From: a virus
Strand: one strand, 5' to 3'
Length of the DNA: 64,000 bases
Virus record (IMG/VR): IMGVR_UViG_3300034272_001701
Span: 32,001 to 96,000 of that record
Shown here: positions 1 through 64,000 of the stretch, one piece after another
How positions within the stretch are numbered: the first letter of the stretch is position 1
Layout of the letters: every line of letters begins with the position of its first letter
Position numbers and translations under genes: made by a program
The notes under the pieces: generated by a model
What the model was told of the DNA's origin: nothing
Seen by the model: only the letters and a program-made list of their open reading frames with translations
Databases searched by the model: none

Positions 1-747
1 ATTAAATGCCGTTGTTTCTGCTATTATTGAATAATACGATTCGTTATAGATATTGTAAGGTAGGATAACAAATCTAGATACTTCGATATTATCGATTAAT
101 GTATTATATTCTCGTGAATTAGAATCAACTTGCTCGGTCCATATACCCTTAGTCAGATCTTCTTTGAAATATGTGAAAAAAAATTTATCTTTGATTGCGG
201 AATTATTGTACCATTGTTCAATAACATCTCTATGACGTCTTCTTGAACCTAATAGACAATCAAACATTTTTTTTCTTTGTGAATTATAATTAAACGGTTT
301 TACTTTTGCTAAGATTGAATCAGCCCAGCTGGACTGTAAATAGCTGTTTAAATTATCATTTTTACTGTAATAGTTTGTAGGACCCATAAACCAAGATATA
401 TTGGTTTTATAAGATAATCGATTGTCGGCATTAACTATTATATCTGAAAAAATTTTTAGTTTGTCGTTATTTTTATTCTTTATATAACTTATGATGCTTT
501 GGTCTGTTGGTTCAGAAAAATTAACCACTAGTTTTTTAGTTTTAGGTAGAATTTGATCTATTACTTTGTCATGATGATTAAAATCATTTGTGTAAAAGCT
601 TATTGCAACAATATCACAATCATCAGGCAGTGAACTAATCCAATTTGTTTTATTAAATTGGCAATAATTAGAAATTTGATTTGTGCAGATATTTTTGTTA
701 TAATCAAGTAATTCAAAAAAATATCCATCAACGTAAACTTTAGACAT
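1..747 (-). CDS. Partial ORF (runs off left edge), putative glycosyltransferase-like protein of the ET..(F)..TEK..KP family
   Basis: Not in the ORF track. Open frame from ATG at 747 (MSKVYVDGYFFELL...) to base 1, ending ...IYNESYYSIIAETTAFN, the segment that precedes the [T/S]EKIFKP motif in paralogs 23847..24986 and 32367..33299. TAAATA lies 6 nt upstream. Confidence 0.7.
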   Translation of the reverse strand, partial: MSKVYVDGYFFELLDYNKNICTNQISNYCQFNKTNWISSLPDDCDIVAISFYTNDFNHHDKVIDQILPKTKKLVVNFSEPTDQSIISYIKNKNNDKLKIFSDIIVNADNRLSYKTNISWFMGPTNYYSKNDNLNSYLQSSWADSILAKVKPFNYNSQRKKMFDCLLGSRRRHRDVIEQWYNNSAIKDKFFFTYFKEDLTKGIWTEQVDSNSREYNTLIDNIEVSRFVILPYNIYNESYYSIIAETTAFN

Positions 748-761
748 TAAAATTATTTATT

Positions 762-1550
762 ATGAAAATTGGCATCATTGGAATGGGGTATGTTGGTCGA
801 GCTGTTGAGGCCAGTTGGCTTGGTAGCCAACACTCTGTAAAATTTTATGACCCAGCAGTTGCAGGTTCTGTCGGCGGTATTGACGAAATAATCAACGATC
901 AACCAGGTGCAATTTTTGTATGTGTTCCGACGCCGTCCTCTGACAGTGGCGCATGTGATACTACCGTCATTACCAATACACTAAAATCTTTAGTAGGGCA
1001 TTACGCAGGAGCAATTATTGTAAAAAGTACTGTTCCTCCGGATTTTTGGTTAGATTACAAACATGTACATAATCTTTATCATGTTCCAGAATTTCTAGTT
1101 GCTCGGCAGGCCATTTATGATTATCTAAATCCCGACTTTATATTTGTGGGCGGTAATAACGATTGTCACGACGCAATTCGTATTATACGAGCAAGCGCAG
1201 TTAGAATTTCTGTACCAATTGTAACTACAGATTTAATTACTGCGAGCCTTGTAAAATATTTCATGAATAGTTTTTTAGCAACCAAAGTTACTGTACTAAA
1301 TCAGTACTACCAACTTTGTGAAAAGCTAGGTGGTGATTGGAACAAGTTTACAGAAATGATAGAAGTAGATGATCGTATGGGATCCAGTCATAATCAAGTG
1401 CCCGGACCTGATGGTCAGTTTGGTTATGGTGGAGCTTGCTTTCCTAAGGATGTTCGTGCTATAATTAATTCTATACAAGCACACAATGTTAGTGCAGGTA
1501 TCATCGAGGCGGTGGATTCTGCTAACACACATTTTAGAGGTACAGAATGA
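762..1550 (+). CDS. ugd: UDP-glucose/GDP-mannose 6-dehydrogenase family (short form)
   Basis: GxGxxG (GMGYVG), FVCVPTP, KSTVPP, PEFL and catalytic GYGGACFPKD. At 262 aa it lacks the usual C-terminal domain. Confidence 0.88.
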   Translation: MKIGIIGMGYVGRAVEASWLGSQHSVKFYDPAVAGSVGGIDEIINDQPGAIFVCVPTPSSDSGACDTTVITNTLKSLVGHYAGAIIVKSTVPPDFWLDYKHVHNLYHVPEFLVARQAIYDYLNPDFIFVGGNNDCHDAIRIIRASAVRISVPIVTTDLITASLVKYFMNSFLATKVTVLNQYYQLCEKLGGDWNKFTEMIEVDDRMGSSHNQVPGPDGQFGYGGACFPKDVRAIINSIQAHNVSAGIIEAVDSANTHFRGTE

Positions 1551-2098
1551 ACAAACTTTATTATTCCGATAAACATATACAATCTCTAGTGCAATCAATA
1601 CTACGAGATATGTATGCACAAAATTGGCGTCCTGATTACGTTGTAGGATTGACACGAGGTGGACTGATACCTGCTGTTATGATTAGTCAATATTTGGGTG
1701 TTCCTATGCATACCTTGAATGTCAGTCTAAGAGACAGTACCGGAGGTCCAGAAAGTAATTTATGGATGGCTGAAGAAGCTTTTGGGTATGTGCCCGAAGA
1801 CGAGAGAAATGGTGGTGATACCAAAGTTGATCCGGCCTATAGAAAAAAAATCCTAATTGTAGATGATATCAATGATACAGGTGCCACTCTAGAATGGATC
1901 AAACAAGATTGGTCTAGTGGATGCTTACCAAATCATGCTGCCTGGGATTCAGTTTGGAACAAAACAACACGATTTGCAGTGCTAGTTAATAATGACGCAA
2001 GTGGTTTTAAAAATATTGACTTTGCTGGTACCCATATAAACAAATATGAAAATCCTTGTTGGGTAGTATTCCCTTGGGAACATTGGTGGGAACAATGA
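1547..2098 (+). CDS. Type I phosphoribosyltransferase (xanthine/guanine/hypoxanthine PRT-like)
   Basis: VVGLTRGGLIPA, PRPP-binding LIVDDINDTGAT and C-terminal WVVFPWE. Confidence 0.88.
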   Translation: MNKLYYSDKHIQSLVQSILRDMYAQNWRPDYVVGLTRGGLIPAVMISQYLGVPMHTLNVSLRDSTGGPESNLWMAEEAFGYVPEDERNGGDTKVDPAYRKKILIVDDINDTGATLEWIKQDWSSGCLPNHAAWDSVWNKTTRFAVLVNNDASGFKNIDFAGTHINKYENPCWVVFPWEHWWEQ

Positions 2099-2433
2099 TT
2101 GCACTACCACCAGGATGTACCGTCACTTATGCTGTTTGGGTTGACGTAGATAAGTTAAGCGACGAAATGGTTGAGTGGTATAGACTGGTTGACGGCAAAG
2201 TGTATCAAGACAAGTGGTACGATCCTCGTGGCCGTGAGCAATCAATTTATTATGTAAGCTACGGCAAGGGAAAACGCTGTCATCATCATCAAAATGGCGC
2301 AGGCGGAACTAGACTACATTTTCACGGTGATGATGCATCTGCTGCTAGTATGTTTATTATGAAATTTTTTGACCATATTACAGCAAACAATTTACAAGAA
2401 CAAATGGAAAGGCTAGCTAGAGAAACATGTTAA
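2095..2433 (+). CDS. Hypothetical protein (small paralogous family)
   Basis: Likely start is ATG 2095, overlapping the upstream stop (ATGA). C-terminal F..DASAASMFIMKF motif resembles 15663 and 19722. Confidence 0.65.
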   Translation: MIALPPGCTVTYAVWVDVDKLSDEMVEWYRLVDGKVYQDKWYDPRGREQSIYYVSYGKGKRCHHHQNGAGGTRLHFHGDDASAASMFIMKFFDHITANNLQEQMERLARETC

Positions 2434-3152
2434 ATCGTTTTTTTACCTTTGGATGCAGTTTTACTAATTTTCCTTATCCTACTTATGCGGACATATTATC
2501 ACTAAATTTTGATTCGTATCAAAATTGGGGCAGAGGAGGCTCTGGAAATCATTTTATTTTTAATAGCATAATTGAAGCCAATCAACGAAATAATTTTTGC
2601 CCGTCAGATACTGTTATAGTTCAATGGACAAATACCGGCAGGGAAGACAGATATGCCCACCGCGGATGGATAGGTGATGGGAATATTTACAGCCAACTGA
2701 CTTATGATGAAGAATGGGTTAAAAAACATATCACAGAACGCGGATGTTTGTTAAGAGATTTAGCATTTATACAAGCGGCGTACATGATCTTAAAAAATAT
2801 AAATTGTAAATTATATTTTATTTCTTCTGTTCCAATAACAAAACACGATGATTGGTTTGATATAATATCATTGAAAAATAATGATGTATACAATTTATAC
2901 GAAAATGTGATAAAAGAAATAAAATCGAGTTATTATGAGGTGATATTTCAGAATGAATGGAAACACTTCACTGATAACGGACAGGAAAGAGATTCTCATC
3001 CTACTCCCAACGAACATCTTGAATATATTCGCAAAGTATTACCAGAATTCACAGTTACTAATAAAATGGAAGAATTTGCTGAACAAGAAACTATTAAATT
3101 TTTAAACAATCAAAGATCTGATTTCAAACGATCAAGAGTGAAAAGATTTTAA
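2427..3152 (+). CDS. SGNH/GDSL-like protein
   Basis: N-terminal FGCSFT, block II G.GGSGN, C-terminal DSHP. Confidence 0.65.
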   Translation: MLNRFFTFGCSFTNFPYPTYADILSLNFDSYQNWGRGGSGNHFIFNSIIEANQRNNFCPSDTVIVQWTNTGREDRYAHRGWIGDGNIYSQLTYDEEWVKKHITERGCLLRDLAFIQAAYMILKNINCKLYFISSVPITKHDDWFDIISLKNNDVYNLYENVIKEIKSSYYEVIFQNEWKHFTDNGQERDSHPTPNEHLEYIRKVLPEFTVTNKMEEFAEQETIKFLNNQRSDFKRSRVKRF

Positions 3153-3166
3153 AGATAAATATTAAT

Positions 3167-3346
3167 ATGTGGACTCTAATTATTATGCTACACGCCGTTT
3201 CTCCAAACGTACCTCCAGCCAAAGGATCTATACTTTTATCTACTACAGGACACGAAGAATGTCTTAAAGCAAGAGATGCGGTTATACGAGGATGGCAGTC
3301 AGATCGATATCGTGTGTCAGCTAATTGTCTTCTACTAAAGCAATAA
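3167..3346 (+). CDS. Small hypothetical protein (59 aa), below the ORF-track cutoff
   Basis: MWTLIIMLHAVSPNVPPAKGSILLSTTGHEECLKARDAVIRGWQSDRYRVSANCLLLKQ fills the gap between neighbours. TAAATA (3156-3161) is 5 nt before the ATG. Hydrophobic N-terminus and two Cys. Confidence 0.6.
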   Translation: MWTLIIMLHAVSPNVPPAKGSILLSTTGHEECLKARDAVIRGWQSDRYRVSANCLLLKQ

Positions 3347-3350
3347 CAGG

Positions 3351-3358
3351 TATAAATA
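3351..3358 (+). promoter_or_regulatory. T4-type late promoter TATAAATA upstream of queD
   Basis: Exact match to the T4 late consensus TATAAATA in an intergenic position. Confidence 0.65.
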
Positions 3359-3364
3359 AAATTC

Positions 3365-3445
3365 TACACAGCGGCCTTCCTGGCTCTTCATCCCGCTTTA
3401 CAAATTCTGCAGGCCTATGCTAAAATCTTAACATAGGAGAATAAA
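3365..3445 (+). promoter_or_regulatory. Structured 5' leader of queD, candidate cis-regulatory RNA
   Basis: Stem AGCGG(3370-74)/CCGCT(3393-97); alternative pairing GGCCT(3373-77)/AGGCC(3411-15); hairpin CCTATGCTAA(3414-23)/TTAACATAGG(3428-37) overlapping the SD AGGAGA(3435-40). Confidence 0.45.
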
Positions 3446-3949
3446 ATGTCTTTAGCAACGAGAGTTTACAAATACACAAGCACAAAAGAATATCACGATG
3501 CATTTCCATGTGCATATCGTCAATGGCGTGCCGATAGCCATTGCAATCTAATTCACGGCTATAGCTTTAGCATGAAGTTTTACTTTGGTACAGATGATCT
3601 GGATGTGCGTAACTGGGCTGCTGATTACGGCGGCCTCAAAGAACTTAAAAAGATTCTAGAAGACCAATTTGACCATACACTAATTGTAGCAGCGGATGAT
3701 CCCGAATTGGCCACATTCAAGATGCTACAAGAACGTAAAATGGCCAAGATTGTTGTGCTACCCAAGCTAGGTTGCGAAGGGCTTGCTGACCAGTTATACA
3801 AATTTGTTAATGGTGTATACATTCCTGACATGTGGGGGCCAAGCGAAGCCGAACGTCTTTGGTGCTATCGTGTAGAAGTACGCGAGACACAAGCTAACAT
3901 GGCTTTCCGTGAAGGACATAGAGAATGGAATGAGGATTTGTTCGCTTGA
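3446..3949 (+). CDS. queD: 6-carboxy-5,6,7,8-tetrahydropterin synthase / PTPS family
   Basis: HCNLIHGYS, DYGGLK..K..L..QFDHT, GCEGLA and VEVRET. Good SD; near queE. Confidence 0.85.
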   Translation: MSLATRVYKYTSTKEYHDAFPCAYRQWRADSHCNLIHGYSFSMKFYFGTDDLDVRNWAADYGGLKELKKILEDQFDHTLIVAADDPELATFKMLQERKMAKIVVLPKLGCEGLADQLYKFVNGVYIPDMWGPSEAERLWCYRVEVRETQANMAFREGHREWNEDLFA

Positions 3950-4182
3950 ACGATAACTTTGAAAATTTATTGTACCAGGCAGGGCTAACGGCACAAGGAT
4001 GTTGGGATGAGATGGACGAATACGATCAAGCGGCCATCTTACAATTTGGTCGACTTGTTGTACAAGATTGTATTAAAATACTACATCAACAAGAAAGAAT
4101 TCCCAAAGGGTACCTTTATGCCAAACCTGCACACATACATGAACTAGCAATCAAACAACATTTTGGAATAGACAATGAGTAA
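3946..4182 (+). CDS. Hypothetical protein
   Basis: TTG start overlaps the queD stop; overlaps the queE start; ends IKQHFG. Confidence 0.6.
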   Translation: MNDNFENLLYQAGLTAQGCWDEMDEYDQAAILQFGRLVVQDCIKILHQQERIPKGYLYAKPAHIHELAIKQHFGIDNE

Positions 4183-5047
4183 AATCAAGGTAGCAGAATT
4201 ATTTTATAGTATTCAAGGCGAAGGCCGCTATATGGGTGTACCAAGTGTATTCTTGCGAACATTCGGATGCAACTTTAAATGTGCTGGCTTTGGCATGCCA
4301 AGAGGTGAAATAAGCATTGAAGCGGATGATATTGCATACACCCATGCCAATATTGAATCATTTCACAAGTACGAGGAACTTCCTTTGGTTAGTACAGGTT
4401 GTGATAGTTATGCCAGCTGGCATCCTGCATTCAAGGATCTTAGTCCTGTACTAACTAGTGATGCAATTGCAGAACGTATTATGGAAATTCTTCCGCACGG
4501 TAAGTGGAAAGATGAGCATCTAGTTATTACAGGTGGTGAACCATTGTTAGGATGGCAGCGCAGCTACGAGGATTTACTAAATCATCCTCGTATGCAAAAA
4601 CTAAAAGAAATTACGTTCGAAACTAACGGCACCCAGGAGTTGTCGAAAGAGTTTAGACACTATCTATTAGACTGGACACTGAATCCCAAACTTGGTCGCA
4701 GAGGCCATAATGCTCTTACATTTAGCGTAAGTGCTAAACTTCCTGCTAGTGGTGAACGTTGGGAAGATGCTATTAGACCCGACATTGTTTGCAGCTATCA
4801 AGAAATTGGTCATACTTATCTCAAGTTTGTTGTGGCTACAGAAGCGGATGTACAAGACGCATTAAAGGCTCATGAACAATATCGCAATGCAGGATTTAAA
4901 GGTGATGTGTATCTAATGCCAGTAGGCGGTGTAGAAAGTGTTTACTCGTTAAACAATCGCACAGTAGCAATGGCTGCAATGAAACATGGATTGAGATATA
5001 GTGATAGATTGCAAGTGCCGTTATTTAAAAACGAATGGGGCACTTAA
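4175..5047 (+). CDS. queE: 7-carboxy-7-deazaguanine synthase (radical SAM)
   Basis: ELFYSIQGEG..G.PSVFLRTFGCNFKC...CDS, VITGGEPLL, FETNGT, LKFVV and RLQV. The cluster motif is split as CX3CX39C. Confidence 0.88.
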   Translation: MSKIKVAELFYSIQGEGRYMGVPSVFLRTFGCNFKCAGFGMPRGEISIEADDIAYTHANIESFHKYEELPLVSTGCDSYASWHPAFKDLSPVLTSDAIAERIMEILPHGKWKDEHLVITGGEPLLGWQRSYEDLLNHPRMQKLKEITFETNGTQELSKEFRHYLLDWTLNPKLGRRGHNALTFSVSAKLPASGERWEDAIRPDIVCSYQEIGHTYLKFVVATEADVQDALKAHEQYRNAGFKGDVYLMPVGGVESVYSLNNRTVAMAAMKHGLRYSDRLQVPLFKNEWGT

Positions 5048-5048
5048 A

Positions 5049-5255
5049 GTGTCAAAATTTAATTTTTATTTTTTAAGATCAAAAGGTATTTTAATATGGT
5101 CTTTAAGGATTAAATCTAGAACCTTCACTTTTAGACTGGATAAAATCAACAGATGGTGGAGACCAAAATTTGTAACTTACAAACTTCAAGACTTGGATAT
5201 CTTAGGATTATATTACGAAGTAGGGTTTGTTAACTTAAAAGATGATAAAGGATAG
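5049..5255 (+). CDS. Hypothetical protein
   Basis: Fills the gap; probable GTG start just after the queE stop (track ORF 5001..5255). Confidence 0.4.
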   Translation: MSKFNFYFLRSKGILIWSLRIKSRTFTFRLDKINRWWRPKFVTYKLQDLDILGLYYEVGFVNLKDDKG

Positions 5256-5257
5256 AT

Positions 5258-5647
5258 ATGTTTGAATGGCTAAAGAAGAAACCAGAAGTAAAGGCAGAAA
5301 CAAAGTCTGAACCTAAGCCTAAGAAAAAGTCAGCCAAAGAGTTGGCTACTGAGGCCGGCGATCCTTACATCAGCGTTGTCAGTGTTGAACTTGATCCGGA
5401 TGATGTTGGTAACGGCGCATTTGAACTCGACTGGAACGAAGTTTTTGTTGCTCGTCTAGTAAAAGCCGGCTACATGCAGAAAAAAGATGATACTGACGCT
5501 GAGATCGTGGATCGGTGGTTTCAAAGTATTTGTAGAAATATTCTCAACGAAAATTTTGAGCAATGGGAGGCCAATCAACCCATTGATGCCCGTCCCCGGC
5601 GTGTTGACAGAAACGATCTAGGAAACGGACGAACGGAAATATCTTGA
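5258..5647 (+). CDS. Hypothetical phage protein
   Basis: Well-packed ORF with GAFELDWNEVFV and IVDRWFQSIC. Confidence 0.7.
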   Translation: MFEWLKKKPEVKAETKSEPKPKKKSAKELATEAGDPYISVVSVELDPDDVGNGAFELDWNEVFVARLVKAGYMQKKDDTDAEIVDRWFQSICRNILNENFEQWEANQPIDARPRRVDRNDLGNGRTEIS

Positions 5648-6327
5648 TATTATATGTAAACGGTGATAGTCATAGTGCCGGAGCAGAAGCAGTTGTTCCG
5701 TTTTGTTTTGCACAAGATGACTATCTTTATCGAGGTTTAGGAAAAAAACCGCATCCAGAAAACGAGCGTGCCAGTTATGGTTGTTTGATTGCTAATCACT
5801 TAGGTGCTATACTGCATTGTGATGCGGAATCTGCTAGTAGTAATACTAGAATAATAAGAACAACTAGGGAATATCTTGCTAACGAAGGTACACCGGATGC
5901 AATTGTAATTGGATGGAGCACCTGGGAAAGAGAAGAGTGGCTACTTGATGATGTTTTTTGGCAAGTAAATGCTGGTGGAGTCGGAAACGACTGGCCCAAA
6001 GAAATCAAAGAACGTTATAAAAAATACGTTGTCAACATTGATTGGGAATACTACGAGCACAAAGCACATGATGAAATTTTCGCATTTCATAATGAATTAC
6101 AAGAAAAACAAATCCCACATCTGTTTTTTAACTGCTATAGTGATTTCCAAAATCAACCAATGGTCGATTGGTCTAACTGTTATGTAGAACCATACGACCC
6201 GGATATGACTTATTGGCAATGGCTGACCAATAATGGTTTCAAATCAAATGACGCTTACCATTTTCGAGCAGATGCCCATGAAAAATGGGCAGAATTTCTT
6301 TTACCGTACTTGACACGATTATTATAA
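5644..6327 (+). CDS. SGNH/GDSL-like protein
   Basis: LYVNGDSHS, SASSN.RI.R, IGWSTWEREE and late YHF...H. Confidence 0.65.
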   Translation: MILYVNGDSHSAGAEAVVPFCFAQDDYLYRGLGKKPHPENERASYGCLIANHLGAILHCDAESASSNTRIIRTTREYLANEGTPDAIVIGWSTWEREEWLLDDVFWQVNAGGVGNDWPKEIKERYKKYVVNIDWEYYEHKAHDEIFAFHNELQEKQIPHLFFNCYSDFQNQPMVDWSNCYVEPYDPDMTYWQWLTNNGFKSNDAYHFRADAHEKWAEFLLPYLTRLL

Positions 6328-6338
6328 TATGCTAATAT
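6310..6338 (+). promoter_or_regulatory. Sigma70-type promoter, probably leaderless, for the exonuclease gene
   Basis: TTGACA-N17-TAATAT with extended -10 TG. ATG 6345 is 6 nt downstream with no SD. Confidence 0.55.
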
Positions 6339-6344
6339 TACTGC

Positions 6345-7334
6345 ATGAGATATCTAATTGTAGACACAGCCAACACATTCTTTCGTGCCCGTCATTCGGC
6401 CCATCGTCAATCGGATACATGGGATAAGCTAGGATTCGCTATTCATGTTACCCTTGGTTCGGTTAATAAGGCTTGGCGGGATCAGAAAGCCGATCATGTG
6501 GTATTCTGTTTGGAAGGACGCAGCTGGCGAAAAGATTATTACGAGCCGTACAAAAAGAATCGTACAGTCGCTCGTGCAGCTCTCACTGAATCAGAACAGG
6601 AAGAGGACCGACTATTTTGGGAGACGTTTGATAACCTCAAGACGTTCTTATCAGAAAAGACTAATTGTACAGTTCTTCAACATCCAGAACTCGAAGCAGA
6701 TGATCTTATTGCAGGATTCATACACGCACACCCCAATGACCATCACGTTATTATATCCTCCGACACAGATTTCTACCAGTTATTGGCGCCGAATGTCGAG
6801 CAATATAACGGTGTTGCTGATGAACTCCATACGCTAACAGGTATCCTGGACAAAAAAGGCAAACTGGTTATTGATAAAAAAACAAAAGAACCCAAAGTCA
6901 TACCTGATCCGCAATGGATCTTGTTTGAGAAGTGTATGCGTGGAGATCCAACAGATAATATCTTTTCCGCATACCCAGGTGTTAGGACCAAGGGCAGCAA
7001 GAACAAAATTGGTCTCACTGAAGCATTTGCTGACAAACATAAAAAAGGATATGCTTGGAATAACCTTATGCTTCAAAGATGGACAGATCATAACGGTGTG
7101 GAACATCGAGTGCTAGATGACTATGAACGCAATAGGGTGCTGGTGGATCTTACCGCACAGCCCGAGGAAATTAAAAATAAAATTGCAGAAACTATCGCTG
7201 CAGGAGCAGTCAAGCGAAGTCGCCCAATGGTAGGTGCTCAGTTCTTGAAGTTCTGTGGCAAATATGAATTGAACAAGCTCAGTGAGCATAGTTCAAACTA
7301 TGCCGAGCTACTAGGTGCGGAGTATCCAGGATGA
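6345..7334 (+). CDS. rnh: 5'-3' exonuclease / T4 RNase H-like flap nuclease
   Basis: LIVD..N.FFR, SWRK..Y..YKKNR, EADDLIA, IISSDTDFYQL and helix-hairpin GDPTDNI...PGV. Confidence 0.88.
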   Translation: MRYLIVDTANTFFRARHSAHRQSDTWDKLGFAIHVTLGSVNKAWRDQKADHVVFCLEGRSWRKDYYEPYKKNRTVARAALTESEQEEDRLFWETFDNLKTFLSEKTNCTVLQHPELEADDLIAGFIHAHPNDHHVIISSDTDFYQLLAPNVEQYNGVADELHTLTGILDKKGKLVIDKKTKEPKVIPDPQWILFEKCMRGDPTDNIFSAYPGVRTKGSKNKIGLTEAFADKHKKGYAWNNLMLQRWTDHNGVEHRVLDDYERNRVLVDLTAQPEEIKNKIAETIAAGAVKRSRPMVGAQFLKFCGKYELNKLSEHSSNYAELLGAEYPG

Positions 7335-7705
7335 CAACATGGTTAATATTAGCCTTGTTGTTTGTTAAACACTTTCTAGCAGACTTCTGTTGGCAAAGTG
7401 ATAGAATGATCAAAGATAAAGGCCATCTTGGTAGATTAGGCGGATTACAACATGCCGGTCTCCATGGTGCTTTGACCTATGTAATACTCATGCATTTTTT
7501 AGGTATTCAGGCCTGTGTAATGCTGGCAGCAATTGATGCAGGTATTCATTATACAGTGGATTGGACACATCGCCGAGCAACTGTAAAACTATCTACCAAT
7601 TCAGATGCTTTTTGGTTTTGGATCGGAGTAGATCAATTGATTCATGCATTAACTTACTTGATCATAGGATTTATAGTAAGTATTTTATTAGCAGAGTACA
7701 TATAA
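7331..7705 (+). CDS. DUF3307-like membrane protein
   Basis: KHFLADF..Q, HAGLHG, HY.VD and G.DQLIH with hydrophobic segments. Confidence 0.75.
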   Translation: MTTWLILALLFVKHFLADFCWQSDRMIKDKGHLGRLGGLQHAGLHGALTYVILMHFLGIQACVMLAAIDAGIHYTVDWTHRRATVKLSTNSDAFWFWIGVDQLIHALTYLIIGFIVSILLAEYI

Positions 7706-8052
7706 TGATTAATAATATTTACGGAAACAGTCAGTGGCTAGACATACAAACTTATCAAGGTAATAAACCATATATCAATACCACACAGCCAATTGCAGGC
7801 ATGGTACGTTACAACATTCATAACGGTGGTTGTATGGAAGTGTACGATGGTAGTACATGGCAACCATTTGCTAATGGATCAGCAAATATTGACCTTAATG
7901 AAGATACAAAAAGAATACTCGAATGGGCCGAGAAAAAAATGCACGAAGACCAGAAATTAAAAGAACTATTGGTTAGGCATCCTGGCCTAAAAGACTTAAA
8001 CGACAAGTTCGAAATGATGCGAGCACTGTGCATGGAGGAAGAACAACAATGA
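7705..8052 (+). CDS. Hypothetical protein
   Basis: Likely start ATG 7705 (TAATG overlap). Contains GMVRYN...MEVYDGSTW, a short beta motif also seen in tail-fibre proteins. Confidence 0.65.
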   Translation: MINNIYGNSQWLDIQTYQGNKPYINTTQPIAGMVRYNIHNGGCMEVYDGSTWQPFANGSANIDLNEDTKRILEWAEKKMHEDQKLKELLVRHPGLKDLNDKFEMMRALCMEEEQQ

Positions 8053-8321
8053 AATGGTTAAAAAGAAAATTACGAAATTGGCTAAATGAGGAAGATATTC
8101 AATTAGAGAGAGGCATAGTGGTAGAGCGAGATAGATCGGCCCCATCACAAAACGGTATGAACTTTTGTTTATATACAGCAGTAGGTGGTCATATTCTTGA
8201 ATCTCGTGTATACAATCCTAAAACTGATCGCAGCGACGGCACATTATACATGATTCACGAAGATCAAGACTTTGCCAAACAAGTGGCGCAAGCAATTATG
8301 TTGGAGCAAATGAAACTATGA
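8049..8321 (+). CDS. Hypothetical protein
   Basis: Likely start ATG 8049 (ATGA overlap). Similar to the next ORF (A.GG.I...LY.I....DF...V). Confidence 0.65.
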   Translation: MKWLKRKLRNWLNEEDIQLERGIVVERDRSAPSQNGMNFCLYTAVGGHILESRVYNPKTDRSDGTLYMIHEDQDFAKQVAQAIMLEQMKL

Positions 8322-8599
8322 GCAATTATTCTTCTACCATGGCAGGCTCGGCCGCAGGAATCGCTCCGTTGACTGTGAGTGATCTTACCCAAATTAATTT
8401 AGGCGGTTGGAACAGCGAAAACAAATTGCCTAACAAAAAAATATCATTTGATGTTCACACCGCACACGGCGGCTACGTTGTAAAGGTATCCACCGGCTAC
8501 GGCAACGAAGGCGACATGTATGTAATAGACGACAATAAAGATCTCGGACAGGAATTAGGTAAAATTGTGACACATCATACATTGGCTAAATCATCATGA
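8318..8599 (+). CDS. Hypothetical protein
   Basis: Translationally coupled; AHGGYVV...MYVIDDNKDLGQELGKI resembles 8049..8321. Confidence 0.65.
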   Translation: MSNYSSTMAGSAAGIAPLTVSDLTQINLGGWNSENKLPNKKISFDVHTAHGGYVVKVSTGYGNEGDMYVIDDNKDLGQELGKIVTHHTLAKSS

Positions 8600-9075
8600 G
8601 TGAATTAATTGCCAAACCAATTGTAAAAAATAAATTTTGGGTAGTAGAAAAATCTGGTCAGAAGATAGCAACTATTCAAGCTGTTGACGACGGCGGTATT
8701 GTTTATGTTCACAACGATAGAAGAGAAAAGTACCCCAGTGTTAAAATTTTAAGCAAACAATATAATATAAAATTTGATAAGACGTCAAAACAAACAGTTT
8801 ACGAAAAAACAAATCAAGTTTACGGTTATCCTATTTCTGGAAAATTCTTCAACGTTGTATATGATGTAAAGAAACGTTTACCAATATATACCAAAACAGA
8901 AAAAAGTAAAAGTCAATATTGTGCAGGATACTATCTGCTATTGTTAAACAATATTTGGACCAAATCTTTCTGCCCAAAAAATATCAGTGTCAACAGGTAT
9001 CAATACCTTGGACCATTTCGTACAGAAGCAGAAATGTTGAACAAACTAAAGGAATTAAACAATGCAAAAACTTAG
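8596..9075 (+). CDS. Hypothetical phage protein
   Basis: Coupled ORF; basic; AGYY...FCPK...Y.GPF.T. Confidence 0.7.
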   Translation: MSELIAKPIVKNKFWVVEKSGQKIATIQAVDDGGIVYVHNDRREKYPSVKILSKQYNIKFDKTSKQTVYEKTNQVYGYPISGKFFNVVYDVKKRLPIYTKTEKSKSQYCAGYYLLLLNNIWTKSFCPKNISVNRYQYLGPFRTEAEMLNKLKELNNAKT

Positions 9076-9274
9076 TCTGGCATTTAAAAACTTTAATAAC
9101 AAAGTGCAACAAATGAACCAGTCTGGTAGTCGACAGTTGATGTTAAGCGCAGACGAAGCTAGAAATTTACATGCGGACATTTATATTCTTTTGGCCAACT
9201 TGGCGGAAATGCAACCTGCTTCCGAAACAGCCACAGCTTCCGAAATATCAATGGACGGAGGCGGTTTTAAGTAA
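9062..9274 (+). CDS. Hypothetical protein
   Basis: Coupled ORF ending MDGGGFK. Confidence 0.65.
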   Translation: MQKLSLAFKNFNNKVQQMNQSGSRQLMLSADEARNLHADIYILLANLAEMQPASETATASEISMDGGGFK

Positions 9275-9319
9275 ACTACGCCGTTATTTGTCATAAATAT
9301 ATAATCAAGGAATCCAGCA

Positions 9320-9607
9320 ATGGCAAGACCTAAACCTACTGTGTTGTTAGAACACGTGAACAAAACTAACTACAAAAGTGATCAAGTACTAAGTTCCGAA
9401 GGAATTTGGGCAGTGTTCTACGATAATGCACCTATTAATTTAAAAACTCATCACACTCTGCTACACTACCCTGGTCCCAAGTATAAAAAGGTCAGCTTCA
9501 GCAATAGCGGACATGCTATTAATCTAGCCAAAAAACTCAACACTCTGTTTAAAACCGACAAATTCACCGTGGTCCTAATGAAACAAGGTGACCAAGTCTA
9601 CCCATAA
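9320..9607 (+). CDS. Hypothetical phage protein
   Basis: Preceded by TAAATA (9294-9299) and an AAGGA SD; contains YPGPKYKKVSFSNSGHA.NLAKKLN. Confidence 0.75.
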   Translation: MARPKPTVLLEHVNKTNYKSDQVLSSEGIWAVFYDNAPINLKTHHTLLHYPGPKYKKVSFSNSGHAINLAKKLNTLFKTDKFTVVLMKQGDQVYP

Positions 9608-9953
9608 TCAACAAAGCTATACAGAAAGTATTTTGCATGCGGCAGGACGTAGTGATGCAGAATATACCAAATGTATCAAAATTTGGTGGTGGAACTATAC
9701 CAATCCGAATAATCTAAGACTAAGCAAGACCGGGTTTCAATTTATAAAGAAGTTTACTCAAATTCCTGTGTACGAATGTACACTGCCAGAACCATTACGT
9801 AATAGGACACTGATTCAATTAAGCAGATTGATGACTTGTCCGTATTACATACACAAAATTGATCAAATATCTGTACTAGGTGAAGAAGAGTACGTTATGT
9901 TAAAATTACATGCGGATAATCTGCAACAATACTTGGACAACTTGCAACTTTAA
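9588..9953 (+). CDS. Hypothetical protein
   Basis: GTG start overlapping the upstream gene; LRLSKTG and CPYYI. Confidence 0.65.
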   Translation: MTKSTHNQQSYTESILHAAGRSDAEYTKCIKIWWWNYTNPNNLRLSKTGFQFIKKFTQIPVYECTLPEPLRNRTLIQLSRLMTCPYYIHKIDQISVLGEEEYVMLKLHADNLQQYLDNLQL

Positions 9954-9959
9954 CAACCG

Positions 9960-9988
9960 TTGCACATAATTCACGTTTTGCATATAAT
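9960..9988 (+). promoter_or_regulatory. Sigma70-type early promoter
   Basis: TTGCAC-N17-TATAAT; strong SD AAGGAGG before ATG 10015. Confidence 0.65.
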
Positions 9989-10014
9989 ATACAGTCTTCG
10001 TTAAAGGAGGGCAT

Positions 10015-10350
10015 ATGCAAGCTCGTACATATATTAGCAAATATGCAACACGCAATAACAAAAAAGCAATAGTTCAATATTACAAAATACCCGCTACAAC
10101 AAAATGGGTAGAGTACATGTTGGACAAGCATGATATTAACAAAATACTAATGGATAGCGATTTTGCAACAAAAATGGACTTGTTAGAAGTTTTGCAAGTT
10201 TTAGAGCGCAAAATTGACTATATGTATAAGCATCCAAATTTTGAGTTTAAAAAAGCAACAGATTTGTTTCATGTTTTAAAAAATGCAACTAAAGTTGCAC
10301 CTTTAGCAATACCCAAAAAAGTTGCAAAAAAGCAACATAAAAAACGGTAG
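10015..10350 (+). CDS. Hypothetical basic protein
   Basis: Has its own promoter and SD; DNA is rich in GCAA/TTGC words and A-tracts. Confidence 0.65.
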   Translation: MQARTYISKYATRNNKKAIVQYYKIPATTKWVEYMLDKHDINKILMDSDFATKMDLLEVLQVLERKIDYMYKHPNFEFKKATDLFHVLKNATKVAPLAIPKKVAKKQHKKR

Positions 10351-10376
10351 ACTAAAAAGACCCATTTTGCTATACT
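10321..10376 (+). promoter_or_regulatory. Sigma70-type early promoter with upstream palindrome
   Basis: GTTGC-AAAAAA-GCAAC (10321-36), then TAGACT-N17-TATACT (10348-76) with a TG extension. Confidence 0.6.
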
Positions 10377-10422
10377 ATGTCTGTTGGGTAGTTAATTTTA
10401 ACTGTAATTTATAGGAGAGTAT

Positions 10423-10818
10423 ATGTCTAAGACTTTTACTTTTGCGGGTACTTGCACTGAGAACGGTGCAGTTGTTTACAAATTTGCTAACGACGCTAAC
10501 CGTGCTAAGGCACTTGAGCGTTTTGGTTGCACTAACATTGAGATCCTGCCGTTGCCAAATGCAATGGATAAAGAGGCGGCTGTTGCTTACTTGAACAGTA
10601 TTGGCATTACTGCTACTAAGGCGGCTCGTGTTGCTAAGGCTGCAAAGCCTGCTACTGTCAAAGTCAAGGCTGCTAAGACTACTAAAGTGGTTGCAACCAA
10701 AGCCAAGCGAGTGCCCGCTGAGCTCAAGCCTGGCATGGATGCTGCCAAGTTCTTTGATACCTGGATGGCAGACAAGACTGTCAAAGCCGATGCATGGCGC
10801 GAGAAGAACGGCATCTAA
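10423..10818 (+). CDS. Ala/Lys-rich putative DNA-binding protein (histone H1-like segment)
   Basis: AKAARVAKAAKPATVKVKAAKTTKVVATKAKR; SD AGGAGA. Confidence 0.6.
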   Translation: MSKTFTFAGTCTENGAVVYKFANDANRAKALERFGCTNIEILPLPNAMDKEAAVAYLNSIGITATKAARVAKAAKPATVKVKAAKTTKVVATKAKRVPAELKPGMDAAKFFDTWMADKTVKADAWREKNGI

Positions 10819-10828
10819 TTAGTTCGAG

Positions 10829-10877
10829 TGTCTGTGGCATTTCTGCCACAGACATTAATTCTATAATACATTATAAT
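10829..10877 (+). promoter_or_regulatory. Perfect 11-bp inverted repeat overlapping a sigma70-type promoter
   Basis: TGTCTGTGGCA-TTTC-TGCCACAGACA (10829-54); CAGACA-N17-TATAAT (10849-77). It could also act as a terminator hairpin. Confidence 0.55.
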
Positions 10878-10908
10878 AATGTTTCACACGTTATGAAGGA
10901 GAAACTAA

Positions 10909-12015
10909 ATGGCTGTATCTGAAACCCGCACGGTGACGCCCGAAGAGGCTCGTAGCCGTATCCTACGCTCGTTTAAAAAACAGCGCCCGCTATTCTTGTG
11001 GGGTCCACCTGGTGTTGGCAAGAGTGAAGTGATTGCTGACATTGCTACTGAGCTTGGTGGCTACATGATTGACCTGCGCTTGTCGCAGATGGAACCGACA
11101 GACCTTCGCGGTATCCCGTTCTTTAATAAAGACAAGGGTCTAATGGATTGGGCACCACCAATTGATTTGCCCGATGAAGAACTCGCTGCACAATATCCGA
11201 TTATTGTTCTGTTCCTTGACGAACTAAACTCAGCCGCACCTGCTGTTCAAGCAGCCGCATACCAACTGATTCTAAATCGTCGAATTGGCAAATATCACTT
11301 GCCAAAAAATGTTGTACTAGTTGCAGCAGGCAATCGAGATTCAGACAAAGGTGTCACTTATCGTATGCCTAGTCCGTTAGCTAACCGTTTTGTTCACTTA
11401 GAAGTTCGCCCAGATTTTGAGTCTTGGCAGAATTGGGCCGTTAAGAACAAGATACATCCAGACGTTGTTGGATATTTGAGTTTTGCCAAGAGTGACATGT
11501 TTGACTTTGACCCTCGTAGTAATAGTCGTTCGTTTCCGACACCACGTACCTGGACCTTTGCGAGTGAGTTCTGCCACGACGAGAGCGGCAGTGCTGCTGA
11601 ACTAACGGATCTTATTGCAGGTTGCGTAGGTGAAGGTGCTGCTATCAAGTTTATGGCTCATCGTAAACATGCAGCTAACTTGCCTAAACCCGAAGACATC
11701 CTACAGGGCAAAGTCAAAGAACTCAAGACCAAAGAAGTGTCGGCTATGTATTCTTTGACTACCAGTATGTGCTATGAGTTGCAAGATTATTACACCAAGA
11801 ACGGCAAAGACAAGATTGCCGAGTTTCATAAAATGGCTGACAACTTCTTGCGGTTCATGATGGATAACTTTACAACCGAGGTTACGGTTATGGGTGCTCG
11901 TGTTGCACTTACTACATATAACCTACCAATGGTACCAGGCAAGATGCCAAGCTTTGATGAGTTTCATCAACGTTTTGGTAAGTATGTGCTAGCGGCTGCT
12001 GGTTCGAGTAAATAA
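10909..12015 (+). CDS. MoxR/dynein-related AAA+ ATPase
   Basis: Walker A GPPGVGKS, Walker B LFLDE, AAGNR, Arg finger LANRF and TPRTW. Confidence 0.9.
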   Translation: MAVSETRTVTPEEARSRILRSFKKQRPLFLWGPPGVGKSEVIADIATELGGYMIDLRLSQMEPTDLRGIPFFNKDKGLMDWAPPIDLPDEELAAQYPIIVLFLDELNSAAPAVQAAAYQLILNRRIGKYHLPKNVVLVAAGNRDSDKGVTYRMPSPLANRFVHLEVRPDFESWQNWAVKNKIHPDVVGYLSFAKSDMFDFDPRSNSRSFPTPRTWTFASEFCHDESGSAAELTDLIAGCVGEGAAIKFMAHRKHAANLPKPEDILQGKVKELKTKEVSAMYSLTTSMCYELQDYYTKNGKDKIAEFHKMADNFLRFMMDNFTTEVTVMGARVALTTYNLPMVPGKMPSFDEFHQRFGKYVLAAAGSSK

Positions 12016-12034
12016 GTTTCATCGCGTGTGAGGC

Positions 12035-12074
12035 GGGGGCAGGACTTTGGTCCGTAAGACCCCCTTATTTTATT
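12035..12074 (+). terminator. GC-rich hairpin with T-rich tail (terminator or structured RNA)
   Basis: GGGGG-CA-GGAC-TTTG-GTCC-GTAAGA-CCCCC followed by TTATTTTATT. Confidence 0.5.
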
Positions 12075-12422
12075 ATGAAATTTCATGTCACCAAACTTGA
12101 CGGAAGATATACCGGTAGTAGCTGGTTCAAGTATCGACTAGAATTTATTGCAGAAGCGTATACATATGGATACGACGGTCGTAAAAGTCGTGCAAAGCAA
12201 CACCAACAAATGCTAGAATGGCTCTGGGAACACTATGGACCGGGGTGTGAAAGAGATCACTGGAAGTTTATGGCGTTCATAGATGAAACTACTACGAGTC
12301 TTGAAGCAAGAAAAAACGGTCCACGATGGGCATGGTTTGTTGATCAAAAAAATAATATCCCATACATATATATTGTCAATGATGAGACATTGTCTCACAT
12401 CCAACTAAAATGGACCAGTTGA
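12075..12422 (+). CDS. Hypothetical protein (small paralogous family)
   Basis: EWLWEHYGPG...WAW...IYI..DETL..I.LKW. Confidence 0.65.
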   Translation: MKFHVTKLDGRYTGSSWFKYRLEFIAEAYTYGYDGRKSRAKQHQQMLEWLWEHYGPGCERDHWKFMAFIDETTTSLEARKNGPRWAWFVDQKNNIPYIYIVNDETLSHIQLKWTS

Positions 12423-12447
12423 CTATAAATCCATTTTGCGCTATAAT
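12419..12447 (+). promoter_or_regulatory. Sigma70-type early promoter
   Basis: TTGACT-N17-TATAAT; spacer CCATTTTGC is shared with the 10348 promoter; SD AAGGAG. Confidence 0.7.
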
Positions 12448-12473
12448 ATACATATAGTTAAGGAGCATAACAC

Positions 12474-13739
12474 ATGGCAGATTCTACTGTAATTGATAAA
12501 GCAAAAGCAGTAACCGTAACAGATCCGCGCACAGATGCAGCGGCTCGCGAAAAACTTACTACAGCTCGTATTGGCTTGCTACTAAAGGCTCCGTTCTTTG
12601 GTCAGCTAGCTACTCGTATGACGCTTACTAATGCGGACGAGTGGTGCTCGACCGCTGCTACAGACGGACGCAAGTTCTATTATAATAGTGAGTTTGTAAA
12701 CAAGATGCCGTTAAAACAACTCGAGTTCTTGGTCGGACACGAGATTCTACATGCGGTGTATGATCACATGGGCCGGCGCGGCGACCGTATGCCACGTCTA
12801 AGCAATATTGCTGCTGACTACTGTGTCAATCAAGATCTTGTGGACCAGCGCATTGGCGAGAAGATCAGTGTAGTGCCTATTCTGTATGACGCCAAGTTCA
12901 AAGGACAGAGCTACGAAGAAGTGTATGACTATCTGTATCAAAATGCAGACAAGATTAACATGGATCAACTTGAACAAATGGTGCTCGATGATCACCTGGA
13001 AGATGGCGAAGGTGATGGTGGCGATGGTGATGGAGACAAAGACGGCAAGGGTCGTCCCAAGCTTAGTAAAGAAGAAGCACAGGCCATCCGCGACGAGATC
13101 AAGGGTGCTGTGATTGCAGCGGCTCAGGCAGCAGGCGCAGGTAATTTGCCTGCTGGTGTCAAGCGTCTACTCAAAGACATTACTGCGCCAGTTATTGGCT
13201 GGAAGGAATTGCTGCAACAACAGATCACCAGCGTAATCAAGAATGACTACACCTGGGCTCGCCCGAGTCGTCGAGGCTGGCACATGGACGCCGTTATGCC
13301 TGGACTCAAACCCGGAGAAATGATTGATATCTGTATCGCAATGGACCAGTCTGGATCCATTAGCGAAGAAGACAGTCGTGCGTTCCTTGGTGAGATCAAA
13401 GGAATCATGGAATCGTTTGATGAGTACAAGATTACACTATGGTGCTTTGATACGGAAATCTACAATGTTCAGACTTTTACAAGCGACAACATTGATGACA
13501 TTATGGAATATGAACCCCAAGGTGGCGGTGGCACTGACTTCATGGCCAATTGGGAGTTTATGAAAGAAAACAATATCGAACCCAAGAAGTTCATTATGTT
13601 CACTGACGGTATGCCGTTTGATGAGTGGGGTGAAGAAGAATACTGCGAAACTGTTTGGATCATTAAAGGCAACCCAGGTTGTGAACCACCATGGGGTATT
13701 TGGGCACACTACGAAGAAGCCGCCAAAGGAGGTAGATAA
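12474..13739 (+). CDS. Metallopeptidase-like (HExxH) plus VWA domain protein (DUF2201-like), likely partner of the AAA ATPase
   Basis: TAATDGR, HEILH, NIAADYCVN, MIDAS DQSGS, GGGGTDF and FTDG. Confidence 0.85.
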   Translation: MADSTVIDKAKAVTVTDPRTDAAAREKLTTARIGLLLKAPFFGQLATRMTLTNADEWCSTAATDGRKFYYNSEFVNKMPLKQLEFLVGHEILHAVYDHMGRRGDRMPRLSNIAADYCVNQDLVDQRIGEKISVVPILYDAKFKGQSYEEVYDYLYQNADKINMDQLEQMVLDDHLEDGEGDGGDGDGDKDGKGRPKLSKEEAQAIRDEIKGAVIAAAQAAGAGNLPAGVKRLLKDITAPVIGWKELLQQQITSVIKNDYTWARPSRRGWHMDAVMPGLKPGEMIDICIAMDQSGSISEEDSRAFLGEIKGIMESFDEYKITLWCFDTEIYNVQTFTSDNIDDIMEYEPQGGGGTDFMANWEFMKENNIEPKKFIMFTDGMPFDEWGEEEYCETVWIIKGNPGCEPPWGIWAHYEEAAKGGR

Positions 13740-14005
13740 TGAATCGAGCCTGGCGTTTTGTAAAATGGTTTGTTAGCAAGTGCGGATGGTTTGAAATTCT
13801 GCTATTTACTTCTGTTTTTTGTTTGTCAGCAGGCCTTACATCAGGTGAAGGACAAACTCGTAATATCTTTTGGGGTATAGCTATATGTCTAAACGTGCTG
13901 GCAGCATTGATTTTTGTTGCATGGGGTGTTCGCAACATGTGGCGTGAATTTATCAAACATGATGAAAAATGTTTTGATATCCTTAAACAAAAGGATATTA
14001 AATGA
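13739..14005 (+). CDS. Hypothetical membrane protein
   Basis: Two hydrophobic segments; TAATG coupling. Confidence 0.65.
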   Translation: MNRAWRFVKWFVSKCGWFEILLFTSVFCLSAGLTSGEGQTRNIFWGIAICLNVLAALIFVAWGVRNMWREFIKHDEKCFDILKQKDIK

Positions 14006-14175
14006 TCAACAAAGAATTTATTTTAGTTATAGTGGTCGTAGTAATAAGTGTATTTCTAGCCTTGGCTTATTTCCCCAACGATCGACGAGTGATTGATTGC
14101 GGCATTGCAGAGATCAGTCCGGATTACTCCAATGAAATGAAGGAAGCGTGTAGGAAAGCGAGGATGGCACAATGA
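14002..14175 (+). CDS. Small membrane-anchored protein (57 aa), below the ORF-track cutoff
   Basis: MINKEFILVIVVVVISVFLALAYFPNDRRVIDCGIAEISPDYSNEMKEACRKARMAQ; ATGA overlaps at both ends; SD AAGGA. Confidence 0.7.
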   Translation: MINKEFILVIVVVVISVFLALAYFPNDRRVIDCGIAEISPDYSNEMKEACRKARMAQ

Positions 14176-14402
14176 AAGTAGAACTAACCAGCGAAGCAGT
14201 AGATGGCCTGATGCAAAGCATACTGATGCAAGACTATCAAGGCCTTGTTGAGGATACTGATCGATTGAAAAAAATCAAAGACAAGCAAACCTATCAACTG
14301 CAAGATATCGAGCACAATCTGCGCTACATTGATGCCATGGAAGTGCTCATGGAGTACTATATTGGATTCGATTGGAAACAACGACTAAACAATCATGAGT
14401 AG
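14172..14402 (+). CDS. Hypothetical protein
   Basis: Coupled ORF with a GAGG SD. Confidence 0.65.
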   Translation: MKVELTSEAVDGLMQSILMQDYQGLVEDTDRLKKIKDKQTYQLQDIEHNLRYIDAMEVLMEYYIGFDWKQRLNNHE

Positions 14403-14787
14403 GCATATTGGTCTTGCTGTTGGTATGAACATGATCGAACGTATTGATCAAATTCGTGAGCTGGCTGACTTTTTTGGTTTCCGTTTGGGTCGTCGGGCTC
14501 ATAGTGGATTTGGTGATAGCGATATTGATGTGATTGCTCTGTACCCAAAAGATAACCAGTTGCCTCCTTACACTCGTGATGCTTGTTTGTTTACAGGCTC
14601 GCTATCTGACGTTGAAAACTTTTTAGATGGCATTCGTTGGGCAAGAAAATATGACAACCTGATTGGTGCTACAAGCGACAAGCGCCGTGAACAATATGAA
14701 GCGAAAGAAGTTGCTCGTTTAGAACGTATGAAACTCAATAAAGCCAAAGCAGAAACTTTTAAAATACTTAAACAGGAACATGCATAA
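14395..14787 (+). CDS. Hypothetical protein
   Basis: Coupled ORF; LP.YTRDA.LF.GS...FL.GI.WAR.YD. Confidence 0.7.
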   Translation: MSRHIGLAVGMNMIERIDQIRELADFFGFRLGRRAHSGFGDSDIDVIALYPKDNQLPPYTRDACLFTGSLSDVENFLDGIRWARKYDNLIGATSDKRREQYEAKEVARLERMKLNKAKAETFKILKQEHA

Positions 14788-15377
14788 TGGGTGCTCGCAG
14801 TCATCATTACATACTACAACATCTCGATCAACTTGAAGGATCAATTGTAGAAATAGGTTGTGGACGAGGTGAAGGATCCACAGACTTTTACGCAGGCCTT
14901 GTTGTAGGTGTTAAAAAGTTCCGACATCATGCTGTTGACTTTGACATAGAACCGTACACTGTTGCACAAGCATATGCAGATCAGATTGCAAATTCTTTTG
15001 CTTATATGATGTCAGGCGAACAGTTTTTACAATCAGTATTTCCTGCTTTAAACGAAAAAGTTTGTTATGCATATCTTGACAACTTTGACTGGAACTACGA
15101 TACCAGTACCGAGCAGTGGTGGCACGTTGAACAACGGAATCAATATGCCAAGTATGGCATTACCTTGAATAATGAAAATAGTCAACTGGCCCATTTAACT
15201 CAGACCCAATTGTTATTGCCGTACTGTGCCGAAAAATGTATTATACATCTTGATGATACATATCATACAAACAAGTGGGAAGGCAAAGGCGGAACCGCAG
15301 TTCCTTTTTTACTTGAACATAATTGGAAGATAGTGTATAATAATAGAATGAATACTGTAGCTCTAGCCAACTTTTAA
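14787..15377 (+). CDS. Putative class I SAM-dependent methyltransferase
   Basis: IVEIGCGRG motif I, AVDFD, YLDNFD, IHLDDT and GKG..AVPFL. Confidence 0.65.
   Translation: MGARSHHYILQHLDQLEGSIVEIGCGRGEGSTDFYAGLVVGVKKFRHHAVDFDIEPYTVAQAYADQIANSFAYMMSGEQFLQSVFPALNEKVCYAYLDNFDWNYDTSTEQWWHVEQRNQYAKYGITLNNENSQLAHLTQTQLLLPYCAEKCIIHLDDTYHTNKWEGKGGTAVPFLLEHNWKIVYNNRMNTVALANF
15313..15341 (+). promoter_or_regulatory. Sigma70-type promoter inside the 3' end of the methyltransferase gene
   Basis: TTGAAC-N17-TATAAT. Confidence 0.45.
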
Positions 15378-15385
15378 AGGATATC

Positions 15386-15673
15386 ATGGAACCAATTAAT
15401 TTTGAAGAAATTAAAGCAAGCAAAAAAGTTAAAAAGCTAATTGCTGAGCTGCAAGAGCGACTGCTACTAACTGAAGATGCGCTAGAGGACATTACTCGTG
15501 CTGCTGAAATTGTAGAAGTAACCGGGCAAAGAGAAATTCTAAGTACATGGATCGAACAGTCAAATGACTTTCTAAAGAATCGTATTGTGCGCCCAGACTC
15601 TAGTATTGGTGCCGACGAGCAAAAAATTCTTGTTATAACTGACGAAACCAAAGACAATAAAAATGTTACGTAA
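15386..15673 (+). CDS. Hypothetical protein
   Basis: SD AAGGA; helical, coiled-coil-like composition. Confidence 0.65.
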   Translation: MEPINFEEIKASKKVKKLIAELQERLLLTEDALEDITRAAEIVEVTGQREILSTWIEQSNDFLKNRIVRPDSSIGADEQKILVITDETKDNKNVT

Positions 15674-15956
15674 TGGATCAGCTAATCCGTTGACTGTACA
15701 CGGTCTAAGAGAACTAGACCGTTGTCCGCCACACTTTATCAAAGTACAATTCGAACTGAAAACCAGTCATCCTAAAAAAATCACTGATTGGATTTGGGAA
15801 AACTTAGAAGGACGTTTTTGGTTCGGAGAAGAATACTACATCAATGATTCAGGCAAGGTAGAATTTACCAATTGCGCTGGATTCGAAATTCCAGGAGAAG
15901 CAAGTATGTTTGCTTTGTGTCTGGATCAAATCAATTCCCACAATTATCTTATCTAA
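15663..15956 (+). CDS. Hypothetical protein (small paralogous family)
   Basis: DWIWENLEGRFW...GFEIPGEASMFAL. Confidence 0.7.
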   Translation: MLRNGSANPLTVHGLRELDRCPPHFIKVQFELKTSHPKKITDWIWENLEGRFWFGEEYYINDSGKVEFTNCAGFEIPGEASMFALCLDQINSHNYLI

Positions 15957-16013
15957 AAAAAATTCTATTGTATTTTACTTGGTTAAATAACAGTAGTTAT
16001 TTACGGAGATACA

Positions 16014-16241
16014 ATGGAACAAGAACAACCAGAAACCCCAAGCCTTGCATTATCTGATTTAGTATTACTACTAAATCTTATACGTGCGTCTGCTGAACGC
16101 GGATCCATTCGTGCAGAAGAAATGTCCGAAGTTGGTTCTGTATATCAAAAATTGGTTAAATTCTTAGAAGCAAGTGGTGCACTGAAGCCAGTGAATCCAC
16201 CGGTTATCAATGAACAACCAGACCAGCCTGCCTCAAATTAA
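16014..16241 (+). CDS. Hypothetical phage protein
   Basis: TAAATA (15984-89) and GGAG SD upstream; L...DL......I.....RG...A.E...VG..Y.KL..FL. Confidence 0.7.
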   Translation: MEQEQPETPSLALSDLVLLLNLIRASAERGSIRAEEMSEVGSVYQKLVKFLEASGALKPVNPPVINEQPDQPASN

Positions 16242-16255
16242 CCTAGGAGAATAGT

Positions 16256-16945
16256 ATGTTAAAACACGTTGGCAAACACAACGACAAACGATGTGTAATC
16301 GTTTTTAGAAAAATTCCAGATCTAGAGCATATGGCTCTAGTAGTATACAGCGATTTACTTCCGCGTCTAGTACACGACGAAGTTATGCGAGCTGTTGAAA
16401 GTCCTCAAGGACAAGCCGCAGTAGAAATTGCCGATGTATTATTTAGAACTGTCATGGCCGACGGTACTAATTGTTTAGAAAGTCTGCATCGTAATGGATT
16501 GATGAAGAAAGTACCTACCAATCAAGTATTAGTTACACCAACTACTACAAGCAGTGTAAGACTTGACGAACTCAATGACATTCTTGACGAAATGGCCAAG
16601 GGTCAAGAAGCCATGGAACGACTGCAAAATCTTGATGCTAATAGAGGCTTAACTGGAAAGAAAAATAATACTCCACCTCGTCGGGCTGAGATTCAAGAAC
16701 TAGGCGAAAGAAAAACTCGCGAAGCACAAGGTAATACCAGTGCAGCAGAAATGTTAACCAGTATGCTCAGTGATAGTGATTTGGCAGCACAAAGAGCTGA
16801 CCAAGCTGCCAAAATGGAAGCAACCGCACAACAATTATTAGCCGAAGCTGCACGTCTCAAAGCAGAAGCAGAAAGTTTAAGCCCAAAGGTCGACGATGTC
16901 GGAACAAAAACCAAAAAAACCTCGACTAAAAAGCAAGCGGCTTAA
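16256..16945 (+). CDS. Hypothetical phage protein with C-terminal coiled coil
   Basis: SD AGGAGA; begins MLKHVG; Ala/Glu-rich helical tail. Confidence 0.75.
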   Translation: MLKHVGKHNDKRCVIVFRKIPDLEHMALVVYSDLLPRLVHDEVMRAVESPQGQAAVEIADVLFRTVMADGTNCLESLHRNGLMKKVPTNQVLVTPTTTSSVRLDELNDILDEMAKGQEAMERLQNLDANRGLTGKKNNTPPRRAEIQELGERKTREAQGNTSAAEMLTSMLSDSDLAAQRADQAAKMEATAQQLLAEAARLKAEAESLSPKVDDVGTKTKKTSTKKQAA

Positions 16946-17237
16946 CTTAGATAGCAAAGCAAAATGGGAATCTATTTTAAAATCTGTAGAGAAAAAAGAA
17001 ATTCCCATTGCTATGCTTGAAAGTATGAGCGTTAACTTAACTGATGGCACAGAAGTAAGTATCAATATAAAAGAACTGTTAGATGAAGGCAACGACCCTA
17101 ACGAACTTGAAAAAATGATCAAAGTAAAGTTGAGTGCGTTAGATCATATAATAAACGATATTGATTTTTACATCAGTGTTAAAGCAGTTGCAAAAGTGGT
17201 ACAACCGGCCACAGATAACATTTTAAAAAACTTATGA
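16896..17237 (+). CDS. Hypothetical protein
   Basis: Overlaps both neighbours; full-length ORF. Confidence 0.65.
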   Translation: MSEQKPKKPRLKSKRLNLDSKAKWESILKSVEKKEIPIAMLESMSVNLTDGTEVSINIKELLDEGNDPNELEKMIKVKLSALDHIINDIDFYISVKAVAKVVQPATDNILKNL

Positions 17238-17740
17238 TTTGTACAATATTTGCCACGGACCAAATGGGAACATTTGGTAATCGTGGAACTTTGCCATGGC
17301 CCATGGATCCCGAGGATATGGCCTGGTTTCGAGAACATACACTAAATCAAATTGTAGTAATGGGTCGTAATACTTGGGACGATCCAAAAATGAAGAAGCC
17401 ACTGCCTGATAGGATCAATTGTGTAATCACAAATAAACCATTAAACATGCCAACAGTAAGAAGGTTATCGGGAGATTATAAAAAACAAATTCGAGAGCTT
17501 CAAGACTTATATCCAAAAAAAAATATTTTTATAATTGGCGGTCCGGATATCATTATGGATTGCAAAGATCTAATAGATTATGCATATATCACGCATCGCA
17601 AAGGTGCTGCCTTTAGCGATGTCCGAATTGATATGCGGGCATTTATGGTTGGTATGAGAATCACAAGCAGTAGACCTAGCACGGATAAAATGTTAAACTT
17701 TAGTATCTATAAAAACGTAGATATTTTCAGACCTTTATAA
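17234..17740 (+). CDS. folA: Dihydrofolate reductase
   Basis: G..G.LPW...EDMAWFREHT, VVMGRNTW, PLPDRIN.V and FIIGG; adjacent to thyA. Confidence 0.92.
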   Translation: MICTIFATDQMGTFGNRGTLPWPMDPEDMAWFREHTLNQIVVMGRNTWDDPKMKKPLPDRINCVITNKPLNMPTVRRLSGDYKKQIRELQDLYPKKNIFIIGGPDIIMDCKDLIDYAYITHRKGAAFSDVRIDMRAFMVGMRITSSRPSTDKMLNFSIYKNVDIFRPL

Positions 17741-18658
17741 ATGGAACAACAATATTTAACAGCATTGCGTGATGTTTTAGAAACAGGGACACGCAGAGAT
17801 GATCGTACGGGCGTGGGTACCATTGCCAAATTTGGTATGCAGCAACGTTACGACCTCGACCAAGGTTTTCCTGCAATAACTACTAAAAAATTAGCATGGA
17901 AAAGCGTAGTCGGCGAACTACTTTGGATGATCGAAGGATCAGGTGATGAGCGTAGACTGGCAGAAATTACACACGGAACCCGAGACGGTACTGTGACTAT
18001 CTGGACTCCTAATGCGCTTGCACCTTACTGGCAACCTCGGGCCAAGTTCGAAGGCGACCTGGGTCGTGTTTACGGAGTACAATGGCGTCATTGGCGTACT
18101 GTTAAACAACGAGAAGCAAACGGTAGTTTCAAAGACAGTTTTGGTAGTACTTATCGTAGAGTAGGTAATAATATAGAAGTAAAAGAAGTTGATCAACTAA
18201 AGTCGCTGATCGAGGGTATAAAAGCAGACCCATACGGACGAAGACATATATTAACAGCGTGGAACCCAGGCGAGTTAGACGTCATGGCCTTGCCCCCGTG
18301 TCATTGCTTTGCACAGTTTTATGTAGCAGATGGTAGACTCAGCTGCCAGATGTATCAAAGAAGTTGCGACATGTTTCTAGGTGTACCGTTCAATGTCGCC
18401 AGCTATAGCCTATTAACGGCTATGATAGCACAAGTGTGCGGTTTAAAAGTCGGCGAGTTCGTTCACGTTCTAGGCGATGCACACATATACCTAGACCATG
18501 TGGAGCAGGTTAATGAACAGTTGACACGTGAACCATTTCCTGCCCCGCAATTGTACCTCAATCCTGAGATTACTGATATTACCAAGTTTACCATGGCAGA
18601 TATTAGATTAGAAAATTATCAAAGCCACGACGCTATTCGAGCAAGGATGGCAGTGTAA
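17741..18658 (+). CDS. thyA: Thymidylate synthase
   Basis: DRTGVGT, ELLW, YGVQWR, MALPPCH, YQRSCDMFLGVPFN and GDAHIY. Confidence 0.97.
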   Translation: MEQQYLTALRDVLETGTRRDDRTGVGTIAKFGMQQRYDLDQGFPAITTKKLAWKSVVGELLWMIEGSGDERRLAEITHGTRDGTVTIWTPNALAPYWQPRAKFEGDLGRVYGVQWRHWRTVKQREANGSFKDSFGSTYRRVGNNIEVKEVDQLKSLIEGIKADPYGRRHILTAWNPGELDVMALPPCHCFAQFYVADGRLSCQMYQRSCDMFLGVPFNVASYSLLTAMIAQVCGLKVGEFVHVLGDAHIYLDHVEQVNEQLTREPFPAPQLYLNPEITDITKFTMADIRLENYQSHDAIRARMAV

Positions 18659-19725
18659 TGAGTGGTAATATTACAATTTACTTAGGTGATGATACTCCAG
18701 CATTTCATACCTATGTAAAAAGAAATGACCCATTAGCACATGAATACAGATTAAACGGAGATAATAATACAATTGTTTGGATCAAAATTGATGATTACAC
18801 TCCAAAAGATCTTAATAAGATTTTTTTAGAAGCAAAACAAGTTATATACTGCCCTCCTGTGAATTGGAAAAACAACGAGCTTGAGTATTATACTAAAGGG
18901 TGGATAGAGTACCTTAGTTCTAGACGATCTGTTAAAACACTCAGAGTAGGAAAATACGGATTGGGTCCAACGGATTACGAATCACAAGATTTTATTATTC
19001 CAAGTTTTTTAAAACCAATTGCCAATCGTTTAACAGACGATAAACAAATTTGGATGGCAGGTTGTAGTTTTACCAACGGTCACGGATTAGATGATAAAAA
19101 TTTACGATTTGGTCAATTGTTTGCCGATAATTTAAATTTACCAGTTTCATTTCTTACAATGAATGGTGCATCAAATCAATGGACCGCTGATCAAATCCTT
19201 AAGGCAGATATACGATCCGGAGATATATTATTTTTTGGTGTCACAGGTACAGCAAGGAGTACCATTTATACTAAAGATCGATTATGGCCTATTACAATCA
19301 ATGAACTAAACAAAAAATTACCTCTTTATCAAAAGTTAATTGTCGACAATAACAAGATTGCTCCAATGCGTCGAATGATCACAGAGGAATTCTTGCTTTC
19401 CGATCACAGTTTTTACGAATCAATCAATCATATTGAACAAGCGTTTAACTATCTTAAAAAATTAAAAGTCAATTTTTTAATTGGTTATTTTGCTGATTTA
19501 GATTTCCCTTATTTAGATCATATGGGTAAAATGATGCATTACATGTTGAGTCATAACGATCCCCGATTGTTTGTAATCAAACCAGAATATCCTTGGAAAG
19601 ATATTATTATTAGAAACCCTCAAGATACAAACAATGATGATGCTCCTGTACATCATCCAGGTCCAAATCAACACAAAATTTACGCAAACGATTTATTATC
19701 TATATATAACGAATTATATCAATGA
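18658..19725 (+). CDS. SGNH-like protein with N-terminal extension
   Basis: Internal WMAGCSFT.G.G, GASN and C-terminal HHPG...H..YA. Confidence 0.6.
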   Translation: MSGNITIYLGDDTPAFHTYVKRNDPLAHEYRLNGDNNTIVWIKIDDYTPKDLNKIFLEAKQVIYCPPVNWKNNELEYYTKGWIEYLSSRRSVKTLRVGKYGLGPTDYESQDFIIPSFLKPIANRLTDDKQIWMAGCSFTNGHGLDDKNLRFGQLFADNLNLPVSFLTMNGASNQWTADQILKADIRSGDILFFGVTGTARSTIYTKDRLWPITINELNKKLPLYQKLIVDNNKIAPMRRMITEEFLLSDHSFYESINHIEQAFNYLKKLKVNFLIGYFADLDFPYLDHMGKMMHYMLSHNDPRLFVIKPEYPWKDIIIRNPQDTNNDDAPVHHPGPNQHKIYANDLLSIYNELYQ

Positions 19726-19952
19726 TATTACACTCGTTTACAATGGGCGATGTTGAAGATCCTTATCTGTATGCTGCTTTTCCTATTAGTGATTGGCAAC
19801 AGACCGAACACGGCAAATGGATAATGTCAAATGTAATTGGTGAACCTACATTTCATATCACGCCTGATCCAAATACATTTGGATACCGTGTGGTAATAAC
19901 AGGCGATCTTACACCCGAAGCAGCAACATTCTTTACATTAAAATATCGATGA
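19722..19952 (+). CDS. Hypothetical protein
   Basis: F.MGDVEDPYLYAA.PI..W...AATFFTLKY. Confidence 0.7.
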   Translation: MILHSFTMGDVEDPYLYAAFPISDWQQTEHGKWIMSNVIGEPTFHITPDPNTFGYRVVITGDLTPEAATFFTLKYR

Positions 19953-20917
19953 GAGCATTAATCACTGGCGCAGCTGGATTTATTGGACACAATGTTGTTT
20001 ACTATCTTGAAAAGCAAGGAGTAGAATGTTTTGGTGTTGACAATAGAACCAACTATGGTTTTATTCCAGCCGACGAGTTAGACTACTTGATACGAGGTAG
20101 ATTACGAAAAATAAGATCATCTCCTTTGGTTGGCGATATAAGAAACACCGAAGACATGCGTAGTCGAGTTGGTACTTTTAGTTGTGATACTATTATTCAT
20201 TTAGCTAGTTTTCCTAGACAGAAAGTTGTTCAGCAGTCACCGGTAGTAGCAAGCGAAGTGATGATTACTGGTTTAATAAATTTATTAGAAGCGGCTGTAG
20301 TACACAAAGTAAAAAAATTTGTATACATAAGTTCTAGCATGGTATATGGAAATTTTGAATCTGGTGTCAATGAATCAGCTGTTTGCTGTCCCCAAGGTCA
20401 ATACGGAATCATGAAATATATGGGCGAGAAGCTTGTTGAGGATTATTGTACAAGACACGCAATACCGTATATAATTATTAGACCAAGTGCAGTATACGGT
20501 GAATGGGACGTCGAGGATCGTGTAGTGAGTAAATTTGCATTAGCAGCATTGCGTGATCAAGAACTAACTGTGCGAGGCGCTAATGAACGTCTTGATTTTA
20601 CACATGTTGACGATACTGCTCAAGGAATTGTTGCAGGTATTTTAAGTAAAAATACAGCCAATAAAATATATAATATCACACGCAGTGATTCAAACACATT
20701 AACTCTATTACAAGCAGCAGAGTTGATAACTGAAATTGTAGGTAAAGGTTCTATCAAGGTAGCAGATAGAGATTTAAACTTTCCAAGTCGCGGTAGATTG
20801 AGTATAGATCGAGCACAACAGGATTTTAATTTTGATCCAAAAATAAATGTAAAAGAAGGATTTGAGCGTTATATTGATTGGTTAAAATCTTCAACCTATT
20901 GGCAGAGTCGACTATGA
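19949..20917 (+). CDS. NAD-dependent nucleotide-sugar epimerase/dehydratase
   Basis: ITGAAGFIG, HLAS, SSSMVYG, YxxxK (YGIMK) and DFTHVDD. Confidence 0.9.
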   Translation: MRALITGAAGFIGHNVVYYLEKQGVECFGVDNRTNYGFIPADELDYLIRGRLRKIRSSPLVGDIRNTEDMRSRVGTFSCDTIIHLASFPRQKVVQQSPVVASEVMITGLINLLEAAVVHKVKKFVYISSSMVYGNFESGVNESAVCCPQGQYGIMKYMGEKLVEDYCTRHAIPYIIIRPSAVYGEWDVEDRVVSKFALAALRDQELTVRGANERLDFTHVDDTAQGIVAGILSKNTANKIYNITRSDSNTLTLLQAAELITEIVGKGSIKVADRDLNFPSRGRLSIDRAQQDFNFDPKINVKEGFERYIDWLKSSTYWQSRL

Positions 20918-22014
20918 ATGTGGTTCCGTTTTTTGGGGTAGATAGACAATATAAAAATCTACGCGAAGAAATTCTTGACATCACTGATAGAGTGTACTCT
21001 ACCGGTCGAGTACTAGATGGAAACTATACTCAAGAATTTGAATTGCGAATCGCGAGACGCTGTAATAGAGCGTATGCATTGGCAGTGAACTCAGGCACCC
21101 AAGGCCTAATATTTGCACAACAGGCTGTGTTAACGAAACCACCGTACGCTGTTTTAATCCCCACTGTTAGTTTTGTAGCTACTATTAATAGTGTTCTAAT
21201 GAACGGATTTATTCCGGTATTTTGTGATGTAGATTTTAAAGGAATTTTAGATTTAGATTCTTATCAATACAAATTAGATGCCAGTGTAGGTGCAATCATG
21301 TATGCGAATCTATTCGGTAATTGCATCGATTGGAATAGATTTAGAATGCAAACAGAATTCTTCAACGACGATTTGGCTGTAATCGAAGATGCCGCACAAA
21401 GTTTTGGTGCAAGTTATCGAGGTATACCTAGTGGCAAGATGGGAGATATCAGTGTATTAAGTTTTGATCCAACCAAGAACTTGAACAACTACGGGTCAGG
21501 CGGAATGATCTTGACTGACAATCTTGATTACTATAACACTTGCTTGGCATTAAGAGACAATGGCAAAGCCATCCATGACATACCAGGCACTAACAGTAAA
21601 ATGAGCGAAGCTGACTGCGCTCAAATGTTAGTCAAACTCAATCACTTTGATGCTTGGCAAGATCGTAGACGAAAGATCGCCGAATACTATATTGATCAAC
21701 TATATCAATACGTTGATATTCTTACGCCAAATGAAGGTGTAGAACATGCTTGGCACAAGTTTGTGATTAGAACCAATCATAGAAACAGTTTGATGCAGAG
21801 ACTAAGCTTGGATGGCATAGAAACCAAGATACATTACGAAAATGCCTTGTACGACCTGGGTGTGGGATTTAACTATGTTGACTACAGCAGAGATCTATAT
21901 ACAGAAACTAGTGCATTTACTAGAGAGTGTTTGAGCTTGCCTATATATCCTGAATTGTCAGATGCCGAAGTTGAAACAGTTGCTGACAGTATCAAACGTT
22001 ATATAGAGTCCTAA
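20914..22014 (+). CDS. DegT/DnrJ/EryC1/StrS family PLP-dependent sugar aminotransferase
   Basis: Likely start ATG 20914; NSGT, IEDAAQSFGA, SFDPTKNL (PLP Lys) and LSLPIYPEL. Confidence 0.9.
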   Translation: MNVVPFFGVDRQYKNLREEILDITDRVYSTGRVLDGNYTQEFELRIARRCNRAYALAVNSGTQGLIFAQQAVLTKPPYAVLIPTVSFVATINSVLMNGFIPVFCDVDFKGILDLDSYQYKLDASVGAIMYANLFGNCIDWNRFRMQTEFFNDDLAVIEDAAQSFGASYRGIPSGKMGDISVLSFDPTKNLNNYGSGGMILTDNLDYYNTCLALRDNGKAIHDIPGTNSKMSEADCAQMLVKLNHFDAWQDRRRKIAEYYIDQLYQYVDILTPNEGVEHAWHKFVIRTNHRNSLMQRLSLDGIETKIHYENALYDLGVGFNYVDYSRDLYTETSAFTRECLSLPIYPELSDAEVETVADSIKRYIES

Positions 22015-23848
22015 ATCTATCAGCCAGCCAAGGCCAATCAAAACTAAGCATTAGTCGATCGTATTCTCCCGCAACTTCCGTGTAGTAATCAACTGCGTCT
22101 TGCGCTCCACGCAAACACCATTCAGCATAATCTCCATTGGCTGTTGTAAGCCATGTGTTGAGTCTATGTTCGGTCTCTAGTGTAGGTGACTGATCCATAA
22201 ACAATTTTAATTTTAATACTTCTCTAAATGCTGTACGCCAAGTGGTCCACGGATCTTGGTTGAAGTATGCAATGGCACTTAGTTCAGGAACCACAGTGTG
22301 TTTTTGACTTAGTGTAAAGTCTAGTCCAGACTCAATGGTTTCTAATACCAATCGTTTGTTGTAAGCAATTACACCCATGTGTCCGTACTCTAAACCGTTA
22401 AGACAATTGCGACTATGGAATATGTAATGCTTGGCTTCTTGCCAGTAGTCCGGTTGCCAAGTAAAATCAAAACTTCCCATAACTTCTAATTTAGCAAACA
22501 CAGCAAAGAACCACGCCGACTCACTTGCTTGTGCAGCAGCATGGTACGCAGCAACTCGTCCATTGACATTTTTTACTCTGTGAACCTTTTGATGTCCATG
22601 TGGTATCTGTGCATCTACCACTGTTACCAAATGATTGTACCAGCGTTCTGCATCAGGCTCTCCGTTGCTAATATACACAATATTCAGTGGTCGATCTGTA
22701 TAATATGCGTCTTTTCTTGTTAAAACATACGGATAATCGTACAATTGTGTCTTGATATGTGCTCGAGCTTCTCTAGGTACTAGACTCATGCTACCTGACT
22801 GATTCAATGGCTCTGCAATTCTATCTTTTGGATGCCATATACACGGTGGTGTAAAAACTGGGTAAAGTGGAAATTCTGTTGTCTTGAAAATGGTATAAGG
22901 AAATTGAAAGTCATGATTGGTAATTGGTTCAACAATACTATCACCATTGTATTGAACAATCGGAACATCCACCGGCACTATTTGAGTGTTACAATAATGT
23001 ATAACATTAAACCAATCAAGCAATTCCAACTCATACAGTTGTGTTCTCAAAGAAGGAACGTGTATATAAAAGGTATCTCCTCGTCGTTGTGCATATTGCC
23101 CACTATGCGAATACGTAGGAAATACGTGAATCATTTCTTGTTGTTCGGGTGCAGGGTGCCAAGTAAAATCAAAATCTGCGTACATACAAAAACTACTAAT
23201 GATCCAAACATACTCTGTGGTTGCCAAGTTTGCAATTCGCTTAAACACATTTAGATGGCTATCAACATAACGAGTAGATTTTGAGTCCGGATATTGTTTT
23301 TTTATTTTAGCAAATTGTTCTTGGCTTCCTTTGTTGAGGAAATCCATATAGAAGATTTGTGTGGCACCTGATTGAATATGCTGACTACTAACAAATTTTA
23401 CGCCAGCAGTTCCTCGATATATTGGACCCCCATCACGCTGCCATTGTGTAGGAAAATGATATTCATAGTCTGGCTCTAGTTCATCTGGATGCCAACTATA
23501 GTCAAAATCTTCGTCATTGATATTAGCGGGTATGATCCATTTTGTTTTATCTGCCAGTCTTGTAGCTTTTTGTTCGTTTCTAAAATGCCATTCTTTATTA
23601 TGTGTTGTATCTTTATTCGCTAGATATGCGCCGCCTGTGCGCTGCCATTGTGTACCAAAGCAGTGTATTTGATTAGATTCCCAAGGAGCCGGGCGCCATG
23701 AAAAATCAAAATCAGCGTAATCGTTATCTCCATAAATATACCAGTAGTGTCCGGTTCTACTTTTCTCAGCTGCATCTTCTAACGAGTCAGCAGGCTGCTC
23801 ATGTGCAAATCTATTAGGTTTAGCTCCATAATAAAAAACGTCAAACAT
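21992..23848 (-). CDS. Multi-repeat glycosyltransferase-like protein
   Basis: Four (D/S)FD(F/Y)(S/T)W.P repeats; last domain is homologous to 38665..39603 (RV..V.G..AA..AAA..S and WR..FRE..K). Confidence 0.6.
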   Translation of the reverse strand: MFDVFYYGAKPNRFAHEQPADSLEDAAEKSRTGHYWYIYGDNDYADFDFSWRPAPWESNQIHCFGTQWQRTGGAYLANKDTTHNKEWHFRNEQKATRLADKTKWIIPANINDEDFDYSWHPDELEPDYEYHFPTQWQRDGGPIYRGTAGVKFVSSQHIQSGATQIFYMDFLNKGSQEQFAKIKKQYPDSKSTRYVDSHLNVFKRIANLATTEYVWIISSFCMYADFDFTWHPAPEQQEMIHVFPTYSHSGQYAQRRGDTFYIHVPSLRTQLYELELLDWFNVIHYCNTQIVPVDVPIVQYNGDSIVEPITNHDFQFPYTIFKTTEFPLYPVFTPPCIWHPKDRIAEPLNQSGSMSLVPREARAHIKTQLYDYPYVLTRKDAYYTDRPLNIVYISNGEPDAERWYNHLVTVVDAQIPHGHQKVHRVKNVNGRVAAYHAAAQASESAWFFAVFAKLEVMGSFDFTWQPDYWQEAKHYIFHSRNCLNGLEYGHMGVIAYNKRLVLETIESGLDFTLSQKHTVVPELSAIAYFNQDPWTTWRTAFREVLKLKLFMDQSPTLETEHRLNTWLTTANGDYAEWCLRGAQDAVDYYTEVAGEYDRLMLSFDWPWLADRFRTLYNV

Positions 23849-24986
23849 GTATAATATTCACAGTCATTATGAAAATTTGTTGTCCTATCTAAACACTATT
23901 ATAGCACAACCCACAGTAATATATTTTCATCCTTTTGGATCAACTCAACCAGAAAATATAGAATCTTTACAAAACGGAGGATTTGGTCCATTAGTTATTG
24001 CATACGATCAAGAACCTCTGTATTCTTTTTATAATACGCCGGTCTTTCAATACATTATTAAAAACTTTAAGAACGACGAAGGGTTTACTCGTCCTATTAT
24101 ATTACTTAACACAGAAAAAGAAAGTGTCGAAAAAACTAAAATACTTAATCAATTTAATTTTAAAGATGCCAATTATTTCTTCCACGGGCTGGCTGCTGCT
24201 GATTGGTACAGAGGATATCAATATTGTACAAATTTAATTCCGCCATCTAAAAGAACCATAAACAAAAAATATATAACCTTCAATCGTATAACTGGAAATT
24301 CTAGAGTGTACAGAAGTTTTCTAATAGGTGAATTAGCGCAACGAAATTTATTAGGGCAAGGGCATGTAAGTTATAGTGAAGTTTGTCCAGTTCACGGTCG
24401 TTATGAAAAAAATATTTTAGAAACTATAAGCAAATATAATATACCGTCTGATTATGTTTTAAAAATTAAGTCCTATTTAGATGAGATCAAAGGTCCTTTA
24501 AGAATTGATTGTGAGGGTAATATACCAAACGGAAGTCAAACCATTGGACCTATTTCTGCTATTATAGAAAGCTTTTTGCATGTTGTTACAGAAACATGCT
24601 TCTGGGATCAGCGTACTCATCTTACTGAAAAAATATTTAAGCCTATTGTAGCAAAACAACCTTTTGTACTTTTAGGTTGTGTTGGTAATTTAAAATATTT
24701 AAAAAGCTACGGATTTAAAACGTTTGATGCTTGGTGGGACGAAGGTTATGATGACATTGCTGATCCCATTGAACGAATACAAGCTGTAGTAAAAATAATC
24801 GAAGAAATCTGCAACACGTCGGACCAGGATCTTGAAAACATGTTGCGAGGAATGAATCATATACTTGAATACAATTATGAACTTTTTTACAGTAAAGAGT
24901 TTGTTAACAGTATTTGGAACGAAATGACTTCTAGTCTGAAATCGTCAATTGCTCAACATTTACCCCAGACTTTAAAAGAAAATTGA
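23847..24986 (+). CDS. Putative glycosyltransferase-like protein (TEK..KP family)
   Basis: HVVTETCF...HLTEKIFKPI...PFVLLG....L.YLKSYGFKTF..WWDE.YD, reminiscent of the GT10 EK motif. Confidence 0.55.
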   Translation: MYNIHSHYENLLSYLNTIIAQPTVIYFHPFGSTQPENIESLQNGGFGPLVIAYDQEPLYSFYNTPVFQYIIKNFKNDEGFTRPIILLNTEKESVEKTKILNQFNFKDANYFFHGLAAADWYRGYQYCTNLIPPSKRTINKKYITFNRITGNSRVYRSFLIGELAQRNLLGQGHVSYSEVCPVHGRYEKNILETISKYNIPSDYVLKIKSYLDEIKGPLRIDCEGNIPNGSQTIGPISAIIESFLHVVTETCFWDQRTHLTEKIFKPIVAKQPFVLLGCVGNLKYLKSYGFKTFDAWWDEGYDDIADPIERIQAVVKIIEEICNTSDQDLENMLRGMNHILEYNYELFYSKEFVNSIWNEMTSSLKSSIAQHLPQTLKEN

Positions 24987-25392
24987 TACCTGCACTATCT
25001 CTATAATCTTTTTTGTAGTACACTGAATGAATGCCACTTTGATAAATGAGTTTGGCACAATCTAAACAGGGTGCGTGAGTAATAAATATGTCCGCACCGA
25101 GCCCACTTTCATTTGACCTAGCAAGCTTTGCTATTGCATTTGTTTCTGCATGTAGTACTTCAGGTTTGGTTTTCAATGAAGTGGTGTCATCTGAATGTTG
25201 CACAACATCTTCACAGTTGTTATCCCAACCAGCCGGCATGCCATTATAGCCAATACTAATGATTCTATCATCTTTAACTACAATAGCACCTACATGTAAT
25301 CTACGTGCATGACTAAGTTCTGCAAATGTTTCCGCAGTTTTCATATAAGCACGTTTAAACTTTTCTTTCATATTTGTTTTTAATTTGTTCAT
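24931..25392 (-). CDS. dCMP deaminase
   Basis: VGAIVV, GYNG.PAG, HAETNAI and PCLDC zinc motifs. Start may be 25371 (MKEKF). Confidence 0.92.
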   Translation of the reverse strand: MNKLKTNMKEKFKRAYMKTAETFAELSHARRLHVGAIVVKDDRIISIGYNGMPAGWDNNCEDVVQHSDDTTSLKTKPEVLHAETNAIAKLARSNESGLGADIFITHAPCLDCAKLIYQSGIHSVYYKKDYRDSAGINFLLKSGVNVEQLTISD

Positions 25393-25795
25393 ATATTATT
25401 TTTGCCCATTTTTCTGCATCTTGTTTGTCAACTTTTATATCGTACTTTTCCGGTGATACAAATATTTGATTGGTATCTGTATACCTGCTTTCATCTATGG
25501 TATCTACCCAAATAACAAAATTAGCATCAAAATTATCTCTCATGACTGGTAGTGGACAAACAAAATCGCATATCACACAATCACTATTCATTTTGTCTGC
25601 CAGTTCTCGCATTCTAACGCTTTGTCTAATACGTCCTTCGACGCTAAAGTCCCAATCATCGTATGCTTGTCTGACTAGGTCTGCGTTAAACCATTCTACA
25701 GTTTTGTTGTCGTCCTGTATTAAATTGCGTAATGCTTCGGCCAATGTAGTTTTACCAGCACCGGGTAGGCCCATGATCAAGATCTTGATTTTCAT
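25355..25795 (-). CDS. cysC: Adenylyl-sulfate kinase-like P-loop kinase
   Basis: MGLPGAGKTTLA, NAD.VR, DFS.EGR.RQ and ICDFVCP....R. Shorter than cellular CysC. Confidence 0.65.
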   Translation of the reverse strand: MKIKILIMGLPGAGKTTLAEALRNLIQDDNKTVEWFNADLVRQAYDDWDFSVEGRIRQSVRMRELADKMNSDCVICDFVCPLPVMRDNFDANFVIWVDTIDESRYTDTNQIFVSPEKYDIKVDKQDAEKWAKIIYEQIKNKYERKV

Positions 25796-26349
25796 ATTTT
25801 GTCAAACCATAACATTATGCTACACCTTGCTAAATCGTCTGGTATATCATGTTCTCTACCATGCATTACAGTGTATCCTTTATCAAAGAACCATCCATAA
25901 TTATCTCTAAATGGCAATTGAAATAAAATTTCTTTGTTATCGTTATAAATTGTAGTACCAATAAATGGATACTCTTTGTCTGAAATATAAATTTGAGCTA
26001 GGTATACACTTCCTTCGTTCTCATAGTGCGGCGCTAGTGTACCAAATCCAGCAAAATCAATCCACAAATCAATTCCGGTATTTTGTACCTTGATTCCTAA
26101 TAGGTGTTCAAGCTGTGTTAGTAAACTAGAAGAAATTACAAAATTTTTTAATGCATTGTACTTTTCGCTTTGTCCTTGATAAACATATCGTGGTCGCCCT
26201 TGTGCCCACTCAGGTATTTTCCAATCTACACTATCTGTTGTAAATTCATTGAATAATTTTTTAATTTTTTCGTGTATATCTTCGGGCAAAAATTCTTCAA
26301 TTAAAAAAACTTTTGACCCAGTTGCTATGTTTACTGTATTAACAATCAT
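25792..26349 (-). CDS. 2OG-Fe(II) oxygenase superfamily protein
   Basis: LWID..G...LAPHYE (HxE), GTTIY, distal MHG and R.S. Confidence 0.65.
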   Translation of the reverse strand: MIVNTVNIATGSKVFLIEEFLPEDIHEKIKKLFNEFTTDSVDWKIPEWAQGRPRYVYQGQSEKYNALKNFVISSSLLTQLEHLLGIKVQNTGIDLWIDFAGFGTLAPHYENEGSVYLAQIYISDKEYPFIGTTIYNDNKEILFQLPFRDNYGWFFDKGYTVMHGREHDIPDDLARCSIMLWFDKI

Positions 26350-27827
26350 GAGTGTACCTTTACACCATATCTTTGTTCAAATCTGTCTGCATCTGCACGA
26401 TTGTTTACCATGGGTTCACCTTTGATATTTAAACTGGTATTGAGCAACATAGGGCAGTCCGTTAATACAAACCATTTCTCTAATAGTTCCCTAATACCCG
26501 AACCATCTCGCGGAACTGTTTGTACTCTACTGGTGCCATCAACATGACAGATAGCAGGAAACAAATCAGGACGCCGACAACAAGCGACTGACTGCATATA
26601 ACGGCTATTAGTCCACCCAGGGCGGAAATCAAAGTACTCAGCAGCCATCTCTTCCAGTACAACAGGGGCAAAGGGTCTAAATTGTTGTCGTTGTTTAATT
26701 GCATTCACCTGATCCTTTATATTTGCGCCACGTGGGTCTGCTAACAAACTTCTATTTCCTAGTGCCCTTGGTCCAAATTCAGCGCGGCCGCTAGCAACGC
26801 CAACAATACCATCAGACAGTAAACCGTCCAATAAGGCGTTAACTGGATATGCACCAGGTATAAGGTGCCCAAGGTAAGCATCCACCCAACGAAGGCGACC
26901 ACCATACGCAAGGGCTGCTGCGCCAAGACTCGAACCAGCGTCGCCCGGATTTGGCATGATCCAAATGTTATCAAAGTATTCTCCTAGGTTTCTATTTGCT
27001 AGACAGTTTAATGCAACACCGCCCATGTAAACAAGATTAGTACTCCACTTAAAGTCTCTTGCTCTACGCATTACGTTGTAGATTAAATTTTCTGCCACTT
27101 GTTGTGCAGCAGTGGCCGTGTCGGCATCTTGGACTTTGTAGATACCAGTATGCCAACCAGTGTGCAAATTTTCTTTAAAAGTTATTTTCCATTCATTGCT
27201 AACCAAATCGTGCTTTAAATGTTCCTTATAACCGTGGTCGCGACCATAAGCTGCCATGCCCATTAAGATATATTCATCTTCGTTGGGTTTGAGACCTACT
27301 TTTTGTGTCATGGCACTATAAAATAATCCTATGCTGTGGGGATATCGTTGAGTCCATAGTCGCTTGTATTGTGCTCGGCCACGACTATCGTATTTGGCAC
27401 CCCATATGCTGATAGTATCCCATTCACCAATGGCATCAATAACTACTACCGTGGCTCTATCATAAGGACTGGTTTGAAATCCTGCTGCTGCATGACTCTG
27501 GTGATGACTGTGTGTGCTATAACTGGGTATGTGTGCGTATCCACCAAATTGTTCTGTCAAAATCTTTTGAGTGGATAACTTGTTCCACTCAACGCCTTCA
27601 CCACTGTACAGTCTGCGTAGTTGTTTCTTCCATGGTGTTTCGTAATAAGCAACATGATGTACAGGTGAATAATTCATTACATCATCCATTAACGCACGAC
27701 AGATATTGGCGTCGTTCTTTATTCCGCTATAGCGTTCGCTATGAGCAGCAAACAAGATATCGCCTTGTGTATTAATTACCGTGGCAGCGGCATCATGAAA
27801 TCCAGCCGATATTCCTAATATATTCAT
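26346..27827 (-). CDS. Carbamoyltransferase (NodU/CmcH family)
   Basis: Likely start ATG 27827 (MNILGISAGFHDAAA); HHQSHAA, DAIGE, GGVALNC, GDAGSSLG, EFGPRALGNRS, FRPFAP and LNTSLN. Confidence 0.93.
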   Translation of the reverse strand: MNILGISAGFHDAAATVINTQGDILFAAHSERYSGIKNDANICRALMDDVMNYSPVHHVAYYETPWKKQLRRLYSGEGVEWNKLSTQKILTEQFGGYAHIPSYSTHSHHQSHAAAGFQTSPYDRATVVVIDAIGEWDTISIWGAKYDSRGRAQYKRLWTQRYPHSIGLFYSAMTQKVGLKPNEDEYILMGMAAYGRDHGYKEHLKHDLVSNEWKITFKENLHTGWHTGIYKVQDADTATAAQQVAENLIYNVMRRARDFKWSTNLVYMGGVALNCLANRNLGEYFDNIWIMPNPGDAGSSLGAAALAYGGRLRWVDAYLGHLIPGAYPVNALLDGLLSDGIVGVASGRAEFGPRALGNRSLLADPRGANIKDQVNAIKQRQQFRPFAPVVLEEMAAEYFDFRPGWTNSRYMQSVACCRRPDLFPAICHVDGTSRVQTVPRDGSGIRELLEKWFVLTDCPMLLNTSLNIKGEPMVNNRADADRFEQRYGVKVHS

Positions 27828-28446
27828 TAATGTGTTCTGCTGTTCGTTGATGTCCAAGTTCCAAAGGATGTCCTCTTGGGCCTTTAGGGCATTCACCGAC
27901 CCAATCAACCATTGCTTGATTAGGCCATCCTATAAAATATTTTTTATCAATTTGATCTATTAGATCGTTGTTTTTTATATCAGATCTTCTTGTGTCTTGA
28001 TGATTTCCAAACGCATCGAACATTAGATAAGATTTGTTATGTATTTTTAAAAAAGACTGTAAAAGTATAACATTTAATAAGTATTGTCTATACAAGTAAT
28101 CATCATTATGGTGTCTACTGTAATAGTCTGTTATGTCTGCTCTCCACGAATATTGATGTTTTCCAGGAACATTAATTCTTCCTGGCCAAATATCAAATAC
28201 ATCTATTTCATCGGCTATTTCAATTCTATCAAAATGTGTCCATGCAATAATTATTATGTCGTAATTATCAACTTGCTCTACTGCTGTCCTTACAATTTGA
28301 CTGTTTCCCCTTCCGGGGCGTCCTAAGTTTGTTAAATTAGTGTCAAGGGAAACCGATATTAAACTAGGCCACGCAGAAATCTCTGAATTTATTAATTCGT
28401 CACCATGAGTAAAACTGTCGCCGACCGTTAATAATCTTTTTTTCAT
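27793..28446 (-). CDS. SGNH/GDSL-like protein
   Basis: VGDSFTHG, NLGRPGRGN and GHPLELGH. Confidence 0.7.
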   Translation of the reverse strand: MKKRLLTVGDSFTHGDELINSEISAWPSLISVSLDTNLTNLGRPGRGNSQIVRTAVEQVDNYDIIIIAWTHFDRIEIADEIDVFDIWPGRINVPGKHQYSWRADITDYYSRHHNDDYLYRQYLLNVILLQSFLKIHNKSYLMFDAFGNHQDTRRSDIKNNDLIDQIDKKYFIGWPNQAMVDWVGECPKGPRGHPLELGHQRTAEHINEYIRNIGWIS

Positions 28447-28544
28447 TTGTAAATGAAAGGATCTCGTTTACGAAGTTCGCGTAATTTGCGTCGATATTTA
28501 ATTTCTAATCGTATTCTATTCCAAATGTTTTTTAACCATGTCAT
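28443..28544 (-). CDS. 33-aa basic peptide ending RKRDPFIYK (not in ORF track)
   Basis: MTWLKNIWNRIRLEIKYRRKLRELRKRDPFIYK; SD AGGAGA 6 nt upstream; stop overlaps the next start (ATGA). Confidence 0.75.
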   Translation of the reverse strand: MTWLKNIWNRIRLEIKYRRKLRELRKRDPFIYK

Positions 28545-29307
28545 TGAATTTCTCCTGGATTAATTCTGCTGCGGCCACGTGTGCTTGTTCTAGAGGATGC
28601 GTGGCGCCAATTGGGTATTTATTTTCTAATGCCCATTGATAAAATCCTCTAGGATCTGTAGTTTCATTACTTTTTGTACCAGGCGGAAACCAAAACCAAT
28701 TTTTATCATCTATTTGAGATAGTAAACTTTTTATATTTTCGTCTGGATTACTTACTGTAAAGTTATATAAAATTTTATTATCAACGCAAGTGAACAAATA
28801 AGGAACCTGTACATTTGTTAAATAATTTTGCAAATATACAATTTCTTTGAGGCTGGAATACACCTCCCAATATTCTCCACTGCCGACATGTTTATAAAAT
28901 GTTTCTGTGAAATGATAAAGTCCTGTATGTTTGGCTCGATTAAGACTTTTAAAATGGTCATTAATCACGTCGTCTTTTTTAACCTTGAGTTCTTTTTTAA
29001 TAGTTTCTGTTTCTTTGGCTGTCCATGGTGTAATTGCACACCATTCTCTGGTTCGTTGGCCGGTATCATACGCGAATTTAAATTCATATCTACCCGGGAA
29101 AGACCAATTCACAAATACAAAAATTTTATTTGGTAAATTTTTGTTTACCTCATTAATTACTCGTCTGGCTATTCCGTCATTTCCGATACCGGGCCATGCT
29201 ACGCATCGATAATTATAATTTTTGCTTATTAATGCAGCGAATGTATTATCCGGGGATTGTAATTCGCTGCCATACACAAAACTATCACCGCCGGCTACTA
29301 TAATCAT
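28516..29307 (-). CDS. SGNH/GDSL-like protein
   Basis: AGGDSFVYG, PGIGN..IAR and THPLEQAH. Confidence 0.7.
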   Translation of the reverse strand: MIIVAGGDSFVYGSELQSPDNTFAALISKNYNYRCVAWPGIGNDGIARRVINEVNKNLPNKIFVFVNWSFPGRYEFKFAYDTGQRTREWCAITPWTAKETETIKKELKVKKDDVINDHFKSLNRAKHTGLYHFTETFYKHVGSGEYWEVYSSLKEIVYLQNYLTNVQVPYLFTCVDNKILYNFTVSNPDENIKSLLSQIDDKNWFWFPPGTKSNETTDPRGFYQWALENKYPIGATHPLEQAHVAAAELIQEKFNDMVKKHLE

Positions 29308-30439
29308 ATCCAGGTTTCATTATATCAATTTGCATCTGTTTGTATTTGTAATCACTCCAGCAATAATCAAATGTATTACTGATTCCATCAACTTCAATTT
29401 TATAAATGTCAAGATGATTACTTAATATTTGTTGTATTGTTTGTTCGTGTAAGGTTCCAAAACTGAAACTTAGATTAACTTGTCCTAGCGACAGATATCC
29501 TAAACTTAAATTAATATCACCGGGATCTTTGTTGTTGGCTATCAACCAATTATTGAATTTATCAATTTGTGTGTTGTGCCACTCGTGGGGGCCACCATAC
29601 ATTACACTTTTTCCCCACTCAATATCAAATTCTCCGCTGTAATATTTTAATTCAGTAATAGCTTCGCATACTGTATCAGTCAATGCCGGAGCACCTTCAT
29701 CTCTAAATACTTCAAATAGAGTTTTACCAATTTGAGTCCAATGCATGTATACTCCGCCGAATGCTCTGTTAAACCCATTAGATAAGAATCCTTCTCTATG
29801 TTCGTTGCTTAATTCAATTCTGTCTGCATGAAGAAATGTAGTTATTTGACTGGGTCTTATCCATTCAGGAGCAGTTGCCTGCTTGCGTTTACTTAAACAT
29901 AGTGTTTCAATTTCATGGCAAAGGTTATTTAACTGTCTTATTGCATACTTGGTATCGTAATCGGCAAATTTGTAGTACAGACTCAACTGATCTACTGTAC
30001 CCTGCAAAATTTCAAAATAATTATGCAACCTATTCATTATGCCATGTTTAATACTCAACCCTAAATTAGATTCATTCCATCCAATTGGATATTCGTCACC
30101 AAACTGCACACTTTCTGGTGTAAAATAATCCTCAATGATACAAGGTTCTAATCCATTATCCTGCCAAATTTTAGTTCTATTAAAAATATTAATTCTATAT
30201 ATGGCATCATTGAGTTCTTTACATAGATAGTTTAAATTTCTAGGAGTGTGAGGGAATCCCATAAAACAAAAATTTTTTTCAATTAATTTGTTTTTAATTA
30301 ATTCTTGTTTTAGTGCTTGCGCCCAATCTTGTGCTAACTTGGTATCATTTAATTCTATTAGATATTCAAGAGTATCTTTTTTGTCTAACGGGTTTCTTAA
30401 TACAACACTAACTGATCGAATTCCACCACTCATATACAT
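29285..30439 (-). CDS. Hypothetical protein within the radical SAM cluster
   Basis: Long coupled ORF; NRLHNYFE, LNNLCHEIE and HWTQIGKT; start uncertain. Confidence 0.7.
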   Translation of the reverse strand: MYMSGGIRSVSVVLRNPLDKKDTLEYLIELNDTKLAQDWAQALKQELIKNKLIEKNFCFMGFPHTPRNLNYLCKELNDAIYRINIFNRTKIWQDNGLEPCIIEDYFTPESVQFGDEYPIGWNESNLGLSIKHGIMNRLHNYFEILQGTVDQLSLYYKFADYDTKYAIRQLNNLCHEIETLCLSKRKQATAPEWIRPSQITTFLHADRIELSNEHREGFLSNGFNRAFGGVYMHWTQIGKTLFEVFRDEGAPALTDTVCEAITELKYYSGEFDIEWGKSVMYGGPHEWHNTQIDKFNNWLIANNKDPGDINLSLGYLSLGQVNLSFSFGTLHEQTIQQILSNHLDIYKIEVDGISNTFDYCWSDYKYKQMQIDIMKPGYDYSSRR

Positions 30440-31703
30440 CTGCTCTCTTTGATAATATTTCGTCCATGGTTGTTGACTGTGTACGAATAGATTCTAATTT
30501 TAACACACGAGCCCGGCCTCGAGCAATACCTGCACGGTACGCCTCTTCACCATATTGCTCTTGAAAGGTAGGGCGAGTTTTTAGTTGAACTAAGATATCC
30601 TTTAACGGACCGGCTACTCCGGCGTTTATGATTTCATCTACCCATGGATCTAAAACGGATCTAGGTAGGGCTAAAGGTGACATAACTATGTCCGGACTAA
30701 AACTAAAGACAACCTTGGCCAGGATGTCAACGCCCAAATCGTCGGCCAACTGCTGCATATTTTTAACTTCAAACATACCCGGGAGAGTAAGTGTAAAGTC
30801 CAATCTCATTTGCCTTCTGTGCGTTGAGAGGTTAATTCCTTCCTTAAAATTTGTAAGCCATTCCGCAAAATTGAGGCCTGTTCGGATATACTCTCCAATT
30901 GTGCCTGTACCGTCGATGCTGGCACAAATTTGCCAATCGCGGACATGACTAAGTATATCCCTATAAAGATTACAACCTCTATAATTAACACGGCTGAGAT
31001 TAGTATTGTATCTAACATAAACATTTTTTCCATCCCCTAACTCTACTATTCTTTTCATGTACCTCCAATGCTGTTCATACATTAAAGGTTCACCACCTAC
31101 CCAGTACACTTCTTCCACACGGTGGTCCTCTACCGCTGCTGCGAACTCGGCTTCAATTTGAGTTGTTTGGAAATGTTCAATTTTGTGTTTGATTTCAGGC
31201 TTCATCCATGTATTTTTTGGATTAGACCAATCGATCATTTGGTGCTGACGTTGCTCGCTTTCCCACGAGCTAGACAGCATGTCGCCGCACATACGGCATT
31301 TGAAATTGCAGAGATTACTAAATCTGTAATCCCAGCTCACAGGCTTCATGGTCGTGTAGCCCGAAGCGTCAGTTGTTTCTACTACTTGTTTGTACTTATT
31401 ACCAAACAGGTTATTAAAATAACTGCGGTAAACACTGGTATTCAACAGTTTATCATTACATACTTCGCACTCGGGTAATGTTTCGCCGGACAGCATGCGT
31501 TTTCGTACGGAGCGCATGTGATCACCGTTCCAATGTTCGTCCAGAGTGATAGGTATATACTTGCCAGAACCGGCGCTGGTGTCGATATACTGTTGAAAAT
31601 TTTGTGCAGGCTCTCTGCTGGCACAACACATTCTGCGCTCAGTCTGCGGACTTAGATATGTGTGCGTCCAGGGTGCCATGCATAGTGTACTAGGTCTATT
31701 CAT
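30408..31703 (-). CDS. Radical SAM protein with N-terminal twitch/SPASM-like domain
   Basis: CMAPW..CC...CEVC N-terminal domain; CNFKCRMC; GGEPLM. Confidence 0.88.
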   Translation of the reverse strand: MNRPSTLCMAPWTHTYLSPQTERRMCCASREPAQNFQQYIDTSAGSGKYIPITLDEHWNGDHMRSVRKRMLSGETLPECEVCNDKLLNTSVYRSYFNNLFGNKYKQVVETTDASGYTTMKPVSWDYRFSNLCNFKCRMCGDMLSSSWESEQRQHQMIDWSNPKNTWMKPEIKHKIEHFQTTQIEAEFAAAVEDHRVEEVYWVGGEPLMYEQHWRYMKRIVELGDGKNVYVRYNTNLSRVNYRGCNLYRDILSHVRDWQICASIDGTGTIGEYIRTGLNFAEWLTNFKEGINLSTHRRQMRLDFTLTLPGMFEVKNMQQLADDLGVDILAKVVFSFSPDIVMSPLALPRSVLDPWVDEIINAGVAGPLKDILVQLKTRPTFQEQYGEEAYRAGIARGRARVLKLESIRTQSTTMDEILSKRADVYEWWNSIS

Positions 31704-32370
31704 TTAAATACCTAGTTATTGAATCAAAGATTTGTTGTTTGGTATACATGTAAGGATATAACGATACCTTTGCAGAATATTGCCCGTTTAATTTTAAATT
31801 ACTAAAAAACTTTTCTATTATTTCTTGATTACCAATTGGCTCTGATACCAAATTGGTTATTTGAATTTTATTTTTGATTGCGTTGTTAATATCAGCATCT
31901 AAGTTATTAAGGTCGTACCATTGTAAACAGTTATTTACATTAATTTTATCTAAATACAATTTATGTTTTAAATCGTATAAAATATTTTTTTTGATATTTT
32001 TGTGTACCAACGCACCTAGACGTAGAACATATGCTTCGTCAAAATAATGCAAAATTTGTTCTTCGAGCCAAAGTCTATTACGCCCATAAGGAAAATTATT
32101 TCTTAATACACTGTCGACTGTTCCTAATAGCACAATCTGATCAATTGACGTTCTTCTTAAATTTTCAAAAAGAAGCCTTATATTATCAAAATCTTTTTCT
32201 TTGTTAGCATTTGCTTCTAGTCTGTTTCCACTTGGTGCAGCTACAAATACTTTAGTAAATGATTGTTTAGTTATATCTGAAATATTGTAGGAATTAAATT
32301 CATGTGTATAATTAATTACCTGCTTTAGATAATTTCCTACAAGACCATTGGACCCTACGATTGCTATCAT
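31696..32370 (-). CDS. NAD(P)-binding Rossmann-fold protein (epimerase/reductase-like)
   Basis: IVGSNGLVG, TVD, YGRNRLWLE and LRL.ALV. Confidence 0.7.
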   Translation of the reverse strand: MIAIVGSNGLVGNYLKQVINYTHEFNSYNISDITKQSFTKVFVAAPSGNRLEANANKEKDFDNIRLLFENLRRTSIDQIVLLGTVDSVLRNNFPYGRNRLWLEEQILHYFDEAYVLRLGALVHKNIKKNILYDLKHKLYLDKINVNNCLQWYDLNNLDADINNAIKNKIQITNLVSEPIGNQEIIEKFFSNLKLNGQYSAKVSLYPYMYTKQQIFDSITRYLNE

Positions 32371-33299
32371 TCTATAAAATTTAAAATTTCATCTATTATT
32401 TCATCTTTGATTTTTTGTTTTATTAACTCTTTGTTGAAAAATCTTTGATGATTATGAGCAAGTTTTTGCTTAGTAAGCATATCCTCAAAAATATATTTTT
32501 TATCGTTAAATTGTTTAGTCAATCTTTCAATTTCTGAAACTACTTTCTCTAATCTTAAATTATCGTCGTCAATAATATCATAAGATTCGTCAATTTGATG
32601 TCCAAAAGTTTCAAATCCTTGATCCTGGAGATATTTTAATGTTTCTTTAGACCCCCAAACTACAAAAGGATGTTGATGTGCAAGAGGTTTAAATATTTTT
32701 TCTGATACAAATGTTGGGTAGGTAGTAAAAGTTTCAACTACTACACTAAACTCTGTAGCATCGTACCAATTAGGGTTAAAATATCTTTGCCAATCTCCTT
32801 GTGAGTAATCTATGTCGTCATCAATAGTGATTCCCTGTTTAACATAACTGTATAATGCACGATCTAATAGATTTTCAAGTTTGGCGTATATTTGGTCTCT
32901 ATGTTTGCGTTTTAAGTGCATGAGCATTAAAAACGAATGTGTATGTTTTTTATTAGGAACATAACGATGATATCCTAGATACTGATACCACAAGCTTTCA
33001 TTATACCAAAGCCAATTTTTATTTCTAAGTATTAACCTATCTGTAATTTCGCTAGTTTTAGAAATGTCATTATCCCAAAAATGATCTACTATTAATTTAT
33101 AACCTTTGTCTACATATGGTTGATACCACGTTGCGCCGGGGTTAAAAAAATTAGTAATACAAACTGTGTCTGCTGCAGAATGGTTGCAGTTATGTTCATG
33201 GTAAATCAAGTTAAAATGATCACTGATTATGTCTACGATCCAGTCAGAGCAAAAACTATTGAGATCAAACTCAGAGACTAGTAAATTAATCTTTGCCAT
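32367..33299 (-). CDS. Putative glycosyltransferase-like protein (TEK..KP family)
   Basis: SVVVET....FVSEKIFKPL...PFVVWG....L.YL...GFETF...IDESYD. Confidence 0.55.
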   Translation of the reverse strand: MAKINLLVSEFDLNSFCSDWIVDIISDHFNLIYHEHNCNHSAADTVCITNFFNPGATWYQPYVDKGYKLIVDHFWDNDISKTSEITDRLILRNKNWLWYNESLWYQYLGYHRYVPNKKHTHSFLMLMHLKRKHRDQIYAKLENLLDRALYSYVKQGITIDDDIDYSQGDWQRYFNPNWYDATEFSVVVETFTTYPTFVSEKIFKPLAHQHPFVVWGSKETLKYLQDQGFETFGHQIDESYDIIDDDNLRLEKVVSEIERLTKQFNDKKYIFEDMLTKQKLAHNHQRFFNKELIKQKIKDEIIDEILNFIE

Positions 33300-34500
33300 A
33301 TCCCATTACCACGGCTATTTCGGAATGAGATTCTAAAAAACTTTGCTTGCGATAGTGATCAGTTTGTTTCATTTTAAATAAAAATTCTTCACCGCTAGAT
33401 CCCTGACCTTGTTCGATAAATTTAATAATACGTAAAATTTCTGCACGATGCTTGGGGGTGAATGATCCTGACTGTAATTTTTCTATTACAATCTTTTTTG
33501 CTTCCGGAGTCAAACTGTCTATACACATGTGCTTGGGATCATGAAGCATATTAAAATAGTGATCGTTGAATGTTTGTGTATTGATCCAATTGCATAACTC
33601 TTCTAGGTAGTAAACATTTTGTATGTTAACAGTCATGCACACCTGAGTGGTAATTTTTGCAGGATTTTGATCACGTAATTCATGAAACTTGCGTATGTTT
33701 TCTGTGACCTCTGCCCAATGAGCACCATAGCGTTCGTATTCAAAACGTTTATCTATGTTGTCAATACTAAATGCAATATCTACACGTTTGAAATGTTTCC
33801 ACAATTCGTGTGCATCTGGCCATTGGGTTCCATTGGTATTATAATGTATATCAATGTTCTTTGCATAGCCTTGATCGACCGCATACTGTAATAGATCAAA
33901 ATGCTCTTGAATCATAAACGGCTCGCCACCAGTAAACTCAAAATATTTGATATTGGGTAGCAATTCGCGTAGATTATCCCAGAACGTTTGTGTTTTACGT
34001 GGCCAGGCACCCTGTTGTAGAAACTTGTATGCCAGATGTTCTTTTTTATTTGTTAGTTCCGGAATATAATCAATTTCTTCTTGCGCCCAACGACTGCTGG
34101 ACCAAGAGCCGCAAATGCGGCATTTGAGATTACAAATGTTTCCTAATTTTAAGTCCACAAACCAAAGCTGATCTGGAGTATCATTTGTGTAATCAACCTT
34201 GTCTACTAATTCTTTTAATCTGATTTTACTGAATATGCGTTTGCTTGCACGACCTGCGTCTTCTTCTTGCCAACAACGGTTGCAGGTGCTGGGCTTCTCG
34301 CCATTGCGAAATTGCTGACGTAAATTCTGCATGTATGTGCTGTTGTATATTGTCTGCAGGTCTGTTTCGTTGAGATCATATTTACGACCTGTGTTGTCGG
34401 TGATCTCGTCAACTGCCAAACAACACGGTCTAGCAGTTCCAATTGGACTAGTTTCGATACTGATCCAAGGAAGCATACATATTGTTTTAGGAAGACTCAT
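33286..34500 (-). CDS. Radical SAM protein with N-terminal twitch domain
   Basis: CMLPW...PCC...CNRCW; CNLKCRIC; TGGEPF; YNTNGT. Confidence 0.88.
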   Translation of the reverse strand: MSLPKTICMLPWISIETSPIGTARPCCLAVDEITDNTGRKYDLNETDLQTIYNSTYMQNLRQQFRNGEKPSTCNRCWQEEDAGRASKRIFSKIRLKELVDKVDYTNDTPDQLWFVDLKLGNICNLKCRICGSWSSSRWAQEEIDYIPELTNKKEHLAYKFLQQGAWPRKTQTFWDNLRELLPNIKYFEFTGGEPFMIQEHFDLLQYAVDQGYAKNIDIHYNTNGTQWPDAHELWKHFKRVDIAFSIDNIDKRFEYERYGAHWAEVTENIRKFHELRDQNPAKITTQVCMTVNIQNVYYLEELCNWINTQTFNDHYFNMLHDPKHMCIDSLTPEAKKIVIEKLQSGSFTPKHRAEILRIIKFIEQGQGSSGEEFLFKMKQTDHYRKQSFLESHSEIAVVMGYGKD

Positions 34501-35947
34501 TTAATACTCGCAGCTCTGTAAAAGTTTCCCAAAAATTTTCTTTCCGCACATCATCTAATTTTTTAATTTCTTCTTTGAATCGAGGAAACAAATGACTATT
34601 ATTTGTACTCTGAACAAACTTTAACACGCTCTTAAATCCATTGGTTGCTCTTTTCAAACTATCTAATGGCTCAATCCATTCTATATGTTTTTCGTATGCC
34701 GGTATAATTACTTCTTTCTTGAACCACTCTGGAAAAATATCAGCTCTATACCATTCTGGGCTTAAACACAGATTGATATTCACATCACCTGGTCTGATTA
34801 ATCCCAGTTCAACCCACTCTCTATGAAAGTCTAATACGTGCAAGATATTCATAGCACTGACTGTAGGGTTAATATGAAAGTCAACATGTGGCACTTCTTT
34901 TTTCATTGCCAATCTATTTTCAATTGCTTGTTCCCAAACAGTTCCTTTACGTATTAATTCTGCACGGGCGCCGCTGGCATCTAAACTTGCCCCTAGGCTC
35001 ACACTCTTAAATTGTTTCCAATAATCAAAAACATGTTTGTCTTTAAATCTTAATTCGCTAAAATTAGAATTATATAACAATCTAACATCTGTTTTGCCGT
35101 GTTCAATCAATTTCTCTAACATGAAATAATGTTCTTTCATAATTAGAGGTTCGCCGCCAGCAAAATAAACTTGCTCAAGATAAGGAATATGAGGGATCAT
35201 CTGCTCAAGCATGGCATCTTCGTCACCTGCGGTATATTCAACCCTAAGCATCTCACGGCCTAATACATCAGGCTTACGATTATACAATTTAACATGATCG
35301 TTATACCAATTACTGCTAAAAATAGGTCCGCATGATCGACAACTAAAATTACAAAGATTACTGAATCGAACATCCCAATATCTTAATTTAAATTCAGGAT
35401 GAGTGCCGTCCTCTAGTGTAAGATCTGTTTCTTCAATATTATGGCCGTAGTTTCTATTAGCATCATTACGCATACTAAAGAATCCGTTTTTTTCGTGTTC
35501 GTAACACTTAGTGCATTCAACTGATTCTTTGTCGTTGAGCATGTTGATACGAATTTTTTTATATGATTCTTGATTCCATATTTCTTGCATTGTGTTCTTA
35601 CGCATATCTCCAACTGGGTGCCAGTAATCTCCTAGACAGCATGGATACGCACGACCATCCGGGAACGCATGAAAATGCACCCACGGTAACATACAAAACG
35701 TTTTACTTTTTGTAAGTTTATGTAATTGATCTTGTGTGAATTGTTTGTCATCTGCATACATTGGCATCAATGACAAATAATCGTATTCTTTTTTAAATAT
35801 ATATTCTGATTTTTTTTCTAATTCTAACAATTCTTTTTTAATCTCTGGCTTTTTAATTTTCACATCAGCTATATAATCATCGTAACTAGGCCAATCGGCG
35901 CCAGCAAATTTTTCATAAAAATCTCGTTGCAATTTGTTATTCTTCAT
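34487..35947 (-). CDS. Radical SAM protein with N-terminal twitch domain and extra leader
   Basis: ~80-aa leader (FYEKFAGADWPSYDDY); CMLPW..PCC...CTKC; CNFSCRSC; AGGEPL. Confidence 0.88.
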   Translation of the reverse strand: MKNNKLQRDFYEKFAGADWPSYDDYIADVKIKKPEIKKELLELEKKSEYIFKKEYDYLSLMPMYADDKQFTQDQLHKLTKSKTFCMLPWVHFHAFPDGRAYPCCLGDYWHPVGDMRKNTMQEIWNQESYKKIRINMLNDKESVECTKCYEHEKNGFFSMRNDANRNYGHNIEETDLTLEDGTHPEFKLRYWDVRFSNLCNFSCRSCGPIFSSNWYNDHVKLYNRKPDVLGREMLRVEYTAGDEDAMLEQMIPHIPYLEQVYFAGGEPLIMKEHYFMLEKLIEHGKTDVRLLYNSNFSELRFKDKHVFDYWKQFKSVSLGASLDASGARAELIRKGTVWEQAIENRLAMKKEVPHVDFHINPTVSAMNILHVLDFHREWVELGLIRPGDVNINLCLSPEWYRADIFPEWFKKEVIIPAYEKHIEWIEPLDSLKRATNGFKSVLKFVQSTNNSHLFPRFKEEIKKLDDVRKENFWETFTELRVLNESS

Positions 35948-37299
35948 AAATTAATATACCATTCTGCCAAGTTTGGAAACGTTGTAATAAAGTTTTTATC
36001 TCTACGTTGATCGTATTGTGTATAAAACTTTTTAAAATCTTGTTGTAGTATTTGCTGTTCTGCAGCGCCTAAATGTGGTGTCTTTACTACGTCTAAATAA
36101 TCAATAAGTCTTTGCAACTGATTTAATTCCATTTCGTGAATTAATGTATTATTTTTATTCTTGTTATACCAATTTTCTAAATTGTTTTTGTGTTGAGTTC
36201 TAATTTCGTCAGGCAGTACCAAAGGACTTTGAAAACTTGGAAATCTCAATATATTTAAAGTAAAAAATGGATAGTTTTTTCCATAACATGTTTTCCATTC
36301 TACTATACAATCTAAAAACTCTGTTAAACTTTCTAAACAAAGTGCATTAATCGTACACATGATGTGTAGACCGCGCAATTTATTGCCTACTTGATGATCT
36401 AGTATCAACTCTATACTATCAGCCCAATCGTTCCAAACCAATCCGTCTCTAATATACTCTGCATGACTGCCGACGCTTTCATTACTAGTGTATAGGTCAA
36501 TGGGTGCGTCCACACTTGAAAATAAACGATCGATATCAACTTGTGTTCCTAGGTTAGAGTTAATTGCCAGTCTTGTTTGGCTTTTTCCTTTGTTTTCTTT
36601 AAACCAATCAAGCAGTTTCCAGGTATAGCCTGACATCAAAGGCTCACCACCGGTAATACGTAATTCAGTTAAGGTTCTGTGGAGGTCCGATTCCCACCAT
36701 TCAAAGAAGGCCGTGATGTATGGGTTATCTTCACCAAATTTAAAAAGCTGCGAACTGTCATGGCTATGAGTAAAATGATTCCTACCATCAGACACCAGGT
36801 CCACGTAGGGTCCGTTAGTGTTGATGTCTTTGACCCAAGTGCTACTGAATGCAGGGTTGCAATAACTGCAAGCAAACTGACAAGTGCGATCAAAACTGAT
36901 TTCAAGAGTGCGAAGATTGGCATCTTCTGTTGGCGGTGTTCTGAATGCATGATCAAGATCCTCATCTGAAAATAAAACTGTTTTATAGACTCGGTCGCTA
37001 ATATTGTCTCTTCCAATGTCTTCGATCTTCCAACAATACTCACATCCTGCAGGTCTTTCGCCTGCCTGCATTTGTCTACGCTCCTCTTTCTTTTTTGGGG
37101 TATTGTGCAATGCTCGAGGATTTGCTTGCACATCTGCTACTTCAACCTTGTGCGGTAATGGATGATGACAACTAGTGGTCATGCCGCTGCCTAACCATAT
37201 AGTAGCGTTGTACCATTTTGCTCCGCAGAAGCTTTCTGACTTGATGTCAATTACTCTGCGTTTGTATTCTAAATCTGTTTCGTTATTAATTTTGGGCAT
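35944..37299 (-). CDS. Radical SAM protein with N-terminal twitch-like domain
   Basis: CGAKW...SCHHP...CEYCW; CQFACSYC; TGGEPLM. Confidence 0.88.
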   Translation of the reverse strand: MPKINNETDLEYKRRVIDIKSESFCGAKWYNATIWLGSGMTTSCHHPLPHKVEVADVQANPRALHNTPKKKEERRQMQAGERPAGCEYCWKIEDIGRDNISDRVYKTVLFSDEDLDHAFRTPPTEDANLRTLEISFDRTCQFACSYCNPAFSSTWVKDINTNGPYVDLVSDGRNHFTHSHDSSQLFKFGEDNPYITAFFEWWESDLHRTLTELRITGGEPLMSGYTWKLLDWFKENKGKSQTRLAINSNLGTQVDIDRLFSSVDAPIDLYTSNESVGSHAEYIRDGLVWNDWADSIELILDHQVGNKLRGLHIMCTINALCLESLTEFLDCIVEWKTCYGKNYPFFTLNILRFPSFQSPLVLPDEIRTQHKNNLENWYNKNKNNTLIHEMELNQLQRLIDYLDVVKTPHLGAAEQQILQQDFKKFYTQYDQRRDKNFITTFPNLAEWYINL

Positions 37300-38671
37300 G
37301 GTATTTGCATTCGTCCCAAAATTCTCGCATTTCTGGGAACGTTTCTAAAAAGTTAGTTTGCCTACGTTTATCGTGCTCGTTAAAGAATCTATAAAAATCA
37401 GCACGTTGTAGTTTAACATATTCCGGTTGCAATCGCCAACCTTCCTTCATCCAATCTACCACACGTTGCAGCCTTTGTACTTCATAATCTTTAAAACCTT
37501 GAAATGGACGATCTGGTGTTTCGACATTGAGTTGCATCCAATCTACTACATCTTGTAATCGTTTAACATAAACTGGCGGTAGTATTTGTAGGCTTTGCCA
37601 AGTGGGTTGTCTCAGTATAGGCGTATCAAACCAAACTCGTTGATATGTTTTACTGTACAATAGGCGCAAGGATAAAATATTCTGTAATAAACTTTGCAAG
37701 CCAATTACATTCAAATTACTCATTGTAATAATGAAAGTTAGACTATTTCTATTAGGAATTTTATCCAAATATCTATGAACATTTTCTTGCACTCGATTAT
37801 AGTCTAGTCCGTGGCGAATGTACTCTGACTGAGAACGGATTCCTGAATCTAAACTAACGTATTGCATAAAGTGTTCTATGTTGGTATCGCACAATCTTTT
37901 TACATAATCATGATACTGATCATATAATTTAGTTTCCACACTAAAATTGCTGGTCACATCAATATGTAGATCAGGTTTAGGAAATGCCAACACATAATCA
38001 AACACTCGATATGTATTACGATCCATCAATGGCTCGCCGCCGGTCATCCTAAAGTGTTTTAACTTTGGATACAGAGTTGGCCACCACTCCCAAAAGGCAT
38101 CAACATATGGATTATCTTCTCGAACAGGGATAGGTCGTCTGCGACCGCTAAAATGGGAAGCATCATTGTGAATAGTGGAAGTGGGATATCCTCCAAAACG
38201 TCCCACTTCATCACCCCAGCTACTACTAAACTGAGGACTGCAATAGGAACACTTAAGATTGCAAGCATGATTAAAATTGACCTCCACATAGGAAGGAGTA
38301 AAATCTCTATCACCAGCATCATGACTGTTAACAATCTCTGAAAAGTGTTCTGCTGCCCAGGGCTCTCCTGAACGATAATGTCTATCACTTAAATTCCCCA
38401 TATCTTCTTGTGTCCAACAATAACTACATTCTTGCGGTCGTTCATTACGCAGCATAATCTTACGCTGAGCTTTTTTATAGGGCGTATTATGTAATGCACT
38501 AGGATTGTCTTTCAACAATGCAGCATCTATTTCGTGTAAAGGAGGATGATAACAACTGTTGGTCAATCCTGTAGGAAGATGTAAACTGACCTGTTGCCAC
38601 TTAGCAAGGCATAAGCTTGGTCCTAATCGTTCTTTTGCCTGCTCGGCAGCAGACATAAAATCACTCACCAT
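37286..38671 (-). CDS. Radical SAM protein with N-terminal twitch-like domain
   Basis: CLAKW...SCYHP...CSYCW; CNLKCSYC; TGGEPLM. Confidence 0.88.
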   Translation of the reverse strand: MVSDFMSAAEQAKERLGPSLCLAKWQQVSLHLPTGLTNSCYHPPLHEIDAALLKDNPSALHNTPYKKAQRKIMLRNERPQECSYCWTQEDMGNLSDRHYRSGEPWAAEHFSEIVNSHDAGDRDFTPSYVEVNFNHACNLKCSYCSPQFSSSWGDEVGRFGGYPTSTIHNDASHFSGRRRPIPVREDNPYVDAFWEWWPTLYPKLKHFRMTGGEPLMDRNTYRVFDYVLAFPKPDLHIDVTSNFSVETKLYDQYHDYVKRLCDTNIEHFMQYVSLDSGIRSQSEYIRHGLDYNRVQENVHRYLDKIPNRNSLTFIITMSNLNVIGLQSLLQNILSLRLLYSKTYQRVWFDTPILRQPTWQSLQILPPVYVKRLQDVVDWMQLNVETPDRPFQGFKDYEVQRLQRVVDWMKEGWRLQPEYVKLQRADFYRFFNEHDKRRQTNFLETFPEMREFWDECKYHAQN

Positions 38672-39603
38672 CCTTCTATCCTACGAATAACATCTATTTC
38701 GGTCATCATGATTTCGCTGTTGCGCTGGCCTGTACTATAGTGATGTTTAAAGAATTGACTTTGGTTGGGTGTATACATAACAATAGGCAACCCTAATCTG
38801 GTAGTCAATGCACCTTCAATTCTTTCACAACCCTCTTCAGGGTCTTCTTTACTAAACATATCCCACAGTTTTTCTAATACATCAAAGTCTTGTACGTATT
38901 TGTAATCCCACCCTTCTAGCATGATCATAAATGTTCCCAGTCGAGCTCCGTACATAGCCCAATAACCATTTTCAACATCAGCTCCTACGCTATGCCATAT
39001 ACAAAGATGATCGTAGTTTCTTTTGTTAACACCTTCTTCAAATTCTTGTAGTGTAGGTTTGTGCCCTCTATTGAGACACATCTTTACGCCTTCTCTAAAT
39101 CCAGCACGCCATGCCTGTTTGGCGCTACCATTAGGATATGTTGTACTATAACAATTGTGCATGGCAGTGTATTTTGGATCAAAACAAAACTCAACAGCAG
39201 TTTCTTCGTCTCCACTACTGGCTTCGTGTGTACGCATATTCATTACAAAGTCTTTTGTCCAGCAACTTACACCACCATTGCCATAACGTAGACCGTTTAC
39301 GACATTTCGTGCCTTCCATCTAAAAACGTGGTCGCGATTCGTTTCGTTGAGCAATAATTGTAGATTAAAAAATTCCGGGTCTGGTATATTATCACCATCA
39401 ATAAGAACAAACCGATCAGTATCGCTTGCCTCTGCGGCTGCTTTGTGTGCTGCGTCAGATCCTTTAACACCATCCACTCTCTTTGCCCATGGCACCATGT
39501 TTTGAATTTTGATCCAAAACTCTTCTTTCTTGGGTTCGTCGTACGTTAGAAAAATACAATCTAAATCTGCAATATCAACTATTTGTTCGGTCATAATATT
39601 CAA
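38665..39603 (-). CDS. Putative GT-A fold glycosyltransferase
   Basis: IFLTYDEP, RVDGVKGSDAAHKAAA, DxD motif LIDGD and AWRAGFREGVKM. Confidence 0.65.
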   Translation of the reverse strand: MNIMTEQIVDIADLDCIFLTYDEPKKEEFWIKIQNMVPWAKRVDGVKGSDAAHKAAAEASDTDRFVLIDGDNIPDPEFFNLQLLLNETNRDHVFRWKARNVVNGLRYGNGGVSCWTKDFVMNMRTHEASSGDEETAVEFCFDPKYTAMHNCYSTTYPNGSAKQAWRAGFREGVKMCLNRGHKPTLQEFEEGVNKRNYDHLCIWHSVGADVENGYWAMYGARLGTFMIMLEGWDYKYVQDFDVLEKLWDMFSKEDPEEGCERIEGALTTRLGLPIVMYTPNQSQFFKHHYSTGQRNSEIMMTEIDVIRRIEGW

Positions 39604-39949
39604 TTTCCAAATACTCTTCGTTTAATCCTAGCGCAACTGCTGCCATTCCTTTTACTACCGGTTGTCCTTGTGTTGATTTTTTTAATCTTACTTGGTCAGA
39701 TGTTTTTGCATCTAATGTAATTAGTTTTTTATCTACTACACGTAGCAAAAGTGTGTTTGCTTTATGAAATACGTCTGGATTATCAACTACAATATAATTA
39801 TCTCCATCAGGATGATCCGTTTCACTAAACGCTGTTACTAGTCCATTTTTGTCATAATACATCCTGTATTCTTTGACCATAGGTAATCTTTTACGATCTT
39901 CCTCTTCAACTAATTTTAAAGCTTTATAAAACTCTTCTACAGGATTCAT
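39575..39949 (-). CDS. Hypothetical protein
   Basis: Coupled ORF within the GT block. Confidence 0.65.
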   Translation of the reverse strand: MNPVEEFYKALKLVEEEDRKRLPMVKEYRMYYDKNGLVTAFSETDHPDGDNYIVVDNPDVFHKANTLLLRVVDKKLITLDAKTSDQVRLKKSTQGQPVVKGMAAVALGLNEEYLEIEYYDRTNS

Positions 39950-40766
39950 AATATTCTATCATTTCATCTTTAGCAAATTTTTTATCGTAATAGTGCAATG
40001 GGTGGTATTGATTAATGTTGTTGATTCTGATCATGCCATGATCAAATTCACTTACGTATACGTCTTCGAACATATTACTTTCGTTAAAATTATTAATAGA
40101 AGGCTTCATGTGTACAAAATTAATAAAATCAGCTGACGGTATTGTACATAGTTCATCTCCGACTATTCTTGCTGCTATGGCATAAACAACATCTGTAGTA
40201 GCATATTGATCTCTACAATTTAATAAACTATTTTGTATAACTTCCCAATTGTTAAAAATTATTCGTGCGTACTTAAAAAAGTCGGTAGCAGTTTGCGAAT
40301 ATCTAAAATACATTAGCCCATTGTAGGTATCCGGTAAATTATTATCATCAAATAATTTACGATAGCGTCGAGACGAAGCCAACTTCTGTTGATAATTTCT
40401 GCAACCTGTACTTAATACTATATCACGTAATCTAAAAGCATGTATCCAATGATCGATTGATCTAGTAAACAAAAGATCCGATTCTAATTTAATTGTCTCT
40501 TTGTATGGAGTTAAGCCAAAAGCCAGATGCTCATAACCAAACGATCCATAGTCGTTGTTTGTTATTTCAATGATGTGATCAAAAGTCTTTTTGTGTTCGT
40601 CGGTTAATAATTTTGCTGTTTCTGTGTTAACAACAACTGCACAGCTATTATTTTTTTGTGTGGCCTTGATATTCAATGCCTGCAAATAGGCAAGCCGTAG
40701 ATAATCTGTTTCTTCAGAATTGATTGCAAAAGTTAAAAATCCTAACTGTTCTTTATGCTGGCTCAT
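39924..40766 (-). CDS. Putative GT8-like nucleotide-diphospho-sugar transferase
   Basis: DY..LAY..A.NIK, TPYKETIKLESDL (ExD), YNGLMYF, TD..YAIA, HMK and HY..K. Confidence 0.6.
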   Translation of the reverse strand: MSQHKEQLGFLTFAINSEETDYLRLAYLQALNIKATQKNNSCAVVVNTETAKLLTDEHKKTFDHIIEITNNDYGSFGYEHLAFGLTPYKETIKLESDLLFTRSIDHWIHAFRLRDIVLSTGCRNYQQKLASSRRYRKLFDDNNLPDTYNGLMYFRYSQTATDFFKYARIIFNNWEVIQNSLLNCRDQYATTDVVYAIAARIVGDELCTIPSADFINFVHMKPSINNFNESNMFEDVYVSEFDHGMIRINNINQYHPLHYYDKKFAKDEMIEYYESCRRVL

Positions 40767-41547
40767 TTAATAACTGTTCAACTAAATTTTCAAAATCGCT
40801 CGATTGTAAATATTTTTTACTCATGATGTGCAAATTAGTTCGAGGCACAATGTATGCTTTTGAATCATCTCTAACAATAAACTTAGAGTCCTGTAGTTCT
40901 ATTTTGTTTATTGATTGATTAATTGCTAATAAACTTCCTGGGATCGTGGATGTTTGAGTTATATAGCCATTTATGATAATATCAGCAATGGAAAATGCAT
41001 AATCGTTTCTATAATTTCTTTCTCGTATATTAAACAATGCTCGATAATATGAATAATTTTTTTGTATTCTATCTATTAGGTCAAAAAATAGTTTGGCTCT
41101 TGGTGTTTTTCTAAATGCAAATACTGTAGCCCATATGTAAGGTAAACTATTATCTCCCATTGTGTCTGCCCATTCCGCTGTCAATGCATGACTATTTCTT
41201 TGTAATAAATAATCCCAATTGCATTTAAATATATCTAGTAGACTGTTATCCACCACAAGATAATCAACATCAACCACCAAGGTTTCATCGTAAGGACTTA
41301 ATTCATATGCACTGTGTCTATTAAAATTTCTCCACGACACAAAAGTATTACTATCAATATCAAAACGATTATTTGTTAAATCGTTGTCTTTTGTATTTGT
41401 GATAAGAGTATATGGTAATTTAAGTTTTTGGCTAGCTACAGACAGTGTTTTATTTGCTATACTAACGTAATCTGTTGTTTCTGTGTTTAAGGCAAATGCA
41501 AGAATACCTCTAGAGTTTTCTAATTTTTTTGAGTTCTTCATAATCAT
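40753..41547 (-). CDS. Putative GT8-like nucleotide-diphospho-sugar transferase
   Basis: Paralog of the previous gene: DYVSIA, SPYDETLVVDVDY (DxD), WATVFAF, RNDYAFSIA and H.MSK. Confidence 0.6.
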   Translation of the reverse strand: MIMKNSKKLENSRGILAFALNTETTDYVSIANKTLSVASQKLKLPYTLITNTKDNDLTNNRFDIDSNTFVSWRNFNRHSAYELSPYDETLVVDVDYLVVDNSLLDIFKCNWDYLLQRNSHALTAEWADTMGDNSLPYIWATVFAFRKTPRAKLFFDLIDRIQKNYSYYRALFNIRERNYRNDYAFSIADIIINGYITQTSTIPGSLLAINQSINKIELQDSKFIVRDDSKAYIVPRTNLHIMSKKYLQSSDFENLVEQLLNEPA

Positions 41548-41824
41548 TGTGCCATTGATTCATTACTAACTGATAATGCTGTTGTGCCTGGACCAAAAAA
41601 ACTTGCCTATCAATTTTTATAGGGTTGTTATATGTGTCTTCTAAATATAATTCATCAACCGGCCAAGTTTTAACAAACGCTATTAATTCTGGAGTTATCT
41701 TAAAGAGTCCGCCACAGTGTGCTAGATGCAAATCCGTTTGGATCTTTTCTCTCAAAATTATTTTGTTTTTTTGAAAGTCGGTGGCCTGTCTAATTTGATT
41801 TACTAAAAGTTCGACGTCGTTCAT
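41510..41824 (-). CDS. Hypothetical protein, first gene of the GT/radical SAM module
   Basis: GGLFKITPELIAF and LED.YNNPI.I. Confidence 0.7.
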   Translation of the reverse strand: MNDVELLVNQIRQATDFQKNKIILREKIQTDLHLAHCGGLFKITPELIAFVKTWPVDELYLEDTYNNPIKIDRQVFLVQAQQHYQLVMNQWHNDYEELKKIRKL

Positions 41825-41838
41825 GTATAAATGTAGAA

Positions 41839-41889
41839 ACTGGTTAGGATACTATTGTACACTAACCAGTATGAAAATGCAAATATTTA
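41839..41889 (-). promoter_or_regulatory. Composite element: TAAATA late motif, sigma70-type promoter and 9-bp inverted repeat
   Basis: Minus strand: TAAATA (41889-84), TTGCAT-N17-TACAAT (41882-54), and ACTGGTTAG...CTAACCAGT (41870-39) followed by TTCT. Confidence 0.5.
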
Positions 41890-41891
41890 GA

Positions 41892-42836
41892 TTACAAAGA
41901 ACTGATTGTTACAGCACCCCAGGTATTGGATAAATTAGTGGTAGAAGGATAAGTCACATCAATTTGTCTGGCTATTACAACATCCAAATTGTCATCAAAA
42001 CTTAAACTACCAGCATTTGATCCTGTTGTTGAAGTGATCACTATCCAAAAATCAACTTGAGTTCCGGCATCACTGTTTGCACCTTGTGGTCCGTTTGATC
42101 TCGCAAGTAGAACTGCTGAATCAGAAGTATAATTGGTTGTAAGACTTGTTACTGATACTACAGTAGCGTTAGCAGTAGTTAAATCATAATAACCAATGGT
42201 AGTATCGTTGGTATTTAAGGTTCCGCCTGTGCCTGTTCTTCCACCATTGGTTGTTGTTCTAAATGTATTAACTCCGCCAATATAACCAACTATGTTATTA
42301 ACAGCAGTATCTCTAGCCGGTGGTGCCGATCCGCTTGACGAACAAACAAAAGCCAATCTTCCGCCTGCATTAAAAAAGTATCTGGCAGCATCTGCGCTGG
42401 CAAAAGATGCACGAGCCCCAAATGCTCTAGTTGCTGTGCCGGGGTCTGTTCCATTGGTTGTGTTAATAATCCAACTAGTAGTCAATGAACTTCCGGTAAC
42501 GGCTGTTCCTGTGGCATTGGCAGTGACTCTATTAGTATAGGCAGTATTAATATTACCTTGTAGAGTACTTAACCAATCAATACGTTGTCCTGCTGTTACT
42601 GCAGAAATTCCGGATCCGGAACCTGATTGATGATTCAGTGTAGAATTTAAAGTATTGATTAAACTAGCCCACTGAGTTGCAGTAATAAGAGTACCTGCTG
42701 CTACTGTTGCAACAGCAGTCTGTCCGTATCCGGCGTTTCCGGTTCCAGTCGACCAAACTGTGTTCAATTGATTTGTACCATTGATTAAATTGTTATAATC
42801 GGTGGCTTCGATTAAATCGCCTTGAGCGTATGACAT
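41892..42836 (-). CDS. Virion structural protein (tail/baseplate associated)
   Basis: Thr/Gly/Ala/Ser-rich; GYGQT, ITATQW..L and ARYFFNAGG; lies in the structural operon. Confidence 0.65.
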   Translation of the reverse strand: MSYAQGDLIEATDYNNLINGTNQLNTVWSTGTGNAGYGQTAVATVAAGTLITATQWASLINTLNSTLNHQSGSGSGISAVTAGQRIDWLSTLQGNINTAYTNRVTANATGTAVTGSSLTTSWIINTTNGTDPGTATRAFGARASFASADAARYFFNAGGRLAFVCSSSGSAPPARDTAVNNIVGYIGGVNTFRTTTNGGRTGTGGTLNTNDTTIGYYDLTTANATVVSVTSLTTNYTSDSAVLLARSNGPQGANSDAGTQVDFWIVITSTTGSNAGSLSFDDNLDVVIARQIDVTYPSTTNLSNTWGAVTISSL

Positions 42837-42847
42837 TCTCTAATTCC

Positions 42848-44497
42848 TTAACTGTTCAACTTAACGATGGCTTCAATGGTACCTTCCCCATCAGAATTTT
42901 TATTTTCCAATGAACGACCAATTACATTAAATGCCGAAAGTTCGTTTTTAGCCCCTGATCGAGCTAAGCCGTTTCCGGCACTTACTAGTCTATCGCCTTT
43001 GCGTATACGACCAATTACTCTTACAGGAACACGACCATTGACAGCTACCGGAGGATGAGTTTCGTCTGACCCGGCAGCACCATTCATTAAATAAGCTGCT
43101 CTAGTACTTATGACGCCAAAAACATCTTCACTAAGTTCGTCTACTGCTGCTGTAATCTCTTTTACTCCGCCTAGTGCAACAACAGTTCCGGGATCATATG
43201 GTTTATCTGTTTCAAATCTTTCGGCTAAGTCAGCATACTGTGCTTGAACAGATACTCCATAGAATGTGTTAAACCACATACCTGCACTACCTAAATTAAC
43301 TGTAGTGTTTGAAGTCGGTAAAACTGTGTCTGCAATATAAACTGTTGAAAGATTCGCTCTCGTTGTATTAATATTAGCTGCAAAAACGTTTCCAATCAAC
43401 ATGCCTTGAGTAAAGACATTGCTCCATCTATTAGTGACGTTACCTAGAGTATATGTAACGTTGGCACTTGGGTTTAAACTTGCCGAGAAAGTACTAATAC
43501 CAACACCACCGCCTAGGATAGTATCAACATAGTCCTTTGTTGCTAGAGAAAATGCGCTTGATCCTGCCGTTGGACTAGAGTAAGCTTCTGGTAAACCTGA
43601 TGTTGCATTTCCTCGTAAAAACGGAGTTTGGGTCGATGATCTTTTTAAACTTAAGATTAAGTCTTTGTTGTTGGTGACGTTTCTTAGAGTAACTTCACCG
43701 CTGCTTACAGTTGCTTCAAAATCGCTTGCGACACCAACTTTAAGTCCGGTATCGTTAGTAATACTCAATGCGCCATTTAATGAACCGCTAGTGTCATTTC
43801 TTAAAAAACTACTACCTGGTACACTTGGGAATAATGAGCTGTAATAAAGATTGTTTGCTACATCAGCTGTTCCTTGGAACGCCATGTTGGAAATATTTGT
43901 AGCTAAATTTAAACCTGTTTTAACAGTAGCAAAGCCCGTTACTGCTGTGCTAAAAGTAGCTTCCTTACTCCAGATACCAACTAGAGTATTATCAATATAA
44001 AACTTTAACACAACATAAGTAGCAGACGGGCTTGTGGCTACAATTGTGTCAGGAACCGCACCAGTATTACCAGTGGCGCTTGTTGTTAGCGGACCAACTG
44101 CTGTCCAACTGGTTCCGTTATAAACTTTAAGCTGTAAGTTGGCAGTATCCCACCACTGTTCGCCCACAATAGGATTGTTTGGCTGACTTGATCCTGCGCT
44201 CATTGTTGCCATTGGCTTCCAGGCGCTAGCGGCTGTTCCTTTTGTTGTAGCTGTATTAACTTTGATAACTTTACCAGAAGTATCCCACCATAACTGCCCT
44301 GGTAATGGAGCAGTTGGAGCTGCACCGTTGGCGAAATTTTCCACCAGATGGATCATGTTTTCGTTTAAAAATGTTCCGTACCCAGGGTAATTTTTTCCAA
44401 CTAAAGTTAAACTTGAACTTGTAGTATCAATGGTTCCATCAGGCAAACCACCTGTAATAAGTGCCCCACCATTTGATAAAGTAATATTGTATGCCAT
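42848..44497 (-). CDS. Tail fibre/baseplate protein with C-terminal chaperone-like domain
   Basis: SLTLVGKNY.GYG...NEN..HLVENFA; repeated GQLWWDT..KVYNGT.W; C-terminal YADLAERF...GTVV.LGG...GRVPVRV.G....GDRLV. Confidence 0.7.
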   Translation of the reverse strand: MAYNITLSNGGALITGGLPDGTIDTTSSSLTLVGKNYPGYGTFLNENMIHLVENFANGAAPTAPLPGQLWWDTSGKVIKVNTATTKGTAASAWKPMATMSAGSSQPNNPIVGEQWWDTANLQLKVYNGTSWTAVGPLTTSATGNTGAVPDTIVATSPSATYVVLKFYIDNTLVGIWSKEATFSTAVTGFATVKTGLNLATNISNMAFQGTADVANNLYYSSLFPSVPGSSFLRNDTSGSLNGALSITNDTGLKVGVASDFEATVSSGEVTLRNVTNNKDLILSLKRSSTQTPFLRGNATSGLPEAYSSPTAGSSAFSLATKDYVDTILGGGVGISTFSASLNPSANVTYTLGNVTNRWSNVFTQGMLIGNVFAANINTTRANLSTVYIADTVLPTSNTTVNLGSAGMWFNTFYGVSVQAQYADLAERFETDKPYDPGTVVALGGVKEITAAVDELSEDVFGVISTRAAYLMNGAAGSDETHPPVAVNGRVPVRVIGRIRKGDRLVSAGNGLARSGAKNELSAFNVIGRSLENKNSDGEGTIEAIVKLNS

Positions 44498-44518
44498 TTA
44501 AGTATTCTCCGACTCTGT

Positions 44519-44524
44519 TATTTA
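44519..44524 (-). promoter_or_regulatory. Late promoter-like TAAATA
   Basis: CATAAATA followed by a short leader with a GGAG SD before ATG 44497. Confidence 0.55.
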
Positions 44525-44531
44525 TGATGGT

Positions 44532-44936
44532 TTATAATTGGAATTCTTGTTCTAAATTTTCTAGCATTTTGAAAATATTAGAAATTGCTGCTTGTTTATC
44601 GTTGATTTTTAAATTGGCAATTATTTGCCCTACAAATTTTCGATACAGCAATGACCAAAAGGACTGATCAAAAACATATTTAGCGTGTTTTACTAGCTTC
44701 TCAGATCTTATATAATATTCAATGATCTTTTCTTCTTTCATTTCTGCTCTTAGATTTTGCAATAACAAAACGTCAGCATCATCATAAGGATCATCATTGA
44801 GTAATATGCTATTATATATAAGACAATTATCAACCCTACTGAGCATTGTAGTTTTGCAATGATCAGTGTCTCCATTTGCGTCGCAAACCGAACATGATTC
44901 TCTATTTCTCAAGTATTCTTCTAACGAAATACCCAT
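44532..44936 (-). CDS. Hypothetical protein resembling a stand-alone CFI-box-CTERM-like domain
   Basis: Likely start ATG 44936 (TAATG overlap); CLI...DD.DV..L..LR......I.EYY.....LV......LY..FV..I...L......A......M...L. Confidence 0.55.
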   Translation of the reverse strand: MGISLEEYLRNRESCSVCDANGDTDHCKTTMLSRVDNCLIYNSILLNDDPYDDADVLLLQNLRAEMKEEKIIEYYIRSEKLVKHAKYVFDQSFWSLLYRKFVGQIIANLKINDKQAAISNIFKMLENLEQEFQL

Positions 44937-47900
44937 TATTTTTTGTCCTTTAATCCTGCTAATACATAAAACAAGCCAAATGCTGCCCACATAGCATATC
45001 CTGTAATTACAGACTTGGTAGGTTTATCCGCTTTAGAAAACTTACCAATTAGTCTACTAATAGCTAGACCTGTTTTCATTATTGCGCGACCAGCGCGGCT
45101 GTCTTCTTTTTCTACACCCATTTTGTAGGCCATGTGCTGTGCCCATGGTGTAGCAATTCTACGTGCCCAACTGATTGCTAATTCACGTTGCGCTTGTCCG
45201 CGTTTTTCTTTATCGCGAATCCAGAACATACATTGTGGGCCGTCTTTTTCCATCCAATCAACTACTACACTGGCCCAACGAATGTATCCGTAGTATGCTT
45301 CTGGATCGTTTTCTCTGAGATATTCGCCAAATAATTCATCTGCTGCATATATATGATCTGGCAAATAACCAAGCTCGTGCAGTTTGGTACAAATAATTTT
45401 ACACCCACCGCCACCACCACCGCCCGGTCCTGCTGGTAAACCTGCTCGGTCATCGGTGCCGTAGTTTCCAAATTGTTGATTAAAAATCAATGTTGTCAAA
45501 TCCCCGGCCGAGCTTGATGGTTGCCAAACTCCATTGACTTTTACAAATATTCCTGCAATATCTCTCCAAGTTCCTGATACTTTTACTGCTGCGGTAGTAA
45601 TGTTGCGCCATTGCCCATCAACTTTAACATTACAAAGTCCTCTTGGATATATCTCTAATGCTACAGCACCATTGGAGCCTTCTTGCCCTGCTGTTCCCCC
45701 TCGTGCATATGGTGGAACATAATATCTCACATTCTGCCCTGGAGGGTTAGTGCCTATATTGTCTCTAGTATCCCAATAGAGTTTGTCAGTACTATCTGAT
45801 AGACTAACAGCAAAACCTTTAGAAGAATCTGTACTGTTTATATCAAATCTAATTTGATGTACGCCTCTGCTTAAAGTAATGTCTGCAGAAGCAGTAGTGG
45901 CATTGCTACCACCAGTATTAGTTGTAGTTAAAATTTGCACATCGTCGATGTAAACTACTAGTGTCCCGGTAGCCACTGCTCTGATCTTGTATGTACCTGA
46001 GTATGCTGCGTCCAATCCTCTTAGCACTGTAGCTTGAGTTGCATTATCTTTACGCCAAACACCATATGTGTTTAAAAATTGATTCCAGCTGGTATTCGAA
46101 ACTGAGATCAACTCACCGTCTTCGCCAAGACGTTGATCATCTTCCCAACGAATCAAGATTGCACCGCTAGCACCTCTACCGCCAAATCCTTTAGATATAA
46201 CTTGAGGTTGAGTTTGGTCGTTGGGATTGACCGCAAAAATAGAAACTTTATCACTTCCGGCACCGGCACTACCACATCCAAAATCAGATCCTTGATTTGT
46301 TTCTGTTAATGCATCTGCACCAGATCTTTGTCCTGGTGCAGGACCTGCTCCGCTGGCTCCAACTGCTGTAGTGGTCGATAAACCGTTTCCTCCGTTGCTA
46401 ACTGATCCACTTCCGGGATTACTGGAATTTGTTATAACAGTTCCGCCAATGCCACCGCTTGTTAAGGAGCCGCCTTTGCCTCCGCCTAATTTAAGAAGAT
46501 ATGTATTAGTTACTGTGTCTCTAATAGAGGTGATGCTACCATCTTGTCCTGCGTTAAGTACTAGATTTGCATTGGTTATTGTACCTTGACCCGAATACAA
46601 TCCTGCTAAAGTATTACCACCTATTCCACCTTCACCTACACTGATTTCGTATAGTCTACCAGGAACAACAGTAAAATTTAAATTTTTGGCTCTTGCGCCT
46701 TCGCCGCCACCACCTGCGCCTTGAGTAACATTACCTGATCCACCGCCTCCACCTCCGGCTACTGCAGATAGGAGTTGTATTGATGTAACGCTTGAAGGTA
46801 CTACAAAACTTATATTCCCGGCGGTATGTTTAAAAATTTGATTGAATGGGTAATTTCCGCCGGTTTGGCCTCCGTAAGAGCTAGAATCGCCGCCACGTAC
46901 TGTTCCGCCGCTGCCACCAGCCCAGCCACCGCCTCCACCTCCGGCACCACCACCATCTCCATTTTTTCCTTGTCCTCGTTGACCATTCATTGGCTCTAAC
47001 GTGCCAGACACTTCAACAGCTTTAGCTCCAGAATATAGTTGAGCTGAGTCAGGGTAAGCAGTTAATGCATTTCGTATTGCAATCACTCCGGCGCTATTTC
47101 CATCGTTGCCAGCACCGCCACCGCCACCGCCGCCACCAGCTACAGCTACTGGTACACCGTTGACTAATACCAAACTTGCGCCACCGCCACCGCCACCGCC
47201 ACCTGAGTACGGTCTTGGCCCAGCTGCTGATCCATTGGCTCCACTGAAACTACCAAATCCTGATAAGTTAATTCTACTTGCACCGCCTAATCCACCGGGG
47301 GCGCCACCTGAATTGCTTCCGCCGGCACGGCCGCCATCGCCGACTACTACTTCAATGACATCACCAATTTCTACAGGAAAATTAACTTTATGAAATTGCC
47401 CTGGTGCACCATCTCCGCCACGACTGCCGGCGTCCATGCCGCCACCACCGCCACCTCCTCCCCAAAGATAGGCCACAACGTCAGCGTCAATGGGCGATGT
47501 TAATGTATAACGACCACAGGTTTGTGTATACTCAGACACTACCGCGGTTGACCTAGTGTCCCATACAATGCTACCGTTTGTATCAGCAATGGTCATTCCG
47601 AATCCAGCTACATCACCGCTATTGGAAACTTCTATTCTTATTTGATTAATGCCTTGGGCCAGTGTAATCGGGTATGCTGCGGGCACAGTTGCCCAATCAG
47701 TGGTTCTATATCCTCCCCATCCCCAATAGCCTCCGTAGCCGTACCAACCCCCGTACCCATACCAGCCACCCCACCACCACCAATGATGTCTTTCAACTGT
47801 TTGAGTTGTTCCGTTGACTTTTAAATCATTGAAGTATACTGAGCCGCTATTGTCAACGCTAGATCGAATATAATAAGTACCGGTATAAGGTGCGTTAAAA

Positions 47901-48079
47901 ATTCTGTTAATTACGTAGCTTGCGTTTGCGTTTCCGGTATTTGGCCAAACGGCATATTGTCTTAAAAAACTATTCCATCTGCGATCATCCCTCGCATATA
48001 ACACTGCCGGACTTTGGACAGGATTTCCGCTGGGGCCAGAAATTCCAAATATGTTTACTATGGGTTGTCTATCTGCCAT
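44936..48079 (-). CDS. Glycine-rich tail fibre/adhesin with two PA14-like beta domains and a C-terminal KIICT domain
   Basis: Poly-Gly segments; duplicated WN.FL..Y.VW...Y(T/S)GTY.IR....G...Y.....L..G..QIR.....GF....D......WDTR module; GGGGGGGCKIICTK and a hydrophobic C-terminus. Confidence 0.7.
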   Translation of the reverse strand: MADRQPIVNIFGISGPSGNPVQSPAVLYARDDRRWNSFLRQYAVWPNTGNANASYVINRIFNAPYTGTYYIRSSVDNSGSVYFNDLKVNGTTQTVERHHWWWWGGWYGYGGWYGYGGYWGWGGYRTTDWATVPAAYPITLAQGINQIRIEVSNSGDVAGFGMTIADTNGSIVWDTRSTAVVSEYTQTCGRYTLTSPIDADVVAYLWGGGGGGGGMDAGSRGGDGAPGQFHKVNFPVEIGDVIEVVVGDGGRAGGSNSGGAPGGLGGASRINLSGFGSFSGANGSAAGPRPYSGGGGGGGGASLVLVNGVPVAVAGGGGGGGGAGNDGNSAGVIAIRNALTAYPDSAQLYSGAKAVEVSGTLEPMNGQRGQGKNGDGGGAGGGGGGWAGGSGGTVRGGDSSSYGGQTGGNYPFNQIFKHTAGNISFVVPSSVTSIQLLSAVAGGGGGGSGNVTQGAGGGGEGARAKNLNFTVVPGRLYEISVGEGGIGGNTLAGLYSGQGTITNANLVLNAGQDGSITSIRDTVTNTYLLKLGGGKGGSLTSGGIGGTVITNSSNPGSGSVSNGGNGLSTTTAVGASGAGPAPGQRSGADALTETNQGSDFGCGSAGAGSDKVSIFAVNPNDQTQPQVISKGFGGRGASGAILIRWEDDQRLGEDGELISVSNTSWNQFLNTYGVWRKDNATQATVLRGLDAAYSGTYKIRAVATGTLVVYIDDVQILTTTNTGGSNATTASADITLSRGVHQIRFDINSTDSSKGFAVSLSDSTDKLYWDTRDNIGTNPPGQNVRYYVPPYARGGTAGQEGSNGAVALEIYPRGLCNVKVDGQWRNITTAAVKVSGTWRDIAGIFVKVNGVWQPSSSAGDLTTLIFNQQFGNYGTDDRAGLPAGPGGGGGGGCKIICTKLHELGYLPDHIYAADELFGEYLRENDPEAYYGYIRWASVVVDWMEKDGPQCMFWIRDKEKRGQAQRELAISWARRIATPWAQHMAYKMGVEKEDSRAGRAIMKTGLAISRLIGKFSKADKPTKSVITGYAMWAAFGLFYVLAGLKDKK

Positions 48080-48081
48080 AA

Positions 48082-49209
48082 TTAGCTATACTTAAACCAA
48101 AAATCTCCGTTGGAGCCAAGTGCCGCATTTGGATCATCAGTGCTTATAAATTTTCTGCTGCCATCCCAAAATACTGCTCTGGTCATTACATATTGAGTTG
48201 TAGCCACTTGGGAGGTATTAGCACCAAATGTGGCAGTTGGTGCCACAGGCGTACCTGTAAAGGTTGGGCTATTAATATCTGATTTGGTGTTAATATTAGC
48301 AACCAATGCTGTTGTTTGCGCTAAATTCACTGCGTCAATTTTGGTGTTAAGATTTGTAACACTAAGATTTGTTGAAGCTATACTTGCATTGATAGCTGTT
48401 ACATTACCTTGTAAAGCTACATTTACATCCTTGATATTTTTTGTTAGTCCATAGGTTCCTTCTGTGTCACCTATTAAACCTAATATTGTCTCAACATTTC
48501 CGCTAATAGCTACATAGGTATCTAAATTAATTTGATCGACTCTGTTGTTTGTTGCACGTATTGCTATTTGTGCATTAGCCGCTGTTAGATTTGCACGCAA
48601 CTGATTTTCTTCACTGATACGACTCGTCAGATTAGCATTTATAATAGCAACATTGGTAGACAATGCGCTGGTTGTATAAAATCTTGCGTTTTGAATTTCG
48701 CTGTCAAGATAAATTTTTGTAGGAATACCAAAATTACTTGTAGCGTTGGCTAAAACTGTTATTAATCCGCTACTGCCGTTTATGTTTAAAACATTTGTAC
48801 TTGTTCCATTGACATTTGCAAATAAACTGATGTTTCCATTATTAACTTGATTATTAATTGAAACATTGCCAGTAAGATCTTTTATTTGAAAATCATTGGG
48901 TCCTATAGTTAAATTGCCTGTTAGATCAACATTACCAACTATTTCTGTACCTACAGTAATCCAGGTGCTTCCATTGTATGCTTTAATATTATTAACATTG
49001 GTATCGTACCAAAGCTGTCCTTTGATTGGATTTGCAGGACTGCTATCTAAAGCAAAATTTTCTAATAGATGTACAAAATTTTCATTTGTTTGATCGCCGT
49101 AGTTTTGTACTAATCGCCCAAATAATGTTAAACTGGTGCTAGTGGTATCTTTGGTACCATCTAACACCACTATTGCTGTTCCGTCGGTCTTGTTTACAAA
49201 ATATGACAT
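48082..49209 (-). CDS. Tail fibre/baseplate-associated structural protein
   Basis: N-terminus paralogous to 42848..44497 (SLTL.G....YG...NENF.HLLENFA, GQLWYDT); coiled region; SPTFTGTP.APT...QVATT.YV fibre motif. Confidence 0.7.
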   Translation of the reverse strand: MSYFVNKTDGTAIVVLDGTKDTTSTSLTLFGRLVQNYGDQTNENFVHLLENFALDSSPANPIKGQLWYDTNVNNIKAYNGSTWITVGTEIVGNVDLTGNLTIGPNDFQIKDLTGNVSINNQVNNGNISLFANVNGTSTNVLNINGSSGLITVLANATSNFGIPTKIYLDSEIQNARFYTTSALSTNVAIINANLTSRISEENQLRANLTAANAQIAIRATNNRVDQINLDTYVAISGNVETILGLIGDTEGTYGLTKNIKDVNVALQGNVTAINASIASTNLSVTNLNTKIDAVNLAQTTALVANINTKSDINSPTFTGTPVAPTATFGANTSQVATTQYVMTRAVFWDGSRKFISTDDPNAALGSNGDFWFKYS

Positions 49210-49214
49210 AGTTA

Positions 49215-49892
49215 TTATCCTACACTAGTTAGATTGGTTAATGTTTGTATTCTAACTGTATAATCAATTTGAATTAATCTATTCAACGATTTCTGTACAG
49301 GATGAAATACAACGTGTGTTAACAGTTTCCCTGTTGTGGTCAATCCCGATGTGCCGTCGGTACTACGAGCTTTTAGACCAAGTTCGTCAAATGTATAAGT
49401 ATCGTCTAATGTAGTTGAGTTATCAAAGGCACTTTGACCAAGTGGTTCGCCATAATCCAATAGACAACTAATAACAAGGTCTGAATAGATACGTCCAGGT
49501 GTGTGTCTTACTTCAATTTTGTTTCTTGTGGGATCGGTGTTTAGAGCACTGGTGTTATCAACAATTTTTGCAAAAGTGGGATTATATAAATTACTGTTGC
49601 TGGTGTTAATGTTTGACGGCAAGTAGTTAATAACTCCTGTTGGGTCAATACTTGTACCGCCATTGCCAAAATGCATTTCGTAAATATAACTTTGCCCTTT
49701 GTTTGCTAGAGTGTACGCAATAGCTTCGCTTATATTTTCGTAATGGATAGCATTGCGCTTGTTTACGTAAATTTCGCCTGATTCAGGATCAAAGATTTTA
49801 ATGTGCCCTTGCACATGCACTCCGCCATTTTCATCTGGTTTTTGATTTGTATCTGTCAACATTTGTTCTAAATCATCCATATTTTTATCCAT
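49215..49892 (-). CDS. Structural/baseplate-associated protein
   Basis: Likely start ATG 49892, 5 nt after TAAATA; GHIKI.D, NAIH.EN, FGNGG, FDELGL and HPVQKSLNR.IQIDYT. Confidence 0.7.
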   Translation of the reverse strand: MDKNMDDLEQMLTDTNQKPDENGGVHVQGHIKIFDPESGEIYVNKRNAIHYENISEAIAYTLANKGQSYIYEMHFGNGGTSIDPTGVINYLPSNINTSNSNLYNPTFAKIVDNTSALNTDPTRNKIEVRHTPGRIYSDLVISCLLDYGEPLGQSAFDNSTTLDDTYTFDELGLKARSTDGTSGLTTTGKLLTHVVFHPVQKSLNRLIQIDYTVRIQTLTNLTSVG

Positions 49893-49915
49893 ATCTGTAT
49901 TTAGCTGTGGTTTTA

Positions 49916-52900
49916 TCATGGTGTATAACTCACTTCTTGTCTAATAAATTGTGCTGCTTCGGATGTGCTTCCTTCTAATCCTACTCCTGTTCCAAGCGGT
50001 ATCCATAAATTACTTTGCAGTATTGTATCGCTTGTTAGAACAACATTTCCGCTACTGTTTACTTCACCGAGTATTCTCATTGCTCTTACATTTGCTGCTG
50101 TTGTTTGCCATGTGCTAGATCCAGGGTTGAATATTGCAACAGTGTCGGATCCAATTGTAAGATTTCCGGACACAAATTGAACTGCAACTGTGTTTGATGA
50201 GCTAACTGTTTCTAATAGTTTTACATTTGCAGTATTGGAATTTTGCGTAATGTAGCTTCCAACATTGGCTGTAATTGGAGCTCCTAATTGAATTCTCCAA
50301 GTTACGTTTGCTGCAACATTAAATGAACCAGTTAATGTTGTAAATTTTGGAGCAGTGTTAGGTAAAACTTGAACAAGACTGCTGTCAACTACTTTTGTGC
50401 CTGTTGGGTGTAAATTGGCTGCGCCGGTACCATCAACACCTCTACGCAGTTGCGATAGTGTGTTTACAAAAACTTGTCTTACATTGCTGCTGCTAATATA
50501 AGCAGTTGAATTTGCGTAAACATTGGCCAATACCAAATAGGTATTACCACTGTGAGCAATCAAATGGTCTGGTGCAAATACTGTGTTTGGTGTCCATGGA
50601 TCGGCTGTTAAAATTTTAGCAGCATCATATTTTTGATAATAATGAATTAATTCGCCGTTAATAAAAACTTCGCCGGGAATACCTACTGCTGCACCAGGAT
50701 CGGGTAATAGAGATGCATCAGTTACATATACATCAGTATCTGTAATATTTAAATTGGCAGACAAGGTTGTTGTTGCATTGCCACTGATTCTGTAAAATTC
50801 AATATTGCCCCTCATTGGTTGGAACTCTCTGAATCCGTAGGTAGCAGTGTTTGACGCATTATTTGTAAACACTCTTAATTCTAATGCGTCAAACACACGC
50901 CCCGGAATCAATTCTTCTGGAGCATGACTACTGTATCCATCAACATATGCACCACCAACTATATTGATATCTTCGGGTCTAGTTCCCAATGCTGTATCTT
51001 TATAGAAACTGGCAATGTTTGAATCTAGTAAAGTATCAATAGTTAAATTTGTAATTTTAACATTTGCAGTGCCGCCTGCTATAATTTCAGATATTCTAGC
51101 CGATTGCGGAACACCGTTAATTGATATTGTATTGGCTGAAACTGTAAAGCCAGTGATACTGTGAATAATTTGTATAACGTTGGCACTAGGATAATCGTGC
51201 AGCACAAAAGCATTGGCCCTGGTATTTGCTTGGGTAATATAATCCCCAGCTTGCAAGCTTACATTACTATTTAAAGTTATAGTATATAATGTTTCAATTG
51301 GAGGACCAGCCAACATCATTTCACTGTGATCAATGCTTATAATTCTAAAGTCTGCATTGTTCTTAAATGGAAAATCATATTGTCCTTGAATTCTCAAAGT
51401 ATCATTAAGATCAAAACCTCCTTTAGCAAAATCAACTTGTTGAATATTTGCACTGGTAATTCTCATTCCTGTGTAATTGAATCCAATTACATTACTTGTA
51501 ATAGCATAACTGTTAGCAAGGAAATTTTTACCTTCAACTTTGTTTCCTGGGTATTCTGTACCAAACATTAATTGGCCAAAATCTTTTCCAGGTCTTCCTA
51601 CTTCAGCAAAATAGTATGATGTGATTCTATCAGCAGCCGAAAGCAATACATTACCATCGTTAATTTTAGTATAACGTGAAAAATCAAAAACAGATTGACT
51701 GCTAACATTTGCATTAGTAGCAATGTACGCTACATTATTATAATAAATTATATTACCACTAGTAATATACACATTGCTTTCAATTGGCACTATACCAACA
51801 GAATTAAAAATATAATTCTGAACAGAGTTTGTACTAGAATCGCTGACATACATACCAGTGCCGTCATATTTAAAATATAAACCTGTTGCTGTACTGGTAT
51901 TCAAACGATAGCTGTTAGAAAAAGTTGCAGTAGAAATATCCCAATTGGTTGATAACGTATACTCAAACAAAGTATCGTTTTGTTGTCCCACTATATAAAA
52001 TTTTGTACCATCAGGTTTGAATCTTAGTGCAGTTGGGAAATTATCCTGTGCAGTAACGGAGATGTTTTTTCCTGCATAACTAGCAGTTTCTACTTGCCAA
52101 GGAGTAGATAACGTATATTGGTATACACGGTCATTTAGTGTACCAAGTACGTACATGTTAATTCCGTCTTTACTGAATTCTATTGCACGAGGACTAGATT
52201 CTTGTGATGAAATACTTTTTGCAGAAACATTTGATGCGGTATTGACCATCCATGGTGTAGCCAATCTATATTCATATACATTATCGTTGGTTGTTCCAAC
52301 AATGTACATTTTGACACCATCGTCTCTAAAATATAAACCTTGCACATTTGTATCTTGTGCTGCAACACTAACAGCACCAACATTGGACGCTGTAGTTGCA
52401 TCCCATGCAGTACTTAATGTGTACTGGTAGATTCTATTAGAGTCATTACCTGCTATGTACATTTTGGTGCCAGTATCATCAAAGAATACTTCAGTGATAT
52501 CTGCATCTTGATCGCCCAAGCTATTATTGGTTTCATTGAACTCCATTCTATCAAGATTCCATGCATTGGCTTTGTTTCCGTCAACAATTATTGTTTGTCT
52601 GTAAGCAGTATTTGGTTGCCATTGAACAATATTACTTGAATAAGTAATTCTGTCAAATTTTAATGTTGTTGTAATATCTCTTACTGTGTTATAACTACCA
52701 TTGGTATTATATTCGTTATGCAGAATTGGATAAGCTGTTGCTCCCGATCCTACGCCATTTATAAAAACTGTAGGTGTTGAGGTATATCCTGACCCAGGAT
52801 TGATTACATAAATTCCAGTCAACTTGCCAGTGGCAGGATTGATTGTAGTTATGGCACTGGCACCATTGCCACCACCACCAATGATTTCAACATTAGGGGC

Positions 52901-55900
52901 AGTTGTATAATTAATACCCGCGTTTCCAATTATATAATCAGTTATCTTGTATTTGTAATTTTCAGCGTATGCAGAATAAATTGGTAAATTAAAATATTCT
53001 GCGTCCGTTGGTGAATTAATATCAGGAGATTTATAAATTGATTCTGTTGTATAATATCTACCAGGAACATCAAAATCTGTCCATGACCCTGTGGCGATAT
53101 CAATTTTACTATATAACGGGACATATTCTCTAACCGCAGTGCGATAGGGTTTGGCTTCGTTGATGTATTCGTTATAGAAGCTTTGATTGTCTCTGATATA
53201 GTTAGGAATTTGTTCCAGTGTTCTTAAATTATGGTACACATCAATGAAACTGGTTTTAAATATCCAATCTGGATTCTTTTGTTCTGAGAATATGTAATTG
53301 ACTATCGAGAAAAATGTCTTATTAAATTCTCCGGCTAAACTGTTAATTAATAGTTCTTGGTAAACGCTATCAAATATTTTACCAATTTCAATACCAGCTG
53401 TTGGATCAAAATCAATTATATCAAAAACAGTTGTATCAAATCCGGCTCCCCAGAGAGTTTTATATAGCCTATCACTTAAGGTCAAAGTAGCATTTTGAGC
53501 TGCAATAAGTGTTAGACTTAAATCAGACTCAACACGATATATCTGCCAATTGCCTGCTCCATCATCTAAAATTTGTATATATTGATCAGCGACCAAGTCA
53601 AATGTCTGAATGGCTCCATAATTAAAAACTACCTGACTGATATCTGTGCCTTCTACATATTCACTGCTATACCAATCTTTTGGAGTCCACCACAAATCTG
53701 TTTTATAACTTTGAATTGCTTGTAAATCAAACTCTTTAGTTATACCGTTGAATCTATAATATGTCCAACGGCCGCTATATCTAGAATCAATCGGAATTAA
53801 AATTGTGTATCCGTCTGCAAACGTATCCATATCAAGATACGATAATTCAGCAAACGATGCAACTTGATCATCAAAATTCACCGGCGGCGCTTCTTCGGAA
53901 TACAATTCCGAAGCATTGCTTATTAGTAATACCGGATATTGAACAAAAATTTCGTTTAGATTCTGAACGTAACTTTGTAAAGCAGAAATTCTATTTACAA
54001 AAATTCCTTGTCTTGGTCTAATTAGCAAGCCAAGTTGATTTTCTGCGTTTAACTTAGGGTCTGGTACTAGCTTCCCTGCTTCGTCGAATCCTCGATAACT
54101 TTCTTTAAGTTTATTAATTATTCTTGCTGGTAATACCTGACTAGGATTACCTTGTTGAATCAATTGATATTCGTTGTGTATAATGTTAGAATTATTGATA
54201 TCACAAGTTTCTATGTGCAACACTATATCTTTACTGGTTAAAAGATTTGACACATTATACAAAGCAGCACTATTTGTAGCAATTGCAGCAATATAAGGAA
54301 TATTTTGATCTTTTGGATTACTGATATAACTCTCCAAGGAAGATACACTCAGAGTTCTTTTGGCTTTGATTGAATCAACTGAAGTTTTTCCCCCAACCCA
54401 ATAGTAGTATTTCTGTGAAATTATACCAGTTGCTGGGTCGACGATATTTACGCTTGTGTAGGCAGAATTATCGGGATATTTTGGTGTGCCGTTGCCACCA
54501 TTGGCTGTATACTGACTAGGTAAGAAATTACTTTCGACCCATTCATAAATTTTAACTTGACTGCCCGGGAATAAATTCCCCCAGTTTTTGACCCTGTACT
54601 GCAGAGGACCTTGTTCGTATTCAATGAAACTTGCCCGACTGGTATCCCACCAGGTTCTTCCTACGTGTCTATTACTCCAATAGAAAGTGGTGTTTAATAT
54701 ACCGTCGCTTCTGGAAACTGTATTATATGATGCAGGATCGTATTCTTCTTTATAATCTAGTTCCTGATCAACAATTCCTAATATTTTTCCTTTTGCAGGA
54801 TCGTATGTATCAAAGAAATTAATAATTGTTTGATTTTTCTTGTTATAAATGAACGCAGAATTCAATGATTTTGGATCAACTTGACTATCTTTGTATCTTA
54901 TTAATTCCCATCCTGCTTTATTGTTTTGATTATAGTAAGTGTAGATGCTGCCGCCACCAGGTACAATGCTAAAATCATTACTTACGCCCACTGCCATGGT
55001 GCCGTCGACAAGACTTACACTTGAACCAAAATTGAATCCTGTTTCTAAATCAGGTCCAACTAATTTTTGTGTAAAGGCAAACGTTGAAGGATTATCGACT
55101 GACTCAAAAGGATTTTCAAGTAAGTCATACATGTAAACAGCACCTGAATCTTTTACTCTGTCTACAAACAAAGTGCTATTACTATCAAATGTAGTTAAAG
55201 ATACCAATTGGTCAAACGATATAGGAATATCAATATCGGCACCTTCACTGCCTACGCCAATGACTCCGTACGACTGAGATAACCCCAAAGAAGTTCCAAA
55301 TCTTTCGCCAATATTATTAGGATGTTTAATTGTTTGAGTTTTTTTGTAAATCTGTATTCCAAGATCACTAAAGGCAGTTCCCACGCTTCCGGGCTTAATA
55401 TCAAGCTTGTCATTTGCCACAACTACATCGCTGTTTATTCTCAGTTTGTTTTGATAAATTTCGGCACTGACACCTGGGATATTTGCATTATTAATTGAAT
55501 TTACTACACTTGTCAATGTAGTGCCTGAAAACTGAATGTTTCTATCATTGATAACTAAAGTGTGACCGGCTGTGACTGTTGGGTTGCTGACACTGCCTGT
55601 TATCTGTCCGTAGACTCGACCTACGTTTACATATCGTGTGATCAATCCTGTTGCATAGTTAACTTCGGCATAATAAGGACTGCTAATATATAAATTACAT
55701 CCTGTGCCACATAGGGCCAAAATACTTCCAAATTTTTGCCCAGTGATACCAATATCAGAAGCATTTAATGTTTGATTTAAGATAAATTGATTGGTTTCAA
55801 CTCGTACTCTTTGTCCTGCAGTGGGCGTAGAGAATCCCGGAAACTGTACAACATTTAAAGTGCCGCCAGGTCTATACCAATCGGTGCCTTCTCTTAACAC

Positions 55901-58900
55901 ATTGTTATTGAACAATACTCTATAGACATCGTTAAAATTGTCCGGAGCGGTAAAGGTACCCGAAAATCCATCAGTTGTGAATTCTGTTATAGTCCTATGA
56001 TAAACATAAACTATTCCCTCGTTCGCCACACCATTCAATGATTTTGTGTTTGCGCCTATTGCGATTGTGGAACTATCTCTATTGGTGGAAATTGCACATC
56101 CAAAATTTGTTTCCGACTCTCCAGTTATTGTCTCTATTAATTTGTAGTAAGATGATCTTCTCAGTACATCAAATCTTTCAAAATTAGTAGGAGCTGTTCC
56201 AAAAGTTAAATTTGTCACCGATCCTTTGCTAGACACTGTTATGGTAATATTGTTTGCCGGTGATGCACCGCCTAGACTGGTTCCTGGAATAGTCAGGGTA
56301 TCTCCGTTGCTATATCCTGATCCGCCATTTATTCTTATTACTGAATAAACACCAGAATTGCTATTAATAACAGTGAATTTAGCTCCAGAACCTGAACCAC
56401 CAGTTGCACTGACATTGGTATATGTCAATGTTCCGCCGCCGGTAACTCCAGTGCCTGAGTGTGTAAAAGAAATAATGCCATTGGATGCTTGAGTAATAGT
56501 GTAATCAACTGTAGGAACATATTCGGCTGATCTTAGTACTGCAAACACTACAATGTCTGTTGGATCGTCTACAGTAGAAGACAAAGTAAATGCAGTGGCA
56601 GAACCATCACCTTCAAATGATTGTGTATCTTCTGCTCGGGTCTTCAATGCATAACAAAATACTTTATCGGCGCCCGGGGATCCTATATAAAGATAAACCC
56701 CATCTCTACTCATTGCCAACGATTCACCAAATTTGTAGTTTGCTGAACCAGATGGATCTGTTAATAATTGTACTAACACTCCATCCTTGTATACGTAAAC
56801 ATATCCTCTGTTCGTTGCACTGTCAGGTGCGCCTACAGCAAAATAACCTGTGCCGTTTGCCAATGACTTACCAAACCCGTCTAGATTATTACTATTACCG
56901 TACAAAAACGAACTAGGAGCCCAGGAATTAGTTCCAACTCTACCAAAAATAGCAGCTCTTCCTGTACCAGACTCTGGAGCTCCTGCATATAGGAAATTGG
57001 CATTGTTAGGATCTAAGCTGACAACTTTTCCAAAAAAATCGTTTCCTGATAATTTACTTGCATCTAATTCAATTTTTGTTGCAAAATTCCATGGATCAAT
57101 TTTGTTGTAAACACCCCAATTTTGATTTTCGTCAAGGTTATTCACCCATATTTTATCGTTTGGTATCCACCCGGCAGTGGGTCTAATAGAGTCTACATCT
57201 TTTAAATAATCAATTTTGCTTGATGTTAATTTAAACAATATTCCTATACCAGCAAATGCCTGTGTTTCTTGCATTTGCTGAAGATTTTGATACAGACGTA
57301 CATAAAATCTAGTACTGTCAATTATACTATCAACTTGATAGACGCCATCAAATTGCGGTTCAAAATTTTTGATTACCACAAGATCATTAACAGTTAAACC
57401 ATGATCTCTATCAAAAATAACTTCCACTAGATCGTCAATGTTATATCTAAGGCCAAAAATATACCCATTTACCAGACTGGCTCTATAGACATTCCAATTT
57501 TTATCAAAGTCTCGTGCTACCCAAATTTTGTATCCTATACCAATGTTATTAACAATAGTTGTTAAAGTTTCATAATCACTCAAGTCAAATATTGTTGCAT
57601 CGATATCATCTAGGTTTACAAATCCAGCAACCGGTAAAGGTTTAAAGGCATTCGGTTCTTCCATGCTGTTAACACGGAATATGTTTGCTTGATATTCTCC
57701 GGATGATTTAAATATGTTGTTAATATCAATTGCCAGTACGTCTGATTCTTCTTGTACTGTATTATCAATCAATTGAAAAGCTGTTGGATTACTACTAAAA
57801 TCAGATTCGTTTAATTCAAATTCAAAGAATTTATTAATATCAGTGGCGCCATACTCGCCAACACGAACAGCCCAGTTTTCGTAAAAATTAATATCAGTGT
57901 CTAAATTTCCAAAAGTGGCTCCTTGTAATGCATTAAGTGCATTTACTGTGCCTTTTTGTTTAATGAATCCTTGATAGAATTTACTCTGTGTAGTTGGATC
58001 TATACCTAAATTTGTAAAATATTCTCTGTTTCTGAATCCTATTAGTCCGTTACTAAACAGTTGTAAATCTTCGTTTATTGGCTGATTATCTATATCGTAG
58101 AAATTAATACCCTGTTGAGCATTGGTAGCAAAATTATTAATGACTCCAGATTTTAATTCAGAAGAAGGAATCAGTTGCCAATTATTTGTTTGGAACTGGT
58201 CTGATGCAATGACGTTTTGAATTGCAGTATAAAATCTAAATTTGTACTTAACAATAGAACCTTTCAAATAATCTTTTCCAGACTCCCATTCGTCAATGAC
58301 GTCGCTACTGTAAATAAAGCCTGGTAATTCTAAATTACCATTCCAGGTTAAAGTTTTTGCTCCAACTAGTTTTAATCGATACTGTCTATTACCTAATTCA
58401 GGAACATAAATGATGTCGTTAAAAACAGTAATATTGTCTAGTATTAGTAAATGTTCATATTGAACTAGGTCTAGTTCTGCAAACCCAACAGTTTGATCAG
58501 CGTTAGAGATAAAAGTGAATACATTATTATCTCGACTGATAGTAAAATTATTTTTTATAATTGGTTTAAAATTAATATCTAACACTCTGCTCGAGTACGG
58601 AGTGTTCTTTATTTCGTCAACAACAGATGCACTGTCAAACACCTTTAACTTAGTCGACACTGGACTTAATACAATAATACTATTGGTTTTCCATCCTTGC
58701 CCGGCCCAATGCAAAAATTCTTTGGCACTAAGAACCCAATCTTTTTGCTCTTGTAGATCGTCTTCTCTATCAATAAAAATAAAACCTTGTGCTAATAGAT
58801 ATCTTTGATAGCTGACTAGAAAATCAACTACCTGTTGTTTGGTATTAAATTCAAATCCATAAGGCACAGTGTATTTTGCTTTTTTAAAGTCTTTATAAAC

Positions 58901-61900
58901 CGTTCCTCTTTGATTTCCGGAAGTGATAGTGTATGCGTTATTATTGACTTGACTAGGAATAATAAAGAAATAAGGATTCGTTAAGTCGTATCCGCTCACT
59001 ACATAACCGGCTGCACTTTTTTCAACAATAACAGCACTATAGGTAATTTTGTTTACCGGACTACCTTTAAACAACTCAATTCTATAATTCTCTTCGGGCA
59101 CTATAACGCTATCACTAATACTGCTTGGGCTGCTTTGTTCTGCAAGTAATTCAATGAATTTTTTGTCAGTGTACCCGGCCATCTTGTATGCCAACTGAAC
59201 ATCTAGCGATGCAAGATTGTCTTTGATCAATATTGATGCATCAGCGATACCTAAATTTTTAACGTAATCTCTAATCCAGTTTAAATAACCAGAATTTCGT
59301 TCTACGGTAGTACCGTTGTTGTAGCCCTGTACCAAGAGAGCCGTAGGTGTGAGATGTTGTCCAGTGCTGGCTATTTCAAATTGAGCTGTGACTGGGTTTC
59401 TAGTGTAATTTTGAGTGTTTGCTAGCAAAGAAAAATACTTGGCTGGCTTGGCTAAAGCTAGGGCCAGTTGCATAGCAAATGCATATTCACTACTTCTGCG
59501 CCATGCAGTTTCCACTGGTCCCATATCGCCAACTGCAAAGTTGATATTAGCTTTTCCGCTATCAAAATCAGCAACAAGTATCTTTTCAGGACTTACTAAA
59601 TCTCCGTTGTCGTCAACAGGCACATATTGTGCAAGATTAGGGCGTTGATATCTTGAATCAAAACCAGACCGACTACCGGCATGAATATATCCAAGACTCA
59701 GGTCGCTCCATAATAAACCGTTTCCTCCGGTGTAAGGGGCAGGACCGTATCTGTCATTCCAATAGTCTGGCTTTTCGCTGAATCCCAACATCTCCCATGG
59801 ATGAGTATGTGGTCTATCAGTATCATAAAAATAACGATAGATACTGCGCCAAGCTCCGGGTAAAGTCTCTCCGTTGACTACGTCTCTAAATCTTCTATAG
59901 TTCCATGTGAACGGATCTGATGCATTGAAGTTATTGTTGTCTGAATAGTTTAATCTATTAGTTCCTATCCAAGACAAGAATCCTTGACTTAAAATTTGTG
60001 TAAATTCTGTCAATGAATAATCTGTAGGTCTAAATTTGCCTGGTATGTAATCATGTACATTAAAAATGTTCGTGTCGTATTGAACTTTAATATTATTATA
60101 AATTCTACGCTCTAATTCTAATATTAGATTGTCTCTAAAATCATTGAATGCCGGTATAATACTACCATCATGTCCTTGAATTACATTTATTGGTTCTCTA
60201 TAGGTATCGTCTACATAAATTTCAGGATAGAATTTTGGATACATTCCCATCTTGGTTGGTGTTTCGGGAACAAAGCAGCCGTCTGTGGTACTGTATTCAA
60301 CAATGTCAATTTTATCGCCATATAGTAAACCAAATGAGTCATTGATCGTAATCGCTGGCCGATCCTGTCTGAAAATAAAATCTCTGTCTTTGATTAATAA
60401 TGTTTTTGATGTAATGGTATTAATTGTTCTTGTGAGATAAACTAGAACAGCTTTGTTGCTTATAACTTTATCATTGAAAATACTTGTAATTTCATAACTT
60501 GTAATATCTGGGTCTAACACTGTATATGTAGGAATTACAGTTTTGCCTAGATCTCCATATGGAAACATATCACTGTAATACCAAGGAAACGATTCGTTTT
60601 TAACGGCATTAATTTGTAGCATAATAGCATCTACGCTGCCTGCAACGTCATCGCGATTTAAATCTAAATTACCTGCTAGTTCTAAAAATTTAATCTTGAA
60701 TTTTGTATATTCTCTATTGGCCAATTTAAGCGCATTTACAAAATTCATTGTAGGATGATTTAAAAATAGCCCAGAATAAACTACAGGAGCACTGTGCTGT
60801 AGAACACTTCCCCCTTTATTCATATATTGAATATCTCTTAGATTACTGTTTCCAGGAACCTTACCAATGATATCTAAACTATTGTTTTTTAGCGTAATCA
60901 AATGATTACGCATTTGCCCTAGTGTTAATGTTTCAAGATTGGTATTTAAACTATTCACATCAAGATTAAGAGGTACTTCGTAATATGCATTTGGTGAAAC
61001 TAAATCTTTATTAAAGATGCTAACAAAAATAACATCATCTTTAACAATTAAATCAGGATTGACTAGCACTGCAAATTGATCAACTACACGAGTTACTGCA
61101 AAATTTCCTATGTCCAAGATCGCGTTGTTTACTGTAACTTTTATGTTTGGATTAATAATACTGGTATCAGGTATATTATCAATTGGAAATAGGTTGGTTT
61201 CGCCATCGTATGTGAATTGATAATTTTGATATTGATGGCTAAAGTCTCTATTAATAGTCCAAATGTTCTGTCTTTGACAAGTTGATACGCTAACATTTTT
61301 TTGTAAATATCCTGCATTTACTGTCACTGTTTCTATACCACCGCCACCAATGAGATAATCAAATGTTTGAGTATCATAATCATTTGTGAACTGAATATCT
61401 CCTTGACTTACAAAGTTTTTATAACTTAGCGGAAACCCAATGACAGGATCATTGTTGCCAGTTCCTCTTTTGTAAGAAAATATTTTTGTTCCTTGAAATG
61501 TTGTACCAGGATAAACAGAGCTGTCAGAAAAACTTATACCGTCATCGTTAATTAAATCAAATAATGGTTCTTGATTATTACCGGTTTTTTCTTGAGACGC
61601 GGCCCACGACGTTCCATTATAATACCAATGTTTTCCGCCATTTGATCCCGACAGAACAAGAACTGTATTTCCTGCCACCACAGTTGCATCTTCTGCTTCT
61701 TGGATAAAAGCTTTATACACCAATGGATCAGGCGCTTCAGTGGTTGTTTCTATAGAAAATTTATAAATTTTATTTCTTACATCATTATTAATGTCATTGG
61801 AAAAAATAACCCTATCGCCTGTAGTAAGAGTCAAATCGCCCACTGTGAATGTTTTTTCATCAACACAAACTAATCCTTGTATCTGTGTAAAAGCATTTGT

Positions 61901-64000
61901 AATTGTTGTGTCAAGAATATCTATAGGTTGTTTGGCTTCAGCACCAAATTTGTATAGTTGCAAGCTGGCATCAAATTCAATTACTGGTCTGCTTGCTCTT
62001 AAATTTTGATTAAAAATTGCGTCTGTACCGTTGTAGTCTGCAGTTTTTTGAATTACATCCATATGGAACCAACGGTTCGCTCTTGACCAAGGATTTCTAT
62101 CTATACTAGATCTTTTAATGGTCATGTAATCTTGTACTGCAGGTTGCAGATAGGCATTAATTAATGCATTTGTGCCGGATCCGCCAATTAGTGCAACAGG
62201 ATTGGTTGGTAAAGTAGAATAATTACCCCTGTCTTTGATTTTAAAAGCACCAATTGGTCCAGAGGTTGGGGCTCCAATAGTTACTGCCGGCGTAGCAAAA
62301 TATCCACTGCCAGCCGAATCAATAATGATATTGGTAACAACGCCATTGGCAATTACCGCATGAGCAAATGCACTTGTTCCACCAACAGGAGCTGATTCTA
62401 TTGTCACAGTAGGAGCACTTGTATATCCTGATCCGCTGTGTGTAATATTGATTGAAGTCAATACTCCACTGATTGTATTAATACTTGCCTCAACGGTTGC
62501 AGTATCTTCCACAATGTCTGTTACCACTGCCGTTGCAACTGCTGTGCCTACACCACCCTCGAATGTAAGTCGATCTCCTACTACATAATTTTGTCCTGGT
62601 TCAACAATTGTGCTTGTATTAATAGCCTCAATCGAAGTTAATTCTGATTCAGCAACCAGAGTAATAGATTCGCCCACGCCTTCTACATAAAAGTTTTTAT
62701 TTCTCCATACTTCAGGAGCACTAGCGTCAAACCTTACTTTTAATCCATTAGTAAAACTGACTCCGTTTGGGCTGATATAATTAATTTGTCCTAAAATTTC
62801 TACATCTGGGTCAATGGTACTGCTAGTGGGTTCAATTAATCGTATGCCGCCAATTGCATCATTATCCTCTCCACTTTGATAAAATAAGTTATCCAATGGA
62901 GCTGTAATATAAGGTACCAATGTCAGTAAATTTAATCTAGAATAAAACTCTCTACCAGCATATTCTTGACCTGCTTTAATTCTTACTTTGTGTTCATTGG
63001 AAATTGGAAATTTTGGAAATAAAATGATACGCTCTTCGTCATTTTCATCTCTTTCAATTTTTATTGTAAAAATACTTGTTCTTTGCTCAAAAGGAATTAA
63101 ACTATTCTGATCAAAATAAGCAACACCGTCCTCTACTCTAGACGTATCAACCCAATACGCATCATCTATAAATGCAGGATTTACAAAAACAACAGATGCG
63201 TTTTCTAAATATCTTACCGTGCCATCAATACCACCTAAATTTTCATTTAATTCTTGAGGTTTAGCTCCCAAGATTTGATTAAACGATAAATTGGTTGCAT
63301 AATCTACATCATCAACAATAGGCATCGATGTCCAACGATTTTGAGCATTGTTGGCTGGTACTGTAAATCTAACAGTGCCAACTGATTGACCGTTGTTGGA
63401 AACACCAAAAACTTGTCTAATATCTAAATTTGGAGAATCTGTATCAATGCCGTTTACGCCTGGTTTGTATTGAATATAAAATTCATTTCCAGGTTCGTTG
63501 ATGATAAAATCGTAAACTCCTCCTCTTGACAATGTAATTGTGGGATTGGGAGTTTTTCCGTATCCACTGAATTCGTATGTTCCTGACGTGGGGTTATATA
63601 TTACATTGAAGCTATCTTCTAGGGGAGTACCTACTGCAGAAATTACTACAGGATCAGGACCATTATCCAACCAATAATATTGGCTAAAATTAACAAACTT
63701 GTCTAGATCCATTCTAGGATTATAGGTATAATATTCATTGTCAAACAATCGACTGTGATTGTTTGTTAGTCCTCCATAATACCTAATTTTATTAATTATG
63801 TCTGCATAAGTGGTTGCAAATTCAACTTCGTTTGTAACATCATTTTTTAAAACCAAGGATGGTTCAAGTTGATAGTTTTGTCTATCTTTTGTGCCTTCTT
63901 CAATATAGCTGTCGGCTGTTTTATATGATGGAGCTAATTTTCTTCCAATGTACCCGTTAATTTTTTTGAGCGATGGCTCACTAATCAATTGGTCAAGGGT
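49916..64000 (-). CDS. Giant baseplate/tail structural protein (>4,690 aa, start lies beyond the window edge)
   Basis: Frame is open through base 64000. Contains G.GYT..P.V.I repeats, FG-GAP-like propeller repeats, five ~50-aa YxLSTxW propeller blades and HAPEEL.PG. Confidence 0.85.
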   Translation of the reverse strand, partial: TLDQLISEPSLKKINGYIGRKLAPSYKTADSYIEEGTKDRQNYQLEPSLVLKNDVTNEVEFATTYADIINKIRYYGGLTNNHSRLFDNEYYTYNPRMDLDKFVNFSQYYWLDNGPDPVVISAVGTPLEDSFNVIYNPTSGTYEFSGYGKTPNPTITLSRGGVYDFIINEPGNEFYIQYKPGVNGIDTDSPNLDIRQVFGVSNNGQSVGTVRFTVPANNAQNRWTSMPIVDDVDYATNLSFNQILGAKPQELNENLGGIDGTVRYLENASVVFVNPAFIDDAYWVDTSRVEDGVAYFDQNSLIPFEQRTSIFTIKIERDENDEERIILFPKFPISNEHKVRIKAGQEYAGREFYSRLNLLTLVPYITAPLDNLFYQSGEDNDAIGGIRLIEPTSSTIDPDVEILGQINYISPNGVSFTNGLKVRFDASAPEVWRNKNFYVEGVGESITLVAESELTSIEAINTSTIVEPGQNYVVGDRLTFEGGVGTAVATAVVTDIVEDTATVEASINTISGVLTSINITHSGSGYTSAPTVTIESAPVGGTSAFAHAVIANGVVTNIIIDSAGSGYFATPAVTIGAPTSGPIGAFKIKDRGNYSTLPTNPVALIGGSGTNALINAYLQPAVQDYMTIKRSSIDRNPWSRANRWFHMDVIQKTADYNGTDAIFNQNLRASRPVIEFDASLQLYKFGAEAKQPIDILDTTITNAFTQIQGLVCVDEKTFTVGDLTLTTGDRVIFSNDINNDVRNKIYKFSIETTTEAPDPLVYKAFIQEAEDATVVAGNTVLVLSGSNGGKHWYYNGTSWAASQEKTGNNQEPLFDLINDDGISFSDSSVYPGTTFQGTKIFSYKRGTGNNDPVIGFPLSYKNFVSQGDIQFTNDYDTQTFDYLIGGGGIETVTVNAGYLQKNVSVSTCQRQNIWTINRDFSHQYQNYQFTYDGETNLFPIDNIPDTSIINPNIKVTVNNAILDIGNFAVTRVVDQFAVLVNPDLIVKDDVIFVSIFNKDLVSPNAYYEVPLNLDVNSLNTNLETLTLGQMRNHLITLKNNSLDIIGKVPGNSNLRDIQYMNKGGSVLQHSAPVVYSGLFLNHPTMNFVNALKLANREYTKFKIKFLELAGNLDLNRDDVAGSVDAIMLQINAVKNESFPWYYSDMFPYGDLGKTVIPTYTVLDPDITSYEITSIFNDKVISNKAVLVYLTRTINTITSKTLLIKDRDFIFRQDRPAITINDSFGLLYGDKIDIVEYSTTDGCFVPETPTKMGMYPKFYPEIYVDDTYREPINVIQGHDGSIIPAFNDFRDNLILELERRIYNNIKVQYDTNIFNVHDYIPGKFRPTDYSLTEFTQILSQGFLSWIGTNRLNYSDNNNFNASDPFTWNYRRFRDVVNGETLPGAWRSIYRYFYDTDRPHTHPWEMLGFSEKPDYWNDRYGPAPYTGGNGLLWSDLSLGYIHAGSRSGFDSRYQRPNLAQYVPVDDNGDLVSPEKILVADFDSGKANINFAVGDMGPVETAWRRSSEYAFAMQLALALAKPAKYFSLLANTQNYTRNPVTAQFEIASTGQHLTPTALLVQGYNNGTTVERNSGYLNWIRDYVKNLGIADASILIKDNLASLDVQLAYKMAGYTDKKFIELLAEQSSPSSISDSVIVPEENYRIELFKGSPVNKITYSAVIVEKSAAGYVVSGYDLTNPYFFIIPSQVNNNAYTITSGNQRGTVYKDFKKAKYTVPYGFEFNTKQQVVDFLVSYQRYLLAQGFIFIDREDDLQEQKDWVLSAKEFLHWAGQGWKTNSIIVLSPVSTKLKVFDSASVVDEIKNTPYSSRVLDINFKPIIKNNFTISRDNNVFTFISNADQTVGFAELDLVQYEHLLILDNITVFNDIIYVPELGNRQYRLKLVGAKTLTWNGNLELPGFIYSSDVIDEWESGKDYLKGSIVKYKFRFYTAIQNVIASDQFQTNNWQLIPSSELKSGVINNFATNAQQGINFYDIDNQPINEDLQLFSNGLIGFRNREYFTNLGIDPTTQSKFYQGFIKQKGTVNALNALQGATFGNLDTDINFYENWAVRVGEYGATDINKFFEFELNESDFSSNPTAFQLIDNTVQEESDVLAIDINNIFKSSGEYQANIFRVNSMEEPNAFKPLPVAGFVNLDDIDATIFDLSDYETLTTIVNNIGIGYKIWVARDFDKNWNVYRASLVNGYIFGLRYNIDDLVEVIFDRDHGLTVNDLVVIKNFEPQFDGVYQVDSIIDSTRFYVRLYQNLQQMQETQAFAGIGILFKLTSSKIDYLKDVDSIRPTAGWIPNDKIWVNNLDENQNWGVYNKIDPWNFATKIELDASKLSGNDFFGKVVSLDPNNANFLYAGAPESGTGRAAIFGRVGTNSWAPSSFLYGNSNNLDGFGKSLANGTGYFAVGAPDSATNRGYVYVYKDGVLVQLLTDPSGSANYKFGESLAMSRDGVYLYIGSPGADKVFCYALKTRAEDTQSFEGDGSATAFTLSSTVDDPTDIVVFAVLRSAEYVPTVDYTITQASNGIISFTHSGTGVTGGGTLTYTNVSATGGSGSGAKFTVINSNSGVYSVIRINGGSGYSNGDTLTIPGTSLGGASPANNITITVSSKGSVTNLTFGTAPTNFERFDVLRRSSYYKLIETITGESETNFGCAISTNRDSSTIAIGANTKSLNGVANEGIVYVYHRTITEFTTDGFSGTFTAPDNFNDVYRVLFNNNVLREGTDWYRPGGTLNVVQFPGFSTPTAGQRVRVETNQFILNQTLNASDIGITGQKFGSILALCGTGCNLYISSPYYAEVNYATGLITRYVNVGRVYGQITGSVSNPTVTAGHTLVINDRNIQFSGTTLTSVVNSINNANIPGVSAEIYQNKLRINSDVVVANDKLDIKPGSVGTAFSDLGIQIYKKTQTIKHPNNIGERFGTSLGLSQSYGVIGVGSEGADIDIPISFDQLVSLTTFDSNSTLFVDRVKDSGAVYMYDLLENPFESVDNPSTFAFTQKLVGPDLETGFNFGSSVSLVDGTMAVGVSNDFSIVPGGGSIYTYYNQNNKAGWELIRYKDSQVDPKSLNSAFIYNKKNQTIINFFDTYDPAKGKILGIVDQELDYKEEYDPASYNTVSRSDGILNTTFYWSNRHVGRTWWDTSRASFIEYEQGPLQYRVKNWGNLFPGSQVKIYEWVESNFLPSQYTANGGNGTPKYPDNSAYTSVNIVDPATGIISQKYYYWVGGKTSVDSIKAKRTLSVSSLESYISNPKDQNIPYIAAIATNSAALYNVSNLLTSKDIVLHIETCDINNSNIIHNEYQLIQQGNPSQVLPARIINKLKESYRGFDEAGKLVPDPKLNAENQLGLLIRPRQGIFVNRISALQSYVQNLNEIFVQYPVLLISNASELYSEEAPPVNFDDQVASFAELSYLDMDTFADGYTILIPIDSRYSGRWTYYRFNGITKEFDLQAIQSYKTDLWWTPKDWYSSEYVEGTDISQVVFNYGAIQTFDLVADQYIQILDDGAGNWQIYRVESDLSLTLIAAQNATLTLSDRLYKTLWGAGFDTTVFDIIDFDPTAGIEIGKIFDSVYQELLINSLAGEFNKTFFSIVNYIFSEQKNPDWIFKTSFIDVYHNLRTLEQIPNYIRDNQSFYNEYINEAKPYRTAVREYVPLYSKIDIATGSWTDFDVPGRYYTTESIYKSPDINSPTDAEYFNLPIYSAYAENYKYKITDYIIGNAGINYTTAPNVEIIGGGGNGASAITTINPATGKLTGIYVINPGSGYTSTPTVFINGVGSGATAYPILHNEYNTNGSYNTVRDITTTLKFDRITYSSNIVQWQPNTAYRQTIIVDGNKANAWNLDRMEFNETNNSLGDQDADITEVFFDDTGTKMYIAGNDSNRIYQYTLSTAWDATTASNVGAVSVAAQDTNVQGLYFRDDGVKMYIVGTTNDNVYEYRLATPWMVNTASNVSAKSISSQESSPRAIEFSKDGINMYVLGTLNDRVYQYTLSTPWQVETASYAGKNISVTAQDNFPTALRFKPDGTKFYIVGQQNDTLFEYTLSTNWDISTATFSNSYRLNTSTATGLYFKYDGTGMYVSDSSTNSVQNYIFNSVGIVPIESNVYITSGNIIYYNNVAYIATNANVSSQSVFDFSRYTKINDGNVLLSAADRITSYYFAEVGRPGKDFGQLMFGTEYPGNKVEGKNFLANSYAITSNVIGFNYTGMRITSANIQQVDFAKGGFDLNDTLRIQGQYDFPFKNNADFRIISIDHSEMMLAGPPIETLYTITLNSNVSLQAGDYITQANTRANAFVLHDYPSANVIQIIHSITGFTVSANTISINGVPQSARISEIIAGGTANVKITNLTIDTLLDSNIASFYKDTALGTRPEDINIVGGAYVDGYSSHAPEELIPGRVFDALELRVFTNNASNTATYGFREFQPMRGNIEFYRISGNATTTLSANLNITDTDVYVTDASLLPDPGAAVGIPGEVFINGELIHYYQKYDAAKILTADPWTPNTVFAPDHLIAHSGNTYLVLANVYANSTAYISSSNVRQVFVNTLSQLRRGVDGTGAANLHPTGTKVVDSSLVQVLPNTAPKFTTLTGSFNVAANVTWRIQLGAPITANVGSYITQNSNTANVKLLETVSSSNTVAVQFVSGNLTIGSDTVAIFNPGSSTWQTTAANVRAMRILGEVNSSGNVVLTSDTILQSNLWIPLGTGVGLEGSTSEAAQFIRQEVSYTP
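51810..52510 (-). repeat. Five ~50-aa beta-propeller repeats within the giant protein
   Basis: F..(D/T)G..(M/F)Y(I/V) occurs five times; the first four copies are followed by Y.L.T.W. Confidence 0.75.

Follow-up and report, generated by a model that had tools for sequence, protein, structure and literature searches.

The leader upstream of the queD-like and queE-like genes of an uncultured phage (approximately positions 3363-3445 of the window, by which we mean the whole 64,000-nucleotide stretch analysed here) is best explained as a cis-acting RNA switch, most likely a riboswitch, a reading to which we assign a probability of about 0.6. That the leader holds a conserved structured RNA is very probable, and that this RNA is a ligand-sensing riboswitch of the ON type has, in our estimate, somewhat less than an even chance. 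In the mechanism we propose, the sensing part is a compact H-type knot at 3370-3415 with a 5-bp P1 and a P2 of 3-7 bp, whose almost invariant joining loops would mark a specific binding pocket; the likeliest partner would be a small molecule of the pathway leading from GTP to 7-deazaguanine, making the element a riboswitch. The switching part would be the 3' strand of P2, which, probably along with UUCU in L3, also serves as the strand pairing with the ribosome-binding site (RBS). Without the knot, the Shine-Dalgarno (SD) sequence, or the AUG in other classes of the leader, would be buried in a hairpin; once the knot is stabilised, the RBS would be freed and QueD and QueE translated, so that the switch would act on translation and in the ON direction.

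The window was taken from an IMG/VR viral record of 112 kb, which at a CheckV completeness of 31% is a fragment of a much larger phage genome; the GC content of the window is ~37%. Its DNA is present in lake-water metagenomes from 20 studies, and the phage is uncultured. Among the sequencing runs listed as containing this DNA, none is an RNA run. As an earlier note made from the letters of this DNA had remarked, genes in this genome usually overlap (neighbours are co-directional and mostly overlap by 1-14 nt); the gap between queD and the preceding gene is 99 bases. Other features listed in that note are likewise present, namely a perfect TATAAATA followed by 87 nt (3359-3445) up to the ATG at 3446 and a relatively high GC content of the leader (0.44 for 3367-3448 vs ~0.37 for the window), and profile searches agree with its assignment of the downstream gene to queD (Table 1). 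Relatives of the window's QueD include, among others, the annotated QueD of Pseudomonas phage Iggy. Between queD and the queE-like gene lies a 78-aa ORF that overlaps both and is probably in one operon with them, and a FolE gene is located 5 kb upstream of queD. Neither QueC nor TGT had a Pfam match within the 112-kb fragment (31% complete), and, given this result for QueC in a fragment of that completeness, the phage may not make preQ0.

Table 1. Features of the queD-queE leader and the genes below it (window coordinates).
Feature	Position	Strand	Remarks
TATAAATA box, candidate -10 element of leader promoter	3351..3358	+	predicted start ~3363-3366
P1 5' strand, AGCGG	3370..3374	+	pairs with 3393-3397
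L1, CCUUCCU	3375..3381	+	consensus N-C-U-U, then variable length
P2 5' strand, GGCU	3382..3385	+	inside P1 loop; covaries with 3412-3415
L2, CUUCAUC	3386..3392	+	ends in unpaired invariant C3392
P1 3' strand, CCGCU	3393..3397	+	pairs with 3370-3374
Putative nested sigma-70-like promoter, TTTACA-18 nt-TAAAAT with TG at -15/-14	3397..3426	+	overlaps L3, P2 3' strand and hairpin loop
L3, UUACAAAUUCUGCA	3398..3411	+	nearly invariant; 3' half UUCUGC kept in every class
P2 3' strand, GGCC	3412..3415	+	switching sequence common to knot and SD-occluding hairpin
RBS-occluding hairpin, CCUAUG 3414-19/CAUAGG 3432-37 plus inner 3-bp extension	3414..3437	+	-7.1 kcal/mol, z -2.56
Shine-Dalgarno, AGGAG	3435..3439	+	invariant A69-G73 of alignment A1; 6 nt before ATG
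queD-like (PTPS, T-fold) gene	3446..3949	+	first gene under leader; Pfam PF01242, 7e-14; PHROG 2389, 7.5e-36
78-aa ORF	3946..4182	+	overlaps queD and queE
queE-like radical-SAM gene	4175..5047	+	PHROG 2076, 1.8e-52; NCBIfam QueE models match weakly

The leader is widespread among viral queD loci. More than 595 IMG/VR stretches encode close relatives of the window's QueD, and 70 of the 80 that were compared at the DNA level carry the leader (nhmmer), with differing genes upstream and with nucleotide similarity across the 80 loci typically beginning at or just after the TATAAATA box. A search pattern made of the nearly invariant 19-nt core, CCCGSTWTAHAAAYTCYGC, retrieved 120 further viral loci, with a single copy in each. 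A QueD homologue lies directly downstream in 141 of 156 distinct instances; in the remaining 15 the next gene is mostly a more distant PTPS, and in a few cases another ORF lies between. Where the downstream gene encodes a QueD of the L193 type, far less similar to that of the window, the motif was recovered in 79 of 80 loci, ending exactly at the ATG. Overall, we collected ~150 distinct leaders from more than 270 uncultured-phage loci, one copy per locus, which accompany four QueD subtypes of widely differing sequence; the leader RNA is more conserved than the QueD protein. A covariance model gave 100 matches in 100 sources and exactly one across the 112-kb record. Given this one copy per locus and per genome record, we rejected a general promoter or repeat element as an explanation.

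Outside viral sequence collections, the 19-mer has at least 120 matches in 596 Gb of prokaryote genomes, against ~200 that we estimate would arise by chance, and P1 and the rest of the motif are absent from all of these matches but one. In the exception (L236), a contig of 183 kb placed in a bin with a Haliscomenobacter MAG, the same phage-type motif occurs together with queD. Cultured phages gave no DNA match to the leader, and their QueD relatives are all less than 60% identical; in three that were inspected, queD abuts or overlaps the upstream gene or follows an unrelated 67-nt gap, and the covariance model finds nothing there. Judged from these sequence searches, the element has so far been found only in uncultured phages.

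Comparison of the leaders of related queD genes, which the earlier note had suggested, reveals a conserved, covarying and gene-specific structured RNA of the kind it had in mind: the relatives share P1, P2 and the loops, and both helices covary beyond shuffled and slid controls. P1 corresponds to the stem between AGCGG (3370-74) and CCGCT (3393-97) that had been picked out from the single sequence, and it is real. Its strands change together across relatives (AGCGG/CCGCU, ACCGG/CCGGU, AGAGG/CCUCU, AGUGG/CCACU, UGCGG/CCGCA, AUCGG/CCGAU, AAGG/CCUU), 97.4% of its cells in alignment A3 are paired, and three of its five pairs change on both sides in that alignment (AU/UA; GC/CG/AU/UA; CG/AU/UA). 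The covariation score for P1 and the RBS-occluding hairpin is 0.305 vs 0.121 after shuffling (0/500), with slid partners reaching at most 0.108. The top two G-C pairs of P1 and most of L3 never vary, and are therefore uninformative on structure.

P2 joins a segment inside the P1 loop to the tail that follows L3. Its variants include GGCA/UGCC, GGCG/CGCC, GGCU/AGCC, GGUG/CACC, GGGC/GCCC, GAUG/CAUC and GGCUU/AAGCC, as well as the longer or divergent ACGAC/GUCGU, AUGGCAU/AUGUCAU, AUGACAU/AUGUCAU, AUGACGC/GUGUCAU and AACG/CGUU; the helix spans 3-7 bp across classes, and wobble intermediates such as GGUG/CGCC exist. The alignment behind the P2 scores was fitted with a model that contains P2, which biases them: with this qualification, the three core pairs are 89.3% paired vs 76.8% in shuffles, 35 cells are changed on both sides vs 8.1 +/- 2.3 in shuffles, and the covariation score is 0.402 vs 0.183 (0/500), slid partners giving no more than 0.109. 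The fourth P2 pair (N-N') was tabulated by script, its column being an insertion in model R2. A register-free test, in which the best helix between loop and tail is compared with that obtained for permuted tails, is free of the P2-model bias and ignores phylogeny; it gave 3.27 vs 2.98 +/- 0.06 for the main class (z 4.7) and 3.87 vs 3.54 +/- 0.06 for all classes (z 5.3), and in neither case did a permutation reach the observed value. Read from these compensatory changes, P1 and P2 together are an H-type pseudoknot comprising residues 3370-3415, with a size of ~36-46 nt across classes and ~36 nt in the AAGG class. Non-Watson-Crick cells favour G-U over A-C in all helices (25:8, 42:24 and 21:6), which fits an RNA read from the + strand.

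The loops of the knot are nearly invariant. In L1, columns C10 and U11 of alignment A1 are conserved at 90% or above, and the first four loop letters read NCU(U/C) in nearly all of 167 instances. Residue C3392 (C26 of A1) is invariant in 59/59 sequences, and every loop ends in ...UC(A/G)N(N)C. The consensus of L3 is U(U/A)UA(C/U)AAA(U/C)UC(U/C)GC; in the AAGG class this loop is short, (C)UAAUUCUGC, and only UAA precedes UUCUGC.

Conservation and covariation in relatives, not the fold of a single sequence, are what raise these observations above chance. The 102-nt leader folds at -16.4 kcal/mol (z -0.53 vs shuffles) and the 85-nt leader has a z of -0.12 vs shuffles; the SD hairpin alone stands out (Table 1). 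Folded free of the knot, the segment adopts the SD hairpin extended by AUUCU (3404-08) pairing with AGAAU (3438-42), at -8.3 kcal/mol. This extension into L3 is compatible with the relatives, but only UCU/AGA is constant and no covariation was seen by eye, and we did not retain it. Similarly set aside was a stable inner hairpin, GCC..GGC, in the P1 loop, which by eye is not kept in relatives.

The SD hairpin described in the earlier note (3414-3423/3428-3437, with 9 of 10 positions paired and covering the AGG of AGGAG) is returned identically by RNAfold, and it covaries among relatives (AU/UA, GC/GU/AU, CG/UG; for example CUCUAUU/AAUAGAG in L162 and CCUAUAU/AUAUAGG in L048). It buries the first half of the SD, and C3414 and C3415 are common to P2 and to its first two pairs. 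More generally, the 3' strand of P2, which precedes the SD by 20 nt, has complementarity to the SD/AUG region, and in 127 of 151 distinct leaders the knot-free MFE fold pairs the two. In the UGCGG and AAGG classes, a helix that starts with the P2 3' strand covaries and buries the AUG, as in CCAUUAUU/AAUAAUGG, CCCAUAA/UUAUGGG, GCCAUAU/AUAUGGC, UGCCAUUG/CAAUGGCA and UGUCAUCUU/AAGAUGGCA. The leader contains no intrinsic terminator.

Because the P2 3' strand is also the 5' arm of the RBS-occluding helix, the knot and the occlusion exclude each other, and from this pairing logic a translational ON switch is predicted. The idea of two mutually exclusive folds, put forward in the earlier note, is thus borne out, with different partners. 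That note had paired GGCCT (3373-77) with AGGCC (3411-15) and placed this pairing in competition with P1; the letters are present, but the pairing is unsupported, and P2 coexists with P1 in the pseudoknot; it is the base of the SD hairpin, not P1, with which P2 competes. Where the tail reads CACC, GCCC, UGUC or AUGUCGU, the loop segment changes along with it and the P1-adjacent GGYC does not, so GGCCU (3373-77) was rejected as the partner of 3412-15. ON switches before biosynthetic genes are unusual. In the add adenine riboswitch of Vibrio vulnificus, which switches translation ON, one strand of the aptamer doubles as the anti-RBS strand; its logic is like that of the leader, in that the aptamer withdraws a strand that pairs with the SD/AUG, while its fold (three-way junction vs pseudoknot), genes and size all differ.

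Covariation, gene specificity and a strand common to two folds would fit a switch operated by a protein equally well. The knot could be real and not sense a metabolite at all, serving as a site for a protein (QueD/QueE autoregulation, a phage or host factor, or ribosomal protein S1) or as a ligand-independent folding element that fixes how much or when translation occurs. Proteins are known to bind RNA pseudoknots that act as operators, as described for rpsO/S15 (PMC3985624). We nevertheless regard a protein-operated or ligand-independent knot as rather unlikely, as small-molecule aptamers are what one usually finds when a knot of ~36-46 nt with near-invariant single-stranded joining regions precedes a biosynthetic operon, no conserved partner gene other than queD was seen beside the motif, and the RNA is better conserved than QueD itself. 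Since the four QueD subtypes differ so widely, a QueD-specific protein contact would need to be very conserved.

If the leader is a small-molecule aptamer, the question arises whether it belongs to a known family. A search against Rfam, proposed in the earlier note, matched no Rfam 15 family: at the gathering level nothing was found in the window or in 20 motif-bearing loci. Searches at E<=10 on three slices (89, 77 and 87 nt) drawn from three classes gave no match to RF00522 (preQ1-I) on any of them, in agreement with the earlier impression that this is not a preQ1-I riboswitch. Matches to microRNA models at E<=10 were low and spurious, and preQ1-II reached 16.5 bits, vs a gathering threshold of 47, on unstructured flanks only. 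Freshwater-2 (RF02980), likewise a cis-regulatory motif and named for freshwater, scored 15.1 and 12.0 bits on two divergent leaders vs a gathering threshold of 49.9; the alignment covers just the A-rich SD/AUG tail and passes over the model's structured part, and this is a different motif. SAM-II/SAM-V, preQ1-II, guanidine-III and fluoride riboswitches are likewise small H-type or related pseudoknots acting on translation, and none of their models matches at the gathering level. We found no description of the leader motif in the literature searched.

The closest known family is preQ1-I, whose members are H-type pseudoknots with a P1 of 5-6 bp and a P2 in which the 3' tail pairs with the P1 loop, carry a conserved specificity cytidine in L2 and are divided into types I-III; every known preQ1 riboswitch is described as a repressing one (PMC10622847). 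The leader could be viewed as a diverged preQ1-I member, binding preQ1 or preQ0 by way of the invariant C that closes L2 and exerting feedback repression on queD. Its topology is identical, an H-type pseudoknot with a 5-bp P1 and a P2 between loop and tail; like preQ1-I it has U in L1, is predicted to act on translation and precedes queuosine/7-deazaguanine genes, queD and queE being classic members of the preQ1 regulon. The unpaired, invariant C3392 is the last residue of L2 and immediately precedes the P1 3' strand, resembling the specificity cytidine (PMC10622847), and L3 of the main class starts with U(U/A)UACAAA, A-rich as in preQ1-I. The likeness ends in the details of the loops and of P2. 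Across classes, L3 of the leader has 9-14 nt (13-14 nt in the main class) and an invariant UUCUGC before the P2 3' strand, in contrast to the 6-8-nt, A-rich L3 of preQ1-I, and its A-rich part is almost gone in the AAGG class; the sequences of L1 (NCUU) and L2 (UC(A/G)N(N)C) also differ from those of preQ1-I. Whereas P2 of preQ1-I sequesters the SD and turns translation OFF, P2 of the leader is G-C rich and does not contain the SD, the anti-RBS role falling to its 3' strand, so that ON is predicted. The lack of a QueC match in the 112-kb fragment (31% complete) also speaks against this reading. We do not file the leader under preQ1-I, because the make-up of L3, repression by an SD within P2 and the covariance-model match all fail, and consider a diverged member of that family quite improbable.

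Returning to the reading as an RNA switch distinct from preQ1-I, one may speculate, by analogy with the specificity cytidine, that C3392 faces a guanine-like ligand. As QueC is apparently absent (from an incomplete genome), GTP, H2NTP, CPH4, CDG and 7-deazaguanine are candidates as much as preQ0 and preQ1. QueC-less routes have been described (PMC10516641). Our most specific proposal, which we hold tentatively and at slightly under even odds, is a riboswitch class known to date only from phages and not in Rfam, whose ligand would be a precursor or intermediate in the 7-deazaguanine pathway (e.g. GTP, H2NTP, CPH4, CDG or 7-deazaguanine) and which would switch ON the translation of QueD and QueE.

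The 7-deazaguanines that replace guanine in phage DNA are a defence against restriction enzymes. To our knowledge, few riboswitches are known in phages and none is known to control the enzymes of guanine-to-7-deazaguanine replacement; in the literature searched, we found none controlling phage DNA 7-deazaguanine enzymes. If our proposal is correct, the leader would be the first riboswitch known to govern hypermodification of DNA bases and the first activating switch on que genes. The element is small (~36-46 nt) and abundant, with hundreds of natural variants and several expression platforms on one aptamer core, and would offer a test case for a new mode of ligand-RNA recognition, for ON-type control by a minimal pseudoknot and for the timing of modified-base production by phages. 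Should it bind a pathway intermediate, it would constitute a natural sensor for 7-deazapurine or pterin metabolites.

All of this presupposes that the knot is transcribed, and the promoter-like sequences around it bear on this point. The TATAAATA box is the only copy in 64 kb, vs 8.35 expected, and does not form a canonical -10/-35 pair in the window; in the main class, to which the window belongs, there is only a box of the form (A/T)TAA(A/G)TA, found 8-14 nt before P1 in most relatives despite their differing upstream genes. Its use as a T4-type late promoter was rejected, given one copy in 64 kb and no recurrent use; the looser pattern [ACT]ATAA[AG]TA occurs 16 times, and an SD-like sequence comes after it in only 3 of these cases. 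In the UGCGG class, TTGACC-N17-(TG)TATAAT ends 7-8 nt before P1, and in the AAGG class TTGACA-N17-TATAAT ends roughly 10-20 nt before it. These canonical promoters just upstream of P1 in the divergent classes would place the knot in a 5' leader, and we infer a start upstream of P1 in the window as well; since the upstream genes are co-directional, read-through transcripts would also include the leader.

A second promoter-like site, missed in the earlier note, is nested within the leader itself. With TTTACA at 3397-3402 and TGcTAAAAT at 3418-3426, it matches 10/12 consensus positions plus an extended -10, is the best promoter-like site in 2900-4300 and resembles other promoters of the window; 95 of 146 distinct leaders retain this arrangement (94 including the TG), and the AAGG class lacks it. 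A start at this site would yield transcripts without the knot. One could go further and read the whole leader as DNA signals, i.e. a sigma-70-type promoter at 3397-3426 with an upstream and overlapping operator palindrome, such that the 5' arm of the hairpin is never transcribed. The quality and retention of the nested site and its resemblance to this phage's other promoters lend themselves to this explanation, as does the hairpin loop CUAWAAU, which is unusually conserved for a loop. However, compensatory changes that link the two arms of P1, or a loop segment upstream of the -35 with the spacer, are beyond what a promoter can explain. None of ~150 variants has TTG... as the supposed -35, which is invariant even in the class where an insertion of 6 nt leaves it 24 nt away from the -10-like box, and the AAGG class keeps the knot without the nested promoter and has its canonical promoter upstream. 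An explanation by DNA signals only is, on these grounds, highly improbable. The nested promoter may well exist alongside the RNA switch that we favour, as a second, unregulated start in its subgroup that adds to it, or may be a by-product of L3 and the hairpin loop.

The QueD-type proteins encoded downstream of the leader pseudoknot comprise at least four subtypes distinguished by sequence, with coding regions listed in the table below. All of these motif-associated proteins carry CxxxHGY in place of the CxxxHGH of canonical QueD, and have Y or F where the N-terminal His ligand would otherwise lie. QueD of the L374 type, from one of the compared loci, is 47-55% identical to its relatives in cultured phages (Iggy, BcepGomr). 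Within the window, the product of a further gene is, judging from its sequence, a divergent QueE: it scores 27.8 bits against Pfam Radical_SAM, slightly below the 29.5-bit cut-off, and the NCBIfam QueE models align chiefly with its N-terminus.

While the motif typically precedes queD, in a few phages (L037, L041, L084 and L130) the ORF immediately 3' of it is not queD and encodes 243, 276, 85 or 113 aa. For L037 and L041, the queD gene is located some 750-900 nt further downstream, so that the proposed switch would govern a different first gene. A different arrangement is seen in L021 and L195, where partial copies comprising the A-rich box and P1 hairpin, without L3 or P2, are followed by an extra ORF starting MKIYLYVKQHKI, with a complete motif about 600 nt downstream. 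This looks like a gene insertion accompanied by duplication of the 5' half of the leader.

Coordinates of features in the window and in compared loci
Feature	Location	Position
QueD-type coding region	window	3446-3949
QueD-type coding region	L193	289-738
QueD-type coding region	L099	1832-2359
QueD-type coding region	L160	1426-1908
QueE-like coding region	window	4175-5047
Partial motif copy	L021	1346-1406
Partial motif copy	L195	1355-1416
Motif before another ORF	L037	2184-2265
Motif before another ORF	L041	2047-2129
Motif before another ORF	L084	
Motif before another ORF	L130	
Intergenic region with sigma-70-like promoter	window	9953-10015
Intergenic region with sigma-70-like promoter	window	10350-10423
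Intergenic region with sigma-70-like promoter	window	12422-12474
Intergenic region with sigma-70-like promoter	window	9274-9320
4690-aa ORF	window	49916-63988 (-)

The scan for the 19-nt core pattern and the search with the L193-type QueD share contigs (IMGVR_UViG_3300010885_044017, 3300032226_000620, 3300009163_001531 and others), each of which may carry one such locus or two. A complete motif with a QueD of the L160 type also lies on L236 (NZ_JBBAKG010000001.1, 183 kb), a contig from a Haliscomenobacter sp. bin. This contig probably represents a large phage genome that ended up in the MAG bin; alternatively, it could hint at the host. For the window itself, clear sigma-70-like promoters in intergenic regions (TTGACT/GTTGCA - 17 nt - TATAAT/TATACT), often with TTTTGC upstream and AAGGAG ribosome sites downstream, indicate that the host employs canonical promoters and Shine-Dalgarno sequences; this speaks against its being a member of the Bacteroidota.

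Across the whole window, TATAAATA is several-fold rarer than expected on both strands (1 copy against 8.35 expected), and ATAAATA is likewise depleted (9 copies against about 39 expected, as estimated from base composition). Avoidance of both sequences would fit a functional signal. Among a block of large minus-strand genes lies a single giant ORF that extends to the window edge.

Follow-up and report, generated by a model that had tools for sequence, protein, structure and literature searches.

The window (the whole 64,000-nucleotide stretch that was analysed) is part of a fragment of an uncultured aquatic jumbo phage of ~360 kb. Directly behind tail-fibre genes it carries a conserved block of ~22 kb, here called the module, which encodes soluble sugar-transferring and sugar-editing enzymes. 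The features upstream of the module are:

49916..64000, minus strand: giant virion structural protein of >4690 aa, running off the window (phrog_10938 'virion structural protein', E=0, 1148 bits)
49215..49919, minus strand: structural, baseplate-associated protein (phrog_11259, E 5e-67)
48082..49209, minus strand: tail-fibre-like protein (several tail-fibre PHROGs; N-terminus matches RsoM2USA ORF355)
44936..48079, minus strand: fibre/adhesin-like protein of 1047 aa with a glycine-rich domain (Pfam Gly_rich_2, E 1.7e-10)
42848..44497, minus strand: tail fibre ending in an autoproteolytic chaperone domain (tail-fibre PHROGs; Pfam Peptidase_G2 IMC domain)
41892..42836, minus strand: fibre-like protein of 314 aa, rich in Ser/Thr/Gly/Asn, conserved in position
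41825..41891, minus strand: gap of 67 nt with CTAAATA and a 9-bp hairpin (ACTGGTTAG/CTAACCAGT), read directly

The matches to phrog_10938, phrog_11259 and the tail-fibre families place virion structural genes upstream on the minus strand, as an earlier note on this DNA had proposed. The giant protein is a weak homolog of ORF361 of Ralstonia phage RsoM2USA (MG752970), which has been assigned to a virion gel band (PMC8504454). A tblastn search with 49215-49919 reached 93 jumbo phages (Atu_ph07, 121Q/Rak2-like), in which the homologs are annotated as structural or baseplate. The C-terminal part of the tail fibre 42848-44497 lies immediately upstream of the module in 13 related loci. The adjacent 41892-42836 gives no family match in Pfam or PHROGs and has homologs in the same position in six related loci; we infer that it would be the nearest candidate acceptor.

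Judged by their coordinates, the minus-strand genes from 41824 to 24931 overlap at every junction, and gaps are confined to 67 nt (41825-41891) and 34 nt (44498-44531). The tight same-strand coupling of structural genes and module described in the earlier note is thus confirmed. Its late promoter motif is not: TATAAATA, the exact late promoter of T4 type, has a single copy in the window (at 3351), and none lies near the module. Scans for sigma-70 promoters and terminators gave scores at shuffle level. All module proteins are soluble, none having a membrane segment. The contig encodes one multi-pass membrane protein (225 aa, six segments) and no other of the kind expected for a flippase, polymerase, ligase or priming transferase.

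Glycosyltransferases and related proteins

The transferases and the proteins associated with them are encoded as follows:

41510..41824, minus strand: conserved 104-aa protein, overlapping the first glycosyltransferase (GT) gene (no family match)
40753..41547, minus strand: GT8-like glycosyltransferase b (paralog of 39924, hhalign 98%)
39924..40766, minus strand: GT8-like glycosyltransferase a (AF2 pLDDT 87, pTM 0.89)
39575..39949, minus strand: 124-aa protein between GTs (no family match)
38665..39603, minus strand: GT-A-fold DxD transferase with a helical C-terminal domain (AF2 pLDDT 81)
32367..33299, minus strand: TEK..KP protein (paralog of 23847 and of the left-edge ORF)
23847..24986, plus strand: second TEK..KP protein (alignment with 32367)
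21992..23848, minus strand: 618-aa protein with four DFDFSW.P repeats and a DxD-less copy of the 38665 domain

The AF2 model of 39924 gave Foldseek matches to glycogenin, UGGT, XXYLT1 and LgtC (E 3e-8 to 5e-6, probability 1.0) and also matches viral GT8s in BFVD. At the putative DxD site 39924 has E95-x-D97, and 40753 has invariant D93 and D95 (DxD, 'DVD'). Neither protein matches Pfam (Glyco_transf_8) or PHROGs at E 0.01, or the PDB in profile searches; the two are GT8-like by predicted fold only, not by sequence membership. The 104-aa protein has homologs in RsoM2USA (ORF354, same position, E 2e-9) and in four related loci, and ORFs similar in size to the 124-aa protein occupy its position in one related locus (92 aa) and in RsoM2USA (ORF351).

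Foldseek matches of 38665 include RmlT, PBCV-1 A64R and SunS. Residues 8-160 reach VIA Z 8-9.7 against GT-A enzymes, similar scores being reached by nucleotidyltransferases (MobA, IspD). D69-G70-D71 is invariant. The protein has no Pfam Glycos_transf_2 match, and two distant members of its family gave sub-threshold GT2 matches (E 1e-3 to 4e-3). The family comprises 1460 representatives, some of them fused to GT-B transferases (for example, the Agarivorans protein WP_329776821.1, named 'glycosyltransferase') or to Sel1 repeats; in 401 Pseudomonadota genomes it was found only on one short contig of a Polynucleobacter MAG. Residues 386-577 of 21992 align with this family (hhalign 99.6%), with FAK replacing DGD. 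Proteins of the 21992 type form a virus-only family and are fused to 38665-like domains in other phages.

These data show that three transferases of GT-A class are encoded, two of GT8 fold as predicted and one DxD GT-A enzyme with a DxD-less paralog. The two GT8-like genes and the DxD GT of the earlier note are thereby upheld, GT folds being present in 39924 and 38665 (Foldseek, VIA) and 40753 following as a paralog. Its GT-like TEK..KP gene fares less well: the motif stands and there is a GT10 fucosyltransferase-like lead (Atlas feature score 0.80 only), but 32367 and 23847 have no Pfam or PDB match. Profile searches of PDB sequences with the 38665, 39924, 21992, 29285, 28516 and TEK..KP families returned chance-level matches only.

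Radical SAM paralogs and other editing genes

Five radical SAM genes follow the transferases on the same strand:

37286..38671, minus strand: radical SAM 1, SC.HP subtype (NF033640, E 1e-93; ortholog RsoM2USA ORF349)
35944..37299, minus strand: radical SAM 2, SC.HP subtype (NF033640, E 7e-88; ortholog RsoM2USA ORF202, 50% identity)
34487..35947, minus strand: radical SAM 3 (NF033640, E 4e-115)
33286..34500, minus strand: radical SAM 4 (NF033640, E 1e-104)
30408..31703, minus strand: radical SAM 5 (NF033640, E 2e-87)

All five match NF033640 over their full length with 293-385 bits (curated cut-off 170 bits), in agreement with the five twitch paralogs of the earlier note, and a sixth copy lies outside the window. 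Four N-terminal Cys are followed by CxxxCxxC and GGEP, the invariant positions in the alignment being C8, C27, C73 and C76, then C123/C127/C130. Pfam detects SPASM in three of the five, each time ahead of Radical_SAM. The proteins are old, diverged paralogs (17-27% identity) from a large family; radical SAM 4 has >7900 metagenomic relatives.

Literature searches found no study of the reaction of NF033640 (N_Twi_rSAM). In bacterial genome G102, four genes of this family lie between rmlC/rmlD/Wzm and TylF-type methyltransferases with a WbsX GT, and the first of them forms one open frame with Wzt (ABC_tran and Wzt_C). A second bacterial copy adjoins an SDR and a GT2. In Vibrio phage K566, an NF033640 cluster sits among non-structural genes, with a PagP-annotated gene nearby. 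Taken with the phage arrays, the Wzt fusion points towards reactions on carbohydrates, and these gene contexts suggest that the family may act in glycan pathways.

Further genes with possible roles in editing or in nucleotide-sugar supply, and those interspersed with them, are:

31696..32370, minus strand: 224-aa protein with an N-terminal GxxGxxG (motif read by eye; only 4 loci)
29285..30439, minus strand: conserved 384-aa protein (51-78% identity in the 10 closest loci)
28516..29307, minus strand: SGNH-like protein (invariant S9, G40, N43 and H237 in 23 homologs)
28443..28544, minus strand: 33-aa ORF ending in ..RDPFIYK (translation)
27793..28446, minus strand: DUF6071 protein with a GDS motif, SGNH-like (Pfam DUF6071, E 1e-9)
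26346..27908, minus strand: carbamoyltransferase, NodU/CmcH type (Pfam Carbam_trans_N, E 3e-35, and Carbam_trans_C, E 6e-47)
25792..26349, minus strand: 185-aa protein, '2OG oxygenase' of the earlier note (possible H-x-E...H pattern, by eye)
25355..25795, minus strand: P-loop kinase-like protein of 146 aa (APS_kinase and KTI12, residues 4-88 only)
24931..25392, minus strand: dCMP deaminase (Pfam dCMP_cyt_deam_1), joined by translational coupling to the array's 3' end
20878..22014, plus strand: DegT-family sugar aminotransferase (Pfam DegT_DnrJ_EryC1, E 1.5e-74, profile positions 3-359 of 360)
19949..20917, plus strand: SDR nucleotide-sugar epimerase/dehydratase (Pfam Epimerase, E 4e-41)
762-1550, plus strand: ugd-like gene, short (262 aa) and lacking the C-terminal domain

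Pfam matches bear out the carbamoyltransferase, the SDR 'epimerase' and the DegT protein of the earlier note. The carbamoyltransferase falls below the NodU equivalog cut-off and is 45% identical to RsoM2USA ORF199. The NCBIfam models nearest to the DegT protein (PseC, WecE-like) and to the SDR (dTDP-glucose 4,6-dehydratase) are likewise matched below cut-off. An SDR and a DegT aminotransferase are the usual pair for an amino-deoxy nucleotide sugar. The ugd gene had been placed at the left edge; a ugd-like gene does exist, at 762-1550 rather than in the edge ORF. Two SGNH proteins had also been named, for which the invariant S/G/N/H of 28516 and the GDS motif of 27793 speak, whereas 28516 has no Pfam or PDB sequence match. 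Gene 28516 is present in 27 loci and has three homologs in RsoM2USA. The 33-aa peptide, with an invariant ..DPFIYK C-terminus, keeps its position in 27/30 loci and in RsoM2USA.

Three other assignments of the earlier note are not confirmed. Against APS kinase, 25355 (which lies inside the module in two related loci) scores 38-40 bits, below all curated cut-offs (127-139), and no sulfurylase or sulfotransferase was seen; the sulfate donor has no support. The presumed 2OG oxygenase 25792 has no match in Pfam, NCBIfam, PHROGs or PDB, and the presumed Rossmann reductase 31696 none to any family or PDB entry; for both, the PDB searches included single-sequence ones. No credible family or PDB match was found for 29285-30439. 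Three genes were absent from the earlier note: the dCMP deaminase (24931-25392), the 618-aa protein (21992-23848) and the 33-aa ORF (28443-28544). The deaminase probably belongs to nucleotide supply and not to the glycan pathway; DHFR and ThyA are encoded at 17234-18658.

Conservation of the module and candidate acceptors

The module order is common to 30 IMG/VR contigs with 40-90% identity, from parent genomes estimated at ~355-363 kb, which answers the call of the earlier note for a synteny check in relatives. The order kept is fibre, 41892, GT8b, GT8a, GT-A, five radical SAMs, SGNH, carbamoyltransferase, SDR, DegT and the 618-aa protein. Across these contigs, 12 core genes retain both order and overlap at identities down to 40%, and 31696, 32367, 29285, 25792 and 24931 are present in the closest relatives only. 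No match to the module was obtained by megablast among 50,697 phage records, and a scan of genome contigs returned solely a 2.5-kb contig of a Polynucleobacter MAG. The module belongs to a lineage of aquatic jumbo myophages (~350 kb) that has RsoM2USA, Atu_ph07 and Rak2 as relatives.

RsoM2USA is the sole cultured phage with the GT set among the 50,697 records. In its two relevant loci (ORF348-355 and ORF199-203), it has orthologs (28-50% identity) of 41510, both GT8-like proteins, the GT-A enzyme, two radical SAMs, the SGNH-like genes, the DPFIYK peptide and the carbamoyltransferase. All of these genes are annotated 'hypothetical', and the phage's description contains no radical SAM or carbamoyl genes (PMC8504454). 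On the structural strand the order is giant structural gene, fibre-like ORF355, ORF354, GT8b, GT8a, ORF351, GT-A and radical SAM. In contrast to the present phage, the two loci are ~90 kb apart and two radical SAMs were found instead of five: the half with radical SAM, SGNH, peptide and carbamoyltransferase genes lies at 123-130 kb, the structural genes at ~224-285 kb. The earlier note had named a loss of linkage to tail genes in relatives as a point against its reading; in RsoM2USA the GT part is linked, whereas the editing half is not. Linkage to tail genes is thus not obligatory for the editing enzymes.

Virus-encoded soluble GTs and nucleotide-sugar enzymes here adjoin structural genes. 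That the phage encodes a system that makes, transfers and decorates sugars is well supported, and the module probably constitutes a self-contained cytoplasmic island for glycan assembly and editing. In the cytoplasm, the transferases would attach a short sugar chain to an acceptor. This chain would then be edited by the radical SAMs, through redox or epimerisation-type reactions at individual sugar positions, and likewise by the aminotransferase, the carbamoyltransferase and the SGNH proteins, the last of these handling O-acyl groups. With the products of the fibre genes directly upstream as acceptor, the outcome would be decorated fibres. The virion is a plausible acceptor, and we tentatively propose that the glycan may decorate the phage's own distal tail proteins, chiefly 41892-42836 and 42848-44497. 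It is more doubtful that jumbo phages of Gram-negative hosts self-glycosylate their tail fibres with a short glycan that receives several radical-SAM edits, amination, carbamoylation and O-acyl handling. Of the complex, decorated virion glycan of the earlier note, the sugar system is well supported, the virion acceptor is plausible, and the sulfate-donor element has no support.

Several observations speak for the virion as acceptor. The GT part lies directly behind fibre genes, also in the cultured RsoM2USA, all module proteins are soluble, and apart from the 225-aa protein the contig encodes nothing multi-pass. Virus-encoded glycosylation of mycobacteriophage virions was reportedly described by Freeman in 2023 (cited in PMC12619734). 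Clusters of soluble virus-encoded GTs with their own nucleotide-sugar enzymes decorate chlorovirus and mimivirus virions (PMC10117803, PMC8456856). On the other side, the bacterial setting of the radical SAM family is surface polysaccharide and not glycoprotein, the K566 cluster has non-structural neighbours, and the exact TATAAATA is missing near the module. Nor is the array a late structural unit throughout, since the gene at its end is overlapped by that of the dCMP deaminase. The position beside the fibres may reflect the fixed genome plan of one lineage, or a permissive variable island.

The sole published reading of such cassettes is modification of host O-chains, as proposed for the GT8/LPS/radical SAM cassettes of marine myophages (Zaragoza-Solas et al. 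2020, PMC7029224). Here, the soluble enzymes would work from the cytoplasmic face on a lipid-linked glycan of the host, such as O-antigen, capsule or LPS core; host exporters would then display the altered glycan, and superinfection would be blocked or progeny kept off debris. We judge this reading rather unlikely. The NF033640 genes of the ABC-transporter O-antigen cluster in G102, one of them Wzt-fused, favour such remodelling of the host envelope, as do the SDR and GT2 beside the second bacterial copy, the LPS transferase LgtC among the GT8 fold matches, the PagP-annotated gene of K566 and the unlinked editing half of RsoM2USA. However, the module lacks a membrane protein and the contig a multi-pass priming transferase, flippase or ligase, and the GT part is fixed behind fibre genes. 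The same module, gene for gene, is shared by a phage isolated on Ralstonia and by uncultured aquatic phages, and the O-antigens of their hosts would be expected to differ. To our knowledge, the phage O-antigen modifiers described so far are membrane proteins of temperate phages, which also counts against this explanation. A peptide-derived or soluble product is improbable. In this case the 33-aa ..DPFIYK precursor would be radical-SAM-modified and glycosylated in the manner of mycofactocin or a glycocin, or an aminoglycoside-like molecule would be made. Mycofactocin brings a radical SAM and a GT together with a small peptide, and in 2-deoxystreptamine pathways an aminotransferase of the DegT family is partnered by the twitch radical SAM BtrN. 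The wide retention of the micro-ORF with its invariant C-terminus would fit, and 38665 has SunS and ThuS, two S-glycosyltransferases of glycocins, among its fold matches, but SunS matches no better than many GT-A enzymes, no peptidase was seen in the module, and in RsoM2USA the peptide stays with the carbamoyltransferase/SGNH locus, ~90 kb from the GTs. Because short ORFs also flank the O-carbamoyltransferase SxtI in the saxitoxin cluster (PMC2885083), an accessory role is simpler for the 33-aa peptide.

The deazaguanine genes of the same contig (QueD- and QueE-like genes and a phosphoribosyltransferase at 1547-5047), together with the dCMP deaminase and small P-loop kinase within the array, could indicate that a modified base of the phage DNA receives sugars, which are edited afterwards. 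Thymidine hypermodification pathways do include PLP enzymes, kinases and radical SAMs. Such a role is nevertheless very improbable: the deazaguanine genes stand apart, in a block on the plus strand 15-20 kb off, and the bacterial context of the radical SAM family is a polysaccharide cluster. The thymidylate synthase at 17741-18658 is above the equivalog cut-off and, with DHFR beside it, indicates ordinary dTMP supply; it is the sole PF00303 match of the contig, so that no hydroxymethylase is seen in this ~31% of the genome. That the module has no common product, and merely gathers unrelated auxiliary genes in a variable island beside the fibres, is scarcely credible. Such islands have been called hypervariable (PMC7029224), and five of the genes here occur only in the closest relatives, but the 12 core genes stay ordered and overlapping in all 30 contigs, and domain fusions link members.

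Decoration of the fibres would have wider consequences. Abundant aquatic giant phages would then depend on a phage-made sugar coat for receptor binding, for recognition by immune systems or grazers and for the stability of their particles. Such a coat would be of a new type among virions, and the N-terminal-twitch radical SAM family would gain its first assigned chemistry. With RsoM2USA there is a phage in culture for which routine methods can distinguish virion, host-surface and DNA targets; its virion proteins are described from Coomassie bands and peptide identifications only (PMC8504454).

Comparison with known systems

Cassettes of GTs and radical SAMs beside tail fibres were described in 2020 (PMC7029224). 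In the host recognition cluster of marine T4-like pelagi- and cyanomyophages, a giant baseplate-type protein is followed by fibres and by GT8, LPS-type and radical SAM genes (Zaragoza-Solas et al. 2020, PMC7029224). The present locus is likened to it by description; their island is hypervariable and belongs to cyanomyophage-like phages, whereas the module is conserved gene for gene in ~350-kb jumbo phages. The PBCV-1 system (A64R), the mimivirus fibril clusters and the mycobacteriophage capsid and tail-tube systems share with the module cytoplasmic, soluble GTs of GT-A/GT8 type and their own SDR/DegT enzymes, and A64R is among the fold matches of 38665 (PMC10117803, PMC8456856). In contrast, there is no detectable sequence homology, and those systems lack a radical SAM array or carbamoyltransferase. 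Glycosylated virions are demonstrated there and proposed here.

In G102 the radical SAM family is also found within an ABC-transporter O-antigen cluster (Wzm/Wzt with Wzt_C), where one copy is Wzt-fused. Such clusters differ from the phage module, which comes with no transporter, priming transferase or ligase and whose GTs were not found in the bacterial clusters. All five paralogs belong to NF033640 by family match and N-terminal Cys-rich domain; compared with the family at large, they form a fixed array of diverged copies inside a phage glycan island. The carbamoyltransferase and its very short neighbouring ORF resemble SxtI of the saxitoxin cluster, an O-carbamoyltransferase of the same NodU/CmcH family, although the pathway context is unrelated. 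New here are the radical SAM in an O-antigen cluster with its Wzt fusion, the GT-A/GT-B fusions, the split module of RsoM2USA and the soluble nature of the set.

Genomic setting and layout of the sugar-enzyme island

The sugar-enzyme genes lying behind the fibre genes (about 19949-41824) probably form a system for glycan assembly and editing. The source record is a single IMG/VR virus contig of 112,472 bp, of which the window covers bases 32001-96000; CheckV estimates its completeness at 31%, implying a genome of about 360 kb. PHROG and Pfam family matches bear out the proposed virion genes upstream of the island: between 64000 and 41892 the minus strand codes for virion proteins. The left part of the window carries DNA and nucleotide genes on the plus strand.

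Features around the island
within 64000-41892, minus: giant ORF of >4690 aa (phrog_10938, "virion structural protein", E=0)
49215-49919, minus: structural/baseplate-type protein (phrog_11259)
after 49215-49919, minus: several tail-fibre-like proteins, one with a C-terminal Peptidase_G2 chaperone domain
762-1550, plus: short UDP-sugar dehydrogenase-like (ugd-like) gene
left part of the window, plus: phosphoribosyltransferase, QueD-like and QueE-like genes
left part of the window, plus: MoxR ATPase with a DUF2201 partner
17234-18658, plus: DHFR and thymidylate synthase, the latter above the equivalog cut-off

The 49215-49919 protein has homologs in 93 jumbo phages (e.g., Atu_ph07 and the 121Q/Rak2 group); these homologs carry structural or baseplate annotations. 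The pair at 10909-13739 (plus) joins an AAA ATPase of MoxR type with a DUF2201 metallopeptidase/VWA-like protein; in a distant group of loci (L014-L026) the latter too is conserved next to the module, as are homologs of 15663 and 16256. Divergent from the ugd-like gene, the ORF at the left edge (1-747, minus; full gene at genome 31689-32747) is a third TEK..KP paralog (phmmer E 8e-18 to 23847).

The module is preceded by a gap of 67 nt that contains CTAAATA and a 9-bp hairpin, and the tight coupling described earlier is borne out, each minus-strand gene between 41824 and 24931 overlapping the next. Both Pfam domains of the carbamoyltransferase are found, and the family matches of the SDR epimerase/dehydratase and the DegT aminotransferase hold. 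All five twitch radical SAM proteins match NF033640, a family already catalogued, over their full length (293-385 bits against a cut-off of 170); these paralogs share 17-27% pairwise identity, with four N-terminal Cys invariant in the five-gene alignment. A sixth such gene lies outside the window and far from the module (C1:13555-14709, plus; NF033640, 223 bits), called as an intact 384-aa frame with a TAA stop just upstream of its start.

Other assignments of the earlier note fared less well. The two SGNH proteins stay SGNH-like at motif level, and the TEK..KP protein taken for a GT retains a GT10 lead only. The supposed APS kinase is a 146-aa P-loop protein scoring under all cut-offs, the 2OG oxygenase and Rossmann reductase have no database matches, and the exact late promoter motif, TATAAATA, is found in the window solely at 3351. 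New here is that checks did not uphold these four proposals (kinase, oxygenase, reductase, promoter). The single TATAAATA copy precedes a QueD-like gene and, with 8.35 copies expected from shuffles, the motif is depleted. None of the module proteins is represented in PHROGs v4. The array ends in a gene matching the dCMP deaminase family (24931-25392, minus), which shares a 38-nt overlap with the P-loop kinase gene; DHFR, thymidylate synthase and this deaminase lie beside the glycan array or at its end.

Links of the module enzymes to sugar chemistry

Predicted transferase folds and motifs would tie the module to sugars. The model of the GT8-like protein 39924-40766 (GT8a; pLDDT 87) matches glycogenin, UGGT, XXYLT1, LgtC and viral GT8s, in line with the proposed GT8-like pair, and 40753-41547 (GT8b) is its paralog. 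The proposed DxD transferase (38665-39603; pLDDT 81) is predicted to adopt a GT-A fold over residues 1-160 (Z 8-9.7), with an invariant DGD. A 618-aa protein (21992-23848, minus) has a C-terminal domain paralogous to 38665 with FAK in place of DGD (hhalign 99.6%), and other phages encode proteins that combine both domain types. It also carries four DFDFSW.P-type motif copies (about residues 45, 113, 225, and 457), the last just past the would-be DxD position. A library-wide profile search returns 1460 representatives of the 38665 family, including a subset of about 715-810 aa (P0202, P0193, P0247) with a GT1/GT28-type GT-B domain N-terminal to the GT-A domain; one such fusion is bacterial (Agarivorans WP_329776821.1, named glycosyltransferase). 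Sel1 repeats are fused to other members (P0185, P0232, P0260). Both the paralog lacking DxD and the fusions to GT-B are new here.

Few bacteria carry NF033640, which turned up in 3 of the 401 Pseudomonadota genomes searched. One genome, G102, has four copies in a row, bordered on one side by rmlC, rmlD, and Wzm and on the other by two methyltransferases, one of them TylF-type, and a WbsX glycosyltransferase; the first copy shares one open frame of 854 aa with Wzt (ABC_tran and Wzt_C; L054, G102:C19:8579-11143, minus). In genome G173 a copy lies near SDR and GT2 genes. The Wzt fusion and O-antigen context are new here; our literature searches found no study of the family. Association and fusion link the radical SAM and GT proteins to a putative sugar chemistry.

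Conservation and the split layout of RsoM2USA

Gene order, mapped by tblastn, is uniform in 30 IMG/VR loci collected with one radical SAM query: fibre C-terminus, 41892-like gene, GT8b, GT8a, GT-A, five radical SAMs, SGNH-like, carbamoyltransferase, SDR, DegT, and the 618-aa protein. Identity is 60-90% in a nearer group and 40-60% in a farther one; in both, the estimated genome size is about 355-361 kb. In 27 of the 30 loci, the SGNH-like gene is followed by an ORF of 33-36 aa (28443-28544, minus, in the window), which is also present at L056:11168-11278; it combines a basic helix with an invariant C-terminus, ..(K/R)DPFIYK, and in RsoM2USA sits within the carbamoyltransferase locus. Contigs of a Polynucleobacter MAG (C193, C40, C94, and C86), several of 2-3 kb, bear genes closely related to those of the module, with 71% identity to 34487 and an E of 3e-138 to the 38665 family; this either points to the host or reflects faulty binning.

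Among 50,697 phage records, the 38665 family is found only in Ralstonia phage RsoM2USA, a cultured representative whose split layout is new here. Its structural strand runs from ORF362-364, the baseplate according to that phage's paper (PMC8504454), through ORF361 (giant structural), ORF358 (SDR), ORF355 (fibre-like), and ORF354 (41510 homolog) to GT8b, GT8a, ORF351, GT-A, a radical SAM and a second GT-A-like gene. The second half lies at 123-130 kb amid small non-structural genes, in the order SGNH-like, radical SAM (50% identical to 35944), SGNH-like, DPFIYK peptide, SGNH-like, carbamoyltransferase. Transferases therefore stay with the fibres, and editing enzymes need not. In Vibrio phage K566, an NF033640 cluster lies apart from recognisable structural genes.

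Candidate acceptors of the proposed glycan

Virion proteins are tentatively preferred as the acceptor. No membrane segments were found in the module proteins, and the contig has only one multi-pass membrane protein (C1:30597-31274, plus; 225 aa, about 6 hydrophobic segments), located outside the window beside deazaguanine genes and, at a guess, a precursor transporter. Assembly would therefore be cytoplasmic, on a soluble acceptor or a host lipid-linked intermediate. The solubility of all module proteins favours a phage-intrinsic acceptor, most simply distal tail proteins, as do the constant place of the GT set after the fibre genes in three sub-lineages that have diverged, the nucleotide-sugar enzymes encoded by the module itself, and gene-for-gene conservation that spans uncultured aquatic phages and at least one phage with a known host (Ralstonia). 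Remodelling of a host-envelope glycan, which ranks close behind at somewhat lower odds, would fit the bacterial setting of the radical SAM family among polysaccharide genes, the way the module is split in RsoM2USA, and the interpretation published for cassettes of this kind (PMC7029224).

A peptide or small-molecule product is improbable. Still less probable is DNA as the target: no hydroxymethylase is seen on the contig, which is 31% of the genome by CheckV, and the dCMP deaminase in the array is explained by the canonical ThyA/DHFR/dCMP deaminase set. That the module genes have no common product is the least credible reading. A 2020 study of marine myophages had already reported cassettes of GT, LPS and radical SAM genes next to tail fibres (PMC7029224). 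By analogy, virion glycosylation in chloroviruses and mimiviruses (PMC10117803, PMC8456856) and in mycobacteriophages (Freeman 2023, as cited in PMC12619734) would favour virion proteins as the acceptor here.
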